Shown here in pieces: positions 1-64,000 of a stretch of 64,000 nt of DNA. A model generated the notes under the pieces. It was not told the DNA's origin. It saw only the letters and a program-made list of their open reading frames with translations, and ran no database searches. Numbering within the stretch: position 1 is the first letter of the stretch; each line of letters starts with the position of its first letter. Made by a program: the position numbers and the translations under genes. The DNA comes from Blastocatellia bacterium (GTDB lineage Bacteria > Acidobacteriota > Blastocatellia > UBA7656): assembly GCA_963765495.1 (NCBI GenBank), contig CAVXWP010000001.1, positions 128,001 to 192,000 on the forward strand, in the 5' to 3' direction.

Positions 1-3000
1 GCGGGCGGCGTATCGGCCCAGTAATAGACGTGCCCTGACAGCAGTGACGTCCCCGGCCCGTCCGTCAGCGCCGACCCGGCTATTAGCTGCGGCGTGATGA
101 GCGTGCGCGTCCCGTCTACTTCGCGGTAGATCTTGAAGCCAAGGTTGTCTGCCTCAAAGCCGGTCTGCCACCTGAGCAGCACTTGATTGCCGTAGCCATT
201 TGCCGTGAAGCGTTCCAGTTTCACCAGGGTCGGGTTGCTGACTATCCCGATGTTTGTCCCCGTGAATTCCGAGGTGTTGCCGTCATTATCAGTCGCCGTG
301 GCTATTATCTTATCCCCCGGATTGATGCCGAGGCTCGCCGCATTGCCCGCGTCAAAGGTGGCGATGCCGGGGGCGCCGTTTAGGTAATCATCCGCCGTGT
401 AGTATGTGCTTGAGATATAGGTCTCCCCCTGGAGATTCTCATCGGCTTTGAAGAATTCGATGTAGAGACCGTTTCCGCCGTAGTTGGAATTATAGGTAGC
501 GGAATCTACTTTGTATTGAAGGATGAGATTGCCGCTCGTATTGATTACGGCGCTCGTGAATTCAGGATAGTTTTGCAAGCGGTTGCCACCGTCATCAGCA
601 TCTTCGGGGTCATTTGGTGTGTGCCCAGGCGTGCCGAGGTCAATGCCAAGACCGGCATTGCCAAAGATGGAATTGGGGTCGATGACGTTGCAATGTCCGG
701 CGGTTTCGTCAACCCACACGCCAGGGCCGCCGTTCTCGGAAATGATGTTGCCGGCATTGGCTTCCAGGCCGCCGATTTCGTTCAATCTCGCGCCAGCAGT
801 TACAAGAACGCCGGCTGCGCCATTCCCTTCGATCAGATTGTTTTTCAGCCGGTTGAAGGCTGCATTAACTCCATCAATCATCACGCCGATTCCTTCATTG
901 TTGGCAATCGTAGTTTTCAAACTGTCGTTGACGTCGCCAATGACCGTGCGGAGGGCATTATTGAGCGTAACCCCGATGCCATTGCCCAATCCGGGGGAGC
1001 CGTTCTCGTCGGTGCCGATTATGGAATTGTTAATGGTATTGTCCGACGGTGCATCGCCCATCACCTCGATGCCTTTTTCGGTGTTTCCAGAAATTATGTT
1101 TTTTGCCGATTCCACTACATCACCAACTAAGACATCAACTGTGTTGTCGAGTTGAATACCGACCTGATTAGGTATTGTGGTTAGCGTGCCATCATCCTGC
1201 CTGAAGACCCCAATGAGATTACCGGAGATTTGTGCTAAGATACCGCCACCAGCAGGGCCTTGGGCTCGTTGCTGATTCCCTGATCCCTGTACTTTAATTC
1301 CTACTGGATGATTACCGATGGTGTTGTCTTTTATCCATACTCTGCGGGTTTCGACACCGGGACCCGGTAATATGCAGATTAATCCTCCCTCATTATTGGG
1401 GAAATTTTGACCGCTGGGAGTAACCCCAATCCAATTATTTTGAATGATCAAATCCCCATCCGTCTGATTCTCAACGCCAATCCCGTTGACCATATTACAA
1501 TTGATGATGTTGCCATGTTTGACCGGCGGTGTAATGACTCCAACCTGGTTTGCCCCGGCCTGCACGATAAACATTCCCAGCCGATTTGGTATACAGTTAT
1601 CGGTATTTCTGTTCATCCCAATCGCATTGTCACGAAAGATATTGCCGCTCGGCAGATTGGCCGGATCAGGATTGTTACTCAGCGTTCCTAAAAAGATGCC
1701 ATAGCCGAACGCGTCATCCGTATGACCGGAAATCGTGTTTCCGAAACCGCCGAGCCGACTGCCGTCACAACTGCCAATGCAATTGTCCTTGGCAAATTCG
1801 CCAACAATCAACCCGATCTTGCCATTCGGAACCGCCGTCTCTCCTGCGGTGTCGATGCCGATGCGATTATCAATCAGCTTATTGTCTGTTGTCGTCAGGT
1901 CAGCCCCGTTAGGCGGCGGTTGCACGCCATCTCCAAGGAAGACGCCGAGAATGACGCCGAACAAGGTATTTCCCGACACCGTGTTGGTCTGGATTTGGTT
2001 ATGGCTCGCCCCTTTGAGTAGTATGCCGATAGTGTTTGGGATGGCTACCGCTGAAGAGTTTTCCAGTAGCCCTACGTCATTTAAGCGAATCTGGTTCTGG
2101 CTTGGCCCGACTGTCGTATCGGTGGCGACAAGATATATGCCTACGGGTGAGTATCCGACCGTATTATATTGAATAGTCGTTGTGGTCACTTGCCCCTGCA
2201 AAAAGATCCCATTCAAGCCATTGCCGAGATTGGTTCCACTGCTCCCGACTCTGGTTCCAATCTTATTGCCTTCAATATAATTCCCCTCGACGACAGTGTT
2301 TGGTGAACCGGCCGGCACAGTCAGGTAAATTCCGTTCTCCTGATTGCCGCCGATGACATTCGGATAACCGCCGTTGCCTTTGCCGATCCATTGTCTGTCG
2401 GCAAAACAAACGACGCCATTTCGATTCGCAATAGGATTGCTGGCATCTCTGTTGACGCCAATGAAATTCGTGGCGACGAAATTTTGGACGCCTGCCGTGG
2501 CATCAATTAAAATACCGGCAGAATTTGCGGAATTATTGTGTCCCGAAATGATGTTGCGCGTGTTGACGCCAAATATCGCGTTGCCAAGGGTATTCAGGGT
2601 CGCACCGTTGCGAATATAGACGCCGTATTGCCCGTTTCCCAAATCCTCCATGCCGTTATCTTTGGTGCCGATGTAATTGCCGCTTATGTTGTTCCCAGTT
2701 GAAGAATTGTCCAGAACAATACCGTTATTACTATTTCCCGAAATGACATTGCCGTCCACATCTATGGTTTGTCCAATGGTATTGGTATTTGAACCTGAAA
2801 GCAGGATGCCAGTCTGGTTGGCTAAAGCAATCATGCCGGTCTTATCGGTGCCGATTTTGTTGTTGAAGATTTCATTCGACGCGCCGCCAATAATTGAAAT
2901 CCCGTTGACGTTATTTGAAATAGTATTGCCGAGACTTGATTCTGTGTCGCCAATCGTATTATAGCTGCTGCTATTGAGGAGAATGCCCGAGGACATTTGA

Positions 3001-6000
3001 CTGGCAGTATCGGCTGTCGTGCCGTCAGGGTTGATGCCGAAATAACAATGCTGCACGCGGTTGGCTGAACCGCCGGAGATGAAAATCCCTGAATTGGTAA
3101 AGTGATTAATTGCCAGACCGCGAATGGTTGTGCCGGTTGTTGAAAGGTGTAGGCCGTCCGACACCGTGTCATTGCCGCGAATTTCGATTAACGGCGGGCC
3201 CAGATAATTCGAGCCGCCTTGACTGCTGCCGTCGAGCGTAATGGAGTTGGTGATAGTTGGTAGCGCCGAGCCGGGCGTTATCGTTTCGATGCCGCCACCG
3301 GGTATGTTGAATTTTATTATGTCGTAGCCGGGGCGATGTTCGGCCACCTGTATTGCTGCCCGCAAAGTGCATTGGTTCCCGTTTGTGTCCGGGTCAACAT
3401 CGCAAATATCGTTATTCAGGTTGGTTGGGGTGTCCTCTTCATCCGTATCGACAGTGACAATTATTTCACCGGAGGAACAAGTCAGCGCAAGTTGCTGGTA
3501 TTTTTCCTTGTTCGACCCCGAAAAACTATTCAATTTGGCAGCTAAACCCTCATCACAAGTAAATCCTGCGTTGCAGGAAAATTCCGATGTGTTGCCGAAC
3601 GAATCGATTGCCGTCGCGGTATGAAACGCATATGCCGGATTAGCCGGATCATCCGTAACGAAATAAATGTCTGCCAATCCGTGATCATCGGTTGTGACGC
3701 TGGTCGAACCGATATAGAATTTGCCTTCGCGGTCAGCCGCATCGCTCGCGTAAACATCAATGGTATAGGTGTTAAACGGACGGCTCAGTAACGCCCCCGA
3801 TATTATGATATGCCCGGCACCATCATAAATGGGACTATCAAGCAATGGGAAATTCTGTAAATCGTTTGATCCCGTGTCAAGGTCCTGACAATCGTTTTCC
3901 GTGACACCGTCGCCGGGATCATAACCGTTGGTTAAATCAATCCCCAGACCGCTGTTTGAATATATCGAATTTCCACGAATGATATTGGCGTAACCACCGC
4001 TTGCTACAAGCACACCGGCAAAATTGTTCCCCTGCGTGCCGTTATAGGCGATCTGATTTCCTGCCTGCGTTGTGCCGTCCCCGACTTGCACTCCGTAACT
4101 GGTCAGAAATATTCCGTTTCTACCGTTACCGAGCTCTCCCAACGAGCTATTCAAACCGATCAGATTATTGATGATTCTGACGAAAACGCCATAACCATTT
4201 ACAGAAATCCCATTAAGATTTGTATTGCCTGAAATGATATTTCGCGCTGATGAATCGGTGCCGCCGATCAAGACCTGTGCGCCGAAGGAAGCGGCAACGA
4301 AGACAGTGCCGCTACCGCCGCCGGATTGAGTTCCGCCGTTCGGGATTGCATTGTTGCCCGTTATATCCGTGCCAATCAGATTTGCCTGAATATTAGTAGT
4401 GCTAAAACTGATTCCGGCCGCTAAATAATCGCCCGCCCTGATCGCGGAAGAGTCGTTCCCGGAAATCAGATTGCCGCCCGAGACACCGTTTCCCTCGCTC
4501 GCCGAAAGGCCGACGTAAACAGTTCCCCGGCTCCCTGAAATAACTCCATTGTTCGCGTTACGCAGCATTTGATTTCCATCTTTATTTGTCCCGATAAAAT
4601 TATTGAAGATGCCGCCTGTGCCGTATCCCTCGCGCTCAAGAGCATCTGACAAACTCTCATTGCTATTTCCTGAAATCAGATTACAAAAGCCTGTGCAGGC
4701 ACCGCCCGGCGTTGTGCCGGCGGGCGAGCCGATAGTGTCGAAACCGATATTATCCAGAATGTAAACAGTCGCAAAAAGGAGAACGAAACCACTGCGCTGA
4801 TTACGCGTGTCATTCGGAATAGCAATATTGCCTGTCACGTCCGTGCCGATGTTGTTGCCTACAATCGTGCAGCCGCCGCCCTGCAATAGAGGGGTATCAA
4901 TGCAATAAATCGCGTTCAGCCCGTTGCCGGAAACAATATTGCGTCCGCCCTCCGTGACCGAGCCGAGCATTGTCTGCGTAACGGGATTAGTGGTAAAGCC
5001 TTGCCAGCAATTGCCGAATCCCTGCGTTCCCGCCGGATTCGTGCCGAAGCGATTGCCGCTGACGAGATTGTTCAATGTGAGCAGTTCGCCCGTATCCACG
5101 TTGAAGAGTGGTACCACATCCATCCCGACACCATCGCAACCGGGTTGATCTCCGGCAAGACGGTCTTCACCATTTCCCGAAACGGTATTGCCCGCACCTG
5201 CCGCGTCGCCGCCGAATGTGTTGTTCGCTCCGGTAAAGAAAAGTCCTTGCGAGTTTGGAACTTTACCCGTTCCGAGCGAGTTCAAACCGATAATGTTTCC
5301 TTCAAATGTATTCGAGTTTCCAGCCGTGACGCTGATGCCGACACCGAAATATTGACGACTGCCGTTGCCCGACATAACATTGCCAGCACCGGGCGCGGTT
5401 CCTCCGATCTGATTGTTGTCCGAGTCGAAGATATTTAAGCCGGTTGCGGCATTACCTTTGTCGAAACTTCCGGTCGGGTCGGTGCCCAAGAAATCAGCCT
5501 CTATCACATTAGAACCGTTATTCGGCGAGGTGCTCGTGCTTTCAATCGTAATGCCGTTGCCGCCGATCTGACTTCCATTCTCATCAATAACAGAAGGCAT
5601 CGAGTTAATGTTCAAACCGCGCACCGTAACGCTGCTGGCACGTATTTTCAAGCCGTCAATCGAGCCCGACAAATTCGCGCCGGTAATTTCGATAAGCGGC
5701 AAACCGTTATAACCGGGCTGCGTCGTGCCATCTATCGTCATTGGGGTAATGATGGTCGGCAATTGCGAGGCGAGCGTGATGGTCTGAAGACCGCCGCCGC
5801 CGATGTTAAACTCTATTGCGCCAGCGCCGCCGCTGGAATTGGCCCGATTTATCGCCCCGCGCAAAGTGCAGAGGTCTCCGCCGCCGAGACAATTGCTCAA
5901 TGAGTCGGATGCAGAATTGACTGTAAAAACAGCGGTTGGCGCACTCATTACAACCGAAGGAGAAGATGCGCCTTCGCGTAGAATTACCAAATCCGACAGA

Positions 6001-7612
6001 GCGTCTTTATTCAGGCGCAGCGGCAAAACGGCGACTGGATTCGTTTCGGCATCAAGTGAGACAAGTGCGGTTCCCTGGTTCTGGTTTTCTTTCTTTGCCT
6101 GCGCGACGATATGAATTTGCTTTGAAACTGAATCAACCAGAATCAAATCATCTCTACCTGAAACGGAAACTCGAGCTTTGATAAGTTTTTGCGCATTTTG
6201 CGACTTTGCTGCATTAACAAGATGCCAATCGGTTATTAAGTTTACGAGATTCCACCTGGCAAGCGTGGAGGGCCTGCTCGAAATTGAGCTGATAAAAGCC
6301 GCTTTCGAGCGTAGTCGATTTTCTTCCGCTTTCGCCATGCCTTCACTCGTCAGTTCAGATTGTTCTTCTTTGCTTAACTCTTTGAACTTCTTCGCCTCCT
6401 CTTCGGCTTTTTTGCTCAAAAACTCCTGTCTCTCTTTTGGTGAAAGCCTCGAATCAATCATCATCAAGCCGCGCTCTTTTGCCGTTGCCTCGTCAACAAT
6501 CGGCTCATTGGCAGGCACAGCATAACTATTCGTGTCGACACCGGTTGGAATAAAAGAATTTTTTTTGAGATGCTGTCTGGCTTCTTTCGAAAAAGAGTTG
6601 GTTGAAATTTTGCTGCTTCGCACGGGTTCGAGAATGGAAATGCTTCCCGAGTCAGACAAAATCGCCAGATCGTCTCCCCGTTCGTCGTTGAAATCTCCAA
6701 CAACCAGACCTGACATCTGAAAAGGCATTTTTCGAGTGGCGACAACCGCCTTCGGTCTTTCAATATCGAATCTTTTATCAATATCCCACGGGTAAGCCTG
6801 TCCGCGACCGTGAATAATCGTCAATTGATCCCCGCAGGCGACGGCTATGTCTCCATAATAATCATCGTCCAGATTCCCGATTGCGATGTCGACAGCTGGC
6901 GCTGGAAGTGCCAAGACTTCCGGCTTCTGTTTGAACGCCCCTTCGGGATGCTCAAAAACCACAAGCTGTGAACTCTTCCCGTTTTCTACGGCCACGGCCA
7001 CATCGCTCTGCCCATCGGCACGGCCTATTTCTCCTACCCCCAGTGCCGTCATTTTTCCCGGCAGCAGTATCGTCGCGGGAGCCGCAAAATTCCCCCTCCC
7101 GTCGCCTGTGAGCAGTTGCAATCGATTGTCGCCTTTCGCTGCCGCCAATACATCTTTCCTGCCATCGCCATTGAAATCTCCGACCACGAGATAGTCCGGC
7201 CTCAGCCCCAGAGGGAATGTCTTTTCCGTCGCATAAAATGGAGAATCGAGGAACGTGCCCTCGGCTTTGTGCCTTTTGGCTTGCGGCGAATTGGGAAACA
7301 TCGAATCCAGATTGCCCCGATAGAACTTCAATGTGCCATCAGCGTCGGCGGTCACGAGGTCTGCTACGCCGTCGGAATCGAAATCCGCCGAGGCCAGTAG
7401 CGATGGCTCGCTCGCGCTCGTCTCTTGATTGGCTGCCGTGCCTGATTGCAGGGAGAGATCCTTGCCGTCTTTGAAGTTGATATAAGGCGCTCCCCGCCCT
7501 TCGGCTTTGATGGTGGTCCTGCCTGGCGTCTCGGTCGATTTATCTGCCCCCTGTTTCTTTTCTCCGGATTCAGAAACCGTCGCGGCGGATTCCGAAGGCT
7601 GCCCAATACCAG
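1..7612 (-). CDS. Giant secreted FG-GAP/CSLREA/parallel beta-helix protein, copy 1, main part; runs off the window start towards the expected C25 domain
   Basis: Absent from the ORF track because no stop occurs before base 1. The frame at ~7300 and at ~200 is the same when mapped onto copy 2 (offsets 20416 and 20858). It encodes FG-GAP motifs, CTLRGAI and CTLRAAI motifs, GNxIG beta-helix repeats and NPTLVKLERFTA...WQTGFEADNLGF as in copy 2. Confidence 0.8.
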
Positions 7613-8368
7613 GGGGGGGCTGTTGTTCGCTTCGGTTTTGGCTTCGCCAGAAGCCTCCGGGTTGCCGCTTGCAGTAAGCATTGCGCTGACATGAGGCGCG
7701 TCTGTACCGCCGGTCGTCAAGGCAGATTGATTGCTGCTGGCGACCCTCGCTTCGGTGCGAGTCTCAGCCAGATGGGCGGTATGATCTGACGGTTGTGGAG
7801 CCTTGTTCCAGCCTTGTGTGAAGACGCCGATTGGGGGCTTCCTGGAGAGAGAGACCACCCGTGGTGCGATAGCGAATACGTTACGGGTTGCTGCTAGCAA
7901 GCCTGTGCCGCTCGGCTTGCCCGCATGTTCGCTGGCAGCAACGGTTCTGGTGCTGCGCGCCGTTTCGCCGCGAGCAATCGCGCTGTAGTCCGGTACGTGA
8001 TTGGCTGTCAGTTTGGGAATGGGATGTAAGATGAACGAACGAGAGCCGCGCAGAGCAACGACCGTACCTCTCGGTGCGTCGCTCTTGTGATTGTCAAGAC
8101 GGCCCGGCAACATAATCACCCGTCCCGCAATATTTATCTCGCCGGTGCGCAGCGGCGTTTCCTCAAGCGGCGAGGCGGGCAATTGATACGTCTCGCCGCC
8201 TGTGTTCTTTCGACCCCTCCCCGCACCACTCATCACTAATGCGGTGCCGTCATCAGTAGACGCTGCGGCACGAGATTGAGGCGGCAAGGCGCTGCTTATA
8301 AGGCAGAGCGTGAGCATCAAGGCAAAGATGAAGCGCAGTCTTCGGTGGTAGTAATCTGATGGCAGCAT
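7364..8368 (-). CDS. N-terminal part of the giant protein, copy 1, separated by a 1-base deletion in a G8 tract at 7612-7619
   Basis: Near-identical to the copy-2 N-terminus, with a signal-like hydrophobic stretch (FIFALMLTLCLISSA). Copy 1 has GGGGGGGG where copy 2 has GGCGGGGGG. GAGG lies upstream of the ATG at 8368. Confidence 0.75.
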   Translation of the reverse strand: MLPSDYYHRRLRFIFALMLTLCLISSALPPQSRAAASTDDGTALVMSGAGRGRKNTGGETYQLPASPLEETPLRTGEINIAGRVIMLPGRLDNHKSDAPRGTVVALRGSRSFILHPIPKLTANHVPDYSAIARGETARSTRTVAASEHAGKPSGTGLLAATRNVFAIAPRVVSLSRKPPIGVFTQGWNKAPQPSDHTAHLAETRTEARVASSNQSALTTGGTDAPHVSAMLTASGNPEASGEAKTEANNSPPLVLGSLRNPPRRFLNPEKRNRGQINRPRRQAGPPSKPKGGERLISTSKTARISPCNQARQPIKRRARASHRYWPRRISIPTA

Positions 8369-8420
8369 TGGGCATTCCTCATTCGATCTGCGGACCAGAT
8401 GCATCTTCAGATCGATATAG

Positions 8421-11400
8421 TTAATTTACTCCACACAAACAGGAGTTATTTCTGGTGTCTCGGTCAGCGATTGTGCATCGCAAAGTACCGGGAGGCGATT
8501 GCAAGCTGGCATTGCCTCGATGCTGAGTGCCTACATAATATGCCAGGACGCGGCGCTCGGGGGTGTAGTGTTGCAGATTCCAGATGGTGCCTTTTGAGGT
8601 TATCGTTCCTCTCCCGGTGTAGGTTGTGCCCCCGCAACAAAAACGATAATCGCCCGTCCTCGTGTTAAACAACAGCACGGTCCCTGCATTGCCGTCATCC
8701 TGCAAACAGACATCAAAGGTCGTGACGGTGAAGTTGCAGGTTGCGGTGTTGCCGGAACTGTCTGTCGCCGTACAAGTCACCGTCGTCGTCCCTAACGGAA
8801 AACAACTCCCCGATGGCGGATTGCACGTCACGGTTACTCCCGGACAATTATCGCTCGCCACAGGCGCGGGATAGTTGACCACCACGCAGGACGAACTCTG
8901 ATTCGGGGATACCGCTGTGAGGTCTGCCGGACACGTAATCAGGGGCGACTGTGTGTCGGCGATGGTTATTGTGAAGGCGCAACTGGGGCCTGCGGTGGTT
9001 GTGCAGGTCACTGTGGTCGTGCCTTTCGGGAAGAACGAACCCGAAGCCGGAGAACAGGTAACCGTGCCGCATCCGGCTGAGGTGGTCGGAGCCGGATAGC
9101 TCACCACTGCGCCGCATTGACCCGGATCATTGCTCCTGGTGATATCCGTCGGGCAGGTGATGGTGCAGGCTTGCTGCGTAACCGTCACCGTGAAGCTGCA
9201 AGTGGCGGTGTTCTTCGAGGCATCGGTAGCCGTGCAGGTGACCGTCGTTGTGCCTGTAGGGAAACAAGTGCCAGAAGGTGGTGAGCAATTGACCGTAGCG
9301 CCCGGACAGTTGTCATTGGCAGCCGGGGTTGTGTAGTTGACGACGGCGCACTTCTGAGTCGATTGAACATTGACATTTATGTCTGCCGGGCAAGTCAGGT
9401 TGGGCGGGGTGTCGTCAACCACGGTTACCGTAAACGAGCAACCCGGCCCTGTTTTAGTCGCGCAGGTGACGGTTGTTGTGCCGACGGGGAAGAAGGAGCC
9501 GGAAGCGGGCAAGCAACTCGCCGAGCCGCAGTCCCCGGTTGTTGTTGGCGCGGGATAGTTGACCACCGCGCCACACTGAGTCGCGCCGGGGCCGGTGTTG
9601 GCGGTCTGATTAGGCGGACAGGTAGTCGAGCAGTCTATCTCGAAAGCGCCGATGTCAGAGCCGTTGCCGCCCACAGCGTTCGCAATCGTCGGGTCATCAA
9701 CGGGACGAGGGAAGCCGCGCTGGTCAGTAGTGATGGGCGTTGCGGTGATCGGGTCGATGGCGGCAGCGCCTTTATCAATGGCGGGGCTGCCTGCGAGAAG
9801 CGCCAGGGTTTGAGTTGGGCCGCCGTTATCGGCGAGCGGGCCAAGCAACGGATTGATGGGCGAGGCATTGGTGCCGATCTGGTCGCCAGTCATCGGAACG
9901 ATGGTCGCGTCTCTATTATTGCCGATCAGGTTCCAGCCCTGCGAGATGAGCGTGCCTTTGAAATCGGGACCGAGAGTTGCCGTGTTCCCGGCGATAATGG
10001 AATCTTTAGCGGTGACACTGCCACCGTCAAGACTATTAAAATCGACGCCGCCGCCGCTGCATTCTCCGGTGGCACCACCGTTATAGCCAATAACATCGGT
10101 GGCCGTATTACCGAATATGGTGCTATTGGTAAGATACATCTGGCCGCTATTGGAGATACCACCGCCACCGCCAAAGGAAATACCAATTCCCTGGACATTG
10201 TTTAAGGGCGTAAATTGGTAAAGGATCGATTTCGATAAGTTGCCCGTTACGGTGCTGTTTGTGAGATTCAGAATTCCGCCATTGGCAATGCCGCCACCTG
10301 AGCTACAAGTCGAAAAAAAGTTTTGGTTTGAAGTTCCTGTGATCTTACCGCTGTCCGCAATATTGCCTGAGATCGTACTGTTCGTGACATTCAACGTCCC
10401 GGTGTTGAAGATTCCGCCCGCCGCCGCGCCGGAAAGAAATACAGTGGCACCGCCGCCGGGACCGGGTGAGGCAGCCAATACAATATCGCCGTTCTTGGCG
10501 GTGTTATCCGAGATCGTGCTGTTCGTCAAATTCACCGTCCCGCTGGCATTGTGGATGCCTCCACCGGTGGCAGTGCCAGCTTCTGTGCCATTAGTGGTAG
10601 AGGCACCCAGGGCTGAATTCCCGGAGATGATGCTGTTGACAATATTCACAGTTCCCGTGCTTCGGTTATTGATGGCACCGCCGAGACCTTGAAAGCCCTG
10701 AACGTTATTGTTCGTACTGATTGCCTGATTTCCCGTGAGTATAGTGCTGCTCAAACTCAATGTGCCCGTACTGTCATTGAGAATGCCGCCGCCGAAGCCG
10801 TCGCCTCCGCCAGGAGGTCCCTCCGGTCCACGATGCACGCCATTGGCAATCGTCAAACCTGAGATTGCTACATCGTAATTGCCCGCCGCAACGTTGAAGA
10901 TGCGCGAACTGTTATTGCCGCTCACGGTGATGAAGCTCGCACCGGGGCCGACGATATTCACGCTGTCAAAGATCACCATTTCGCCGCTGGTCAGCGTGAT
11001 CGTTCCCGTAACGCCTGCCGCAAAGGTAATGGTTTGCGTTCCCGGCGTTAAATTAGAGCAGATGACCGCTTCGCGCAGGCTGCCCGCACCGCTGTCATTT
11101 GTGTTGGTGACGAGCGTCGAGCACGCAACGTTCTGCGCTTCAAAGGCGCCGATGTCAGAGCCGTTGCCGCCCGACGCGTTCGCAATCGCCGGGTCGTCAA
11201 CAGGACGAGTGAAGCCGCGCTGATCGGTAGTGATGGGCGTTGCGGTGATCGGGTCGATGGCGGCAGCGCCTTTATCTATCGCCGGGCTGCCTGCGAGAAG
11301 CGCCAGGGTATGCGTCGGGCCGCCGTTATCGGCCAGTGGGCCAAGCAGCGGATTAATGGGCGAGGCATCCGTGCCGATCTGATCGGCGGTGCATCGGAGC

Positions 11401-12770
11401 GGTGTGATCGTCGCGTCCTTGTTATTTCCGATCAGGTTCCAGCCCTGCGAGATCAGCGTGCCGTCAAAATCGGGGCCAACGTCAGCGGTATTTGTGGCGA
11501 TGATGGTGTTCCTGGCCGTCACCGTAGCGTCATTATGAATGCCGCCGCCATTGCCCGTGCTGCTCGGGCCGCCGTTGAAGGATGGCGTGCCGACCGCAGC
11601 ATTCCCAGAGAACGTGCTGTTTGTGAGTATCAACTGGCCGCCGTTGGAAATGCCCCCCCCAATACTAGGCCCCGGTGTGACATTAGCGCCGCTATTTCCG
11701 CTGATCGTCGTGCCATTGGCAGAATTACCGGAAACTGTGGTGTTGGTTATTTGAACCGTGCCAGAGGCATTGGCAATTCCCCCGCCAATACTTCCGAAGG
11801 CGAAAACGAAATTCGGACTGTAATTAAGCACAATCGTGTCGCCGTTCGCATAATTGCCCGAAATGGTGCTGTTGGTGATGTTTACGTTTCCCGATGCGTT
11901 GCTGATGCCGCCACCGGTTGATCCGACCTGAAATCCACTGCCGCCTGCGCCGCCGCCGTTACCGCCCTGGGTGGTCCTCCCATTTGCCGCAGAGTTTCCG
12001 ACAACCCAACTGTTGGTCAAGTTCACGGTTCCGCCATTATTAGCGATGCCCCCCCCAGAACCCGAGCCGCTGAGACTACTAGGAGATCCTCCACTTGCGT
12101 TGCCACCCTTCCCAGAATTACCGGAAATTTTACTGTTGGTTATGTTGACGGTCCCAGTACTGGCATTATAGATTCCGCCGCCATTGCCTGTGCCGCCATG
12201 AATTCCAACATTACCGATTGGCATAGCATCGCCGCCAAGCGCCAAATTACCCGAGATCACAGAACTACTGACTGTGACAGTACCTGTGCTATTGTTGAAT
12301 ATTCCTCCACCCATACCATCAGTAGCCGGATCTCCATCCGCTCCGCGATGCATGCCATTGGCAATCGTCAAACCGGAGATCGTGACGTTGATCGCCGGTA
12401 TCACGCTGCCGATGTTGAGCACCCGCACCGCGTTGTTGCCGCTTATGGCGAGCAGGCTTGCGCCCGGCCCTTGAATCTGGAGGTCCTTGTCTATCGCCAG
12501 TTCGCTCGCAAGCGTGATCGGACTTGTCACCGTCGTCATATCGAAATCAATCGTATCGCCCGGCGCTGCCGTGGCTATCGCTTGCCGCAATGTGCAGTCG
12601 GCTCCCGGACAGGTTCCGCCCGCATCGGCGCTGCTGTGCACCGTTATCGTCGCCGTTGGCGTCTTCTGGACCGCGCTTCCTGCCACAGGAGCCGTGACCG
12701 GAGTGAGCAACATTGCGAGCGCGATACCACCCAACAGCGCGGCGATAGTAATTCTCTTATTGGATTTCAT
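8421..12770 (-). CDS. Secreted CSLREA / choice-of-anchor Q beta-helix protein with 4 HYR domains, copy 1
   Basis: Signal peptide MKSNKRITIAALLGGIALAMLL. CTLRQAI and GSLREAV motifs. Two GG(A/G)I/TxSGN beta-helix modules, each ending GWNLIG...LGPLADNGGPT...DQRG...DIGAFE. Four CP...FPxGTTTVTC...CxFT(V/I)T HYR-like repeats and a Cys-containing C-terminal domain. Confidence 0.85.
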   Translation of the reverse strand: MKSNKRITIAALLGGIALAMLLTPVTAPVAGSAVQKTPTATITVHSSADAGGTCPGADCTLRQAIATAAPGDTIDFDMTTVTSPITLASELAIDKDLQIQGPGASLLAISGNNAVRVLNIGSVIPAINVTISGLTIANGMHRGADGDPATDGMGGGIFNNSTGTVTVSSSVISGNLALGGDAMPIGNVGIHGGTGNGGGIYNASTGTVNITNSKISGNSGKGGNASGGSPSSLSGSGSGGGIANNGGTVNLTNSWVVGNSAANGRTTQGGNGGGAGGSGFQVGSTGGGISNASGNVNITNSTISGNYANGDTIVLNYSPNFVFAFGSIGGGIANASGTVQITNTTVSGNSANGTTISGNSGANVTPGPSIGGGISNGGQLILTNSTFSGNAAVGTPSFNGGPSSTGNGGGIHNDATVTARNTIIATNTADVGPDFDGTLISQGWNLIGNNKDATITPLRCTADQIGTDASPINPLLGPLADNGGPTHTLALLAGSPAIDKGAAAIDPITATPITTDQRGFTRPVDDPAIANASGGNGSDIGAFEAQNVACSTLVTNTNDSGAGSLREAVICSNLTPGTQTITFAAGVTGTITLTSGEMVIFDSVNIVGPGASFITVSGNNSSRIFNVAAGNYDVAISGLTIANGVHRGPEGPPGGGDGFGGGILNDSTGTLSLSSTILTGNQAISTNNNVQGFQGLGGAINNRSTGTVNIVNSIISGNSALGASTTNGTEAGTATGGGIHNASGTVNLTNSTISDNTAKNGDIVLAASPGPGGGATVFLSGAAAGGIFNTGTLNVTNSTISGNIADSGKITGTSNQNFFSTCSSGGGIANGGILNLTNSTVTGNLSKSILYQFTPLNNVQGIGISFGGGGGISNSGQMYLTNSTIFGNTATDVIGYNGGATGECSGGGVDFNSLDGGSVTAKDSIIAGNTATLGPDFKGTLISQGWNLIGNNRDATIVPMTGDQIGTNASPINPLLGPLADNGGPTQTLALLAGSPAIDKGAAAIDPITATPITTDQRGFPRPVDDPTIANAVGGNGSDIGAFEIDCSTTCPPNQTANTGPGATQCGAVVNYPAPTTTGDCGSASCLPASGSFFPVGTTTVTCATKTGPGCSFTVTVVDDTPPNLTCPADINVNVQSTQKCAVVNYTTPAANDNCPGATVNCSPPSGTCFPTGTTTVTCTATDASKNTATCSFTVTVTQQACTITCPTDITRSNDPGQCGAVVSYPAPTTSAGCGTVTCSPASGSFFPKGTTTVTCTTTAGPSCAFTITIADTQSPLITCPADLTAVSPNQSSSCVVVNYPAPVASDNCPGVTVTCNPPSGSCFPLGTTTVTCTATDSSGNTATCNFTVTTFDVCLQDDGNAGTVLLFNTRTGDYRFCCGGTTYTGRGTITSKGTIWNLQHYTPERRVLAYYVGTQHRGNASLQSPPGTLRCTIADRDTRNNSCLCGVN

Positions 12771-12898
12771 GATAGACCCCTTATATCTCTGTGTTGTGGA
12801 CTCTGGCCGGTTTGTAATTGCCGGATGATTACACGCTAAAACTTTCCATCCACCGCACCTTCGACTTAGATCGCGGTTCAATTCAATCCCGCCAAGTT

Positions 12899-14731
12899 TC
12901 ACTGCACGACGACCGTGAGCGTAGCGGTGCGCGTCTTGCCCGAACTGTCTGTGCCGGTGAAGACCAGATCATAAGTTCCAGGCGACGCTGAGCCTTTCAC
13001 CTTCACCTTGAAGGTCGCGCTCGAAGTTGTGGTGACCGGATTGGCAGGTTTGACCTTCAGTCCTTTGGGTGAGGCCGGAGGCGTTATGGTCACATTGCCA
13101 GTGAATCCACCCGAACCGTTTATGGTGATCTTCGGCTTCACATTATTGCCTCGCGCTACCGTCACCATCGCTTGATCGAACGAGAGCGTAAAATCAGACT
13201 CGACCGTGCCCGTTATCGTGACAATTTGGGCCTTCGAATCCATCGCGCTGCCATTGGTCACGTAGACCAGCGCCGGTCCCGATATGTTGGGCATCTTCGC
13301 GGTGATCTGGGTCGTTGACTCGGACCAGTTTGTCGAGCCGTCCTGAATGTGATAAATCTTGTCGTCCTGAATCACTGAAACCACGTTCCCAGTCAATGAA
13401 AAATTAGTCCCTGTGATTTTCATGGTGGTGTTCGGATGCAGGTTCTGGGTTCCATGATCGGGACCTGTATCGTCGTTGAGTATTCCGCCCAGATTGATCT
13501 CAGGGCAGTTGCCGGGTATTACGGGGTTCTGTCCCTTTATCAATGCCTCAAGCGTTGTCCCAAGAGTCGTGATTTCCCCATCGCTTCCTCTGAACAGTCC
13601 CCAACTGTTCTGAGGAGGCGGAGCATTGTCGATCACCTGCCAGAAAATGGCGTAGGAAGCGCCGAACGAGCCGGGACCTATGACCGCATTGACCAGTTCC
13701 TTTGTGTAACTTGCCGCGTTGCACTCTCCATAATCGGTGCGGGCGAATCCGAACTCTCCAAGCAGAAACGACGCAGGCTCAACATTGCTCTGGCCCTGGA
13801 ACTTCCCCTGCCCGGCCTTCACAAGATTGAGGCTGCCGCCCAATACATAGTTGATCGCCTGTTGCAGATTCACTTGAGGCTGGCCGACCTTGAGGCCGAT
13901 TGTTTGCCAGGAAGAATATGAAAAATAGTCCACATCGTGAACGCGCGGCGCGACGTAATCGATTACGCAGCGGTTGGCAAGCGAAGGCTGATTGCCCGGT
14001 CCTCCGAACGGTGTGCCTCCGCAGGGTTCTCCGCCCGGCGCAACAACGAAATTGAATTCTATTCCGAAGAAGACATTGTTTACTCCGGCGGCCTTCGCCA
14101 TTGCGACGCCGTCCGCCCTCGACTGTTGCCAGTTCACGTAATTGTCCCAGACTGCCGGATCATTGTTCACGCCGAGCGCGCCCTGCACAGCGTTATCGCC
14201 TTCCCAGTTGAGTATGATGAAGGTCTTCGACGGGTATGTGTTGAAGAGGTATTGGCACAGGTTTTCGATCTGAGTGCGCTCTACATCATAAGCGGATGAT
14301 GAGGGATCGAAGCCGTTTACCCATGTTGGAAGACTCTGATCGGCAGGCCCGTCGGCAGGCGTGTAAGTAGTCAGCAGGTATGTCCGAAAACTGTCGGAAC
14401 CAAAGAGCGTCTCGTAAGCGGAACTGGAAGCGACCTTGACAAGCCAGTTCGGATCATCGTCCTTTTTTATGGATGGATTGACCATATAAGGGTCTCTGGC
14501 CGATATGGCGACACGGATGGTGCGAGTGCCCATCTCGGCGATCTTTTCAGCCGCCCAGTTCAGCCTGTCGGTGGAAGAGTCATAAGAAGAGTAGTCGACT
14601 CCCCAGTTATAAATGCCGATCATATCGGCCACATCGGTCGGGCGAGGCGGCACAGCGCGCGTGATTGGCGCGATCAGCAGGGCGACGGCGAAGAATGCCA
14701 TAAATGAAAGCAGTCTGAATTTGTTGGACAT
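12899..14731 (-). CDS. Secreted glycoside-hydrolase-like (TIM barrel) protein with IPT/TIG and C-terminal Ig-like domains, copy 1
   Basis: AAGGAG precedes MSNKFR, followed by a signal peptide. NWEGDN and LGEFG resemble clan GH-A catalytic motifs. ITGTNFS...WSESTTQITA is IPT-like. The protein ends in a beta-rich tail. Confidence 0.65.
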   Translation of the reverse strand: MSNKFRLLSFMAFFAVALLIAPITRAVPPRPTDVADMIGIYNWGVDYSSYDSSTDRLNWAAEKIAEMGTRTIRVAISARDPYMVNPSIKKDDDPNWLVKVASSSAYETLFGSDSFRTYLLTTYTPADGPADQSLPTWVNGFDPSSSAYDVERTQIENLCQYLFNTYPSKTFIILNWEGDNAVQGALGVNNDPAVWDNYVNWQQSRADGVAMAKAAGVNNVFFGIEFNFVVAPGGEPCGGTPFGGPGNQPSLANRCVIDYVAPRVHDVDYFSYSSWQTIGLKVGQPQVNLQQAINYVLGGSLNLVKAGQGKFQGQSNVEPASFLLGEFGFARTDYGECNAASYTKELVNAVIGPGSFGASYAIFWQVIDNAPPPQNSWGLFRGSDGEITTLGTTLEALIKGQNPVIPGNCPEINLGGILNDDTGPDHGTQNLHPNTTMKITGTNFSLTGNVVSVIQDDKIYHIQDGSTNWSESTTQITAKMPNISGPALVYVTNGSAMDSKAQIVTITGTVESDFTLSFDQAMVTVARGNNVKPKITINGSGGFTGNVTITPPASPKGLKVKPANPVTTTSSATFKVKVKGSASPGTYDLVFTGTDSSGKTRTATLTVVVQ

Positions 14732-14786
14732 CTCAAAGCTCCTTTTCAATGCGCACACAGGCCATAAAGTCTCAGATTTTGTTCTC

Positions 14787-14828
14787 TCACTTATACATGC
14801 GATAAATCGCGACGGTTTACCCCATCGC
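14787..14828 (-). promoter_or_regulatory. Conserved 42-bp upstream motif, candidate ECF promoter
   Basis: GCGATGGGGTAA-N8-GATTTATCGCATG...GTGA on the - strand. Identical at 36906-36947 and 32/42 identical without gaps at 33623-33664. Confidence 0.55.
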
Positions 14829-14831
14829 TCA

Positions 14832-14903
14832 AGCCCTGAAGGATTATCGCTACTGTTACCCAGCGCGTTGCGCTGGGCTATTGAATTGCGCCCCTTCGGG
14901 GCT
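14832..14903. repeat. REP-like palindromic element
   Basis: Outer arms AGCCCTGAAGG...CCTTCGGGGCT with inner hairpin CCCAGCGC-GTT-GCGCTGGG; repeated at 36951-37022. Confidence 0.6.
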
Positions 14904-15064
14904 TTTGTGGTCTTTTCAAACGCCCTCTGATCGCTGAGTACGCGGAGACAGATTATTTTCTCGACACTTCAAACTTCTCACTCAGCGCTCAGCGCTCGGC
15001 GCTCCCCTGTGATATAATCGCCCTCAATCTTTTGCGATATTTTGGGCTTGGGTTTAGCGATAAG

Positions 15065-15640
15065 ATGGAGGTCTCATCGAAAATTACAGAACTCCTCGTC
15101 GACTGGCGCAACGGTCGCTCCAACGCTTTCGATCAACTCTTCGCGCTGGTCTATGATGAATTGCGCTCTCTCGCCTCCGGTTACATGCGACGCGAACGAC
15201 CAGATCACACTCTTCAAACCACCGCCCTCGTCAATGAGGCATACTTGAAACTAGTCGGTCACAAAGACTCCCTGATGGAAAACCGGCTTCACTTTTTCGC
15301 TATCGCCGCCAAAGTCATGCGCCAGATACTCATCGACCACGCCCGCTCTCGTCAGTTTGAAAAGCGCGGCGGCAAGGCGGTAAAGATTTCCCTCGATGAA
15401 GCGGTAATTCTGTCCGACGAGCGCGCCAGCGATTTGATCGCGCTTGACGAAGCGCTAAAGTCTTTGGCAGCCTTTGACGCGCGCAAGAGCCGGGTCGTCG
15501 AGTTGCGATTTTTTGGCGGCATGACTATAGAAGAAACAGCCGAATTCCTTGGGGTTTCCTTTAACACCGTGGTGCGCGATTGGGAGATGGCGAGGGCCTG
15601 GCTCTATCGCAATATTTACGAGGGTGGCAATGGAAGCTAG
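15065..15640 (+). CDS. ECF sigma factor, EcfK-like (kinase-associated type), copy 1
   Basis: ITELL..W..G...AFDQLFALVYDELR, HTLQTTALVNEAY, region 4 VVELRFFGGMTIEETAE...RDWEMARAWL; overlaps the kinase start. Confidence 0.92.
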   Translation: MEVSSKITELLVDWRNGRSNAFDQLFALVYDELRSLASGYMRRERPDHTLQTTALVNEAYLKLVGHKDSLMENRLHFFAIAAKVMRQILIDHARSRQFEKRGGKAVKISLDEAVILSDERASDLIALDEALKSLAAFDARKSRVVELRFFGGMTIEETAEFLGVSFNTVVRDWEMARAWLYRNIYEGGNGS

Positions 15641-18221
15641 CCGCTGGCAGCGAATTGAAGAACTTTTTGGCGAAGCGCTAAATTTAGACGTTGCTGAACG
15701 CGCTCCGTTTTTGACCGCAGCGTGTGGCAGCGATGCGGGTTTGCGTCGCGAGGTCGAAGCTTTACTTGGTTCGCATCAACGAGCAGGTGATTTTATTAAA
15801 GCGCCGGTGGTTGATGAAGCGCTTAACGTCATCAATCATACAGATATAACACTCGGCAAGAAAAAGCGCATCGGCACTTATGAAGTGGTGCGCGAAATCG
15901 GACGCGGCGGCATGGGCGCGGTCTATCTGGCATCGCGCGCCGATGAGGAATTTAAAAAATATGTCGCGATCAAACTCATCAAACGCGGCATGGATACCGA
16001 AGACATACTGCGGCGCTTCAAAAACGAACGACAAATTCTCGCCTCGCTTGACCATCCAAATATTGCAAAACTTCTAAACGGTGGCACCACTGCGGAGGGG
16101 GTTCCTTACTTTGTGATGGAGTATGTCGAGGGGCAGCCGCTAACCGAGTATTGCGACAGTCATAAGCTCTCGACCGTTGAACGCTTAAAACTATTTCGTG
16201 AAATCTGCGCCGCCGTACAACACGCGCATCAAAACCTGGTCGTTCACCGTGACCTCAAACCCAGCAACATTTTGATCACTTCGGATGGCACGCCGAAACT
16301 ACTCGATTTCGGCATTGCAAAATTTTTAAACCCGGCGCTGGCGCCGCAAACCATCGCGCCAACGGCTACGATGATGCGAATGATGACCAGAGATTATGCC
16401 AGCCCCGAGCAGGCGCGCGGCGAACCCATCACAACAGCGAGCGATATTTACTCGCTCGGTGTGTTGCTTTATAAATTGCTCACCGGGCATCACCCTTATC
16501 AATTCAAAACGCCGTTGCCACAAGAAATTGAGCGAGTGATTTGCGAAAGCGTCCCCGAAAAACCCAGCACGATGGTGACACGCACTGAAATTATCGAATT
16601 GGAGGATGGCAAGACCTTAAGCCTTACGCCCAATTCGGTGAGCCGCACGCGTGAAGGTCAGCCCGATAAATTGAGGCGGGCCTTGAATGGCGATGTCGAT
16701 AACATCATCTTAATGGCCATGCGAAAAGAACCGCAGCGACGTTATTCCTCGGTCGCCGAATTGTCTGAAGACCTTCGCCGCTATCTCGGCGGCTTGTCGG
16801 TTCTTGCGACGAAGGACACCTTCCGGTATCGCGCCGCGAAATTCGTCAAACGCCATCGCGTCGGCGTGGTTGCCGCCTTGCTTGTTTTGTTGAGCCTGAT
16901 CGCCGGCCTCGTTGCGACCATCTGGCAGGCGCAACAGGCGCGACAGGAGAGAGCCAAGGCCGAAGAGATCAAAAATTTTATTGAGCGAACCCTGAATTAT
17001 TCAAACCCCCTCTCCAATAAAGGCGGGAAAACCGTTCGGGAAACAACCGTCACTGAGGCGCTGGACGAGGCGGCCAAACGCCTTGAGAGTGGCGAATTCT
17101 CTAACCAACCGGAGATCAAAGCCGAGTTAGAACTGGTTATTGCCCGGTGTTATTACGGTCAGGGGAAATACTCATTGGGCGCAAAACACGCACAGGAGTT
17201 TATTCTCCTGCAACGTCAATTTTATGGCGGAAAGGATCCCAAAACACTCATCGCATTGACCACATGGGCAGGGCTGCTGTTTGACAAAGGAGAGATGGCT
17301 GAATCTGAAAAATTATACCGTCAGGTTTTGCCTCTGATGCGCGAGGAAGAAAAAAAGGGTTCCGTCAAGGCCGCCGAACTGGCACAGGCGCTCAATCATT
17401 TTGCCTATCTGCGTCGAACTCAGGGGGATTCCCGCGAGGCCGAATCTCTGTTTCGCGAAGCCTTAGCCCTGAATTCACAAATACCGGAAGAGTTCCGTTA
17501 TATCAACGGGACCACACGCAGCACGCTTGCTTCAACGCTGGCGGATCAGGGAAGGTTCGATGAAGCCTTGCAAACCGCTTATGAAGCGGTCGCCGAATAT
17601 CGCCAGCGCGGAGACAGCAACAATCCAAATTATGGATTCGCCTTGACCATACTTGGCGGGTTTCTCGTTGATAAAGGAAATTTCGCCGAAGCCGATGCCG
17701 ACTTACACGAAGCCGAGACCATTTTCCGCGATTTTCTCACTACTCCCGGCTTGTGGGGAGGCGATAATTTACGCAACCAGGCGATCTCTTTATATAAACA
17801 GGGAAAGTATGGCGAAGCTATAACCAAAGCGGACGAAACATTGACCCTCTATCGCGAAAACTTTGGCACACATTACGACCATTATCCGACCGCATTGATC
17901 ATTAAAGGTTTGAGTCTGACGAAAATGGGACAGGCGAAAGAGGGTGAAAAGATTTTGCGAGAGGCGGTCAAAATTCGCACCGAACTATTGCCAAAGGAGC
18001 ATTTCTGGGTGGCTGTGGCCAACGGGGCGCTGGGCGAATGTTTGACGCTGCAGAAGCGTTTCACGGAGGCCGAACCATTATTGCTGTCAAGCTACGAGAG
18101 CCTTCAGCGCTCGCAGAGACCGAACAGCCCGCTCATCCGAACCGCGCTTGAGCAGATCGTGACTCTCTATGAAAATTGGGGACGAGCGGATGCTGCCGCC
18201 AATTATCGAAGTAAGTTGTGA
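15630..18221 (+). CDS. Membrane Ser/Thr protein kinase with C-terminal TPR repeats, copy 1
   Basis: IGRGGMGAVY, VAIK, HRDLKPSNIL, DFG, YASPEQ; one TM helix (VGVVAALLVLLSLIAGLVATIW); TPR-like helices. Confidence 0.92.
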   Translation: MEASRWQRIEELFGEALNLDVAERAPFLTAACGSDAGLRREVEALLGSHQRAGDFIKAPVVDEALNVINHTDITLGKKKRIGTYEVVREIGRGGMGAVYLASRADEEFKKYVAIKLIKRGMDTEDILRRFKNERQILASLDHPNIAKLLNGGTTAEGVPYFVMEYVEGQPLTEYCDSHKLSTVERLKLFREICAAVQHAHQNLVVHRDLKPSNILITSDGTPKLLDFGIAKFLNPALAPQTIAPTATMMRMMTRDYASPEQARGEPITTASDIYSLGVLLYKLLTGHHPYQFKTPLPQEIERVICESVPEKPSTMVTRTEIIELEDGKTLSLTPNSVSRTREGQPDKLRRALNGDVDNIILMAMRKEPQRRYSSVAELSEDLRRYLGGLSVLATKDTFRYRAAKFVKRHRVGVVAALLVLLSLIAGLVATIWQAQQARQERAKAEEIKNFIERTLNYSNPLSNKGGKTVRETTVTEALDEAAKRLESGEFSNQPEIKAELELVIARCYYGQGKYSLGAKHAQEFILLQRQFYGGKDPKTLIALTTWAGLLFDKGEMAESEKLYRQVLPLMREEEKKGSVKAAELAQALNHFAYLRRTQGDSREAESLFREALALNSQIPEEFRYINGTTRSTLASTLADQGRFDEALQTAYEAVAEYRQRGDSNNPNYGFALTILGGFLVDKGNFAEADADLHEAETIFRDFLTTPGLWGGDNLRNQAISLYKQGKYGEAITKADETLTLYRENFGTHYDHYPTALIIKGLSLTKMGQAKEGEKILREAVKIRTELLPKEHFWVAVANGALGECLTLQKRFTEAEPLLLSSYESLQRSQRPNSPLIRTALEQIVTLYENWGRADAAANYRSKL

Positions 18222-18227
18222 CTTTTT

Positions 18228-18589
18228 TTGCCTGCTGAGCGATTATTACAGGTGGCGGTCAAAAAATATGAAGAGCGCGCCCCGCGACTGAGCAAGTGGA
18301 TGGAAGCGAGTCTCTATCAAGGACTGACGGTGATGAGTTTTCCATTGGAGCATCAGAAGCGGCTGAGGACAACGAATCTGTGTGAGCGAGTGAATCGAGA
18401 ATTGAAGAGGCAACATGAGTAGTGGGGGTATTTCCAAATGCAGGATCGTTGGAGAGGTTGGCGACAGCGGTATTGATGGGGATAGATGAAGACTGGCAAA
18501 GTAGCACTTGCTACTTAAGTTTTTCTTAAAGGCTGTTCCCGTGGGGATGGAGAGGGTTGGCGATTTTACAGAAACAACGTTGCATTATC
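18228..18589 (+). mobile_element. IS256-family transposase 3' remnant
   Basis: LRTTNLCERVNRELKR followed (frameshifted) by VVGVFPN..SLERL; IS256-like end TTTTACAGAAACAACGTTGCATTATC. Confidence 0.8.
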
Positions 18590-18597
18590 GCTCACTT

Positions 18598-20304
18598 TTA
18601 TCTCAGACGCATCGTTGGATCCCCTATCAGTATCCACGTTCGCCGGATGTCCAGGTCTGTCGTCGCCTCCTTCGCCGCTCGGGTCGCTTCTCCCAGTCTT
18701 ACCGCTCCTCCGCGACCAAAAAAGGTAAGGTATAGCTGCCGGTTTATCAACGCCTGCCCTCCCGGCATCGTCGTCCCGGACGACGCCCATACCGCTACCG
18801 CTCCTCCTCGCTCCGCCTTCATCAATGCTTCGCCTAAACTCTCCAACCCCGGATCATCAAAGTACCCGTTCAAACACGTCATCATCACAAATACACTCAG
18901 ATGATCCCTGTTTTTCATCTGCGCCGCGTCTTCATTCTCAAGCAGATTTCCTCTCCACTCTGTCACCGAGCCATGCCCTACGTAGTTGACCAACTTCTGC
19001 CCTCGATTGATCGCTTCCATCATCTCCTCTTTCGCCTTTTCTGTCCCTATCTGACCTCGGTTGATCTGATTCACCTTGACTCGCGATGGGATGATCCCGG
19101 CCAGTTCTCTGCTCGCCTGCTCGAAGTTATACCCATCGTTGCTGTCTGATACCAGTAGCAGTTCGCCTGAGGCGGGACTCTGCTCATACCCGATGATCTT
19201 CTCTATCATTGTCGTAGCTTCCTCGACGTTGCGGAACGGCAAGCGCCCTACCGCCAGCTCCGCTATCCCGTCTTCGTTAAAATCGGCCAGCCAGTCGTCA
19301 CTTGCCGTTTCCAGATACTGCGTGTCTATCTGCCTCGTCGGCACCAGGTCATAGCTCCCAAGACCAAGATAATTTCTCGCGTCATAGCTGGCATCACCCC
19401 CAAGCAACACGTATCGCGCCGGTCTCTTCCATCTGCTTGCCGCATAACTCAGAAAATCTTTCACCGCCTGAACGGTTTTGTTCCCAAAGCTGAATTCGTC
19501 ATAGATGTCTTCGATGTCGACGACTGCTACGCTAAGCCCTTCCTTCTGCCGCAGCGCCTTCAAAGGCTCTAGCGCGCCGAAGAATCCTCTCTCAGTGAGA
19601 ATCAACAGGTCCGCGCCGTTACCCGGCTGTCGCAGACTCGACGGGATGTTTGCCGCGACCTTCTCAGGATGTCTGGTCTGCGTGTCGGCAAACATCAATA
19701 GCAGCCGGTCGCCCGTTCCCCCTGGCGTAGCCATCGCCCTATAGCCGCTCTCCTCCTCCGTTACGCTTGCTGTGATCTCCTGCACCGATTCACTGTCTGT
19801 GATGTCAAGCACTCTTATGCCCTTACCAGTGAATCCGCTGACGCTCACCTGCTGGCCCGACTCTGCCATCAAGCTCAACTCATCGTTGTCGGCAATAAAG
19901 CTGTGCGTATAGGTGATGCGGATCGTGTCTACCAGACTCACATCGGCCTGGCCGCCTTCGGCTATCAACCTCACCGTGTTCTCGCCTTCGCGCAGCAGCC
20001 CGGGCACGACCGACACAAGCTTCCTGCTCAACTCCTGCCCGAAGAAGTCTAGTTGCGTCACCTCCGCGCCGTTTAGCTGCACGCGGACCCTGTGGGCCGT
20101 CTGCGTCACTCCCTGTAATGAGACCTCCAGCATCGCAGGCTCTGTCGCCGAGGCGTTCAGATGTTTTAGCTGTAGCGATTGTTCTACCGGCTCGCTTGCA
20201 ATTATCGCCCCGAAGAAGTTCTCCGCCTCGCCGTTTCTCAGCCCCGCGAAGTAGATGGTTCGGTCTTTCCGCTCCACGGTGAACGCGAATCCACCCGCAG
20301 CCAC
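18598..20304 (-). CDS. C25 (gingipain-family) cysteine peptidase, C-terminal part of the giant protein, copy 2
   Basis: DIYDEFSFG, YVLLGGDASYD, AVGRLP, catalytic-like YVGHGS and MTCLNG, ending WILIGDPTMRLR. No own signal peptide; joined to the upstream ORF by a frameshift at ~20315. Confidence 0.85.
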   Translation of the reverse strand: MAAGGFAFTVERKDRTIYFAGLRNGEAENFFGAIIASEPVEQSLQLKHLNASATEPAMLEVSLQGVTQTAHRVRVQLNGAEVTQLDFFGQELSRKLVSVVPGLLREGENTVRLIAEGGQADVSLVDTIRITYTHSFIADNDELSLMAESGQQVSVSGFTGKGIRVLDITDSESVQEITASVTEEESGYRAMATPGGTGDRLLLMFADTQTRHPEKVAANIPSSLRQPGNGADLLILTERGFFGALEPLKALRQKEGLSVAVVDIEDIYDEFSFGNKTVQAVKDFLSYAASRWKRPARYVLLGGDASYDARNYLGLGSYDLVPTRQIDTQYLETASDDWLADFNEDGIAELAVGRLPFRNVEEATTMIEKIIGYEQSPASGELLLVSDSNDGYNFEQASRELAGIIPSRVKVNQINRGQIGTEKAKEEMMEAINRGQKLVNYVGHGSVTEWRGNLLENEDAAQMKNRDHLSVFVMMTCLNGYFDDPGLESLGEALMKAERGGAVAVWASSGTTMPGGQALINRQLYLTFFGRGGAVRLGEATRAAKEATTDLDIRRTWILIGDPTMRLR

Positions 20305-21529
20305 CTGCTTCGCCTTTGCCTTCGGTCACCACTATGCGTTTGCCCGCCCCTGCCCCGGCCACCAGCCAGTAGACTCGCCTATCGGTTGAAGGGGTATCGA
20401 GGCCCATGCCGTAGAACTCGACCGCATCACCCGCGTCCAACCGTCCATCCTGCTCTCCCGTGACTTTTATTGCCTGCTCTACTCCGTCTGCGAACAACTG
20501 CAAGAGTCGTGGATCACTCTTCGGGTCGAGTCCCGCTTGCACAAGCTCCGGTTGGGTGATGCGATAGTATCCTTCCTCTCTGACCGTGATCTTCACCGCC
20601 GCCTGCCCGGCCATACTCGTTTGCGATTCAAGCGTCGCGGCGGATGGTTGTGCCAGCGTCGCCGTGCGAGTCAGCGGAACGGAGCCGAGCCCGCCTGCAA
20701 GCAGTCCCTCGCGCATGCCGATTTGCGCAAGCAGAACGGACCTTCGCTCCACTTCCGAAGGACTGGCATCTGGCGCACTGGTTATCGCATACGGTCCATT
20801 CATCGTCGATTTGCCGTTTAGGTCGATGTCTTCAAGCCAGTAGCGAATCGACTTCCCGGCGGGCGGCGTATCCGCCCAGTAATAGACGTGGCCTGACAGC
20901 AGCGACGTCCCCGGCCCGTCCGTCAGCGCCGAGCCTGCAATAAGCTGCCGCGTGATCAGCGTGCGCGTCCCGTCTTCTTCCCGGTAGATCTTGAAGCCAA
21001 GGTTGTCTGCTTCAAAGCCGGTCTGCCACCTGAGCAGCACTTGATTGCCGTAGCCATTTGCCGTGAAGCGTTCCAGTTTCACTAGTGTCGGGTTGCCGAC
21101 TATCCCGATGTTTGTCCCCGTGAATTCCGAGGTGTTGCCGTCATTATCAGTCGCCGTCGCGATTATCTTATCCCCCGGATTGATGCCGAGGCTCGCCGCA
21201 TTGCCCGCGTCAAAGGTGGCGATGCCGGGGGCGCCGTTTAGGTAATCATCCGCCGTGTAGTATGTGCTTGAGATATAGGTCTCCCCCTGGAGATTCTCAT
21301 CGGCTTTGAAGAATTCGATGTAGAGTCCGTTCCCGCCGTAGTTGGAGTTAGCTGGATCGGAATCTACTTTGTACTGGAGGATGAGATTGCCGCTGGTGTT
21401 GATTACGGCGCTCGTGAATTCAGGATAGTTCTGCAGGTTGTTGCCGCCTGAATCAGCATCTTCCGGGTCGTTTGGCAACGGCTCGCTGCTGCACTCATCG
21501 AGGTCCTCGACCTCCTCGCCATCGGCCAC
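19880..21529 (-). CDS. Middle fragment of the giant protein, copy 2 (Ig-like linker and start of the C25 N-terminal region)
   Basis: GNTSEF, PTLVKLERFTA...LRWQTGFEADNLGFKIYR, EEGYYRIT..EL...G, VEFYG...YWL. The true frame shifts near 20315, so the ORF tail is off-frame. Confidence 0.75.
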   Translation of the reverse strand: MADGEEVEDLDECSSEPLPNDPEDADSGGNNLQNYPEFTSAVINTSGNLILQYKVDSDPANSNYGGNGLYIEFFKADENLQGETYISSTYYTADDYLNGAPGIATFDAGNAASLGINPGDKIIATATDNDGNTSEFTGTNIGIVGNPTLVKLERFTANGYGNQVLLRWQTGFEADNLGFKIYREEDGTRTLITRQLIAGSALTDGPGTSLLSGHVYYWADTPPAGKSIRYWLEDIDLNGKSTMNGPYAITSAPDASPSEVERRSVLLAQIGMREGLLAGGLGSVPLTRTATLAQPSAATLESQTSMAGQAAVKITVREEGYYRITQPELVQAGLDPKSDPRLLQLFADGVEQAIKVTGEQDGRLDAGDAVEFYGMGLDTPSTDRRVYWLVAGAGAGKRIVVTEGKGEAGGCGWIRVHRGAERPNHLLRGAEKRRGGELLRGDNCKRAGRTIATAKTSERLGDRACDAGGLITGSDADGPQGPRAAKRRGGDATRLLRAGVEQEACVGRARAAARRREHGEVDSRRRPGRCESGRHDPHHLYAQLYCRQR

Positions 21530-21615
21530 ATCCAGCGGGCATCCGAGACTGATGCCGAGCGCAAGGTTTGCCGAGATCGTATTCGGGTCTACCTTGTTGC
21601 AACATCCCGCGCTTT

Positions 21616-24600
21616 TTAAGCACTATTAACTCCATACTTTTTATTAAAAGCAATCTTGTTTCCGGCATTGGCTTCGGTCCCGCCCACCGTGTTATCGTGA
21701 GCCCCGCTATGAATGATGACTCCGGCCAGCCCATTTCCTAAATCACTCACCCCGTCGGAAGCCGTGCCGATATAATTGCCCGATACGCGGGTATCGTGGG
21801 TTAGCTCTCCGGAGATGGTAACTCCGCTCAGCCCATTGGCTGAGATAATGTTGCGCGCCTCCGGTATCTCACTGCCGAACCCCCCAACCAATGTATTTGT
21901 GGCGATGGAGATAAAGATTCCTGACCGTTGATTCCCAAGCCGCTGGGTTCCACTTAAATCCGTGCCGATCAAATTGCCTTGAATCTTCGTTCCGTCAGGG
22001 CGAACCAGTATAGCAAACTCTCCTGGCGCTGCCCCGACAGAGATGCCGATACCGAGATTGCCCGATATGAGGTTCGGCGCGGGCGCTCCGGTTTCCGCGT
22101 CAACGCCGCCGATCATCGTGTTAGTCGCCTTATTTCCAACCCCGATGCCTATTTGAAGATTTCCCAGCGCCCCATCGCCTTGTAAGTTTGTCCCTATTCT
22201 ATTGCCCTGGATAATGGTGTTGGTTGGCGCGGTGTTATGTTCGGGCGAAGCTGAGACGAGAATGCCTATGTTGTTCGCTGAAACCACATTGGATATAAGC
22301 TTATTGTCTGAGGCTCCGTCGACAAAAATCCCGGCACCTGTATTTCCTAACCCGGCATCCCCGGCCCTATTGATCCCGATATAATTGTACCTGACGGTGT
22401 TGCTGTCATTGATGATGTGAACACCGTGCCCTCCATTGCCCGATATCAGATTTCGGTGCCTGAGGGTGGAATCGCCAATTTGATTGTGCATCCCGTCTAC
22501 ATAGATGCCGTCGCCGCCGTTTGCCATAGCCGTATCACCTGCTACGTTTGTCCCTATGAAGTTGGTATGAATCGTGTTCTCCTGAGGAAACGGGGTGTTG
22601 TTATTTTCTCTCTGTATGCTGATTCCGTTTTCTGTATTGCCGGAGATGAAATTGTTAATCACTTTGTTCTGCGAGCCAAAGATCTCAATCCCGCTCCCGT
22701 TTGGCCGGGCGGTATTAAACCCTATATCGAGCCCGACTACGTTGCCCTCCAATCTGTTATTAACCGCCCCTGCCAGCAGTCTGATTCCCACATTGCTGTT
22801 GCCGCTAATGATATTGCCTATATATCCAACGCCTATACTATTCCTAACGCCTATATCATTATTGGTGGCGACGCCGATGACGATGCCTGTTGCTTGATTT
22901 GTGCCCGGATCATTGTCGAAATCCCCGATTGTGTTATTTACCACCTTGTTGTTTTGCGTATGCGACGCGTCGTTGTCTCCATCAATATTAGAGATAAAAA
23001 CGCCCCCCTGCTCGTTATCAACAATCGTGTTGGCCTCTCCAAATCCGCCGCCAATCGTATTGTTTGACGCTCCGCGTATGGCCACACCCAACATACTCAG
23101 CCGTATCACATTGTGAGTAACAAAATTGCCATTGGCATTCTCCTCTATCTGTATGCCTTGCCCCGGCCCTCCAATCAGATTCTTTTCCTGGTCGCTGCTA
23201 CCGCCGATGTGATTGCCCGATGCGCCATGCGTAATAAGCACGCCATATGTGCCACCGGCAGCCCCTTCACCGTCGGCGATCACGGCGATATAGTTGCCGA
23301 TAACCGTATTATTCATAGCGCTTGCTGTATCAATCAGCACTTGAGTGGTGCGGTTGGCGGCTATGACATTCCTCTCTAAAGAGGTCGCGCCGCCTATCCG
23401 GTTCAGGCTGCCGGTGATATGGACGCCGGTATCCTGACGACCATTCGGGTCCGGGGTTATGCCGTCGGCCAGAATGCCGATGTAACAGCCTGTCAGGGTA
23501 TTATTGCTGCTGACAAACTTAACTCCGGCCTTGAAAAACCGATTGATTGCCAGCGCCCGCACCGTAGAGCCATCGCTGCCTGCTGCAAACACCAAACCGT
23601 CCGTAGCTCCCGTGTTGATGCCGTTTATCTCAATTAAGGGCGCGCTTGAATATCCGGACTGCGACGAGCCATCAAGGATGACCTGTGCGGTGATGGCGGG
23701 CAGCGCCGAGCCGGGCATGATCGTATGAATGCCCGCGCCGGAAATGTCGAACTTAATCGTATGCGAGCCAACATAGCCCGCTCGTGTGACGACTTCGAGC
23801 GCCGCTCTCAAACTGCATTGCAACCCGGTCGTGTTGGTATCCACATCACAAACGCCGTCATTGGGATTTTCGTCCGACTGGTCGCCTTCGATAGTGACGA
23901 TGAGCGCCGACGGGCAGGTTTCCTGCGGCGCGGCAAGATAATCTTTGAGGCTGCGGTACTGGCTCAGACCGCTATCACTACAAGTCGCACCGGCGTTGCA
24001 GGAAAATTCCGATGTGTTGCCGTAATCATCGGTGGCGGTAGAGGAAATCACGGCAGATGAGGAAACGGTTGAGGTCGAGGTGAAGGTGAAGGAGGCAAAA
24101 CCATTGCCATCGGTGGTGACATCGGTTGAACCGATTGATGTTTCACCTTCGCCGTGACCTGAGGAATCGCCATTGGTGCTGGCATAAAAATCAATAGTGA
24201 AGTGTTGATGACCGCTGCTGCGGAGGATGCCTTCAACCGTCACCGTGCCATCGCTGTTGAAGACAGGGGCGATCAGTTCGGGGAAATTTTGCAGGAGGTT
24301 GGCGCCAAGATCACTATCCTGATCGCAATTATCATTGATCGTCACCCCGTCGCCGCTGGCCGAGGCGTCAGAGCTGAGATCAATGCCCAGACCGCCGTTA
24401 TCCTTGATTGAATTGCCGCGAATCTGATTCCCACGCGTTGGCGGATCGCCGGGAGACTCGTGCACCAACACACCCGCGAGGTCGTTATTCCAAATCACGT
24501 TTTGTTCGTCGGAATCCGTGCCGCCGACGACGGTGCTGCCGTATCCGTCAAGAAACACACCGCTGCGTTCGTTGCTCAACGGCAGGTTGTTTCTGTTCAG

Positions 24601-27600
24601 CCCGATATAGTTGTTGATGATGCGCACATCGCCGCCGATATTATGCACATGGATTCCGTTTGTCGCATTACCCGATATGTAATTCTTCGAGAACTGATTG
24701 ATGCCGCCAATCGTCACCGAAGTCCCGAACGTGGAAATGATGTTGACCGCGCCATCCGTGAACGGCCCGTTGGGGATGGTGTTTATCCCGTCTACATCCG
24801 TGCCGACTAGATTTGCTTCGACCGTGTGCGTTTGAAAGTTGAATCCCGAACCAGACACGATGTTGATTCCCGAGCCGTTGCCGGAGACGAGATTGCCCAT
24901 GTTCACGTTCTGGACCGCATCATACAGACCAATAAAGGTATCGCTGGTTTCGACGTGTATGCCGCCGAAGTTTCTGAGCGCCTGGGCGCCGTCCATCGTT
25001 GTCCCAACATAGTTGTTGAATATACCTACGGTTCCAAATCCATCACGGTAGACCGCTCCCCCCGTGGAAGGAGGGAAGAGGTTGTCATTTCCCGAAATCA
25101 AATTGCAAAAGCCTGTGCACGCGCCTCCCGGAGTTGTGCCTCCCGGCGCGCCAATGTTTGAAAGCGAGAGATTATTGCTGACGTTCACCACACCAGTGAT
25201 GGTGAAGAAACCGCCAAGAAAGTTGCGCCAATCATTTTCCATCGCCATCGTCCCGGTGATGTCCGTGCCGATGTTGTTTCCAATAATCGCACAGTAGCCG
25301 CCTTCGCTGATACCGTTGAAGAAGGTGTCGTTGCACCAGATGCCGTCATAGCCGTTGTCAGAGATGATATTGCGTCCGGCTGGTGTAATCGAGCCGATGG
25401 TAGTCGTCACAACCTGAGTGGTGGTAATGCCTTGCCAACAGTTACCAAGCGGATGCAGCCCGTCGGCGCTGGTTCCGATGCGGTTGCCTTTGACCGTATT
25501 TCCATTAGTCAGCAAATCGCCTGTGTCTACCGAAATCAACGGCACGATTTGCATGCCTTCGCCAAAGCATTGCCCCGGAGCCGGGTTGACATCGGGTGGG
25601 TAGAGTTTGCCGTTCCCGGAAATCGTGTTGCTGTCAAAATCCCCGTCACCGCCGATCTGGTTGTTGTTGCCGGTCAGCAGGACGCCGCGCGTGTTGCCGA
25701 GTTTCGACATCCCGGACCGGCTCGTGCCTATCAAGTTGCCGGCGATGAAATTGTCGTTGCCCGCAGTGACCGAGAGGCCCGCGCCGTCGTTGCCTGATAT
25801 GAGATTATATGCGATGAAGTTCGTGTCGGCGTCGAAGATGTTCAACCCTGTCGCTTCGTTCCCTTTGTCGAGTGTGCCGCTGGGGTCGGTGCCAAGGCTA
25901 CAGTTGGTGATTATGTTGTTGCCGTTGTTCGGAAAGAGCGTAGTGCTCTCGATGGTCATGCCGTTGCCGCCAATCAGGCTGCCGGTGTTCGGGTCTTGGA
26001 CGGCGTGAAACTCGTTGATCGCCAGGTTGGCGATGAAGCAGTTGCTGGCGCGAATCTTCAGGCCGTCGGCGGCCACGCCGCTCAACTGGTCGCCTTTGAT
26101 TTCAATCAGGGGCGTGCCGGTGAAACCGGGCTGCGTCGAGCCGTTAATGGTAACCGACGAGGTGATGGCCGGCAGTTCCTGCAAAGGCGAGATCGTATGC
26201 ACGCCGCTGCCCGGGATGTTGAAATCGATCTCGGCGCCGCCTCCGTCAGAATTGGCCAGTTGAATCGCTTCGCGCAGCGTGCATGGCTGGCCGGTTTGCA
26301 AGCAGTTGCTTGCGCCATCGGCTTCCGTGTTGACCGTGAATGTCGCCGTGGGCGTGGTCAGCACTACAGAAGGACTCAAGGCGCCGCTTCGCAAGACGAC
26401 CAGATCGGTCAACGCGTCGGCATTCAACTGCATGGGCAAGACGGCCAGCGGCGCAGCCTCGTCATCGAGTGAAACGATTTGACTCGTCAGCATCTGGCTC
26501 GCGGTATTCGCCTGCGCGACGATGTGTATCTGTCTGGCAGATGAATCAGGCAACGCGAGATCGTCTCTTCCTGTGTTTGAAGCGCGAAGGCGGACAAGCC
26601 GCTTTGCAACCGGGGAACTGGCGGCGCTCGCCAGCCGCGCATCGGTGATTAGCATTTGCAATTTCCATGCAGAGAGTGGCGAAGGGCGCGCGGCAATCGT
26701 TCGCAGGAAAGCATCCTTCGTGCGCTGCCGGCGCTCGTCGGCTTGCGCCCCTTTTTCAGCCAGCAACTGCGCCAGTTCATCCTTGCTCATGGCTTTTAGC
26801 TTTTGCGCTTCGTCCGCAGCTTTTTGATCAAGCAGCCGCTGTCTCGTGTCGGGGGAGAGCCGCGAATCCATCAACGTCAAACCGCGCTGAGTGGCGGCTT
26901 CTTCGTTAGGCGGCCCGGACTGTGCCAGCAGCGCAAACCGCTTCGCATCTGCACCCGACGGCACAAAGGCGCGCGATCTGGTTTGTTGCTTCGCCGCTTC
27001 GGGCAGCGCGACGTTTGACGGCTTGCGCTCATCGCGCAACGGCTCGAGCAAGTACAAGCTGCCGCTCGCATCCAGCAGCGCCAGATTCTGGCCGCGCTGA
27101 TTGGAGAACTTTCCGATCTCAAGCGCGGCGATGCCGAACGGCATTTTTCGTGTCGCGACGACCGCACCCGGACGTTTGATGCCGAATCGCGGGTCTAAAT
27201 CCCACGGGTAAGCCTGCCCGCGTCCGTGAATTATCGTCAATTGATCCCCGCAGGCGACGGCTATGTCTCCATAATAATCATCGTCCAGATTCCCGATTGC
27301 GATGTCGACAGCTGGCGCTGGAAGTGCCAAGACTTCCGGCTTCTGTTTGAACGCCCCTTCGGGTTGCTCAAAAACCACAAGCTGTGAACTCTTCCCGTTT
27401 TCTACGGCCACGGCCACATCGCTCTGCCCATCGGCACGGCCTATTTCTCCTACCCCCAGTGCCGTTATTTTTCCCGGCAGCAGTATCGTCGCGGGAGCCG
27501 CAAAATTCCCCCTCCCGTCGCCTGTGAGTAGTTGCAATCCATTGTCGCCTTTCGCTGCTGCCAATACATCTTTCCTCCCATCTCCATTGAAATCTCCGAC

Positions 27601-28785
27601 CACGAGATAGTCCGGCCTCAGCCCCAGAGGGAATGTCTTTTCCGTCGCATAAAATGGAGAATCGAGGAACGTGCCCTCGGCTTTGTGCCTTTTGGCTTGC
27701 GGCGAGTCAGGAAACATCGAATCCACATTGCCCCGATAGAACTTCAATGTGCCATCAGCGTCGGCGGTCACGAGGTCTGCTACGCCGTCGGAATCGAAAT
27801 CCGCCGAGGCCAGTAGCGATGGCTCGCTCGCGCTCGTCTCTTGATTGGCTGCCGTGCCTGATTGCAGGGAGAGTTCCTTGCCGTCTTTGAAGTTGATATA
27901 AGGCGCTCCCCGCCCTTCGGCTTTGATGGTGGTCCTGCCTGGCGTCTCGGTTGATTTATCTGCCCCCTGTTTCTTTTCTCCGGATTCAGAAACCGTCGCG
28001 GCGGATTCCGAAGGCTGCCCAATACCAGGCGGGGGGCTGTTGTTCGCTTCGGTTTTGGCTTCGCCAGAAGCCTCCGGGTTGCCGCTTGCAGGAAGCATTG
28101 CGCTGACATGAGGCGCGTCTGTACCGCCGGTCGTCAAGGCAGATTGATTGCTGCTGGCGACCCTCGCTTCGGTGCGAGTCTCAGCCAGATGGGCGGTATG
28201 ATCTGACGGTTGTGGAGCCTTGTTCCAGCCTTGTGTGAAGACGCCGATTGGGGGCTTCCTGGAGAGAGAGACCACCCGTGGTGCGATAGCGAATACGTTA
28301 CGGGTTGCTGCTAGCAAGCCTGTGCCGCTCGGCTTGCCCGCATGTTCGTTGGCAGCAACGGTTCTGGTGCTGCGCGCCGTTTCGCCGCGAGCAATCGCGC
28401 TGTAGTCCGGTACGTGATTGGCTGTCAGTTTGGGAATGGGATGTAAGATGAACGAACGAGAGCCGCGCAGAGCAACGACCGTACCTCTCGGTGCGTCGCT
28501 CTTGTGATTGTCAAGACGGCCCGGCAACATAATCACCCGTCCCGCAATATTTATCTCGCCGGTGCGCAGCGGCGTTTCCTCAAGCGGCGAGGCGGGCAAT
28601 TGATACGTCTCGCCGCCTGTGTTCTTTCGACCCCTCCCCGCACCACTCATCACTAATGCGGTGCCGTCATCAGTAGACGCTGCGGCACGAGATTGAGGCG
28701 GCAAGGCGCTGCTTATAAGGCAGAGCGTGAGCATCAAGGCAAAGATGAAGCGCAGTCTTCGGTGGTAGTAATCTGATGGCAGCAT
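21616..28785 (-). CDS. Giant secreted FG-GAP/CSLREA/beta-helix protein, copy 2, N-terminal ~2390 aa (about 3400 aa with the downstream fragments)
   Basis: Signal-like N-terminus; DFDSDGVADL and GDFNGDGRKDV FG-GAP motifs; CTLREAI and CSLRAAL; many NxISGN/GNxIGT repeats; frameshift near 21616-21630. Confidence 0.88.
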   Translation of the reverse strand: MLPSDYYHRRLRFIFALMLTLCLISSALPPQSRAAASTDDGTALVMSGAGRGRKNTGGETYQLPASPLEETPLRTGEINIAGRVIMLPGRLDNHKSDAPRGTVVALRGSRSFILHPIPKLTANHVPDYSAIARGETARSTRTVAANEHAGKPSGTGLLAATRNVFAIAPRVVSLSRKPPIGVFTQGWNKAPQPSDHTAHLAETRTEARVASSNQSALTTGGTDAPHVSAMLPASGNPEASGEAKTEANNSPPPGIGQPSESAATVSESGEKKQGADKSTETPGRTTIKAEGRGAPYINFKDGKELSLQSGTAANQETSASEPSLLASADFDSDGVADLVTADADGTLKFYRGNVDSMFPDSPQAKRHKAEGTFLDSPFYATEKTFPLGLRPDYLVVGDFNGDGRKDVLAAAKGDNGLQLLTGDGRGNFAAPATILLPGKITALGVGEIGRADGQSDVAVAVENGKSSQLVVFEQPEGAFKQKPEVLALPAPAVDIAIGNLDDDYYGDIAVACGDQLTIIHGRGQAYPWDLDPRFGIKRPGAVVATRKMPFGIAALEIGKFSNQRGQNLALLDASGSLYLLEPLRDERKPSNVALPEAAKQQTRSRAFVPSGADAKRFALLAQSGPPNEEAATQRGLTLMDSRLSPDTRQRLLDQKAADEAQKLKAMSKDELAQLLAEKGAQADERRQRTKDAFLRTIAARPSPLSAWKLQMLITDARLASAASSPVAKRLVRLRASNTGRDDLALPDSSARQIHIVAQANTASQMLTSQIVSLDDEAAPLAVLPMQLNADALTDLVVLRSGALSPSVVLTTPTATFTVNTEADGASNCLQTGQPCTLREAIQLANSDGGGAEIDFNIPGSGVHTISPLQELPAITSSVTINGSTQPGFTGTPLIEIKGDQLSGVAADGLKIRASNCFIANLAINEFHAVQDPNTGSLIGGNGMTIESTTLFPNNGNNIITNCSLGTDPSGTLDKGNEATGLNIFDADTNFIAYNLISGNDGAGLSVTAGNDNFIAGNLIGTSRSGMSKLGNTRGVLLTGNNNQIGGDGDFDSNTISGNGKLYPPDVNPAPGQCFGEGMQIVPLISVDTGDLLTNGNTVKGNRIGTSADGLHPLGNCWQGITTTQVVTTTIGSITPAGRNIISDNGYDGIWCNDTFFNGISEGGYCAIIGNNIGTDITGTMAMENDWRNFLGGFFTITGVVNVSNNLSLSNIGAPGGTTPGGACTGFCNLISGNDNLFPPSTGGAVYRDGFGTVGIFNNYVGTTMDGAQALRNFGGIHVETSDTFIGLYDAVQNVNMGNLVSGNGSGINIVSGSGFNFQTHTVEANLVGTDVDGINTIPNGPFTDGAVNIISTFGTSVTIGGINQFSKNYISGNATNGIHVHNIGGDVRIINNYIGLNRNNLPLSNERSGVFLDGYGSTVVGGTDSDEQNVIWNNDLAGVLVHESPGDPPTRGNQIRGNSIKDNGGLGIDLSSDASASGDGVTINDNCDQDSDLGANLLQNFPELIAPVFNSDGTVTVEGILRSSGHQHFTIDFYASTNGDSSGHGEGETSIGSTDVTTDGNGFASFTFTSTSTVSSSAVISSTATDDYGNTSEFSCNAGATCSDSGLSQYRSLKDYLAAPQETCPSALIVTIEGDQSDENPNDGVCDVDTNTTGLQCSLRAALEVVTRAGYVGSHTIKFDISGAGIHTIMPGSALPAITAQVILDGSSQSGYSSAPLIEINGINTGATDGLVFAAGSDGSTVRALAINRFFKAGVKFVSSNNTLTGCYIGILADGITPDPNGRQDTGVHITGSLNRIGGATSLERNVIAANRTTQVLIDTASAMNNTVIGNYIAVIADGEGAAGGTYGVLITHGASGNHIGGSSDQEKNLIGGPGQGIQIEENANGNFVTHNVIRLSMLGVAIRGASNNTIGGGFGEANTIVDNEQGGVFISNIDGDNDASHTQNNKVVNNTIGDFDNDPGTNQATGIVIGVATNNDIGVRNSIGVGYIGNIISGNSNVGIRLLAGAVNNRLEGNVVGLDIGFNTARPNGSGIEIFGSQNKVINNFISGNTENGISIQRENNNTPFPQENTIHTNFIGTNVAGDTAMANGGDGIYVDGMHNQIGDSTLRHRNLISGNGGHGVHIINDSNTVRYNYIGINRAGDAGLGNTGAGIFVDGASDNKLISNVVSANNIGILVSASPEHNTAPTNTIIQGNRIGTNLQGDGALGNLQIGIGVGNKATNTMIGGVDAETGAPAPNLISGNLGIGISVGAAPGEFAILVRPDGTKIQGNLIGTDLSGTQRLGNQRSGIFISIATNTLVGGFGSEIPEARNIISANGLSGVTISGELTHDTRVSGNYIGTASDGVSDLGNGLAGVIIHSGAHDNTVGGTEANAGNKIAFNKKYGVNSA

Positions 28786-28837
28786 TGGGCATTCCTCATT
28801 CGATCTGCGGACCAGATGCATCTTCAGATCGATATAG

Positions 28838-30091
28838 TTAATTTACTCCACACAAACAGGAGTTATTTCTGGTGTCTCGGTCAGCGATTGTGCATCGCAA
28901 AGTACCGGGAGGCGATTGCAAGCTGGCATTGCCTCGATGCTGAGTGCCTACATAATATGCCAGGACGCGGCGCTCGGGGGTGTAGTGTTGCAGATTCCAG
29001 ATGGTGCCTTTTGAGGTTATCGTTCCTCTCCCGGTGTAGGTTGTGCCCCCGCAACAAAAACGATAATCGCCCGTCCTCGTGTTAAACAACAGCACGGTCC
29101 CTGCATTGCCGTCATCCTGCAAACAGACATCAAAGGTCGTGACGGTGAAGTTGCAAGTTGCGGTATTGCCGGAACTGTCTGTCGCCGTACAAGTCACCGT
29201 CGTCGTCCCTAACGGAAAACAACTCCCCGATGGCGGATTGCACGTCACGGTTACTCCCGGACAATTATCGCTCACCACAGGCGCGGGATAGTTGACCACC
29301 ACGCAGGACGAACTCTGATTCGGGGATACCGCTGTGAGGTCTGCCGGACACGTAATCAGGGGCGACTGTGTGTCGGCGATGGTTATTGTGAAGGCGCAAC
29401 CGGGGCCTGCGGTGGTTGTGCAGGTCACTGTGGTCGTGCCTTTCGGGAAGAACGAACCCGAAGCCGGAGAACAGGTAACCGTGCCGCATCCGGCTGAGGT
29501 GGTCGGAGCCGGATAGCTCACCACTGCGCCGCATTGACCCGGATCATTGCTCCTTGTGATATTCGTCGGGCAGGTGATGGTGCAGGCTTGCTGCGTAACC
29601 GTCACCGTGAAGCTGCAAGTGGCGGTGTTCTTCGAGGCATCGGTAGCCGTGCAGGTGACCGTCGTTGTGCCTGTAGGGAAACAAGTGCCAGAAGGTGGTG
29701 AGCAAGTGACCGTAGCGCCCGGACAGTTGTCATTGGCAGCCGGGGTTGTGTAGTTGACGACGGCGCACTTCTGAGTCGATTGAACATTGACATTTATGTC
29801 TGCCGGGCAAGTCAGGTTGGGCGGGGTGTCGTCAACCACGGTTACCGTAAACGAGCAACCCGGCCCTGTTTTAGTCGCGCAGGTGACGGTTGTTGTGCCG
29901 ACGGGGAAGAAGGAGCCGGAAGCGGGCAAGCAACTCGCCGAGCCGCAGTCGCCGGTTGTTGTTGGCGCGGGATAGTTGACCACCGCGCCACACTGAGTCG
30001 CGCCGGGGCCGGTGTTGGCGGTCTGATTAGGCGGACAGGTAGTCGAGCAGTCTATCTCGAAAGCGCCGATGTCAGAGCCGTTGCCGCCCAC
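28838..30091 (-). CDS. HYR-domain C-terminal fragment of the CSLREA/anchor-Q protein, copy 2
   Basis: Almost identical to the copy-1 C-terminus; separated by a 1-base deletion at ~30091 (CCCAC-GCG versus CCCACAGCG). Confidence 0.8.
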   Translation of the reverse strand: MGGNGSDIGAFEIDCSTTCPPNQTANTGPGATQCGAVVNYPAPTTTGDCGSASCLPASGSFFPVGTTTVTCATKTGPGCSFTVTVVDDTPPNLTCPADINVNVQSTQKCAVVNYTTPAANDNCPGATVTCSPPSGTCFPTGTTTVTCTATDASKNTATCSFTVTVTQQACTITCPTNITRSNDPGQCGAVVSYPAPTTSAGCGTVTCSPASGSFFPKGTTTVTCTTTAGPGCAFTITIADTQSPLITCPADLTAVSPNQSSSCVVVNYPAPVVSDNCPGVTVTCNPPSGSCFPLGTTTVTCTATDSSGNTATCNFTVTTFDVCLQDDGNAGTVLLFNTRTGDYRFCCGGTTYTGRGTITSKGTIWNLQHYTPERRVLAYYVGTQHRGNASLQSPPGTLRCTIADRDTRNNSCLCGVN

Positions 30092-30513
30092 GCGTTCGCA
30101 ATCGTCGGGTCATCAACAGGACGAGGGAAGCCGCGCTGGTCAGTAGTGATGGGCGTTGCGGTGATCGGGTCGATGGCGGCAGCTCCTTTGTCTATTGCCG
30201 GGCTGCCCGCAAGCAGCGCCAGGGTCATCGTCGGGCCGCCGTTATCGGCCAGTGGGCCAAGCAACGGGTCAATCGGCATGGCATCCGTGCCGATCTGATC
30301 GCCAGTCATCGGAACGATGGTCGCGTCCTTATTATTGCCGATCAGGTTCCAGCCCTGCGAAGTGAGTGTGCCGTCAAAGTCGGGGCCAACGTCAGCGGTA
30401 TTTGTGGCGATGATGGTGTTCTTGGCCGTCACCGTGGCGTCATTATGAATGCCGCCGCCATTACCTGTGCTGCTCGGGCCGCCCATTGAAGGACGGCGTG
30501 CCGACCGCAGCAT
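30052..30513 (-). CDS. Middle fragment (choice-of-anchor Q) of the CSLREA protein, copy 2
   Basis: GWNLIG...LGPLADNGGPT...DQRG; bounded by frameshifts at ~30484 and ~30091. Confidence 0.7.
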   Translation of the reverse strand: MLRSARRPSMGGPSSTGNGGGIHNDATVTAKNTIIATNTADVGPDFDGTLTSQGWNLIGNNKDATIVPMTGDQIGTDAMPIDPLLGPLADNGGPTMTLALLAGSPAIDKGAAAIDPITATPITTDQRGFPRPVDDPTIANAWAATALTSALSR

Positions 30514-33346
30514 TCCCGGAGAACGTGCTGTTTGTGAGTATCAACTGACCGCCGTTGGAAATGCCTCCCCCAAGGCTGAAGAGCGGGACCACTGTCACTG
30601 CGGAGATGCCGCTGATCGTGAGGCCGTTGGCTGAATTGCCGAAGAAGGTGCTATTGGTAATACGCACAGTCCCTGTGTTATTGCTAATACCTCCCCCAAT
30701 GCCACCAGTAGCGATATAAATATTACCATCATTGACATTGTAAACGCCCCCGTTCGCAGAATTACCGGATACTGTACTGTTGGTGATATTTACATTTCCC
30801 GATGCATTACTGAGACCGGCCCCGGATGATCCCACGACGAATAGGCCGCCGCCGCCGCTGTTGCTTCCCGCAGTTACGGTGTCGCCGTTGGTGGCTGTGT
30901 TTCCAGCGATCGTGCAGTCAGTCAAATTCACCGTACCGTTCGTGTTGGCAATACCACCTCCGGAACTCGTGCCGGCAACTCGGGCCTGATTGAGCACATT
31001 CCCGCTGTTGCCCTTGCCACCTCTCACAACATTTTCGGAGATGACGCTATTCGTAATATTAAGAGTTCCACCGTTTGCATTATAAATGCCGCCGCCAATG
31101 CCTTGAGCAGCCTCAGTTCTGCCATTGAGAACACTATCGCCGCCGGCGGCGAAATTGCCGGAGATCACGACATTGTTGATGGCGAGCGTGCCAGTGCTGT
31201 TGTTGAGAATGCCGCCGCCTGTGCCGTTGGTCGGAGTCGCACTGTTGATACCCCGATTCAAGCCGTTCGCGATCGTCAAGCCCGAGATCGAGACGTCGTA
31301 ATTACCCGGCGCAATATTAAATATACGCGAGGCATTGTTGCCGCTGACGGTCAGTACGCCCGCACCGGGGCCGACGATATTCACGCTGTCAAAGATCACC
31401 ATTTCGCCGCTGGTCAGCGTGATCGTTCCCGTAACGCCTGCGGCAAAGGTAATGGTTTGTGTGCCCGGCGTTAAATTGGAGCAGATTACCGCTTCGCGCA
31501 GGCTGCCCGCACCGCTGTCATTTGTGCTGGTGACGACCGTCGAGCACGCAGCGTTCTGCGCTTCAAAGGCGCCGATGTCAGAGCCGTTGCCACCCGTCGC
31601 GTTCGCAATCGCCGGGTTGTCAACAGGACGAGGGAAGCCGCGCTGGTCAGTAGTGATGGGCATTCCCGAAATGGGATCAGTAGCGGCGGCTCCTTTGTCT
31701 ATCGCAGGGCTGCCTGCGAGCAGTGCCAGGGTCATCGTCGGGCCGCCGTTATCGGCCAGTGGTCCGAGAAGAGGATCGATCGGCATCGCATCCGTTCCGA
31801 TCTGGTCACCAGTCGTCGGCGTGATCGTCGCATCCTTACTATTGCCGATCAGGTTCCAGCCCTGCGAGATGAGCGTGCCTTTGAAATCAGGGCCGAGGCC
31901 GTCGGCGGGTACGTTGTTGCCGGAAATGATGGTGTCTTTCGCATTTACGGTACCGGCAGAAGTGAGATTGTCAACGCCTCCGCCCTCGCCGGTACCGGCA
32001 GTAGCGCACCCCGAGGCCGTGCCCCCAGCAGCCGAGTTACCGAAGATCGTACTGTTCGTGAGATTAACGATACCTTCACCGTTTAAAATGCCGCCGCCTC
32101 TGCTTGTGACGCCAACTACCGTGCCGAACAGAGTGCCTGTGCTAACCGAATTTCCAAAGACCGTGCTATTCGTGATATTCAATGTTCCGGTAAAATTGCT
32201 GATACCGCCGCCAAAGCTGCCTGTAACAGTTATCACGTTACCAGCGTCAGGTTCCCCCTGAATGCCGCCATTGGCTGAGTTGCCGGAAACAGTACAGCTA
32301 TTGATATTAATAGTTCCGCTTCCGTTATTGATCGCGCCACCGGTGGCTCCGGTTTGCAATCCCGTGCCGCCGCCGCCAGGCGTGCAGTTGACACCGCCCG
32401 ATCCAGCGTGTTGGGTGTCGCCCAGGGCGGATGAGTTCCCGGTGAGCGTGCTATTGGTAAGCGTTACCGTCCCAACGGTGTTGGAAATTGCGCCGCCACC
32501 GCTGCCGCCCCCAAGATTGCCCGGATCGCCGCTGTTGTTTATGGCACTGCCTCCCTTTGCAGCGTTTCCCGAGAAGGTGGTATTCATTATTTTCACATTA
32601 CCGGTACTCTCGTTATAGAGGCCCGCCCCGTCGCCATAACCACCCTTCCCAGCACCCAACCCGCCAACGCCGTCGCCGATGCCAGCGTTGCCGCCGGTGG
32701 CGGTGTTGCCGGAGAGCGTGCTGCCTGTGATAATGAGCGTACCGGTGCTTCGGTTGTAAATAGCGCCGCCGCGGCCATAACCACCAATGGATATCTGGGC
32801 ATTCCCGCCGGTCGCGGCATTGTTCGATAGGACGCTGTTGATAATGTTGAGCGTACCGGTGCTGTCATTGAGAATTCCACCGCCAAAGCCCGGTTCCCCG
32901 GCAGGGTTACCATCTGCTCCGCGATTCAGTCCGTTAGCAATCGTCAAACCGGAGATCGTGACGTTGATCGCAGGTATCACGCCGCCAATATTGAACACCC
33001 GCACCGCGTTGTTGCCGCTGATGGCGAGCAGGCTTGCGCCCGGCCCTTGAATCTGGAGGTCCTTGTCTATCGCCAGTTCGCTCGCAAGCGTGATCGGACT
33101 TGTCACCGTCGTCATATCGAAGTCAATCGTATCGCCCGGCGCTGCCGTGGCTATCGCTTGCCGCAATGTGCAGTCGGCTCCCGGACAGGTTCCGCCCGCA
33201 TCGGCGCTGCTGTGTACCGTTATCGTCGCCGCTGGCGTCTTCTGGACCACGCTTCCTGCGACAGGAACCGTGACCGGCGTGAGCAACATTGCGAGCGCGA
33301 TGCCTCCCAACAGCGCGGCGATTGTAATTCTCTTATTGGATTTCAT
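30461..33346 (-). CDS. Secreted CSLREA / choice-of-anchor Q protein, copy 2, N-terminal part
   Basis: Same signal peptide and first domain as 8421-12770; two beta-helix modules; GGAGG RBS. Confidence 0.85.
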   Translation of the reverse strand: MKSNKRITIAALLGGIALAMLLTPVTVPVAGSVVQKTPAATITVHSSADAGGTCPGADCTLRQAIATAAPGDTIDFDMTTVTSPITLASELAIDKDLQIQGPGASLLAISGNNAVRVFNIGGVIPAINVTISGLTIANGLNRGADGNPAGEPGFGGGILNDSTGTLNIINSVLSNNAATGGNAQISIGGYGRGGAIYNRSTGTLIITGSTLSGNTATGGNAGIGDGVGGLGAGKGGYGDGAGLYNESTGNVKIMNTTFSGNAAKGGSAINNSGDPGNLGGGSGGGAISNTVGTVTLTNSTLTGNSSALGDTQHAGSGGVNCTPGGGGTGLQTGATGGAINNGSGTININSCTVSGNSANGGIQGEPDAGNVITVTGSFGGGISNFTGTLNITNSTVFGNSVSTGTLFGTVVGVTSRGGGILNGEGIVNLTNSTIFGNSAAGGTASGCATAGTGEGGGVDNLTSAGTVNAKDTIISGNNVPADGLGPDFKGTLISQGWNLIGNSKDATITPTTGDQIGTDAMPIDPLLGPLADNGGPTMTLALLAGSPAIDKGAAATDPISGMPITTDQRGFPRPVDNPAIANATGGNGSDIGAFEAQNAACSTVVTSTNDSGAGSLREAVICSNLTPGTQTITFAAGVTGTITLTSGEMVIFDSVNIVGPGAGVLTVSGNNASRIFNIAPGNYDVSISGLTIANGLNRGINSATPTNGTGGGILNNSTGTLAINNVVISGNFAAGGDSVLNGRTEAAQGIGGGIYNANGGTLNITNSVISENVVRGGKGNSGNVLNQARVAGTSSGGGIANTNGTVNLTDCTIAGNTATNGDTVTAGSNSGGGGLFVVGSSGAGLSNASGNVNITNSTVSGNSANGGVYNVNDGNIYIATGGIGGGISNNTGTVRITNSTFFGNSANGLTISGISAVTVVPLFSLGGGISNGGQLILTNSTFSGNAAVGTPSFNGRPEQHR

Positions 33347-33622
33347 GATAGACCTCCATCTCTGCGTTTCTTGAGTAGCGCCTGTGTCCTAACCATTGCC
33401 CGATGAATATCATCGGACTTCATTACCGGACTGGCTTTCGACATTGCGGTTTTGCGTTCTTCTATTCGTGGCACAAGTATCTTTTCTCCATCGGCGCTTC
33501 CGCTCCGACTTTCCCAGTTGTCTTCACCAGGAGTACTTGCCCAATGTAGCGACGGCCATATCGGTGCGAGTTTCGTGCACCGGCAGGCGCGGACGTTTGC
33601 TATCAGCCTGCACTACTGGTTT

Positions 33623-33664
33623 TCACCTACTCATGCGATGAATCACTGTCGCTTACCCCATCGC
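33623..33664 (-). promoter_or_regulatory. Third copy of the 42-bp motif, upstream of the copy-2 CSLREA gene
   Basis: GCGATGGGGTAA-N8-GATTCATCGCATG...GTGA in otherwise non-homologous DNA. Confidence 0.55.
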
Positions 33665-33740
33665 GTTAGATTTTTTTAGGGCTGCCGCAGGCTATAACGA
33701 AATAAATATCTACTCACGACAAAAGCAGCGCGATGGTATA

Positions 33741-34112
33741 ATGAGAGCCGTTATGAATGAGCTTGAAACAAACTTCGAGGCACCCTTCACCATCACCGAG
33801 CATGGCACGATTAGAATTGCGGGATCGCGCGTTAGCCTTGATATGGTCATTCACCCTTACAAGCTCGGCGCGACCGCCGAACAGATCGCCTACTGCTTCC
33901 TGTCTCTGAGTCTGGCAGACATTTATCCGGCAATCGCTTACCACCTGACTCACCGCGAGGAGGTTGAAGAGTACCTGCGCAGGCAAGAGGCCGTAGCCGA
34001 CGCGCTTCTACAGCAAATCGAATCCGATCCGAAGCGCCGGCAGAGGATCACTGAACTGCGCGAGCGCATTTTAGCCCGCCGGAGGAATCAGCATGAGCCA
34101 ACCCTACATTGA
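33741..34112 (+). CDS. DUF433 domain protein (antitoxin-like)
   Basis: IRIAGSRVSLD.VI..YKLGATAEQI...F.SLSLADIY.AIAY; the start may be 33753. Confidence 0.85.
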   Translation: MRAVMNELETNFEAPFTITEHGTIRIAGSRVSLDMVIHPYKLGATAEQIAYCFLSLSLADIYPAIAYHLTHREEVEEYLRRQEAVADALLQQIESDPKRRQRITELRERILARRRNQHEPTLH

Positions 34113-34410
34113 GCAACGCGACGGCGGATACTGGATTCAAGGGACGCGCGTATCACTCGATTCAGTAGTCTACAGGTGGCTCGAAGGACTGTCTCCCGAA
34201 ACCATCGCCGACTGCTTCCCCGCGCTGACGCTGGAGCAGGTCTACGGCGCGGTCGCTTACTATCTGGCCCACCGCGACGAGGTTGACGCCTACCTCAAAT
34301 CCGCCGACGAGGAATATGAACAGTTCCGCCAGCGCGTGCGCACAAAGTATCCTCGCCTGAGCAGCAGGCTCGATGAGTTGCTCAACACCTCTGAGGCAAC
34401 CAGGCGATGA
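34093..34410 (+). CDS. DUF433 domain protein (antitoxin-like)
   Basis: IQGTRVSLDSVVY.WLEGLSPETI..CFPALTLEQVYGAVAYYL. Confidence 0.88.
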   Translation: MSQPYIEQRDGGYWIQGTRVSLDSVVYRWLEGLSPETIADCFPALTLEQVYGAVAYYLAHRDEVDAYLKSADEEYEQFRQRVRTKYPRLSSRLDELLNTSEATRR

Positions 34411-34757
34411 AGATTCGGTTCCAGGCCGATAACGACCTCGACCATCGCATCATTGCCGCGACCAGGCGGCTCGACCCGGCAATAGATTTTCAAACAGCGA
34501 CAGCCCTCGGACTTCACACCGGAGTGCCCGACGACCAAGTGCTGGCCCTTGCCGCCCAGCAAGGCCGAATCCTGGTGACGCATGACCGGAAAACGATGCC
34601 TGACCACTTCGAGCTTTTCGTCGTCTCACACACGTCGCCGGGGCTGATTATCCTCTCGCAAGCCCTCCCCATCGGACGCGCCGCCGAGTGGCTGCACCTG
34701 ATCTGGGCCGCCTCCGAGGCCGAAGAATACATCAACTCCATTTACAGCCTGCCCTAA
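34407..34757 (+). CDS. DUF5615 PIN-like toxin (VapC45-like)
   Basis: IRFQADNDL...PDDQVL..AAQQGRILVTHDRKT...PGLII; ATGA overlap with the upstream DUF433 gene. Confidence 0.85.
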   Translation: MKIRFQADNDLDHRIIAATRRLDPAIDFQTATALGLHTGVPDDQVLALAAQQGRILVTHDRKTMPDHFELFVVSHTSPGLIILSQALPIGRAAEWLHLIWAASEAEEYINSIYSLP

Positions 34758-34762
34758 AATGT

Positions 34763-34888
34763 TCACCTGCTCCCCTCACAACCCCGCGCCTTATCCATCG
34801 CGTTGGCCCCTGGCGCAGCAAGGTATAGCGCGATCAGCAATTGACAGCAGAGGGTCAACAATAGTGAGATCGATATTGCGCGTTTCAT
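34763..34888 (-). pseudogene. 41-codon signal-peptide stub of a truncated secreted-protein gene
   Basis: GGAGG RBS followed by MKRAISISLLLTLCCQLLIALYLAAPGANAMDKARGCEGSR*. Confidence 0.45.
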
Positions 34889-35017
34889 TTTATCCTCCTC
34901 TATCTGTGCGTTGTGGACTCTGGCCGGTTTGCAATTGCCGGATGATCACTCGCTTAAACTTTCCATTTACCGCATTCCTTCGACTTAGATCGCGGTTCAA
35001 TTCAATCCTGCCCGGTT

Positions 35018-36850
35018 TCACTGCACGACGACCGTGAGCGTAGCGGTGCGCGTCTTGCCCGAATTGTCTGTGCCGGTGAAGACCAGATCATAAGTCCCTG
35101 GTGACGCCGAGCCTTTCACCTTCACCTTGAAGGTCGCGCTCGAAGTTGTGTTGACCGGATTGGCAGGTTTGACCTTCAGGCCCTTGGGCGAGGCCGGAGG
35201 CGTTATCGTCACATTACCGGAAAACCCACCTGTGCCGTTTATGGTGATCTTCGGTTTCGCCTTATTGCCTCGCGCCACCGTCACCATCGGTTGATCGAAC
35301 GATAATGTGAAGTCAGATTCGACCGTGCCCGTTATCGTGACAAATTGGGCCTTCGAATCCATCGCGTTGCCATTCGTCACGTAGACCAGTGCCGGTCCCG
35401 ACATGTTGGGCATCTTCGCGGTGATTTGGGTCGTTGACTCGGACCAGTTTATCGAGCCGTCCTGGATGTGATAAATCTTGTCGCCCTGAATCACAGACAC
35501 CACGTTCCCAATCACTGAGAAGTTAGTCCCTGAAATCTTCATGGTCGTGTTCGGATGCAGGTTCTGGGTTCCATGATCGGGCCCTGTGTCGTCGTTGAGA
35601 ATTCCGCCCTGATTGATCTCAGGACAGTTGCCGGGTATGACGGGGTTCTGTCCCTTTATCAATGCCTCAAGCGTTGTCCCAAGAGTCGTGATTTCCCCAT
35701 CGCTTCCTCTAAACAGTCCCCAACTGTTTTGCGGAGGCGGAGCATTGTCGATCACCTGCCAGAAAATGGCGTAGGATGCGCCGAAGGAGCCGGGACCTAT
35801 GACCGCATTGACCAGTTCCTTTGTGTAACTTGCCGCGTTGCACTCTCCATAATCGGTGCGGGCGAATCCGAACTCTCCAAGCAGAAACGACGCAGGCTCC
35901 ACATTGCTCTGGCCCTGGAACTTCACCTGTCCGGTCTTTACGAGATTGAGGCTTCCGCCCAATACGAAGTTGATCGCCTGCTTCAGGTCCACCTGAGGCT
36001 GGCTGACTTTGAGGCCGATTGTCTGCCAGGAAGAATATGAAAAATAGTCCACGTCGTGAACGCGCGGCGCGACGTAATCGATTACGCAGCGGTTGGCAAG
36101 CGAAGGCTGATTGCCCGGTCCTCCGAACGGTGTGCCTCCGCAGGGTTCACCGCCCGGCGCAACCACGTAGTTGAATTCTATTCCGAAGAAGACGTTGTTT
36201 ACTCCGGCGGCCTTCGCCATTGCGACGCCGTCCGCCCTCGACTGTTGCCAGTTCACGTAATTGTCCCAGACTGCCGGATCATTGTTCACGCCGAGCGCGC
36301 CCTGCACAGCGTTATCGCCTTCCCAGTTGAGTATGATGAAGGTCTTCGACGGGTATGTGTTGAAGAGGTATTCGCACAGGTTTTCGATCTGAGTGCGCTC
36401 TACATCATAAGCGGATGATGAGGGATCGAAGCCGTTTACCCATGTTGGAAGACTCTGATCGGCAGGCCCGTCGGCAGGCGTGTAAGTAGTCAGCAGGTAT
36501 GTCCGAAAACTGTCGGAACCAAAGAGCGTCTCGTAAGCGGAACTGGAAGCGACCTTGACAAGCCAGTTCGGATCATCGTCCTTTTTTATGGATGGATTGA
36601 CCATATAAGGGTCTCTGGCCGATATGGCGACACGGATGGTACGAGTGCCCATCTCGGCGATCTTTTCAGCCGCCCAGTTCAGTCTGTCGGTGGAAGAGTC
36701 ATAAGAAGAGTAGTCGACTCCCCAGTTATAAATGCCGATCATATCGGCCACATCGGTCGGGCGAGGCGGCACAGCGCGCGTGATTGGCGCGATCAGCAGG
36801 GCGACGGCGAAGAACGCCATAAATGAAAGCAGTCTGAATTTGTTGGACAT
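35018..36850 (-). CDS. Secreted GH-like/IPT protein, copy 2
   Basis: Same length as 12899-14731 and nearly identical to it. Confidence 0.65.
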   Translation of the reverse strand: MSNKFRLLSFMAFFAVALLIAPITRAVPPRPTDVADMIGIYNWGVDYSSYDSSTDRLNWAAEKIAEMGTRTIRVAISARDPYMVNPSIKKDDDPNWLVKVASSSAYETLFGSDSFRTYLLTTYTPADGPADQSLPTWVNGFDPSSSAYDVERTQIENLCEYLFNTYPSKTFIILNWEGDNAVQGALGVNNDPAVWDNYVNWQQSRADGVAMAKAAGVNNVFFGIEFNYVVAPGGEPCGGTPFGGPGNQPSLANRCVIDYVAPRVHDVDYFSYSSWQTIGLKVSQPQVDLKQAINFVLGGSLNLVKTGQVKFQGQSNVEPASFLLGEFGFARTDYGECNAASYTKELVNAVIGPGSFGASYAIFWQVIDNAPPPQNSWGLFRGSDGEITTLGTTLEALIKGQNPVIPGNCPEINQGGILNDDTGPDHGTQNLHPNTTMKISGTNFSVIGNVVSVIQGDKIYHIQDGSINWSESTTQITAKMPNMSGPALVYVTNGNAMDSKAQFVTITGTVESDFTLSFDQPMVTVARGNKAKPKITINGTGGFSGNVTITPPASPKGLKVKPANPVNTTSSATFKVKVKGSASPGTYDLVFTGTDNSGKTRTATLTVVVQ

Positions 36851-36905
36851 CTCAAAGCTCCTTTTCAATGCGCACACAGGCCATAAAGTCTCAGATTTTG
36901 TTCTC

Positions 36906-36947
36906 TCACTTATACATGCGATAAATCGCGACGGTTTACCCCATCGC
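36906..36947 (-). promoter_or_regulatory. 42-bp motif, candidate ECF promoter, copy 2
   Basis: Identical to 14787-14828. Confidence 0.55.
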
Positions 36948-36950
36948 TCA

Positions 36951-37022
36951 AGCCCTGAAGGATTATCGCTACTGTTACCCAGCGCGTTGCGCTGGGCTAT
37001 TGAATTGCGCCCCTTCGGGGCT
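36951..37022. repeat. REP-like palindromic element, copy 2
   Basis: Identical to 14832-14903. Confidence 0.6.
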
Positions 37023-37183
37023 TTTGTGGTCTTTTCAAACGCCCGCTGATCGCTGAGTACGCGGAGACAGATTATTTTCTCGACACTTCAAACTTCTCAC
37101 TCATCGCTCAGCGCTCGGCGCTCCCCTGTGATATAATCGCCCTCAATCTTTTGCGATATTTCGGGCTTGGGTTTAGCGATAAG

Positions 37184-37759
37184 ATGGAGGTCTCATCGAA
37201 AATTACAGAACTCCTCGTCGACTGGCGCAACGGTCGCTCCAACGCTTTCGATCAACTCTTCGCGCTCGTATACGACGAACTGCGAGCACTGGCTTCCGGC
37301 TATATGCGCCGCGAGCGCCCCGACCACACCCTGCAAACGACGGCGCTGGTCAACGAGGCGTACGTGAAGCTTGTTGGCCATAAAGACAGGCTGCTGGAAA
37401 ATCGCCTGCACTTTTTCGCAGTCGCGGCGAAAGTCATGCGGCAAATCCTCATCGACCACGCGCGCACGCGCCACTACGAGAAGCGCGGCGGCAAGGCGGT
37501 GAAGATTTCGCTCGATGAGGTCGTCATCATATCGGACGAGCGCGCCGCCGATTTAATAGTGCTTGACGACGCACTCAAATCATTAGCCGCTATTGACGAG
37601 CGCAAGAGTCAGGTCGTCGAACTGCGTTTCTTTGGCGGCATGACGATTGAAGAGACCGCCGAGTTCCTGAGCGTGTCCTTCAACACGGTGGTGCGCGATT
37701 GGGAGATGGCGCGCGCATGGCTTTACCGCAACATCTACGGAGATGGCGATGCAGGCTGA
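37184..37759 (+). CDS. ECF sigma factor, EcfK-like, copy 2
   Basis: Same motifs as copy 1, including HTLQTTALVNEAY. Confidence 0.92.
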   Translation: MEVSSKITELLVDWRNGRSNAFDQLFALVYDELRALASGYMRRERPDHTLQTTALVNEAYVKLVGHKDRLLENRLHFFAVAAKVMRQILIDHARTRHYEKRGGKAVKISLDEVVIISDERAADLIVLDDALKSLAAIDERKSQVVELRFFGGMTIEETAEFLSVSFNTVVRDWEMARAWLYRNIYGDGDAG

Positions 37760-40499
37760 ACTCTGGCAGCGAATCGAAGAGGTCTTTAGCGCGGCGCTCG
37801 ACGTTGCGGATGATGAGCGCGGCACGTTCCTTGTAGAGGCATGCGGCAGCGACGAGCCATTGCGTCGAGAAGTCGAGGCTTTGCTCGCGTCGCACAAACG
37901 CGCGGGCGATTTCATTCTAGCACCGGTCTTTGAAGTGGCTCTCAATCTTATCGAGCACTCCGAGGCCGCACTCGAAAAAGGCCGTAGAATTGGCCCTTAC
38001 GAGGTCGTCCGTGAAATTGGGCGAGGCGGCATGGGAACAGTCTATCTGGCCGCGCGCGCAGACGACGAGTACAGGAAGCAGGTCGCCATCAAGGTTATCA
38101 AGCGCGGCATGGATTCGGATGACATCCTGCGGCGGTTCCGCAACGAGCGGCAGATTCTCGCAAGCCTCGACCATCCGAACATTGCCCGGCTGCTGGACGG
38201 CGGCACGACCGAGGAGGGCTTGCCTTATTTTGTGCTTGAGTATATTGACGGTGCGCCCTTTGACAGGTATTGCGACGAGCACAGACTGCCGACATTGGAG
38301 CGCTTGCAACTCTTCCGCAGAGTTTGCGAGGCGGTGCAATATGCACATCAAAACCTTATCGTCCATCGGGACCTGAAACCGAGCAACATCCTGGTCACAT
38401 CCGAAGGTGAGCCGAAATTACTCGACTTTGGGATTGCCAAACTCCTCGATCCCGATTTGATCGAAGAGGTCTCCGCGCAAACGGAGACCTCCATGCGCCT
38501 GATGACGCGGGATTACGCCAGCCCCGAACAGGTTCGCGGCCATCGCGTGACTACGGCGACAGATATTTACAGTCTGGGGGTGGTGCTTTACGAAGCGCTG
38601 ACGGGTGTCCGCCCTTACAAGTCCAACCCTGCGTCGCCGGACGGTCCATCACAGGCAAGTCCCGAATCCGAGCCGTCAAAGCCAAGCGACGCGATTGCGG
38701 ATTCAGGATCACGGCGTGCGGGCTCCACGATCTCATCTTCAAATCCGCAATCCGGTATCCACAATCCGAAACTGCTCAGAGGAGATCTGGACAACATCGT
38801 TTTGATGGCGCTGCGAAAAGAACCGCAACGCCGATACGGCTCCGCGGCAGAGTTCTCGGCGGATATTCAAAGATATCTCGACGGGCTTCCAGTCATGGCC
38901 CGCAAGGATACTTTACAATATCGCCTGAGCAAGTTTGTCCTGCGTAATCGTGTTGCCGTGGCGGCGGCTGTGCTCATCCTCCTGACCGTGGTGGTTGGCG
39001 TCGCGATGACAGTTCGGGAAAAACGCAAAGCCGACAGAAGGTTCAGTGAGGTGCGACATCTGGCCAACTCACTCATATTCGAAGTGGATGACGAAATCCA
39101 GAAAGGGCCCACGAAGGGTCGCGCTATGATCGCCAAAAGGGCGCTGGAGTATCTCGACAATCTGGCTCGGGAGTCGGGCAACGAGTACGGGCTGCAACTT
39201 GAACTGGCCGCCGGGTACCTCAAGATCGGAGATATTCAGGGCAAGCCGTATCGGCCAAATCTGGGTGACACTGCCGGCGCGGAGGCGAGCTATCGCAAAG
39301 CAAAGGCGATTCTGGAATCACTGACCGCCGTTGAGCCGACCGACCTCGAAGCACAGCGTTATTTGAGCCTGAGTTATCAGAGCTTAGGCCGCGTACAGCA
39401 GCGCAATGGCGATTGGAACTCAGCGTTGGAAAGCGAGCGGAAGGCGGTGGCAGTCAGTGAGGCCTTGCTCGCTGCGAATCCGAGCAGCCTGCAATATCGC
39501 AATCTGCTGGCAGATAACTACCTGCATTTTGGCGAAGCCCTGTACCTGACAGGAAGAGAGACAGCAATCGCCGACCATCATCAGGCAATCGAGTACTTCC
39601 GCAAAGCGCTGGTGATTCACGCAAGTCTTGCCTTGGCAGAGCCGGACAAGGGTGAATATCGCTATGCCGCAGGAGTGGATTATGAATATGTGGGAATCGC
39701 TTTCAATCGGCTTGGCGATATGACGGGTGACGTCGAGAATTATCGCGCGGCGCTTGAGAATCATCGCAAAGAGCTTGAAATCAACGAAGCACTGGCCGCC
39801 TCGGATCCTTCAAATGCGGCCTACCGGCGCATCGTCGCCGATGTCTACGGCGAGGTCGGATTGTCGCAGCTGAAGCTCGGGCGGCCTGCCGAAGCATTAG
39901 AGAACCTGCGCCACAGGTTGGCTATTTTTGAATCGATAAGAACATCCGACCCGACCAATGTCGAAGCCCGGCGCGACGTGGCCAACTCTATGGCCGATCT
40001 TGGCCAGGCAATGGCGCAGAAGGGCGACCTGTCCGGAGGGTTGGCGCAGGAGCGCAAAGCCGTGGCGATCCTGCAAGCGTTGAGCGAAGCCGAACCTGCG
40101 AACACGGAGACGCGCAACACTCTGCGGTTTTCGTACGAAGCAAGCGGCGAGATGGAAGAAAAGATCGGCGATTACGCGGCGGCGCTGGGGACTTATCAGA
40201 AAGCCCTGGCCCTGCTTGAATCGTGGGCGTGCATCGAACCCGAGATTGTGCTGGTCCGTCGCCTGCTCGCAATCGAAAACGCGAACATCGCACGTGTGCA
40301 TGAAACAGCCGCAGCAGATCGAAAGTCATCAATTAATATACAAAAAGCGCATTGGCGAGCGGCCAAAGAGCGGTATCAACGCAGCCTCACCACTTGGCGG
40401 GATTTACAGGCAAAGGGCCAACTCAGTGAGGCAGACGAAATTGCCGTTACCGAACTCACGAAAGCCATTGCGAAATGCGACCTGGCTCTATCAAAATGA
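37743..40499 (+). CDS. Membrane Ser/Thr protein kinase with TPR repeats, copy 2 (different TPR region)
   Basis: IGRGGMGTVY, HRDLKPSNIL, DFG, YASPEQ; TM helix; RRFSEVRHLANSLIFE-type extracytoplasmic TPR region. Confidence 0.92.
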   Translation: MAMQAELWQRIEEVFSAALDVADDERGTFLVEACGSDEPLRREVEALLASHKRAGDFILAPVFEVALNLIEHSEAALEKGRRIGPYEVVREIGRGGMGTVYLAARADDEYRKQVAIKVIKRGMDSDDILRRFRNERQILASLDHPNIARLLDGGTTEEGLPYFVLEYIDGAPFDRYCDEHRLPTLERLQLFRRVCEAVQYAHQNLIVHRDLKPSNILVTSEGEPKLLDFGIAKLLDPDLIEEVSAQTETSMRLMTRDYASPEQVRGHRVTTATDIYSLGVVLYEALTGVRPYKSNPASPDGPSQASPESEPSKPSDAIADSGSRRAGSTISSSNPQSGIHNPKLLRGDLDNIVLMALRKEPQRRYGSAAEFSADIQRYLDGLPVMARKDTLQYRLSKFVLRNRVAVAAAVLILLTVVVGVAMTVREKRKADRRFSEVRHLANSLIFEVDDEIQKGPTKGRAMIAKRALEYLDNLARESGNEYGLQLELAAGYLKIGDIQGKPYRPNLGDTAGAEASYRKAKAILESLTAVEPTDLEAQRYLSLSYQSLGRVQQRNGDWNSALESERKAVAVSEALLAANPSSLQYRNLLADNYLHFGEALYLTGRETAIADHHQAIEYFRKALVIHASLALAEPDKGEYRYAAGVDYEYVGIAFNRLGDMTGDVENYRAALENHRKELEINEALAASDPSNAAYRRIVADVYGEVGLSQLKLGRPAEALENLRHRLAIFESIRTSDPTNVEARRDVANSMADLGQAMAQKGDLSGGLAQERKAVAILQALSEAEPANTETRNTLRFSYEASGEMEEKIGDYAAALGTYQKALALLESWACIEPEIVLVRRLLAIENANIARVHETAAADRKSSINIQKAHWRAAKERYQRSLTTWRDLQAKGQLSEADEIAVTELTKAIAKCDLALSK

Positions 40500-40616
40500 C
40501 AGGCTTCCAGACCTTGATCGAAGTGTTGCGCTCGCCCTGCTAATTGTTTCGAGTTCTTTCGCCCCCATCGCCTTCTTTAGAAATCACTCTTCCCTCTAGA
40601 TCGATCTTCACTTCCA

Positions 40617-41020
40617 GATAGACTGCAATGGTCTTCCTGTGTCCGTACACACAGTGTCTGCTTCGCCGCATGAAGTCAGACTTGTCGGAGAAACTCTCAC
40701 TGAAGTTTTTACAGACCAAAAGCCTCAGCGACTCATAGGAGACAGAGCGTATGACTCGGACCCATTGGATGAGGAACTTCGACAGCAAGGAATGGAGATG
40801 ATCACGCCACACAGGTCGAATCGTGTAAAAGCACCGACGCAAGATGGGCGAGTGTTGAGACGATACAAGAGGAGATGGAAGGTGGAGAGGTTGTTTGCGT
40901 GGCTGCAAAACTTCCGGCGAATAGCTACGAGATTTGACTACTTGGATGAGAATTATCTTGGATTTGCTCATCCTAGCTGCATCCTGATCTTGCTCAGATG
41001 CTATTTATGAGACTGCTTCT
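40617..41020 (+). mobile_element. IS5-family transposase C-terminal remnant
   Basis: DCNGLPVSV...LIGDRAYDSD...YKRRWKVERLFAWL..FRRIATRFD; ends in GAGACTGCTTCTA. Confidence 0.85.
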
Positions 41021-41040
41021 ATTACTACTGTGTTACAAGT

Positions 41041-41382
41041 TCAACCAGACGTTTTGAGCTTTGTCGCGCGCTCAGCGGCAAGAGTCGAACTGTCGCCGTG
41101 GTGAATCTTGATCTTGCCTTCGAGTTTATTCTTGCTCTCCATTTCCAGCCATCCGCTTCCTGATGCCGGATCACATTCATCATTTCCGTCCCACGTGAAT
41201 TCAAATCTATCTCCGTCCTCGCTCTTCACAACCTCTCCGTCGATTTGCCCTGAGACGAGCCCGAACTGAAAGTCACCGCCTCCATCGCGCCGTATCCTTA
41301 TATAGGCTTGGACTTCCATATTCAGGTAGTCGTCGCCCCACATCTCCATCTCTATGATCTGCCACGTCCCTTCGTATTTCAC
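41041..41382 (-). CDS. Hypothetical beta-rich protein
   Basis: 113-aa ORF with GGAGGGG RBS; GTWQIIEMEMW...FEFTWDGNDECD..SGSGW. Confidence 0.7.
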   Translation of the reverse strand: MKYEGTWQIIEMEMWGDDYLNMEVQAYIRIRRDGGGDFQFGLVSGQIDGEVVKSEDGDRFEFTWDGNDECDPASGSGWLEMESKNKLEGKIKIHHGDSSTLAAERATKLKTSG

Positions 41383-41398
41383 GGCCCCCTCCTTCGTG

Positions 41399-41592
41399 TC
41401 ACTTCTTGATTGGTGGTCGGTTTTTGACCGTTTCGACCAGTCGCTTTACCGTGGTCGTCACAGGCAGCGTCGATAGAAAATACTTCGTCGGTTCGGGCTC
41501 ACTCTCGGGCCACTCGATCAGTAGCCACTCCTGCTCGCGCACCTCGCCCAGTGTATAGTCCCGATGTGCCGAGCGAACCCGCAACGCCAGAA
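41399..41592 (-). pseudogene. IS701-family transposase fragment
   Basis: RVRSAHRD...EWLLIEWPESEPEPTKYFLSTLP. Confidence 0.75.
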
Positions 41593-41850
41593 ATCGTCCG
41601 CTGAGTTTCCGCTAGTGAAGTTACGTTGCGCTCTTACACGGCCTGTGAAATCTATATGCGTAGACCGCAATCCGGTGTCCAATACGGCAACAGTAAGACC
41701 ATTCCCTGTCACCGAAAATGCCTGCCGCGCCTGTCTAACGCGGATTAGTGTGTCAACTTCCAGATCTTGAATGCGAATTTATCTTGTTTCAAACTGCACT
41801 GGAGGCTCAGGATTTGGAATTCGACGAATTTGAGATGACGTATTACTCAT
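41593..41850 (-). pseudogene. S8 (subtilisin-like) peptidase N-terminal remnant, last cassette of the array
   Basis: TGNGLTVAVLDTGLRSTHIDF.GRV; in-frame TAA at 41779-41781; truncated by the IS701 fragment. Confidence 0.7.
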
Positions 41851-42075
41851 GGAAGTCTACCTCTCTTTTTTCAGAAGCCTAATACCTTAAACGAAGATAT
41901 CCAAACGCGTGTCGGCTAAAACCTCCGCGCGTGGATACACCTCCTGCAATTGTAAGCACGAAATAGTCTTTATAATGCGATAACCAGACCAACGCCTCTT
42001 AATCTTCCTATTACAAAGCACCCACATCACAATATGACGAAAGTGGAAGAATATTACATATAATCAGAGAAGAGA

Positions 42076-42160
42076 GCCTAACGACAAGTTCAGCGGCGCG
42101 CCGGTAGCTGGTGGAACACGAGATGGTGGAATGCGCATCCGCTGGAATGAGCGGTTAGGC
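42076..42160 (-). other. attC site (integron cassette recombination site)
   Basis: - strand GCCTAAC-CGCTC-ATTCCAGC-GGA...CC-GCTGAAC-TTGTC-GTTAGGC; 85 bp with the extra C and A in the left arm. Confidence 0.9.
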
Positions 42161-42198
42161 TTTGAGGCACACGTTACATAGATTCATCTGCTGTACTG

Positions 42199-42723
42199 CT
42201 ATTGCCTTTTTGTTGAAGAAGATTCGAACTCAAGGTTCGATCTCTTAATGTCGATCAGTGGTCCCAACTCATAAACATTCCTGTACCCGTAGTTGTAAAG
42301 GGCGATATATGTCGAAATGTTTAATGATGCAGTCGGTAATTTTGTCGGGAACGGTCCTTCTGCATCCCGGAAGTTGTTATTGCAATAGATGAGAATGGTA
42401 GTCTTCTTGTCGGGAAGTAACTGCCTGAGGCTCTCGACTGTTATGTCGGAGAAATTCAAGTTGATTGCTCCTCTTACGTGGAGTTGATCGTACTTCTGTC
42501 TGCTTCGTGCGTCTAGGATGAAAGTTCCAGCTTTCCGACTTATGTGAATGAAATCTGCTTCTGAGATCCTCCTAGATTCCCGATATTTGGCAGCCTCAAG
42601 CGAGATACGGAGATATCCATCCATATCAATCGCTGGGTTAGTGATGTCAGACTTATCTTGAGCGTTGACGATAGAAAAAAGAGAAGAAATGGTAAACGAA
42701 AGGATCAACACTCGAAATTTCAT
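42199..42723 (-). CDS. Secreted rhodanese-like domain protein (cassette)
   Basis: Signal peptide MKFRVLILSF; ILDARS..KY..LHVRGAINL; ILIYCNNN. Confidence 0.8.
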   Translation of the reverse strand: MKFRVLILSFTISSLFSIVNAQDKSDITNPAIDMDGYLRISLEAAKYRESRRISEADFIHISRKAGTFILDARSRQKYDQLHVRGAINLNFSDITVESLRQLLPDKKTTILIYCNNNFRDAEGPFPTKLPTASLNISTYIALYNYGYRNVYELGPLIDIKRSNLEFESSSTKRQ

Positions 42724-42811
42724 AAGCAAAATACTCCCAATTGCAGCAGAATAATCTACAGATAAGACGCTCGAAGACCGAGTTTGTTCCAAAAACGTTG
42801 GATTAACGGAA

Positions 42812-42896
42812 GCCTAACGACGAGTTCAGCAGCGCGCCGTGGGCTTCGATGCAACTGAGTAGGTGGATGCGCGTCCGCTGGAATGAGCAGTTAGGC
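42812..42896 (-). other. attC site
   Basis: Same 85-bp architecture as 42076-42160. Confidence 0.9.
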
Positions 42897-42924
42897 GGGT
42901 GACCAGGGAACAAAACCGCATCGT

Positions 42925-43494
42925 TTAGATTTCTACTTTATCGTATATTTCTGTTAGTGCTAGCTCACAGCCAATCGATACGAGTTCAATCTCGTCTGCT
43001 AGCTTCTTAGTTTCGGCCATAATCCATCGGCCATCAAGTTGCTTTATGAAATGCTCAACATGAGGTTTCTGTTGAGCGATGAGGATATATTCTTTGAAAG
43101 TATCTATCTCGCGGTATTGCTCAAATTTCCCACCACGATCATAATCCTTCGTCGAGTCGGAAAGCACTTCTACAATAAGTGTTGGGTTTATCAATGTGTC
43201 TTTCTGTTCATCGCTAAATTCTGCTTTATCGCAGACAACAATCACGTCAGGATAAGTGTAAAGGCCCGCCGGGCTAACCCTTACGCGTAAATCTGTGGAG
43301 TAGACTGTACATGGGCGACTCTTAAGCTGTGATCGCAGTTCAGATACGACATTCGTAACGATTAGAACATGATTTGGACTAGCACCCCCCATTGCAAAGA
43401 TTTCTCCATCCAAAAATTCGTTTTTGGAATCAGAGTTTCTTTCAAAGGCCAGATACTCATTTGGTGTAAATTTTGTCCTCGGTTGTGAAGCCAT
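42925..43494 (-). CDS. Uma2 family (DUF820) putative endonuclease (cassette)
   Basis: EYLAFE...KNEFLDGEIFAMGGAS..H, YTYPDVIVVC, PTLIVEVLSDST..YDRG.KF..Y. Confidence 0.9.
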   Translation of the reverse strand: MASQPRTKFTPNEYLAFERNSDSKNEFLDGEIFAMGGASPNHVLIVTNVVSELRSQLKSRPCTVYSTDLRVRVSPAGLYTYPDVIVVCDKAEFSDEQKDTLINPTLIVEVLSDSTKDYDRGGKFEQYREIDTFKEYILIAQQKPHVEHFIKQLDGRWIMAETKKLADEIELVSIGCELALTEIYDKVEI

Positions 43495-43552
43495 ATCTCC
43501 CCCCCTAAACTCCAAAGAGTACATGTGAATTCTACCACTATCAACATTGTTC

Positions 43553-43563
43553 GCCTAACGACG
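43553..43563 (-). other. Truncated attC (R' end only)
   Basis: GCCTAACGACG is identical to the ends of the other attC sites; the remainder is replaced by the ISKra4-like element. Confidence 0.6.
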
Positions 43564-43570
43564 TAGGGCA

Positions 43571-44281
43571 GGGTGTAATTAAAAATGGGACTCAAGCATG
43601 GATAGATTCCACAAATACAATATCCAAAAGAAAGGAATCCTATCCCACTATGACCTTAGTTGATGAGATTATAGAAGCTGTCACCCAGTGGAGCCAACAG
43701 CTTGAGCAATTCCAAAAACTCAATCCCCTAGAAGCGAGCAAGGTTTCTGTCTTGGAAGAAACTGCTCAACAATTGGGGCGTAAAGTCGCTCTCATCGGCC
43801 TTCAACGCTCTATCCATCAGCCTGATCCCTGTGCCGTCCCTGCTTCATTTGATTGCCAGTGTGAAGTTGGGCGACTCTCCTTCCAGCGATTGGCTCAACG
43901 TCGTGTTCGCACTCTTGTCGGCGAGATTACTTTCTCAAGACCTTATTACTACTGTCGAGAGTGTGGGGCCAGTCGTTGCCCTTTCGATGAGGAGTTGGGA
44001 CAAAGCAAGAGAGAAATATCGGCTGGCCTTGAGCGAGCCTTATCCTTGTTGAGTGCACATCTATCTTTCTCAACAGCAACACTTGTCTTGCAAGAGATAG
44101 GTAATGTGAAGCTCTCAAGCCGACAAGTCGAAACTGTGGCAGAAACAGTAGGAGTGGATGCGATCTTAGCGTTGAGATGTTGGATACTCAATGGGAGACT
44201 CGATGAGTTACGACCAAAGCCAGGAATAGTAATCGAGTGGGCTAAAGCTGCCTGACGCTGCAACTTTGACTTCGTGCACCC
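43571..44281 (+). mobile_element. Internally deleted ISKra4-family element (ORF 43650-44255)
   Basis: GGGTG...CACCC ends. The transposase N-terminus (CxC...RTLVGEITFSRPYYYCxxC..PFDEELG) is fused directly to the C-terminal AILALRC..LNGR; the DDE core is missing. Confidence 0.75.
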
Positions 44282-44320
44282 ATGCACAAGCCGGCAATTT
44301 GTCTATTCGCTTCTATATGC

Positions 44321-45634
44321 CTATGTTCCGCGAACACGTTTCTTTTGCCCTTCTTTTCTTAGAAATAGGATGTACACGCCTTCAAGAATTCCCGACAAGC
44401 CAATTAGTCCCGCCAGTACCCAAAGCTGCGAGGGGCTGTTCCGTAATACGTAGCTCATTAGGGCTAGAAGCGCAGCGGCGCAGAACAGGACACCGCAAAC
44501 AGCGAGCAGTCTGTTGCTTTTCGCTTCTTTCCACTTAACCAGGTTGGCAAGGTTGACGAGCGCAAAAATGATCAAGAAGCTTGCGCTAGCCATCATCGAG
44601 ATGCTGGACAGGTCAGCCAGGTTCGATAAGGTCAGCGCTGCTCCAGACGTGATTAGCAGGCCGACGGGCTGGTTCCAGACTTTGCGCTCGAAGTTTTTTG
44701 GTAGCTCTCCCTCGACAGCAATGGAATAGCTTAGACGAGCAGCGCCGTACAGGGTCGAGTTGAGGGCGGAGAGGGTTGCCAGTACGGCCGTAATCCCTAC
44801 CAGCGTGAACCCAAACTGCCCTAGCGTTGGTCTTGCCGCTTCGGCCAGAGCGAAGTCTTGTGCTGCTGCAATCTTATCGGGTGTCAACGAGCCAACGACA
44901 ATCAAAGCGATCAGGACATAAAGCAGTATCACAAACAGTACCGTGAAGTAATAAGCCCTTGGAAGGGTTCTGCGATAGTCTTTTACGGATGCGGCAGTAT
45001 TTGCTATAAGCTCAAACCCTTCGTATGCAACGAATATGATCATCCCGGCGCTCACAATCGACAGCACCGACGGCCAGCCACTCGGCTTTATGCGCTGCGG
45101 CTCTATGGCGCTAAAACCCAAAGCTACAATTAGCACGAGGATGACGACCTTCAGGGCGACGATATATGTCTCGGTCTTGCTGACGATTACGGCACTCAGC
45201 AGATTGAGGGCAGTTGGTAGGACGATTCCGGCAGTTATCAAGACATGACTCATTGCCGATGTCTGCAAGTGCTGGGGAAGAAACGTTGCAGCATAGTTCC
45301 CAAAAGCTACTGCGTAGAGGGATAGTGTGACGATGTATCCCAGCCACAGGAGCATGTTGCTGGTGCCCGTAAACCAGCCGATGTTAAACGCCTTGTCGAT
45401 AAAAATAATGGTTCCCCCATTATTGGGGTACGCAACCGAGAGTTTGGCGTAAGAATAGGCAGTTAGTAGGGCGACGCAACCTGCCACCACGAATGCTACT
45501 GGCGTTGCGCCCCCAGCGAGCACGGCTGCCAAACCTAAAACTGCAAAGATGCCACCGCCGACCATCCCGCCAACGCCGATTGCCATGGCTCCGAGAAAGC
45601 CTATCTGCCCCTCCTCAACTCTTCGGGTATCCAC
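44321..45634 (-). CDS. APC family amino acid permease (cassette)
   Basis: GVGGMVGGGIF, AYSYAKL...P..GG, FVAYEGFELI; about 12 TM helices. Confidence 0.9.
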   Translation of the reverse strand: MDTRRVEEGQIGFLGAMAIGVGGMVGGGIFAVLGLAAVLAGGATPVAFVVAGCVALLTAYSYAKLSVAYPNNGGTIIFIDKAFNIGWFTGTSNMLLWLGYIVTLSLYAVAFGNYAATFLPQHLQTSAMSHVLITAGIVLPTALNLLSAVIVSKTETYIVALKVVILVLIVALGFSAIEPQRIKPSGWPSVLSIVSAGMIIFVAYEGFELIANTAASVKDYRRTLPRAYYFTVLFVILLYVLIALIVVGSLTPDKIAAAQDFALAEAARPTLGQFGFTLVGITAVLATLSALNSTLYGAARLSYSIAVEGELPKNFERKVWNQPVGLLITSGAALTLSNLADLSSISMMASASFLIIFALVNLANLVKWKEAKSNRLLAVCGVLFCAAALLALMSYVLRNSPSQLWVLAGLIGLSGILEGVYILFLRKEGQKKRVRGT

Positions 45635-45835
45635 GATAAGTTCCTACGATCCTTGTTGATGTCATCCAAGTCGACGCGAGTGTTCTATCATGTTGGTGAC
45701 GATACTTAAAGCAATTTGTTCTTGGGGCGTAGCATCGCTCATCGTCGAATCTCTCTCTTATTGGGCCTGGAGAGTCCCAAGCTAGGGGACCGAGTCGGGT
45801 CGAAAGCGGACATCGCCTTTGTCACAGGAAACGCC

Positions 45836-45919
45836 ACCTACGCCGAGTTCAGCGGCGTGCTGTCGTGAAAGGGATAATAAAACGGTGGCACGCGCGTTCG
45901 CTGGAATGAGCAGTTAGGC
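45836..45919 (-). other. attC site with degenerate R' core
   Basis: Same family as the others; R' reads GTAGGT (one T missing); 84 bp. Confidence 0.75.
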
Positions 45920-45985
45920 TCAGCTTTGACCTGTTCCTCACATGTTCAGCATAAGTATGTTTAACGGATAGTCACTTATTGAATA

Positions 45986-46657
45986 CTATTTCTTCCCGAA
46001 CAGGTGCCCCAATGATTGGAACATATCTGTATAAAAATTTCCTCCGATCTCCCTGACAACCTCGAAGGGTAAATGAGGCGCTCCAAAAAACGGACGCAGA
46101 GTCCAAGCCAATTGTGTTCCTACAAATGCAAAGAGTATTAGCCATAATCTTAGAAACATGCGTCGAGTGTGCTGCGACTGAGTCCCATCTTCCGATAATT
46201 GGACATACATGCGATTGAAAAATAAGATCCCTAACATTCCTGAAACTGCGAAAAATACAACATTTATTATCTTGAAAAACTGATAACTGCGAGTCGTCAC
46301 AATGAAGAATAAAGTGATTGGTGAGAAACCGACAAGCGCGAGGCCAATGATCGTGCTGCCTGTTGACAACAATACAAATGTTTGAAGAATGGACCGTTTA
46401 GACCCGAAGAAAGAACTGAAAATGAAGAGTGTAGGCATGCAGATTGCAGTGGTCAACAAGAATAACAACGGAAGTTTGATACAAGATGAAATGGATTGGA
46501 GGAGGCTATGCTGGCTTCCGATAATCGCGCCATAAATACCAAATGATGCAGAAGCAATTGCATTTAGCTGAACCAGCTTGCGCTTCAAATTGACACCATC
46601 GGCAATTTCCTTCACAAATGGATCGCGATTCTGGAGAATGGAAATGAGAGTTTTCAT
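45986..46657 (-). CDS. Hypothetical multi-pass membrane protein (cassette)
   Basis: About 5-6 TM helices; KLPLLFL.T..IC.P.L and FVGTQLAWTLRPFFGAP; AT-rich. Confidence 0.75.
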   Translation of the reverse strand: MKTLISILQNRDPFVKEIADGVNLKRKLVQLNAIASASFGIYGAIIGSQHSLLQSISSCIKLPLLFLLTTAICMPTLFIFSSFFGSKRSILQTFVLLSTGSTIIGLALVGFSPITLFFIVTTRSYQFFKIINVVFFAVSGMLGILFFNRMYVQLSEDGTQSQHTRRMFLRLWLILFAFVGTQLAWTLRPFFGAPHLPFEVVREIGGNFYTDMFQSLGHLFGKK

Positions 46658-46851
46658 AAAAAAAGCACCAACAATGAATATCAATAGCAGTTAAACATGT
46701 AAGTAAGACTAAAAAAGCGAAAAGATTCTATGCATGATAGTTGAGATAATCAAACTGAATAGGTGAATTTATTGAAAACCTTGCGTCATAATGCTTAACG
46801 GGGAATTGAGGACAACCACGCGAGCCTACTATGAAAATGTCCGGATGTGGC

Positions 46852-48090
46852 TCACGCAGCAGGTTGAACCTCTTCAACAGTGACTTTCAATCCCGTTGCT
46901 TCGAGCCGATCAATCAATCGCTTCCTTTGCCTCTCTACATTCTGTTTGTCAAGGTAATCTCCTCCCAACTCTTTATAACTCATCTGTCGTTCGATCACAT
47001 GATAAACAATTACCAAAAGTGTGTGGCCGACTGCCACCAATGCCTTCTTCTTCCCCAGCCGCTTCGCTAGCCTTCTATACTGCGCTGACAGATATGTCTG
47101 CTTTGTATGACTCGCTGCCCACGCCGCTTGTACCAGCGCCTCCCGCACATAGGTATTCCCTTTCGTCGTCTTCCCGCTACGCCGCTTGCCTGCCGATTCG
47201 TTATTTCCCGGACACATCCCTGCCCAACTCGAAATATGGCTGTCTGTCGGAAAGCGATCCATATCCACTCCGATCTCTGAGACTATTGTTTCTGCCACTC
47301 TCTCTCCTATCCCTGGTATTGTTTGTAGCAGTTCTACGGCTTTAGAGACAAAAGGGTCGGCGCTCTCTCCCACCTCCTCGTCAATCTGTTGCTCGACTCG
47401 TTTGACGGCAACTTCTACTTCTTCATATCGGGTCAGTAACTCGCCCAGCACAAAGCGTTGAGATTTCGTCAGTCGGCCTTCAAGAGCACGTTTGAGTTGG
47501 GGACGCTTGCTTCGCATACGTCGGCGAGCAAACTCACTCAACTTCTCGGCATCGCGCTCACCTGCTGCCAGTGCTCGCAACATCTGCCTGCCACTGACTC
47601 CCAAGACGTCGGTGGCGACTTGTCCGAGCTTGATGTTGGCACTCTCGATCAACTTCTGTATGCGATTGGCAATAGTCGCATTCTCTTTAACCAACTGCTG
47701 ACGATAGCGTGTCAACTCTCTCAACTCCCTTATCTCAAGCGGAGGAATGAAGCTGGGCTTTAACAGACCGTGGCGCAGCAAATCGGCCAACCATTCGCAA
47801 TCTTTTACATCGGTCTTACGGCCTGGAATACCTTTGTAGTGGCGGGCATTGACAAGCAAGACTTCTACGTTGCCTTCAAGGATGTTGAAGACAGGCTTCC
47901 AGTAAACACCCGTGCTTTCTATTGCAGCAATCGTGCAGCCTTCGGCTATGAGCCAATCCGAAAGACGAAGTAAGTCATCGGTCATAGTAGAGAAAGTGCG
48001 GACTTCTTTCTTGCCGTGCTTAATGAGGCAAGCGACAACAGTCTTGGCGTGAACATCGAGGCCGCAACAACAAGAATAGATGATCTCCAT
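46852..48090 (-). CDS. IS110 family transposase/recombinase
   Basis: GLDVH, ESTGVYW, KTDVKD (DEDD), LQTIPGIG, ESAGK, ALVAVGH; GAGGT RBS before the ATG at 48090. Confidence 0.95.
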   Translation of the reverse strand: MEIIYSCCCGLDVHAKTVVACLIKHGKKEVRTFSTMTDDLLRLSDWLIAEGCTIAAIESTGVYWKPVFNILEGNVEVLLVNARHYKGIPGRKTDVKDCEWLADLLRHGLLKPSFIPPLEIRELRELTRYRQQLVKENATIANRIQKLIESANIKLGQVATDVLGVSGRQMLRALAAGERDAEKLSEFARRRMRSKRPQLKRALEGRLTKSQRFVLGELLTRYEEVEVAVKRVEQQIDEEVGESADPFVSKAVELLQTIPGIGERVAETIVSEIGVDMDRFPTDSHISSWAGMCPGNNESAGKRRSGKTTKGNTYVREALVQAAWAASHTKQTYLSAQYRRLAKRLGKKKALVAVGHTLLVIVYHVIERQMSYKELGGDYLDKQNVERQRKRLIDRLEATGLKVTVEEVQPAA

Positions 48091-48317
48091 AGCTACCTCT
48101 TTCTGGCCAGGGCGTGAGAGCCTTGTTAATGAAGAGTCTACTATGCGTGCTCGAAGCAACAGTTGGTGGTGCCAGAAAGGCTCTCAGGTCAGGCTGCTAT
48201 TCGGGCTTGAGGCACCAAGGCTGTACGACCTTATCTGACGCCGCTGACCACAGAGAGTTTAGTCGAACTCGCCCATATTTTCATCATTCGTGGCGAAGCC
48301 TCGCTTCATGACGGGCT
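48091..48317 (-). ncRNA. Candidate IS110 bridge RNA
   Basis: Stems AGGTC/GACCT, TGAGAGCCTT/AAGGCTCTCA and TGCT-TCG-AGCA; contains 6-7-nt matches to the element's own junction sequences. Confidence 0.55.
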
Positions 48318-48605
48318 GTGGTGCGGGAATACGGGTCATTCGGAAACGCCCCAATCGCGACGGGCGAGATAGCGCAACAAAGGGTTCACGAAACCCGACC
48401 CTCCTGTCGCGTCGAGTCGTGCCCGTCTCGCCGTTGGCCGCGAGCGCGACCAGATGTGGATTGATCGCGGGTCAAATCAAGCAATCGGTGACGATTGGCC
48501 CCCTCTGAGATTTCCGTGTGACGGCAGATGCATCGAGAGCGCTCTCAATACCCGCCGTGCCGCCTCTAATTGCGTCGATGATGTCCTTGACTCGTAAGTA
48601 TGCAC

Positions 48606-49597
48606 TCAGTGCTTGGGAGATCTCGCGACTGATGAAAGGCAATCCACCAGCCACCGGGCAAGATCCGCCTCGTCGACGATCGACCAAGCGTGCGGGAGGC
48701 GAATGCCGCCGAGGTCCGGACGTACGCCCTTACCATGCGTGACGACGAGTTGCGCTCGGGTGTTACCAAGTACACGTAGCTGGTTGATCATTGCCGCAGC
48801 ATCGACTGCGTTGATGCTGTAGTAGTCGGCTGCGTAGTGATTGATCCAGAAGTCGATGTCCGGCTCCGTATACAACCTCACAGGTGTCGCGCGTAGCAGC
48901 CTGGCGTTACCCCCATCTGGTGCGAAGGCGACGAGTGGCGACGTGCGCCGATATGCATCTGGCACCTCGTCAGGCGACCCGCCAAGGTTACTCCGTAGCG
49001 CCTCAATGATCGCGTGCGCCTCGCTGGATTCTTGTTCGTTGGTCCCGCGACGAATGAGTAGATCCATGCCCCGCCACCACCGTTCGAAGTCGAGCGGTGG
49101 GTCAACACCAAATACTGCGAATGGCGGTGGCGAGTTCGGAAGCGCGCCGGAGATGCAGCGCTCAGCATAGCGTACGGCTCCGGTCCCGCCAGCCGAGAAG
49201 CCGCCTATAGCGACCCGATCTCTCGCACTCGGAGCCGGGACGTCGCGTCGGCAACGATGGCGTCTAGGGCTGACAGCGAGGCATCGTCGAGGTACCCGGT
49301 GCCAGCCGGCGTGGGGCTCACGATGATCGTTGCAACGCCACGTGCCGCTAGCAATCCAGGAAGTTTGGAGTTGGCGAAGGAGTTGACAGTTCCGCCGTAC
49401 TCCGGAAGGAGTACTAGGAGCGCGCGCGACCTCGACGGGCGGAAGAGTCGGTAGCAGTTCTGCGTCGTATCACCGGGTGTCAAACAGATGACTGTGCTTG
49501 CCGACTGCCGTGGCTGGTGCGCGCCCACCGTACTTGCTTGGATAATTAAAGCGAGCAGGCCAAGCCCAAGTGCCAGTCCAACTAGTCGAAGCCCCAT
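48606..49597 (-). pseudogene. Secreted alpha/beta-hydrolase-like protein with one frameshift (~49225) (cassette)
   Basis: Signal peptide MGLRLVGLALGLGLLALII; IGGFSAGG nucleophile elbow in frame with ORF 48606-49067; PHAWSIVD near the C-terminus. Confidence 0.7.
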
Positions 49598-49886
49598 TCG
49601 ATTACCTCCCTTACACGTTGATGTCAAATCTGCTGTGCGCCTGTGTGCTGCGGTGTACGTCGCGCGCGGCGAAAAGGTTGCACGCGTCGCTCGTTCAGTG
49701 AACTACATTTACAAGCCTTTTTACGTGTCGATACGACAGCCAGCAAATTCACCACTACGAGGAAAGTTCGACCCGTGATAGATCTGCAAAACACAGACAT
49801 CCGCTGCGCGACCCCTGGAACCATCAGGGGCAACAGAAGCATGTATGTTAGCGTGCCCGGTTCCGCTTGCAGCACCAAATCGTGCC

Positions 49887-49971
49887 GCCTAACGACGAAT
49901 TCAGCGGCGCGCTAGAGGTAAAGGAATAATGAAACGATGGTATGCGCGTCCGCTGGAATGAGCAGTTAGGC
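49887..49971 (-). other. attC site
   Basis: Same 85-bp family, GCCTAAC...GTTAGGC. Confidence 0.9.
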
Positions 49972-50043
49972 GGCCTCCTAAATCAATATGTGAAGGAACA
50001 TTGGGATTACCTTCCTTGCTCAAACCTTTCTATTATCCTCTTG

Positions 50044-51251
50044 CCTGAAGGATGGACACATTTGCTAATTGAACGAGTAGCAACAAGTTATAAACCTGTG
50101 GAAGATTTGTTTTGTGAAAAAAGATCAATCTTCTGCTACTCGTTTGCGTGATTATATCACTGCGCTGCTGCCTTCGGCGCACGGACATCAACTTAAAGCG
50201 ATCTGTGATTTCGTCGCTGCGATCATTGAAAATCAAACTGCCAATCAGGCTGAGTTGGCTCGCTGTTTCGGCTCTCAGGAGGCTGCTGTTAAACGCCTAT
50301 CTCGCTTGATTCATAACAAGCGCATCCATCCTGATGATCTTGCTGAGGGCGTTTTGCTTCAAGCCTTGTCTCAATTGCCTAGACGAGGCAAAATCCGTCT
50401 GGCAATTGATTGGACTATTGAAGGCGACCATCACCTGCTCGTTGTTTCGCTTGTGACTGGCTCTCGCGCTGTGCCCGTTTATTGGAGAGCTTACTCTCAG
50501 AGCCTGCTTAAGGGCCGTATGCGCCGCTATGAGGTTGCTGTAATCAAGCGCGTCGTCTCCGGCTTTAACAATCGCATTGGTCGCCGTCGCCTGATTGTCA
50601 CAGCAGATCGTTGGTTTGCGGATGTCGCTTTAGCGCAACTGTTTGAAGATATGAAGCTTAGCTACATTATCCGAGTCAAAAACAGCACGAAGATTTACTA
50701 TGGTGGTCAATGGCAAAATCTCAAGCGAATGAGATTTTCAGGCAATGCGCGAGGTCGCAACTTTGGGCGCTGCAATTACAGAGAGGGTTCTCAGCACAAG
50801 TTGTATGTGAGTATGAGCCGAGCCAAAGACAAGGAAGGAAAGTGGGAGATATGGTATCTGATAAGCAACAACCGCTACAGTGCAAAGCAAGCAGCAAATG
50901 AATACAGCAGACGCTTCGGGTGCGAGCAGGGATTTAGAGATGTGAAATGGGAGAAAGGATTTTCTCGAGCGAGAATAGAGGATGTGAAAGCGTGGTCGAG
51001 GATGTTCGCACTGTTTGCGATAGCGTTGCTGGTAGTAGTAGTGCTAGGAATGAAGTTGTTAGCTAGAGGGAGAAAAGGAGCCAGGGAGTTGCTGAGGAGA
51101 GTAGCGAGGCGAAAAAAAGGAAGATGGGAATTGAGCATCGTGAGTGCAATGGTGAGCCTGCTGAGAATGGATAAAAGCTTGTTTGAGCATCTCACTCCTC
51201 AAGCGAAACTCAACCTCGAGGCTGCTTTATAAAATGTGTCCATCCTTCAGG
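50044..51251 (+). mobile_element. IS4-family insertion sequence
   Basis: Perfect 20-bp terminal inverted repeats CCTGAAGGATGGACACATTT (50044-50063 and 51232-51251); no target duplication visible. Confidence 0.88.
50114..51232 (+). CDS. IS4-family DDE transposase
   Basis: LAIDWT, VTADRWF, YSRRFGCEQGFRDVK (Y-2-R-3-E-6-K signature). Confidence 0.88.
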   Translation: MKKDQSSATRLRDYITALLPSAHGHQLKAICDFVAAIIENQTANQAELARCFGSQEAAVKRLSRLIHNKRIHPDDLAEGVLLQALSQLPRRGKIRLAIDWTIEGDHHLLVVSLVTGSRAVPVYWRAYSQSLLKGRMRRYEVAVIKRVVSGFNNRIGRRRLIVTADRWFADVALAQLFEDMKLSYIIRVKNSTKIYYGGQWQNLKRMRFSGNARGRNFGRCNYREGSQHKLYVSMSRAKDKEGKWEIWYLISNNRYSAKQAANEYSRRFGCEQGFRDVKWEKGFSRARIEDVKAWSRMFALFAIALLVVVVLGMKLLARGRKGARELLRRVARRKKGRWELSIVSAMVSLLRMDKSLFEHLTPQAKLNLEAAL

Positions 51252-51325
51252 ATCGCCGGGTAAAAATCAAGGTAAAGGCTCTTGCGCCCGTCTGAAATCT
51301 TCTTTTCTCTGACCGTCACTTTCAT
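51251..51325 (-). pseudogene. N-terminal stub of a tyrosine integrase (arm-binding domain), truncated by the IS4 element
   Basis: MKVTVREKKISDGRKSLYLDFYPAI lies directly downstream of the xis-like gene. Confidence 0.6.
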
Positions 51326-51348
51326 AATTGCTTATGTCCTTCCCTCTA

Positions 51349-51699
51349 TCACTCAAACAAAGCTTTGAGGCTTGTTCGCTTGATAATGGTTCGGCCTCCC
51401 AATTTGGTTGCCGGGATTTTCCCACTTTGCAGCAGCCGATAAAGACTTGCTCGACTAAGCCCCAACAGGGCACAGGTTTGGGTGATGCTCAGGTATTCTT
51501 TGGCTTGAAGTTCTTCGATAGGTTTATTGCGAACTGTCTGAGTCTCTGTATTTGAGTTTTCGATTTTGGCTTGCCGAACCCTGGCCTTGTAAGCGCGTTT
51601 GGCGCACACATCCCCACAATACTAAGTTACGGTAGTTCTCGCCGTGAATTCGTTTCCGCAATGCTTACAAATTCTTTGAACACGGATACTTGTCGTCAT
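51349..51699 (-). pseudogene. Excisionase-like HTH protein with N-terminal Cys motifs and an internal stop
   Basis: MTTSIRVQRICKHCGNEFTARTTVT*YCGDVCAKRAYK...EYLSITQTCALLGLSRASLYRL; TAG at 51622-51624. Confidence 0.75.
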
Positions 51700-51715
51700 A
51701 ATTTCGCCCGCGATT

Positions 51716-51834
51716 GTCTCAGAACGTCTCAATTCGTCTCAGTATGTCTCAATAGCTGTCGTGATTTCGCCCTGAGCCAAGAAATCTTGTACCTCGCTTG
51801 TACCTCGACCTCTAAGGTACAAGAAAGGTACAAA
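51716..51834. repeat. Phased and inverted short repeats (att-arm-like)
   Basis: GTCTCA x4 at 10-bp spacing (51716, 51726, 51736, 51746); CTTGTACCT x2 facing AGGTACAA x2 (51786-51834). Confidence 0.55.
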
Positions 51835-51954
51835 AAAGTACAGACTAAAGATGAAAATCCATAAGAAACGATTGAAACAAAATGCGAGATAACTATAGTT
51901 TTTACTGTACTTATAGTGATTTGTTATTGGATTTTGATGGCTGGTTATGGCGGG

Positions 51955-53337
51955 TTACTTTCCGATACAAAAAGTAGAGAAGATCTGGCCAAGGATGTCT
52001 TCGGTCAATGTTTCGCCCGTGACTTCTCCGAGTGCAAAAAGCGCGGCGTGCAGCCTGAGCAATACGACCTCTTCAAACTCGCTCTGAATCATCAGGACGC
52101 GGGCATCCTTTAATAGCTCGACCGCGCTTTGCACCGACGAGTGCTGTCTGGCATCGGTTATCATTATGTCGTCGCGTTCTGTGCTTGCCTCCCCCGACAG
52201 CCGCAGGAAGATCGCTTCGGTCAAGCGATCAAAGCCGCTTCCGGTCAACGCCGAAAGGGCGATAGCTTCTTCTTCGCTCTCGCCCTCATCCCGAGGCAAG
52301 TCCAATCGAATCGCGCAAGGCAAATCTATTTTATTGAGCAGGATTATTCGCTTGCTTCGCGGCACAAGCTCAAGCAGTCGGGCGTCGTCTTCGGTCAACG
52401 GCTCGCTTTGATCGAAGACCAGAAACGATATATCCGCTTCATCGATTGCCGAGCGGCTTCTGGTGATGCCGAGGCTTTCTATCACATCGCTCGTCTCGCG
52501 TATTCCTGCCGTGTCAATCAGGCGCACGGGAACGCCTGAAATCGACGTACTTTCATAAAGCGCATCTCTTGTGGTTCCGGGCAACTCGGTGACTATTGCC
52601 CGGTCGCTTCCGACCAGCCGGTTGAAGATCGAGGATTTCCCCACGTTTGGCCGTCCGATGATCGCAAGCTGAAATCCTTCTTTGACGTAGCGGCCAAAGG
52701 CGAAACTTGCCGCGATATCGGTCAGCCCTTCGATTACGCGATCAAGCTTCAAAAGCAGGGCGGTGATTGTCTCGGGCGAAATGTCCTCTTCAACAAACTC
52801 GACCGAAGATTCCAGATTTACGATGATTTCAACAAGCGTGTTCTTGAGCGGAGTGAGCCTTTTTGAGAGCGCGCCTTCGAGTTGTCGTGTGGCCACGCGA
52901 GCCTGATATTCGGTCTGCGCGTTTATTACATCTCTTACGGCTTGAGCCTGAGCAATATCTATGCGTCTGTTAAAGAATGCCCGGAAGGTGAATTCGCCGG
53001 GTTCGGCTACGCGCGCGCCTTGCGCCGTAAGTAAAGCGAGCAGGCGGGCGAGGATAACGGGGCTGCCGTGGCAACTCAACTCCACGACATCTTCGCCCGT
53101 GTAAGAGTGCGGGGCTTTGAAGTAGACAAGAATCGCTTCGTCAATCACGTTGTCTGTCGCGCCATCAATTATGTGACCGAACTGCGCGCGAGCAGGCTGA
53201 CCGAGTGGCACGTCCGCGGCCCCGTGAAAAACAGTCGCGGCTATCAGAAGCGAGTCGGGACCGCTCAACCGCACTACTCCTATGCCTCCGCGACCGGGTG
53301 GTGTAGAAAGGGCTGTGATTGTGTCACCCTGTTGCAT
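51955..53337 (-). CDS. mnmE: tRNA modification GTPase MnmE
   Basis: [45 protein letters not shown]-terminal FSTFCIGK. Confidence 0.97.
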
Positions 53338-53348
53338 TGGAATTGAGA

Positions 53349-53459
53349 CGTGATGCGAGATGCGTGATTCGTAATGCGTGATTTATGAGGCGAGCCATGA
53401 ACCTGTAAACAGCTTTGCGTTAGAGTCACGCATCACGTATCACTCATCACGAACCACGT
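53349..53459. repeat. Heptamer-repeat palindrome (GCGTGAT)n...(ATCACGC)n
   Basis: Degenerate heptamers on both arms, between jag and mnmE. Confidence 0.65.
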
Positions 53460-53460
53460 A

Positions 53461-53913
53461 TCATACGGGCAAGATAGTGACTTTGCGGTCGGGGCCGTTG
53501 CCCCGGCTTTCGGTCGTGACCGTTGTGTCATCGGCCAGAGAGAGGTGGATTATGCGCCGCTCGTTGGGCGTCATCGGATCAAAGCTGAAAGGGACGCGCG
53601 AAAGGCGGACTTTCTCGGCCGCTTTTTCGGCCATCAGACGCAATTCCTTTTCACGCCGCGCGCGATAATTGCCCGAATCAAATACTATGTGCGATTCTTC
53701 GTTCGTTCGATGCGTGAGCGCGCGATTGGCCAGGTATTCCAGCGCGTCGAGCAGTTCCGCGTTGTGTCCGAGCAACAGGGCTACATCGTCTCCGCGCACT
53801 TCGATCTTAAATGTATCTTCATCAGCCACAGACGCGGCGGTCAGATCAAGCCCGCTTGCTTTTAGGACTATGTTAGTGAACTCAACGACAAAGTCTTTAT
53901 TATCTTCTGACAT
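53461..53913 (-). CDS. jag: Jag/KhpB-like RNA-binding protein (KH + R3H, no Jag_N domain)
   Basis: LLGHNAELLDALEYL, YRARRE..L, PMTPNERRIIH, TESRG.GPDRKV; located between yidC and mnmE. Confidence 0.88.
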   Translation of the reverse strand: MSEDNKDFVVEFTNIVLKASGLDLTAASVADEDTFKIEVRGDDVALLLGHNAELLDALEYLANRALTHRTNEESHIVFDSGNYRARREKELRLMAEKAAEKVRLSRVPFSFDPMTPNERRIIHLSLADDTTVTTESRGNGPDRKVTILPV

Positions 53914-56078
53914 TACTTGACGCTCCCGACCACTTCTCTCCTAGAGGCTTTACGTTTTGACGAATCGTCGCTATTTTTATCGCCCTTCTTGCCCGGTTTC
54001 TGCTTGCCCGGCTGATCCACCTCGCCCGGCGGAGTCGGCTCAGTCGTCTTCTTGTTTATCACCAGCTGGATTCCAACGCCTACGAGATTCGAGACCATCC
54101 AGTAGAGGACAAGGCCGCTCGGTGCTGACCAGAAAAAGAACCACGTCAGCATTATGGGCATAAGCCAGGTCATCATTATGCGTTGCATCTTCATAGCCGG
54201 GTCGCCCTGATTGGGCTGCGGCGTCAACTGGGTTGAGGCGATCATCGAAACGCACATGACTATGGGCAATATGTGCAAAGGATCGGATGTTGAAAGGTCG
54301 TTCACCCACAATACCCACGGCGCGTGACGCACGTCGAGCGAGATCGTCAGATAGACAAAAAACGCCCAGAATATAGGCATCTGAAGAAGCATCGGAAGAC
54401 ATCCGCCCAGAGGGTTGGCCTCCTTCATTATGGCCATCTGCTCTTGCTGAAGCTGTTGCAGTTCGCGCTCGGATTTCTTTGGATTCTCTTTAAGCTTCTT
54501 CATCTTTTCCTGAAGCTCTTTGAGACGCGGCTGATGTTTTGCCGCCTGTTTCATCTTCTTGGAACTGAACCAGCGGAGCGGAGAAAGCGCCAGATTGATG
54601 AGGATCGTCACGGCGACTATGGCCCAGCCGTAGTTGTGAAACAGCTTTGCCAGTCCATCGAGCGCCCAGCCGATCAGCGGGATGAGCGGGCGCACCATAA
54701 ATGAAAGCATTCCGTAATCGAGCAGGGCTCCAAGGTCTGTCCCGTACCTGTTTCCGACCTCGGCAAGCAGTTCACGGTCTTTAGGGCCTATGAAGATATG
54801 AGTCATCGCTTCCGGCTGAACGGGTATCGCAATCAAAGGGTAATCGCGAGGCGCTTCCTGCGCGGGCACTTTCATATGCACGTCGGTCAGAATGGCCTCA
54901 CTGACCGGCTGCGGCGGTATGGCCACCATCCCAAAATAATGATCCACGATGCCTGCCCAGAGGAGTTGATGCCTTACGGTGTCGATTCCCTGAGCCACGC
55001 CGCTGCCTATGTTTACGCCTTCGGGCAGAGAATCGAGCGTAATCGTGCGTCCGTCGCCTTCGCGACCGACGACGCGGGCAAAGCCCAGAAGCGTAGTGCC
55101 GTCAGCGCCAATAAGCTTGATTTGATCTACGTCACCGGCAAGCGGTTTTTCGATCTGTATGCGTTTCCCGGCCTGATCCACTGCCGTGACTTTGGCAAAG
55201 ACGGGTGTGATCTTCGCGCCCAGGAATTGACGGCGCTTGCCTTCGATGTCATAGGTGATGACTTGAGGCGGCGTGCTGTAGCTGCCCGACTGTTTGTCGG
55301 TCTGATCGCCTATGCGCGGGCCAAGCGTGAGGTAAACGGGCTGATCCGCGCCGTTTGATTTGACATCGGCTGTCGCATCCACGACAAACTGGCCGCCGTA
55401 AAATGTGAAGGTCTTGCGAGCCGTGGCCGAGGGCGACGTGTAAACGAAGGTGATCTGCCGCTGTTCGCCCTCGCTTAGATTGATCTCCTGCTGGTTTGGC
55501 TCTATGCCTTCTATCTGAAAATTGACCCTGTTGAGTTCGGATGCAAGATCGGGCGACCAGGGGAGACGCAGGCTAAAGGGCGCGCCGAGCTTCTCGAGCA
55601 TTTCCTGCGGGATAAGTTCAAGCGGCCCGCCGTTTGCCGCGCGCAATTCAGGCTCGACCGAATTTGTCTTTCGTCGAGTCAGAATCCACGATGTTGCGAC
55701 CGCGCCGTGATTGGAAAACTTCGCTTTCCATAAAGGGGTTGTGATAGTCAGTTCCTGCAGCGCGGCTTCGGTTATAGGGACCTGCGGCTCCTGGGCGGCT
55801 TTTTCAGAGTGCTGCGCGGGCGAAGGGGGCGGGCTCTGAATTTGAGATGCCTGAGTTTGAGATGCCTGAGTTTGAGATGCCTGAGTTTGAGATGCCTCAG
55901 TTTTAGGCGCGACGCCGGAAGGCTTGAGGCCGGAAGACTCGGGCTGCTCCCCGGAGGGTTGTTGAAGCTCGGCTACAGGTTCGGGCGGTGACGGAAAAAA
56001 CCGATGCATTATGAGTGGCCAGCCTACGATGACCACTGCTGAAAGTATTATTGCTAACAAGAAGCGCGTTCGATCCAT
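53913..56078 (-). CDS. yidC: Membrane protein insertase YidC
   Basis: N-terminal TM helix, large periplasmic domain, NYGWAI, NPLGGCLPMLLQMPIF, PSGLVLYW. Confidence 0.95.
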   Translation of the reverse strand: MDRTRFLLAIILSAVVIVGWPLIMHRFFPSPPEPVAELQQPSGEQPESSGLKPSGVAPKTEASQTQASQTQASQTQASQIQSPPPSPAQHSEKAAQEPQVPITEAALQELTITTPLWKAKFSNHGAVATSWILTRRKTNSVEPELRAANGGPLELIPQEMLEKLGAPFSLRLPWSPDLASELNRVNFQIEGIEPNQQEINLSEGEQRQITFVYTSPSATARKTFTFYGGQFVVDATADVKSNGADQPVYLTLGPRIGDQTDKQSGSYSTPPQVITYDIEGKRRQFLGAKITPVFAKVTAVDQAGKRIQIEKPLAGDVDQIKLIGADGTTLLGFARVVGREGDGRTITLDSLPEGVNIGSGVAQGIDTVRHQLLWAGIVDHYFGMVAIPPQPVSEAILTDVHMKVPAQEAPRDYPLIAIPVQPEAMTHIFIGPKDRELLAEVGNRYGTDLGALLDYGMLSFMVRPLIPLIGWALDGLAKLFHNYGWAIVAVTILINLALSPLRWFSSKKMKQAAKHQPRLKELQEKMKKLKENPKKSERELQQLQQEQMAIMKEANPLGGCLPMLLQMPIFWAFFVYLTISLDVRHAPWVLWVNDLSTSDPLHILPIVMCVSMIASTQLTPQPNQGDPAMKMQRIMMTWLMPIMLTWFFFWSAPSGLVLYWMVSNLVGVGIQLVINKKTTEPTPPGEVDQPGKQKPGKKGDKNSDDSSKRKASRREVVGSVK
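55841..55897. repeat. 15-bp tandem repeat in yidC (ASQTQ repeats)
   Basis: TTTGAGATGCCTGAG x3 plus a partial copy. Confidence 0.9.
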
Positions 56079-56136
56079 TATGAAATTACCTGATCAAATC
56101 AATTCGCGGCCCTGGTATTGGGCCGCTCCCTTATAG

Positions 56137-56346
56137 TTATTTTACGGGATCATAACCACCCGGATGAAACGGGTGACATCTGAGCAGTCGTCTGATTCCC
56201 ATATAAGTACCGCGCAATGCGCCGTACTTTTGAATTGCTTCGATTGCATATTGAGAGCAGGTTGGGGTAAATCTGCACGCGGGCGGCAGCAGCGGTGAGA
56301 TGAGCATTTGATATGCTCTTACAAAAGAAACCAGAACCACCTTCAC
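56137..56346 (-). CDS. yidD: Membrane protein insertion efficiency factor YidD
   Basis: [18 protein letters not shown]...[13 protein letters not shown]. Confidence 0.95.
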
Positions 56347-56696
56347 TTCTTACCCGCCTTCTCAAGAAAAGTTGTGAAGTCGTCTTCCAGTTCGACGTAA
56401 CCGACCGAGACCAGAGACTTCTTAACATTAATGACTATATCAACTCCCTCAGGGACAAGCCATTTGTTTTTCCTGAAGACCTCGCGCACGAGCCTGCGCG
56501 CGCGATTGCGCTCGACCGCATTGCCGACCTTCCGCGTTACGGTTATGCCGATTCGAGGATTGATAACCGGGTTCGGCAGCAAAAACGCGGTGAAATACCT
56601 GGCCTGATACTTCCGGCCTTCGTCGTACACGCGACGGAAATGACCACGCCTGAGAATCCTCTCTGTCTTAGGAAACTTTTCAGATACCTCACCCAT
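56343..56696 (-). CDS. rnpA: Ribonuclease P protein component
   Basis: [32 protein letters not shown]; start moved past the intergenic repeat. Confidence 0.95.
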
Positions 56697-56700
56697 TACT

Positions 56701-56789
56701 ATGATGCGTGATGCGTGATGCGTGAAACACGTGATGAGCCCGTAGAAAGGCAAATACCTGACTAGTCACGCATCACGCATCGCGTATCA
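56701..56789. repeat. Heptamer-repeat palindrome, same family as 53349-53459
   Basis: GATGCGTGATGCGTGATGCGTGA...TCACGCATCACGCATC. Confidence 0.7.
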
Positions 56790-56792
56790 ACT

Positions 56793-56936
56793 TTAGTAGT
56801 GCGCGGGAGTCAGTTGTTTGCGCCCTTTTGCGCGGCGTCGCTTGATGACAAGCCTTCCGGCCTTTGTGCTCATACGCACACGGAACCCGTGAGTCTTGGC
56901 CCGGCGGCGGTTGTTGGGTTGAAATGTCCTCTTCAT
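56793..56936 (-). CDS. rpmH: 50S ribosomal protein L34 (not in the ORF track)
   Basis: [47 protein letters not shown]; GAGGTG RBS. Confidence 0.97.
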
Positions 56937-57038
56937 ACCTGTTCACCTCTCTATAAACGTCTCTACAGAAAAGATTAAGCCTATCGGAATAAACAGGGGA
57001 TTGTCAAGGTTTGCCAAAGACGCCGCCCGCCCCGCCCG

Positions 57039-57200
57039 CAGGGTCATTCAGTTTTTGAATTGCGGGCAACATGCGTCAGGCGTTTTGCCAGGTTAAGTTG
57101 AATGCAAGGCGAATTGAAATAGGCCGCGGATAACGCGGATGCGACGGATTTTCGCGGATTAAATCCTATAGTGTCAGATCCGCGCCCGTCCCGGCCTATT
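57039..57200. repeat. Partial copy of the MITE-like element
   Basis: CAGGGTCATTCAGTTTT end and AATAGGCCGCGGATAACGCGGAT...CCGGCCTATT core shared with 58401-58623. Confidence 0.65.
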
Positions 57201-57609
57201 TTCACCCAAATTGATTTTCAATACTGTTGACGGACACTTGCCTGTTTGCCCGCCCGTATTTCTCAACCGGACTTTACTCGATTCTGGTCAGAATGAGGGA
57301 AATATTCGGGCATTTTGATTGATCCTTGCCAGCACGGATCATCCGGGGTAGCGGCTGTCAGACCGTCTGCTGCTTGCTCTCCGGCCGGTCAGACTCATTC
57401 TTCAACGACTGTTAAGATATTGTCGGCCAAAGAATAAGCCGAATAATCTTTAACCGGGAAACAGACCCCCGATGCGGAGTCGAGCCTGTAGGACAGGTTT
57501 CCCTGAAAAGCGGCACGTTGCTTGTTATTAATACAGTTGCCCCCGGTACCAGCGATTCATTACACGCGGATGCCCCCGAACCGAGCTTTGCTTAAAGAGC
57601 TATACAGAT

Positions 57610-58383
57610 ATGAATATGGAATGTAGCGCGCAGAGTAATCAGATGTTGACCTCCGTTGACATTGAAATATTGGCCGATCTGATTCTTGAGGAATCGGATC
57701 ACTATACGGTGCTGGGCGTGAACCGCGCCGCGTCTGTCAGTCAGATACACGAATCTTACTCTCTGGCGATCAATTCTTTTCACCCCTCGATTCGTGCCGA
57801 CATTACCGGCTCGAATCCCGTTATGCAATGGAAGCTGAGTCAGGTGATGAAGCGGATCAATGATGCTTACTCTACGCTATCGAATGAGCGTCGTAGAAAA
57901 GTCTATGACGATATGAGGAACTTCAGATTCGAATCTGATGATTTGATTGAGAGTTCACACGACGTATCGATGCTTTACGTAGAAAGCAAATGCAGATACA
58001 TCCAGAGCAAGCACATGGCAGCCGGATTAAAGCTGCCCGTCAACAAAACAAAGCTCGATCAGAGTAATGAGCCCCACAGCATTGGTTCAGGAGATGAAAG
58101 GCGACGGGTAGAGCGAGCGAGCCTGCGCCTGCCGGTACTTGTGAGATGCGATCAGATCAACTGGCAGGAGTTTGCCGAAAGCAGAGATGTCAGCCCTCTC
58201 GGAATCAGGTTCTCGGCATCGCGTCGCGTGGAGCCGGGCACAACCTTAAAGATAGAATTGCCCATGCCGAAAGACCTTCGAATACGCAGTTATGGCGAAA
58301 AGCTCTATCAGGTAGACGGCATAGTCATACGTTCTGTCGAGGACAAAATGGACTATGTCGTTGCGGCAGAGTTTCTATTTTAA
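57610..58383 (+). CDS. DnaJ-like domain + PilZ domain protein
   Basis: DHYTVLGV...FHPS...INDAYSTLSN..RRKVYD; ERRRVER and DVSPLG PilZ motifs. Confidence 0.8.
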   Translation: MNMECSAQSNQMLTSVDIEILADLILEESDHYTVLGVNRAASVSQIHESYSLAINSFHPSIRADITGSNPVMQWKLSQVMKRINDAYSTLSNERRRKVYDDMRNFRFESDDLIESSHDVSMLYVESKCRYIQSKHMAAGLKLPVNKTKLDQSNEPHSIGSGDERRRVERASLRLPVLVRCDQINWQEFAESRDVSPLGIRFSASRRVEPGTTLKIELPMPKDLRIRSYGEKLYQVDGIVIRSVEDKMDYVVAAEFLF

Positions 58384-58400
58384 TGGCCCTGGACTGAATG

Positions 58401-58623
58401 CAGGGTCATTCAGTTTTCCAATATGTAGAAAGGGATAAGGCGAATAGGCCGCGGATAACGCGGATCGGGCGGATTTTCGCGGATCTGAATATATAAGGTC
58501 TAATCCGCGTAGATCCGCCAAAATTCGCGTCCGTCCCGGCCTATTTCAACTCGCCTTTGCGTCAAATCAACCTCTAATATTTTTTCCGCTTATTGCCCTC
58601 AACTCAAGAACTGAATGGCCCTG
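58401..58623. mobile_element. MITE-like element with 15-bp TIRs and a 9-bp target duplication
   Basis: CAGGGTCATTCAGTT / AACTGAATGGCCCTG (14/15 match), flanked by GACTGAATG at 58392-58400 and 58624-58632; internal palindrome. Confidence 0.7.
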
Positions 58624-58735
58624 GACTGAATGGCCCTGCATCCTCGCACAGTTCTATTTTGACTGGCAATAAGAGATTATTTCTGTAGAATGTTCCACTG
58701 TATTCGGCTACCTTTCTTATAATTCGAGGGACACT

Positions 58736-60220
58736 ATGGCTACTCACTCCGAAGCCTCAGGCCCGGCTCGACCCGGTTTCGCCGAACTGAATGAAGACGT
58801 TTCTCACTCTTCACTGTGGAACCCGGACCTCGCGCCCACCACCATCAAAGAACGCACATGGACCACTTACAACATAGCCGCGCTCTGGATAGGAATGTCG
58901 GTGGTCATTACTACATACACGCTTGCGGGCGGGTTTATAGCGCAGGGCATGACGTGGTGGCAGGCGATGCTGACTATTTTGCTTGGCAACACGATAGTGC
59001 TGATACCGATGATTCTGAACGCGCACGCGGGCACGAAATACGGCATATCGTTTCCCGTGTTGTGCCGGGCGAGTTTCGGCACAAAAGGCGCAAACATCGC
59101 CGCGATGGCGCGCGCTATGGTCGCCTGCGGATGGTTCGGCATACAGACATGGATAGGTGGTACGGCGCTCGACGGGTTGATGAGGGTGATGTGGAGCGGG
59201 TGGAGCGCGGTCCCCTTTCACGAATTCATAATGTTTGGGCTGTTCTGGTTCATACAGGTGGCGATAATCATTCGCGGCATCGAAGGAATCAGGTATCTTG
59301 AAAGCTGGTCCGCGCCGCTCCTGCTTGTCGGGGGCGCTGTGCTTTTGTGGTGGGCTTCCTCCGAGGCGGGCGGGCTTGGCCGTGTGCTCGATTCTGTTTC
59401 ACTTCTTCGAAGCGAGGGGCAGAACGCGCCCTCGTTCTGGCGTATCTTTCCGCCCGCGCTTACCGCAAGCGTAGGCTACTGGGCAACGCTCAGCCTGAAC
59501 ATTCCAGACTTCACGCGCTATGCCCGCAGCCAGCGCTCGCAGGCGCTTGGTCAGGCGCTCGGGCTTCCGCTCACGATGACCGCCTTCGCCTTCATAGGCG
59601 TGGCTACCACATCGGCTACCGTGCTTATCTACGGACGAGCGATCCCCGACCCCGTTGAGCTTGTAGGCCAGTTCTCAAGCGTCATAATAGTTCTGTTTGC
59701 CACCATAGTGATTTTCGCCGCGCAGCTTTCCACAAACATGGCGGCAAACGTAGTCTCGCCTTCCAACGATTTTTCAAACCTCGACCCCAGGCGCATCTCG
59801 TATGTCACAGGCGGATTGATCACGGCAACTATAGGCATACTGATGATGCCCTGGTATCTATATCGCAGCAAAGCGGCTTATATCTTCACATGGCTGATCG
59901 GGTATTCGGGGCTGATGGGAGCGATAGCCGGGATAATGATCTGCGATTACTGGGTGATTCGTCGTCAGCAGTTGTCGCTCAAAGATCTGTTTCTCGAAGC
60001 GGGTCGCTATAGCTACGGCGGAGGCATAAACTGGCGGGCGGTTGTGGCCTTCGTCGTGGCCGTAGCGCCGGTAGTGCCGGGCTTTCTCCGCGCGGCGACG
60101 ACTGCCGGTGGAAGCGTTTCCGATCCGACCTTCTTCGACACCCTATACACTTATGCGTGGTTCGTCACCTTTGGCCTGGCATTCGTCATCTATTTCGCAC
60201 TGATGCGTAGAGAGGGTTAA
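58736..60220 (+). CDS. NCS1 family nucleobase:cation symporter
   Basis: GTKYGISFPVLCRASFG..GA, VACGWFGIQTW, WATLSLNIPDFTRY, TNMAANVVSP. Confidence 0.93.
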   Translation: MATHSEASGPARPGFAELNEDVSHSSLWNPDLAPTTIKERTWTTYNIAALWIGMSVVITTYTLAGGFIAQGMTWWQAMLTILLGNTIVLIPMILNAHAGTKYGISFPVLCRASFGTKGANIAAMARAMVACGWFGIQTWIGGTALDGLMRVMWSGWSAVPFHEFIMFGLFWFIQVAIIIRGIEGIRYLESWSAPLLLVGGAVLLWWASSEAGGLGRVLDSVSLLRSEGQNAPSFWRIFPPALTASVGYWATLSLNIPDFTRYARSQRSQALGQALGLPLTMTAFAFIGVATTSATVLIYGRAIPDPVELVGQFSSVIIVLFATIVIFAAQLSTNMAANVVSPSNDFSNLDPRRISYVTGGLITATIGILMMPWYLYRSKAAYIFTWLIGYSGLMGAIAGIMICDYWVIRRQQLSLKDLFLEAGRYSYGGGINWRAVVAFVVAVAPVVPGFLRAATTAGGSVSDPTFFDTLYTYAWFVTFGLAFVIYFALMRREG

Positions 60221-60287
60221 CGGGATTTTGAAAGATTAACAAGGTTTCCTTGAATCTTTCAAAATCCCGTTAACCCTCTCTACGCAT
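60203..60287. repeat. Perfect 35-bp inverted repeat with a 15-nt loop, overlapping the NCS1 stop codon
   Basis: ATGCGTAGAGAGGGTTAACGGGATTTTGAAAGATT (60203-60237) and its exact reverse complement (60253-60287). Confidence 0.9.
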
Positions 60288-60436
60288 ATCTCTTCGGGCG
60301 CAGAAACGGCTCTCAAGACCTCTGTTTGCGTATATACTGTTTTGTGGATTTTTCATATGTTTGCCGTGTGTGATAATTTTGTGCAAACTCACTCTGGTCG
60401 ATTTGAGCAGGCCGGTGAATTAATAAGGGGAGAAAG

Positions 60437-62653
60437 ATGAGACATTTGAGGCTGACAAAGCAGGGTTGGACCGCTATTTTACTGATCGCAATCGCGCTGT
60501 TGTCTGGACAGACGGCACGGGCCGACAATCCGCAAAAACGCGCCAAACCGCAAAAACGGGCCACTCCGCAAGCGGCTGCCAAACTGCAAAAGCCGGACCT
60601 TGTGATTCAAAACGGCCACTCCGCCAACATTACCTCTGTCGCCTTCAGCCCCGATGGACTGATGATCGCCTCGGGCAGCACCGACTACACAGTGAGGCTC
60701 TGGGATGCTGTAAAAGGGCGATTGATACGCGTTCTCGAAGGCCATTCCGATCACGTCACAAGCGTGGCTTTCAGCCCCGACGGAAAAGTTCTGGCATCGG
60801 GCAGCATGGATGCGACTATCGAATTATGGGATGTCGCGAGCGGCGCTTCAATCCTCACCATTGATGAAGAAACTTCTCCGATTCGCGCCGTAGCCTTCAG
60901 CCCCGATGGAAAGATCGTAGCTTCGGGCCAGTACGATAAGACGGTCAAGTTGTGGGACAGAGAGACGGGTGAGGAGATCAGCACGCTTGTGGGACACACG
61001 GCCTTTGTCAATTCGGTAGTCTTCAGCCCCAACGGAAAGACCATAGCTTCGGCAAGCGACGATAAAACCATCAGGCTATGGAATGTGGCTACAGGCGCGT
61101 CGATTCGCACGCTCACCGGGCACACGGCAGAAGTCCGCACCATCGCTTACAGTTCAGACGGCCAGACGCTTGTTTCGGCGAGCGAGGACAAGAGCATAAA
61201 ACTGTGGAATGCAAAGACCGGCGCTCTGGTTCGCACCTTCACCGGGCACAACACAGGCGTGCGCTCGGCTGCCTTCAGCCCTGACGGCAAGCTGATAGTT
61301 TCCGGGAGCGGGGATAAGACTGTAAGGTTCTGGGATGTTTCCACGGGCCGCCTTATTCACACCGTTGACGGGCCGAATAATACCGTCATCTCCGTAGCCT
61401 TCAGCCCTACCGGAAAAGCAGTGGCGTCGGCAAGCCTCAAGACGCTTTCGGTCTGGGATGTCGATGCGAGCAAGTTGATGTTCGATCTCGAAGGGCACTC
61501 TTTCGAAGCGAGCGCCGTGGTTTTCTCTCCCGATGGATCGAGCGTTGTGTCAGGGAGTCAGGATAAGACGATAAGGGTTTGGGACGCGGTAAACGGCCGC
61601 CTTCTTCGCAGTTCTTACGGCCACCTCGCCGGTATTCTTGCGCTAGCCTTCAGCCCCGATGGAAAGGTGGTCGCATCAGGCGGCATAGACGATACGATCA
61701 AGTTCTGGGACGCCGCCACAGGGAAATCGATTGGCACCATCAGCGGACATACTTTGGGCGTGCAGTCTCTCGCCTTCAGCCCCGACGGACAAACCATAGC
61801 CACAGGAGGCGGCGACCACGAGGTTAAACTCTGGGACGTGGCAACGGGTCGCCTCCTTCAAACCATGAAAGGCCATTACAGCCTGATCCAATCTGTAGCC
61901 TTCAGCCCCGACGGGCGTATGCTCGCATCGGCAAGCGTAGACAAGACCGCGCGAGTCTGGAATACATCAAACGGCGCACTTATCCGCACGCTCGAAGGCC
62001 ACACGGCCAAAGTAAACGCCGTGGCCTTCAGCCCCGACGGCAGGGTGCTCGCCTCGGGCAGTTCCGATAACACCATAATGCTTTGGGACAGCGCCTCCTG
62101 GCATCTGATCAATACGCTCAAGGGGAGTCACGCCGACGTTGAAGCCCTCGCCTTCAGCCCCAACGGGCATATGCTCGCCTCGGCCAATTTCGGCAAAACC
62201 ATCGAGCTATGGGATACCTCAGGCGGCGCGCTGCTCCGCACGCTCGCGGGGCACTCTTCCGATGTTCGCTCGGTAGCCTTCAGCCCTGACAGCAAGAGAA
62301 TCGCTTCGGTGAGCCTCGACACCACGACAAAAATCTGGCAGGCCGATACGGGCAAACTTCTTGTCTCGTTTATCGGATTTGAGGACGATAACTGGATAGC
62401 CTATACGCCCGACGGCTACTACAACGGGTCGGATAAGGCATCTCAATACGTGACGTGGCGAGTCGGGAATCGAGTCCTTGATTTCGATCAGTTCTTTGAG
62501 CGGTTCTTCCGCCCCGATGTAATTCAGCAGCTTCTCCAGGGCAAAAAAGTAGCAGCTACCTACACCATAACCAAAGGCGTCGCTCTGCCGCCCGAAGTAC
62601 CATCACCTCGCCCGAGCCGAATCAAACCTTCACCGATTCCGATCTGGAACTGA
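60437..62653 (+). CDS. Secreted WD40-repeat protein (14 repeats); C-terminus frameshifted at ~62600 and truncated
   Basis: Signal peptide; 14 GH...AFSPDG...WD units; WIAYTPDGYY; an Ig-like continuation (TITSP...ASDSGGG...RLYNNGK) in another frame to ~62797. Confidence 0.88.
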   Translation: MRHLRLTKQGWTAILLIAIALLSGQTARADNPQKRAKPQKRATPQAAAKLQKPDLVIQNGHSANITSVAFSPDGLMIASGSTDYTVRLWDAVKGRLIRVLEGHSDHVTSVAFSPDGKVLASGSMDATIELWDVASGASILTIDEETSPIRAVAFSPDGKIVASGQYDKTVKLWDRETGEEISTLVGHTAFVNSVVFSPNGKTIASASDDKTIRLWNVATGASIRTLTGHTAEVRTIAYSSDGQTLVSASEDKSIKLWNAKTGALVRTFTGHNTGVRSAAFSPDGKLIVSGSGDKTVRFWDVSTGRLIHTVDGPNNTVISVAFSPTGKAVASASLKTLSVWDVDASKLMFDLEGHSFEASAVVFSPDGSSVVSGSQDKTIRVWDAVNGRLLRSSYGHLAGILALAFSPDGKVVASGGIDDTIKFWDAATGKSIGTISGHTLGVQSLAFSPDGQTIATGGGDHEVKLWDVATGRLLQTMKGHYSLIQSVAFSPDGRMLASASVDKTARVWNTSNGALIRTLEGHTAKVNAVAFSPDGRVLASGSSDNTIMLWDSASWHLINTLKGSHADVEALAFSPNGHMLASANFGKTIELWDTSGGALLRTLAGHSSDVRSVAFSPDSKRIASVSLDTTTKIWQADTGKLLVSFIGFEDDNWIAYTPDGYYNGSDKASQYVTWRVGNRVLDFDQFFERFFRPDVIQQLLQGKKVAATYTITKGVALPPEVPSPRPSRIKPSPIPIWN

Positions 62654-63024
62654 CCGTACAGGCGAGCGACTCGGGCGGCGGTTTAGACGAAAGCAGGCTC
62701 TATAACAACGGCAAGGTTGTCGACACCGATTCGCGGGCGCTCGTCGTCAAGCGCGATCCTCAAAACAGGACCGTGACTTTAAGGCAAAATGGTTGACGCC
62801 GGTTTTCATCTTCAATGCTTATAGCTTCAGAAGCTTGCGAAATGTCTGAAAGCCGCATTGGTATTTCGACCATTTTGCGGTTTTGCCGGAGCGCGATTTC
62901 AAGACGGGCGCAACCCGACGGCGGCATTGCGAGTTGACATCCCGATATGACAAAGCTAAAGATAAAGTCAGACTCATTGAGAAATTTAATCGCCTTGAAG
63001 GGCGCGAGTCTGAGAGGGGATAAG

Positions 63025-64000
63025 GTGAAGCAGCGACATTTGGCCCAAAGGATTTTCCTTCAGCTCTTGATTATCGGAATCGTCTCTGGTTTTGGCGGGC
63101 TTGCGCGGGCCCAACGCCCGCGCAAGCCCGCCCCTCCAGCCAAGCGCGCGAAAACACCTCCCCCGCAATCCAAAAAGCCTTCGCCGCATGCCGAGAAGCC
63201 GATGCCGCCGTTGCCCAAGCCCGATCTGGTCATTCAAAGCGGACACGTTGACAATATCCGCGATGTTGTCTTTAGCCCTGACGGAAAGTTAGTGGCGTCA
63301 GCAAGCGCAGATAAGACCATCAGGTTATGGGAGGTCGAGACAGGTCACCTGCTGCGCGTTCTGGATTATCATCGCGACAGCGTCACCTCTATCGCCTTCA
63401 GTCCCGACGGAAAAACGATAGCCTCCGGAAGCCTGGATAAGACCGTCGCGATCTGTGATGTCAAAACTGGACGGCTGATCCACTCTCTGATCGATCACAG
63501 CGATGAAGTCGTCTCCGTGGCCTTCAGCCCGGACGGGAAAACTATCGCTTCCGGGAGCCGCGATAAGACCATAGATCTCTGGGACGCCAGCACCGGTGAA
63601 GTGATTCTGACCATCGACAACCCGGCTTCTGAAGCGCGCACGCTGGCCTTCAGCCCCGACGGGCAGATGCTTGCCTCGGGAAGCACGGATAAGATGCTGC
63701 GGCTCTGGCAGGTGGGTGACGGGCAGTTGATCCGCGCGCTGGAAGGCCACTCCGCCGCGATCCGTACGGTTGCCTTCAGCCCCGACGGACAGATGCTTGC
63801 TTCGGGCGGCGATGATCAAGCCATCAAACTCTGGAACGTCGAGAGCGGGCTGCTTCTCCGTACCCTTCAGGGGCATTCCAGCATCGTTACTTCTGTTGCC
63901 TTCAATCAGAGCGGGCAGTTGCTTTTCTCCGCGAGCTACGATAAAACGATCAGGGTTTGGGATATTCAAAGCGGCAAAACCGTCAACACGCTTACCGGGG
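63025..64000 (+). CDS. Second secreted WD40-repeat protein, runs off the window end (not in the ORF track)
   Basis: GTG start after GAGGGG; MKQRHLAQRIFLQLLIIGIVSG; Pro/Lys linker; KPDLVIQSGH; continuous AFSPDG repeats. Confidence 0.88.
   Translation, partial: MKQRHLAQRIFLQLLIIGIVSGFGGLARAQRPRKPAPPAKRAKTPPPQSKKPSPHAEKPMPPLPKPDLVIQSGHVDNIRDVVFSPDGKLVASASADKTIRLWEVETGHLLRVLDYHRDSVTSIAFSPDGKTIASGSLDKTVAICDVKTGRLIHSLIDHSDEVVSVAFSPDGKTIASGSRDKTIDLWDASTGEVILTIDNPASEARTLAFSPDGQMLASGSTDKMLRLWQVGDGQLIRALEGHSAAIRTVAFSPDGQMLASGGDDQAIKLWNVESGLLLRTLQGHSSIVTSVAFNQSGQLLFSASYDKTIRVWDIQSGKTVNTLTG

Follow-up and report, generated by a model that had tools for sequence, protein, structure and literature searches.

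The window, a 64,000-nt stretch of one contig of a metagenome-derived Blastocatellia genome whose host is a soil acidobacterium, contains two tandem copies of a gene set in which a sigma factor gene and a kinase gene stand head-to-head with genes for large exported proteins. This layout had been described in an earlier note, and self-blastn matched both the gene order and the offsets given there: positions 6721-9971 are 97.4% identical to 27137-30387 (offset 20,416), 12784-16471 are 87.2% identical to 34901-38590 (offset 22,117), and the segment from -2267 to 617, which begins outside the window, is 93.2% identical to 18590-21475 (offset 20,857). The domains named in that note (ECF, kinase-TPR, HYR, choice-of-anchor Q, FG-GAP, CSLREA, Beta_helix and C25) were all recovered in profile matches. 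The locus as a whole belongs to an insertion of 58.9 kb that separates mnmG from mnmE, and transposase remnants flank the locus. These two genes lie within approximately 1 kb of each other in four genomes of the same family and are adjacent in six genomes of other families; the site is an insertion hotspot, and the DNA that it carries here is accessory.

Sigma factors and partner kinases

The two sigma factors (sigma 1, 15065..15640; sigma 2, 37184..37759; both on the forward strand) are 89% identical and belong to the ECF43 group. Both match PF07638 (E-values of 7e-57 and 9e-56, respectively), and sigma 1, to which the TIGR02999 scan was confined, scored 230 bits with this model (cut-off 126). 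The QTTALVNE motif reported earlier is present in both proteins, where region 2.2 reads LQTTALVNE. According to the part of the source available, an uncharged motif of the QTTA type, with a conserved Thr, that replaces the acidic DxxD of region 2.2 defines ECF43 (PMC13147305). The pattern Q-x-T/S-A occurs in all 14 aligned ECF43 genes of this genome and three relatives.

The start of each kinase ORF overlaps the stop of the sigma factor gene by 17 nt in both copies (kinase 1, 15624..18221; kinase 2, 37743..40499; both on the forward strand). The products are Hanks Ser/Thr kinases (Pkinase match, E-values of 6e-48 and 4e-47) with HRDLKPSN and DFG motifs. They are built of an N-terminal extension, the kinase domain, one membrane helix (a single hydrophobic segment at approximately residues 411-437 in kinase 1 and 398-426 in kinase 2) and, C-terminal to the helix, a sensor matching TPR families. 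Their cytoplasmic halves share 55% identity over 503 aa, and their sensor halves are unrelated. A kinase gene is located directly downstream of eight of the nine strong ECF43 genes of this genome and of all five ECF43 genes of the related loci described below, and a scan of the neighbouring ORFs revealed no anti-sigma domain. The substitution of QTTA for DxxD, the overlapping downstream Hanks kinase gene and the absence of an anti-sigma gene bear out the proposal that these are ECF sigma factors of a kinase-paired type. By every testable feature both are typical ECF43 members, and their activity is predicted to be kinase-dependent.

To our knowledge, direct phosphorylation has been shown to activate the sigma factors of no ECF group other than ECF43. 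The mechanism of a kinase-controlled sigma factor is not new in itself, being already known from the EcfK/PknS and EcfP/PknT pairs. As far as the accessible text goes, in EcfK, an ECF43 member of Xanthomonas citri, region 2.2 likewise has a QTTA-type motif where an acidic DxxD would otherwise stand, and PknS has the same order of N-terminal extension, kinase domain, single membrane helix and (periplasmic) TPR repeats (PMC13147305). This pair, too, adjoins genes related to the envelope or to secretion (PMC8999054); there the neighbours form a type VI secretion system, whereas here they are giant exported proteins, and the pair of the window is present twice with unrelated sensor domains. EcfP of Vibrio parahaemolyticus, also of ECF43, is described in the same source as an intrinsically inactive sigma factor that becomes active once the second Thr of its STTA/QTTA motif is phosphorylated (PMC8999054). 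Both sigma factors of the window show this residue pattern; the Vibrio output, in contrast, is a polymyxin-resistance regulon.

Exported proteins and the C25 module

The divergent genes, all on the reverse strand, had been supposed to encode exported proteins, with which their signal peptides and their predicted adhesin-like, beta-helix, glycosidase and C25 domains agree. The first is a secreted glycosidase-like protein of 610 aa (copy 1, 12899..14731), composed of a TIM barrel, a beta-sandwich and a C-terminal Ig-like domain; its counterpart in copy 2 (35018..36850) is 96% identical at the protein level (595/619 residues of the long ORFs). Neither Pfam nor NCBIfam provided a match. The AlphaFold2 model (pLDDT 82, pTM 0.79) contains a (beta/alpha)8 barrel of clan GH-A, and the top Foldseek matches were PslG and GH158, GH5 and GH2 enzymes (E-values of 1e-9 to 8e-12). 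The best fold match, the exopolysaccharide hydrolase PslG of Pseudomonas aeruginosa (PDB 4zn2, 5bx9; E-value of 8e-12, target TM 0.50-0.53), also consists of a TIM barrel followed by a beta-sandwich, but shares only 12-13% sequence identity, and the Ig-like domain is additional in the protein studied here. Residues E177 (in WE) and E326 (in GEFG), candidates for the two catalytic Glu residues expected on strands 4 and 7 in clan GH-A, are invariant in 50 sequences. The Ig-like domain was also considered as a substrate tag for C25 peptidases and rejected in this role: genomes G033 and G037 have nine and eight matches, respectively, nearly all of them to the domain only, but contain no C25 gene.

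The second gene encodes a secreted protein of the CSLREA/choice-of-anchor Q type with three HYR domains. In copy 1 (8421..12770) it is intact, with a likely start at MKSNK (approximately 1,449 aa); the full 1,493-aa ORF matched choice_anch_Q (E-value of 8e-41) and HYR (3e-34), the models that characterise this type of protein being TIGR04214, NF041518 and PF02494. The HYR proteins carry the CTLRQA and GSLREA variants of the CSLREA motif. The gene of copy 2 (28838..33346) is broken into three ORFs (28838-30091, 30052-30513 and 30461-33346), with a 1-nt deletion at 30092 and a second shift near 30461-30513. Between this gene and the glycosidase gene of copy 2, a 1.5-kb toxin-antitoxin-like cassette (DUF433, DUF433, DUF5615; 33741..34757, forward strand) has been inserted, which is flanked by imperfect direct repeats of 16-19 nt.

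The main frame of giant protein 1 (1..7355) contains CSLREA and beta-helix regions; it leaves the window without meeting a stop codon and extends through a PorU-like C25 module as far as C1:125741. The giant and the module form one open frame of 3,204 aa from a GTG at 7355. The C25 domain of copy 1, which had been expected to lie beyond the window, is located just outside it, at C1:125747-126748. The 346-aa gene previously listed at 7364..8404 (reverse strand) is not a separate gene: it is the N-terminus of giant 1, comprising the signal peptide and the first part of the FG-GAP region (97% DNA identity to the N-terminus of giant 2), severed by a 1-nt deletion in a G8 homopolymer (7612..7619) that has one base fewer in copy 1 than in copy 2. 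Giant 1 with its C25 module would reach approximately 3,550 aa if this one frameshift were read through. The G8 tract is among only 3 of the 185 G/C runs of at least 7 nt in the genome where a 1-nt indel would extend an open frame by at least 120 codons; homopolymer frameshifts are thus rare in the assembly, and the breaks are not simply dismissible.

Giant protein 2 (21616..28821; 2,401 aa) consists of a signal peptide and FG-GAP, CSLREA and beta-helix/NosD regions (CSLREA E-value of 9e-11, and 5e-7 in giant 1). It ends in a unique 44-aa tail and does not run on into a C25 module. In this copy the module is encoded by a stand-alone gene (18598..21529, reverse strand; ORFs of 549 and 568 aa) that lacks a signal peptide and has the His and Cys motifs. 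Its match to PF01364 (E-value of 5e-85, positions 2-374 of 374) confirmed the earlier identification of C25 in copy 2. Relative to copy 1 the gene has one extra nucleotide at 20312, which the sole read-derived contig spanning this position lacks.

In an alignment with PorU and RgpB, the GHG and TC motifs of the module coincide with the regions of the catalytic His and Cys. Its best solved relative is PorU, the type IX sortase of Porphyromonas gingivalis (PDB 6za2, E-value of 2.5e-15), and with the gingipains RgpB and Kgp it shares peptidase family C25, the full Pfam domain being present. NCBIfam PorU models match at positions 5-94 and 160-732 of 1,095; the differences from PorU are that the NF033707 score (247 bits, profile positions 160-732 of 1,095 only) is below the cut-off of 420, and that the module is located at the extreme C-terminus of proteins of 1,000-3,500 aa and is devoid of the last third of PorU. 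In this bacterial family C25 modules are common at the C-termini of large proteins, with up to 27 per genome, which makes it uncertain that the gene set has, as had been suggested, its own protease; the module is not an enzyme specific to it. No TIGR04189 or NF033710 match was found in the genome (97.9% complete), in a search that is weak because the SprA control was silent in all control genomes. Canonical type IX secretion was rejected as a candidate, neither SprA nor PorV having been found in this genome.

Control region and related loci

The divergent control region (14732..15064) separates the glycosidase gene from the sigma 1 gene. The stretch 14700-15080 and its counterpart in copy 2 show 3 differences in 381 positions, and DNA identity is 99-100% over 14132-15031. 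This near-identity runs approximately 600 nt into the glycosidase gene, synonymous sites included (dS of 0.02 for the first 200 codons), and it therefore points to gene conversion or assembly polishing, not to selection on the promoter. An extended -10-like element, TGnTATAAT (15010..15018, forward strand), located approximately 45 nt upstream of the ATG of the ECF gene, is a consensus match only. The region also contains a full-length match to the Rfam family Acido-Lenti-1 (14859..14903, forward strand), with two hairpins and a T run after the second; copy 2 has the corresponding match (36978..37022, forward strand). A role as a regulatory RNA specific to this gene set was ruled out, since the element is a dispersed repeat in relatives: this genome has four matches, but relatives have as many as 111-113 or more, frequently arranged as inverted pairs, and the related ECF43/C25 loci are free of them.

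The exact arrangement was not found in any of 40 relatives, and by the refuting condition that the earlier note had set, conservation of the neighbourhood as composed is not supported. The catalytic domain of the glycosidase was without a match in the 24 genomes of the same family that were searched, and was matched in 3 of the 40 relatives, all belonging to other families. Near the homologues of these three genomes and at the other loci retrieved, with weaker homologues, no ECF43, C25, HYR or giant match was obtained; one weak kinase match was seen near the homologue at locus L037. Scans of metagenomes and genome collections yielded only relatives of 22-38% identity, without the module. A looser pairing does recur: an ECF43/kinase pair stands head-to-head with an operon ending in a C25 gene at four loci (L031, L032, L033 and L034) in 3 of 10 relatives.

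These data bear on the strongest of the alternatives, adjacency without control, according to which the ECF43/kinase pairs regulate other genes, and two numerous families have been copied together within a variable island. It is favoured by the wider counts in the ten relatives, where the association of ECF43 and C25 genes within 10 kb in any orientation is at the level of chance (5 of 84 sigma factors vs. 3.8 expected, P 0.34), and 132 of 137 C25 matches and 79 of 84 ECF43 genes are more than 10 kb from each other. In the second set of five relatives, none of 29 ECF43 genes was near a C25 gene. Other ECF43 pairs of the genome itself adjoin an ABC transporter, gyrA and small genes of no assigned function. 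The promoter regions point in the same direction, no motif being shared upstream of the divergent operons or of the ECF genes in six loci: when bipartite words (a 5-mer, a spacer of 14-19 nt and a 4-mer) were enumerated in the divergent regions, none was present in at least four of the six, with shuffled sequences likewise giving approximately 0. Alignment with L033, the closest related locus, showed one short common block only.

Against this, the head-to-head arrangement is over-represented (4 observed vs. 0.96 expected, Poisson P 0.017, in a test chosen after seeing the data), and three of the nine ECF43 genes of the genome are within 10 kb of a C25 gene, with 0.27 expected. Moreover, studied ECF43 members adjoin genes that they control, as reported for EcfK and its T6SS cluster in the available portion of the source (PMC8999054). 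Adjacency without control is a possibility to be taken seriously, although we judge it to be rather doubtful. Two further ECF43/kinase pairs of the genome also speak for control: one stands head-to-head with genes for a 2,137-aa FG-GAP giant and a transglutaminase-like protein, and the other faces Peptidase_S74 fibre-like proteins. A single clade of C25-adjacent sigma factors was also considered and is unsupported (7 of 11 inner branches without support).

Divergence and integrity of the two copies

The description of the locus as a duplicated self-contained module requires revision: two copies are indeed present, but they did not arise by simple duplication. The sigma factor pair has a dS of 1.23 (dN/dS 0.05) and the kinase pair a dS of approximately 2.4 (dN/dS 0.10), and these genes are old paralogues. 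The output genes are mosaics in which tracts of 97-100% identity surround strongly diverged middles; the dS values are 0.155 for the glycosidase pair and 0.26 for the C25 pair, and the giant proteins share 46% identity. Such mosaic divergence argues against one recent duplication, and the near-identical ends with diverged middles fit gene conversion, not assembled strain haplotypes.

The output side of copy 2 is partly degraded, as indicated by the split giant and C25 genes, the broken HYR gene and the inserted cassette. It could be argued from this that the output side of at least copy 2, and perhaps of both copies, consists of pseudogenes in accessory DNA and that the system no longer works. 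The frameshifts (7612-7619, 20312, 30092 and near 30461-30513), the C25 ORF without a signal peptide, the cassette, the transposase remnants and the position within the mnmG-mnmE insertion would all suit such a decaying island. The sigma factor, kinase, glycosidase and C25 module, however, have dN/dS values of 0.05-0.17 between the copies, the only break in copy 1 is located at a homopolymer, and the insertion at 20312 is missing from the read-derived contig. We consider this reading unlikely.

The only reads located were those of one soil-metagenome DNA run containing 47% of the sampled words (no RNA run was listed). They gave short contigs with a depth of approximately 0-7 per bin; bin 21338-22004 was uncovered, site 7612 was outside the stretch covered, and no contig across the whole stretch was among the pieces listed from this run. 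That the copies are strain haplotypes or a mis-join is very improbable, since, although the metagenome-type assembly, the low depth of the one run with only short contigs placed, and polishing, which could partly explain the near-identical tracts, leave some room for it, both copies lie inside one 1.31-Mb contig without N, and the saturating dS of the sigma factors and kinases, the unrelated kinase sensors and the divergence of the giants are far beyond strain variation.

Proposed regulation of the exported proteins

The reading that we favour, with a probability of roughly 55%, is that the locus comprises two old paralogous ECF43/kinase pairs, each head-to-head with an operon for exported proteins that its phosphorylated sigma factor would drive, and that gene conversion and partial degradation of copy 2 have since shaped the output genes. 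Each operon would encode (i) the PslG-like glycosidase, (ii) the CSLREA/beta-helix/HYR protein and (iii) the FG-GAP/beta-helix giant with a PorU-like C25 cysteine-peptidase module. The sigma factor-kinase operon is probably read from a promoter of the housekeeping type. Each kinase, given the observed architecture, may use its own TPR domain to detect a distinct extracytoplasmic cue and would then phosphorylate its sigma factor, as shown for members of the family elsewhere; the sigma factor is presumed to be inactive until the partner membrane kinase modifies the second Thr of QTTA. Activation of the divergent operon by the sigma factor is plausible from the gene arrangement. Since the DNA-reading parts of the sigma factors are almost the same and the control regions are approximately 99% identical, both inputs would probably converge on the same promoter type. 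Gene conversion may preserve the similarity of the control region and of the outer parts of the output genes, whereas the middles of these genes diverge.

A bolder version, which we regard as improbable, is that the kinase-gated sigma factor controls a recombining pair of cassettes for giant surface proteins, in which gene conversion maintains the conserved ends and the control region and both the middles and the kinase sensors diversify, that giant 1 is switched on and off by the G8 tract, and that the PorU-like module cuts itself off in cis and links or releases its passenger without type IX secretion. In MARTX and large clostridial toxins, a clan CD cysteine protease domain within a very large exported protein cuts its own polypeptide. 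That protease belongs to family C80, not C25, and the likeness to the giant-C25 proteins is by analogy only. If true, the bolder version would mean that giant exported proteins sort or process themselves.

The earlier note knew of no description of this combination of genes, and none was found in our literature searches. The outputs of ECF43 sigma factors are described for only two bacteria in the literature examined, as far as its available parts extend, and no description of such outputs in Acidobacteriota was found in the literature searched, although these sigma factors are numerous there (this genome has nine, and a relative as many as 26). Should the link between sigma factor and operon be one of adjacency only, the locus would be an ordinary accessory island. 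It also draws attention to a strongly expanded and unstudied family, whose members are large exported proteins with a PorU-like peptidase module at the end, in bacteria where type IX machinery was not found. With two kinases that differ in their sensors and with nearly identical sigma factors and promoter regions, the two copies offer a natural experiment, and the locus is a concrete candidate output of ECF43 signalling in Acidobacteriota.

Organization and divergence of the tandem units

The genome of this soil acidobacterium (7.3 Mb, 17 contigs, 97.9% complete) carries, within the window (C1:128001-192000), two tandem units with identical gene order, as revealed by ORF listing combined with Pfam and NCBIfam searches. 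Public records assign homologues of one protein of the units to Blastocatellia. The minus strand of each unit encodes (i) a C25 peptidase part, (ii) a giant FG-GAP/CSLREA/beta-helix protein, (iii) a CSLREA-type/choice-of-anchor-Q protein with three HYR domains and (iv) a protein of 610-619 aa, which matches no Pfam or NCBIfam family. An ECF sigma factor (PF07638, TIGR02999) and a Pkinase-TPR protein are encoded divergently, on the plus strand. Self-blastn confirmed the offset of 20.4-22.1 kb proposed in an earlier note; the tandem copies are real, but their anatomy had to be corrected and they do not represent one duplication.

The 346-aa ORF at 7364-8404 encodes the N-terminal end of giant 1; the G8 run of copy 1 (7612-7619) is one base short, while copy 2 has GGCGGGGGG. 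The frame of giant 1 continues without stops past the window edge into the C25 domain (C1:125747-126748), which had been anticipated outside the window, and the protein would comprise ~3,550 aa if the G8 shift were read through. Giant 2 ends at 21616 with a unique 44-aa tail and is followed by an 86-nt spacer and a C25 part starting at GTG, at whose beginning no signal peptide was detected. The C25 ORF of copy 2 is broken by one extra base at 20312, and its HYR gene is broken at 30092 and near 30461-30513. A DUF433/DUF433/DUF5615 (PIN-like) cassette (33741-34757), bordered by imperfect 16-19-nt direct repeats, lies between the glycosidase-like (610-619-aa) and HYR genes of copy 2, on the strand opposite to the operon.

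The one public run containing this DNA yielded contigs that are short and of low depth. The sole contig over 20242-20872 has copy 2 letters at six diagnostic sites (20251-20297), lacks the extra base, and thereafter has copy 1 letters. The C25 frameshift of copy 2 is therefore without read support. Frameshifts at homopolymers are uncommon in this assembly: a 1-nt indel would extend the frame by at least 120 codons at only 3 of 185 G/C runs of ≥7, including the G8 of giant 1. Elsewhere in the genome, a run of 497 A residues (C9:32828-33324) is most likely an assembly artefact.

The copies are unevenly diverged. Their DNA identity reaches 99-100% at 14132-15031 and 97.4% at 6721-9971, and only 64-81% within the sigma and kinase genes. 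By the Nei-Gojobori method, dS is 1.23 for the sigma pair (dN/dS 0.05), ~2.4 for the kinase domains (dN/dS 0.10), 0.26 for the C25 catalytic parts (dN/dS 0.17) and 0.155 for the glycosidases (0.02 up to codon 200 and 0.23 beyond it). The giants share 46% identity over 2,084 residues; on one side of this stretch their N-termini are almost the same, and on the other the C25 parts match at 91-97%. Between the kinases, identity is 55% across the first 503 residues; no significant similarity was found between their sensor halves (best E 0.23). This mosaic of dS values, identity tracts and unrelated sensors is consistent with old paralogues in which gene conversion would have homogenised the output genes and the control region. 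Polishing artefacts may also be present within the near-identical tracts. Collapsed strain haplotypes, also raised in the earlier note, are ruled out by the pattern of dS and identity.

The sigma-kinase pair and the putative output proteins

Both sigmas contain LQTTALVNE, in agreement with the QTTALVNE previously read from the sequence. In ECF43 the consensus QTTA takes the place of the acidic DxxD motif in region 2.2, and a co-encoded Hanks kinase is described as the hallmark of this group (PMC13147305). In EcfP of Vibrio, PknT phosphorylates the second Thr of STTA, and ECF43 members are described as missing the DAED motif (PMC8999054). In both copies the kinase gene begins 17 nt inside the sigma gene end. 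The kinases contain an N-terminal extension of ~85 aa, HRDLKPSN and DFG motifs, one hydrophobic helix and TPR repeats, the same layout as that described for PknS of Xanthomonas (PMC13147305). A kinase gene directly follows eight of the nine strong PF07638 genes of the genome, and insertion-sequence genes follow the ninth. The window sigmas share an identical region 4.2 helix and are distinguished by a single residue within region 2.3-2.4. Their mechanism with the kinases would be the one already known for ECF43. TGnTATAAT, a consensus match only, located ~45 nt upstream of the ECF ATG, would fit constitutive synthesis of inactive sigma.

The predicted fold of the 610-aa protein (pLDDT 82) consists of a TIM barrel and a beta-sandwich, with PslG, GH158, GH5 and GH2 enzymes as the best solved matches; Glu residues in WE and GEFG contexts are invariant across 50 homologues. 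Its last ~100 aa (12899-13210) form an Ig-like domain without a Pfam or NCBIfam model match, which is also C-terminal in many otherwise unrelated frames of 500-1,500 aa in 26 of the 40 relatives. The first 780 residues of giant 2 are similar to FG-GAP/VCBS clusters.

The C25 part covers the whole Pfam domain. Among solved structures, PorU is the closest to it (E 2.5e-15), and the His and Cys motifs of the two align; the C25 part scores 247 bits against the NCBI PorU model, under the cut-off of 420. Neither SprA nor PorV was found in this genome. C25 domains are located at the extreme end of open frames of ~1,000-4,400 aa, 11 of them in the source genome and up to 27 in one relative. Such frames were detected in 28 of 41 genomes, a set made up of the source genome and 40 relatives (20 of the 24 of the same family), and a C25 domain ending very long frames is a family trait. 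Three of these giants (1,727, 2,029 and 1,925 aa) are encoded consecutively, all on one strand, at C7:549000-566000.

Genomic context

The units lie between mnmG (C1:119095-121017) and mnmE (C1:179958-181337), which are 58.9 kb apart. In relatives this interval spans ~0.1 kb to 32 kb: the genes are within ~1 kb in G003, G007, G008 and G013, immediate neighbours in six genomes from other families, and separated by 2-32 kb in G004, G005, G009, G015, G032 and G033. Transposase remnants follow kinase 2. Given this variable gap and the remnants, the modules reside in an insertion hotspot of the family (C1:119095-181337). Acido-Lenti-1 (RF01687), known from a table entry as a likely RNA, not cis-regulatory (Weinberg et al. 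2010), has four matches in the genome, among them 14859-14903, 36978-37022 and C8:440768-440948. Several relatives contain at least 111-113 matches, often as inverted pairs ~90-140 nt apart, and the element behaves like a dispersed hairpin repeat, not a single-copy RNA gene.

Neighbourhood in relatives and the possible regulatory link

Conservation of the neighbourhood, the test named in the earlier note, was not observed among the 40 relatives for the module as composed. The glycosidase catalytic domain has matches in three of them, all of another family, and the 24 genomes of the same family show matches only to the C-terminal part of the protein. No ECF43, C25, HYR or giant match was found around these three homologues or weaker ones from genome and metagenome collections.

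Side-by-side comparison by eye of the ECF43 and C25 match tables of ten relatives placed 5 of 84 ECF43 genes no more than 10 kb from a C25 match; all five belong to the first five genomes (0/29 in the second five). Any-orientation pairs were as frequent as expected (5 vs 3.8, P 0.34, simple Poisson). At four of these loci the ECF43 gene faces a C25-ending operon head-to-head (0.96 expected, P 0.017, simple Poisson, a test picked post hoc), and a kinase follows the sigma at all five. The head-to-head partners are a 2,115-aa FG-GAP/He_PIG-C25 protein (locus L031), a DUF5122 propeller-C25 protein (L032), and a Peptidase_S74 protein plus an Ig-C25 protein (L033 and L034). At L032 (7826-13873; G013 contig C82) the ECF43 domain and a Hanks kinase with TPR share one 2,015-aa frame, possibly a natural fusion unless the assembly lost a stop.

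Other ECF43 pairs of the source genome face Peptidase_S74 proteins or, in one case, a transglutaminase-like protein and a 2,137-aa FG-GAP giant. At L002 (C8:1-20000) a 2,992-aa DUF7948/SBBP/Sortilin/C25 giant is closely followed by an ECF43 gene, with insertion-sequence genes at the kinase position; ahead of this giant lie two group II intron ends together with reverse-transcriptase fragments. The window sigmas are sisters (100/100 support), sigmas adjoining C25 genes form no single supported clade in the tree, and no promoter motif shared among the six loci compared was found.

In the literature searched, no description was found of the combination, in line with the earlier note, nor of ECF43 coupled to giant proteins with a PorU-like module. 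We estimate the probability of a regulatory link between the sigma and the giant-protein operon at a little over one half. That a sigma/kinase pair is coupled here to giant exported proteins bearing such a module is plausible but weakly supported, and would be a variant of the ECF43 scheme.
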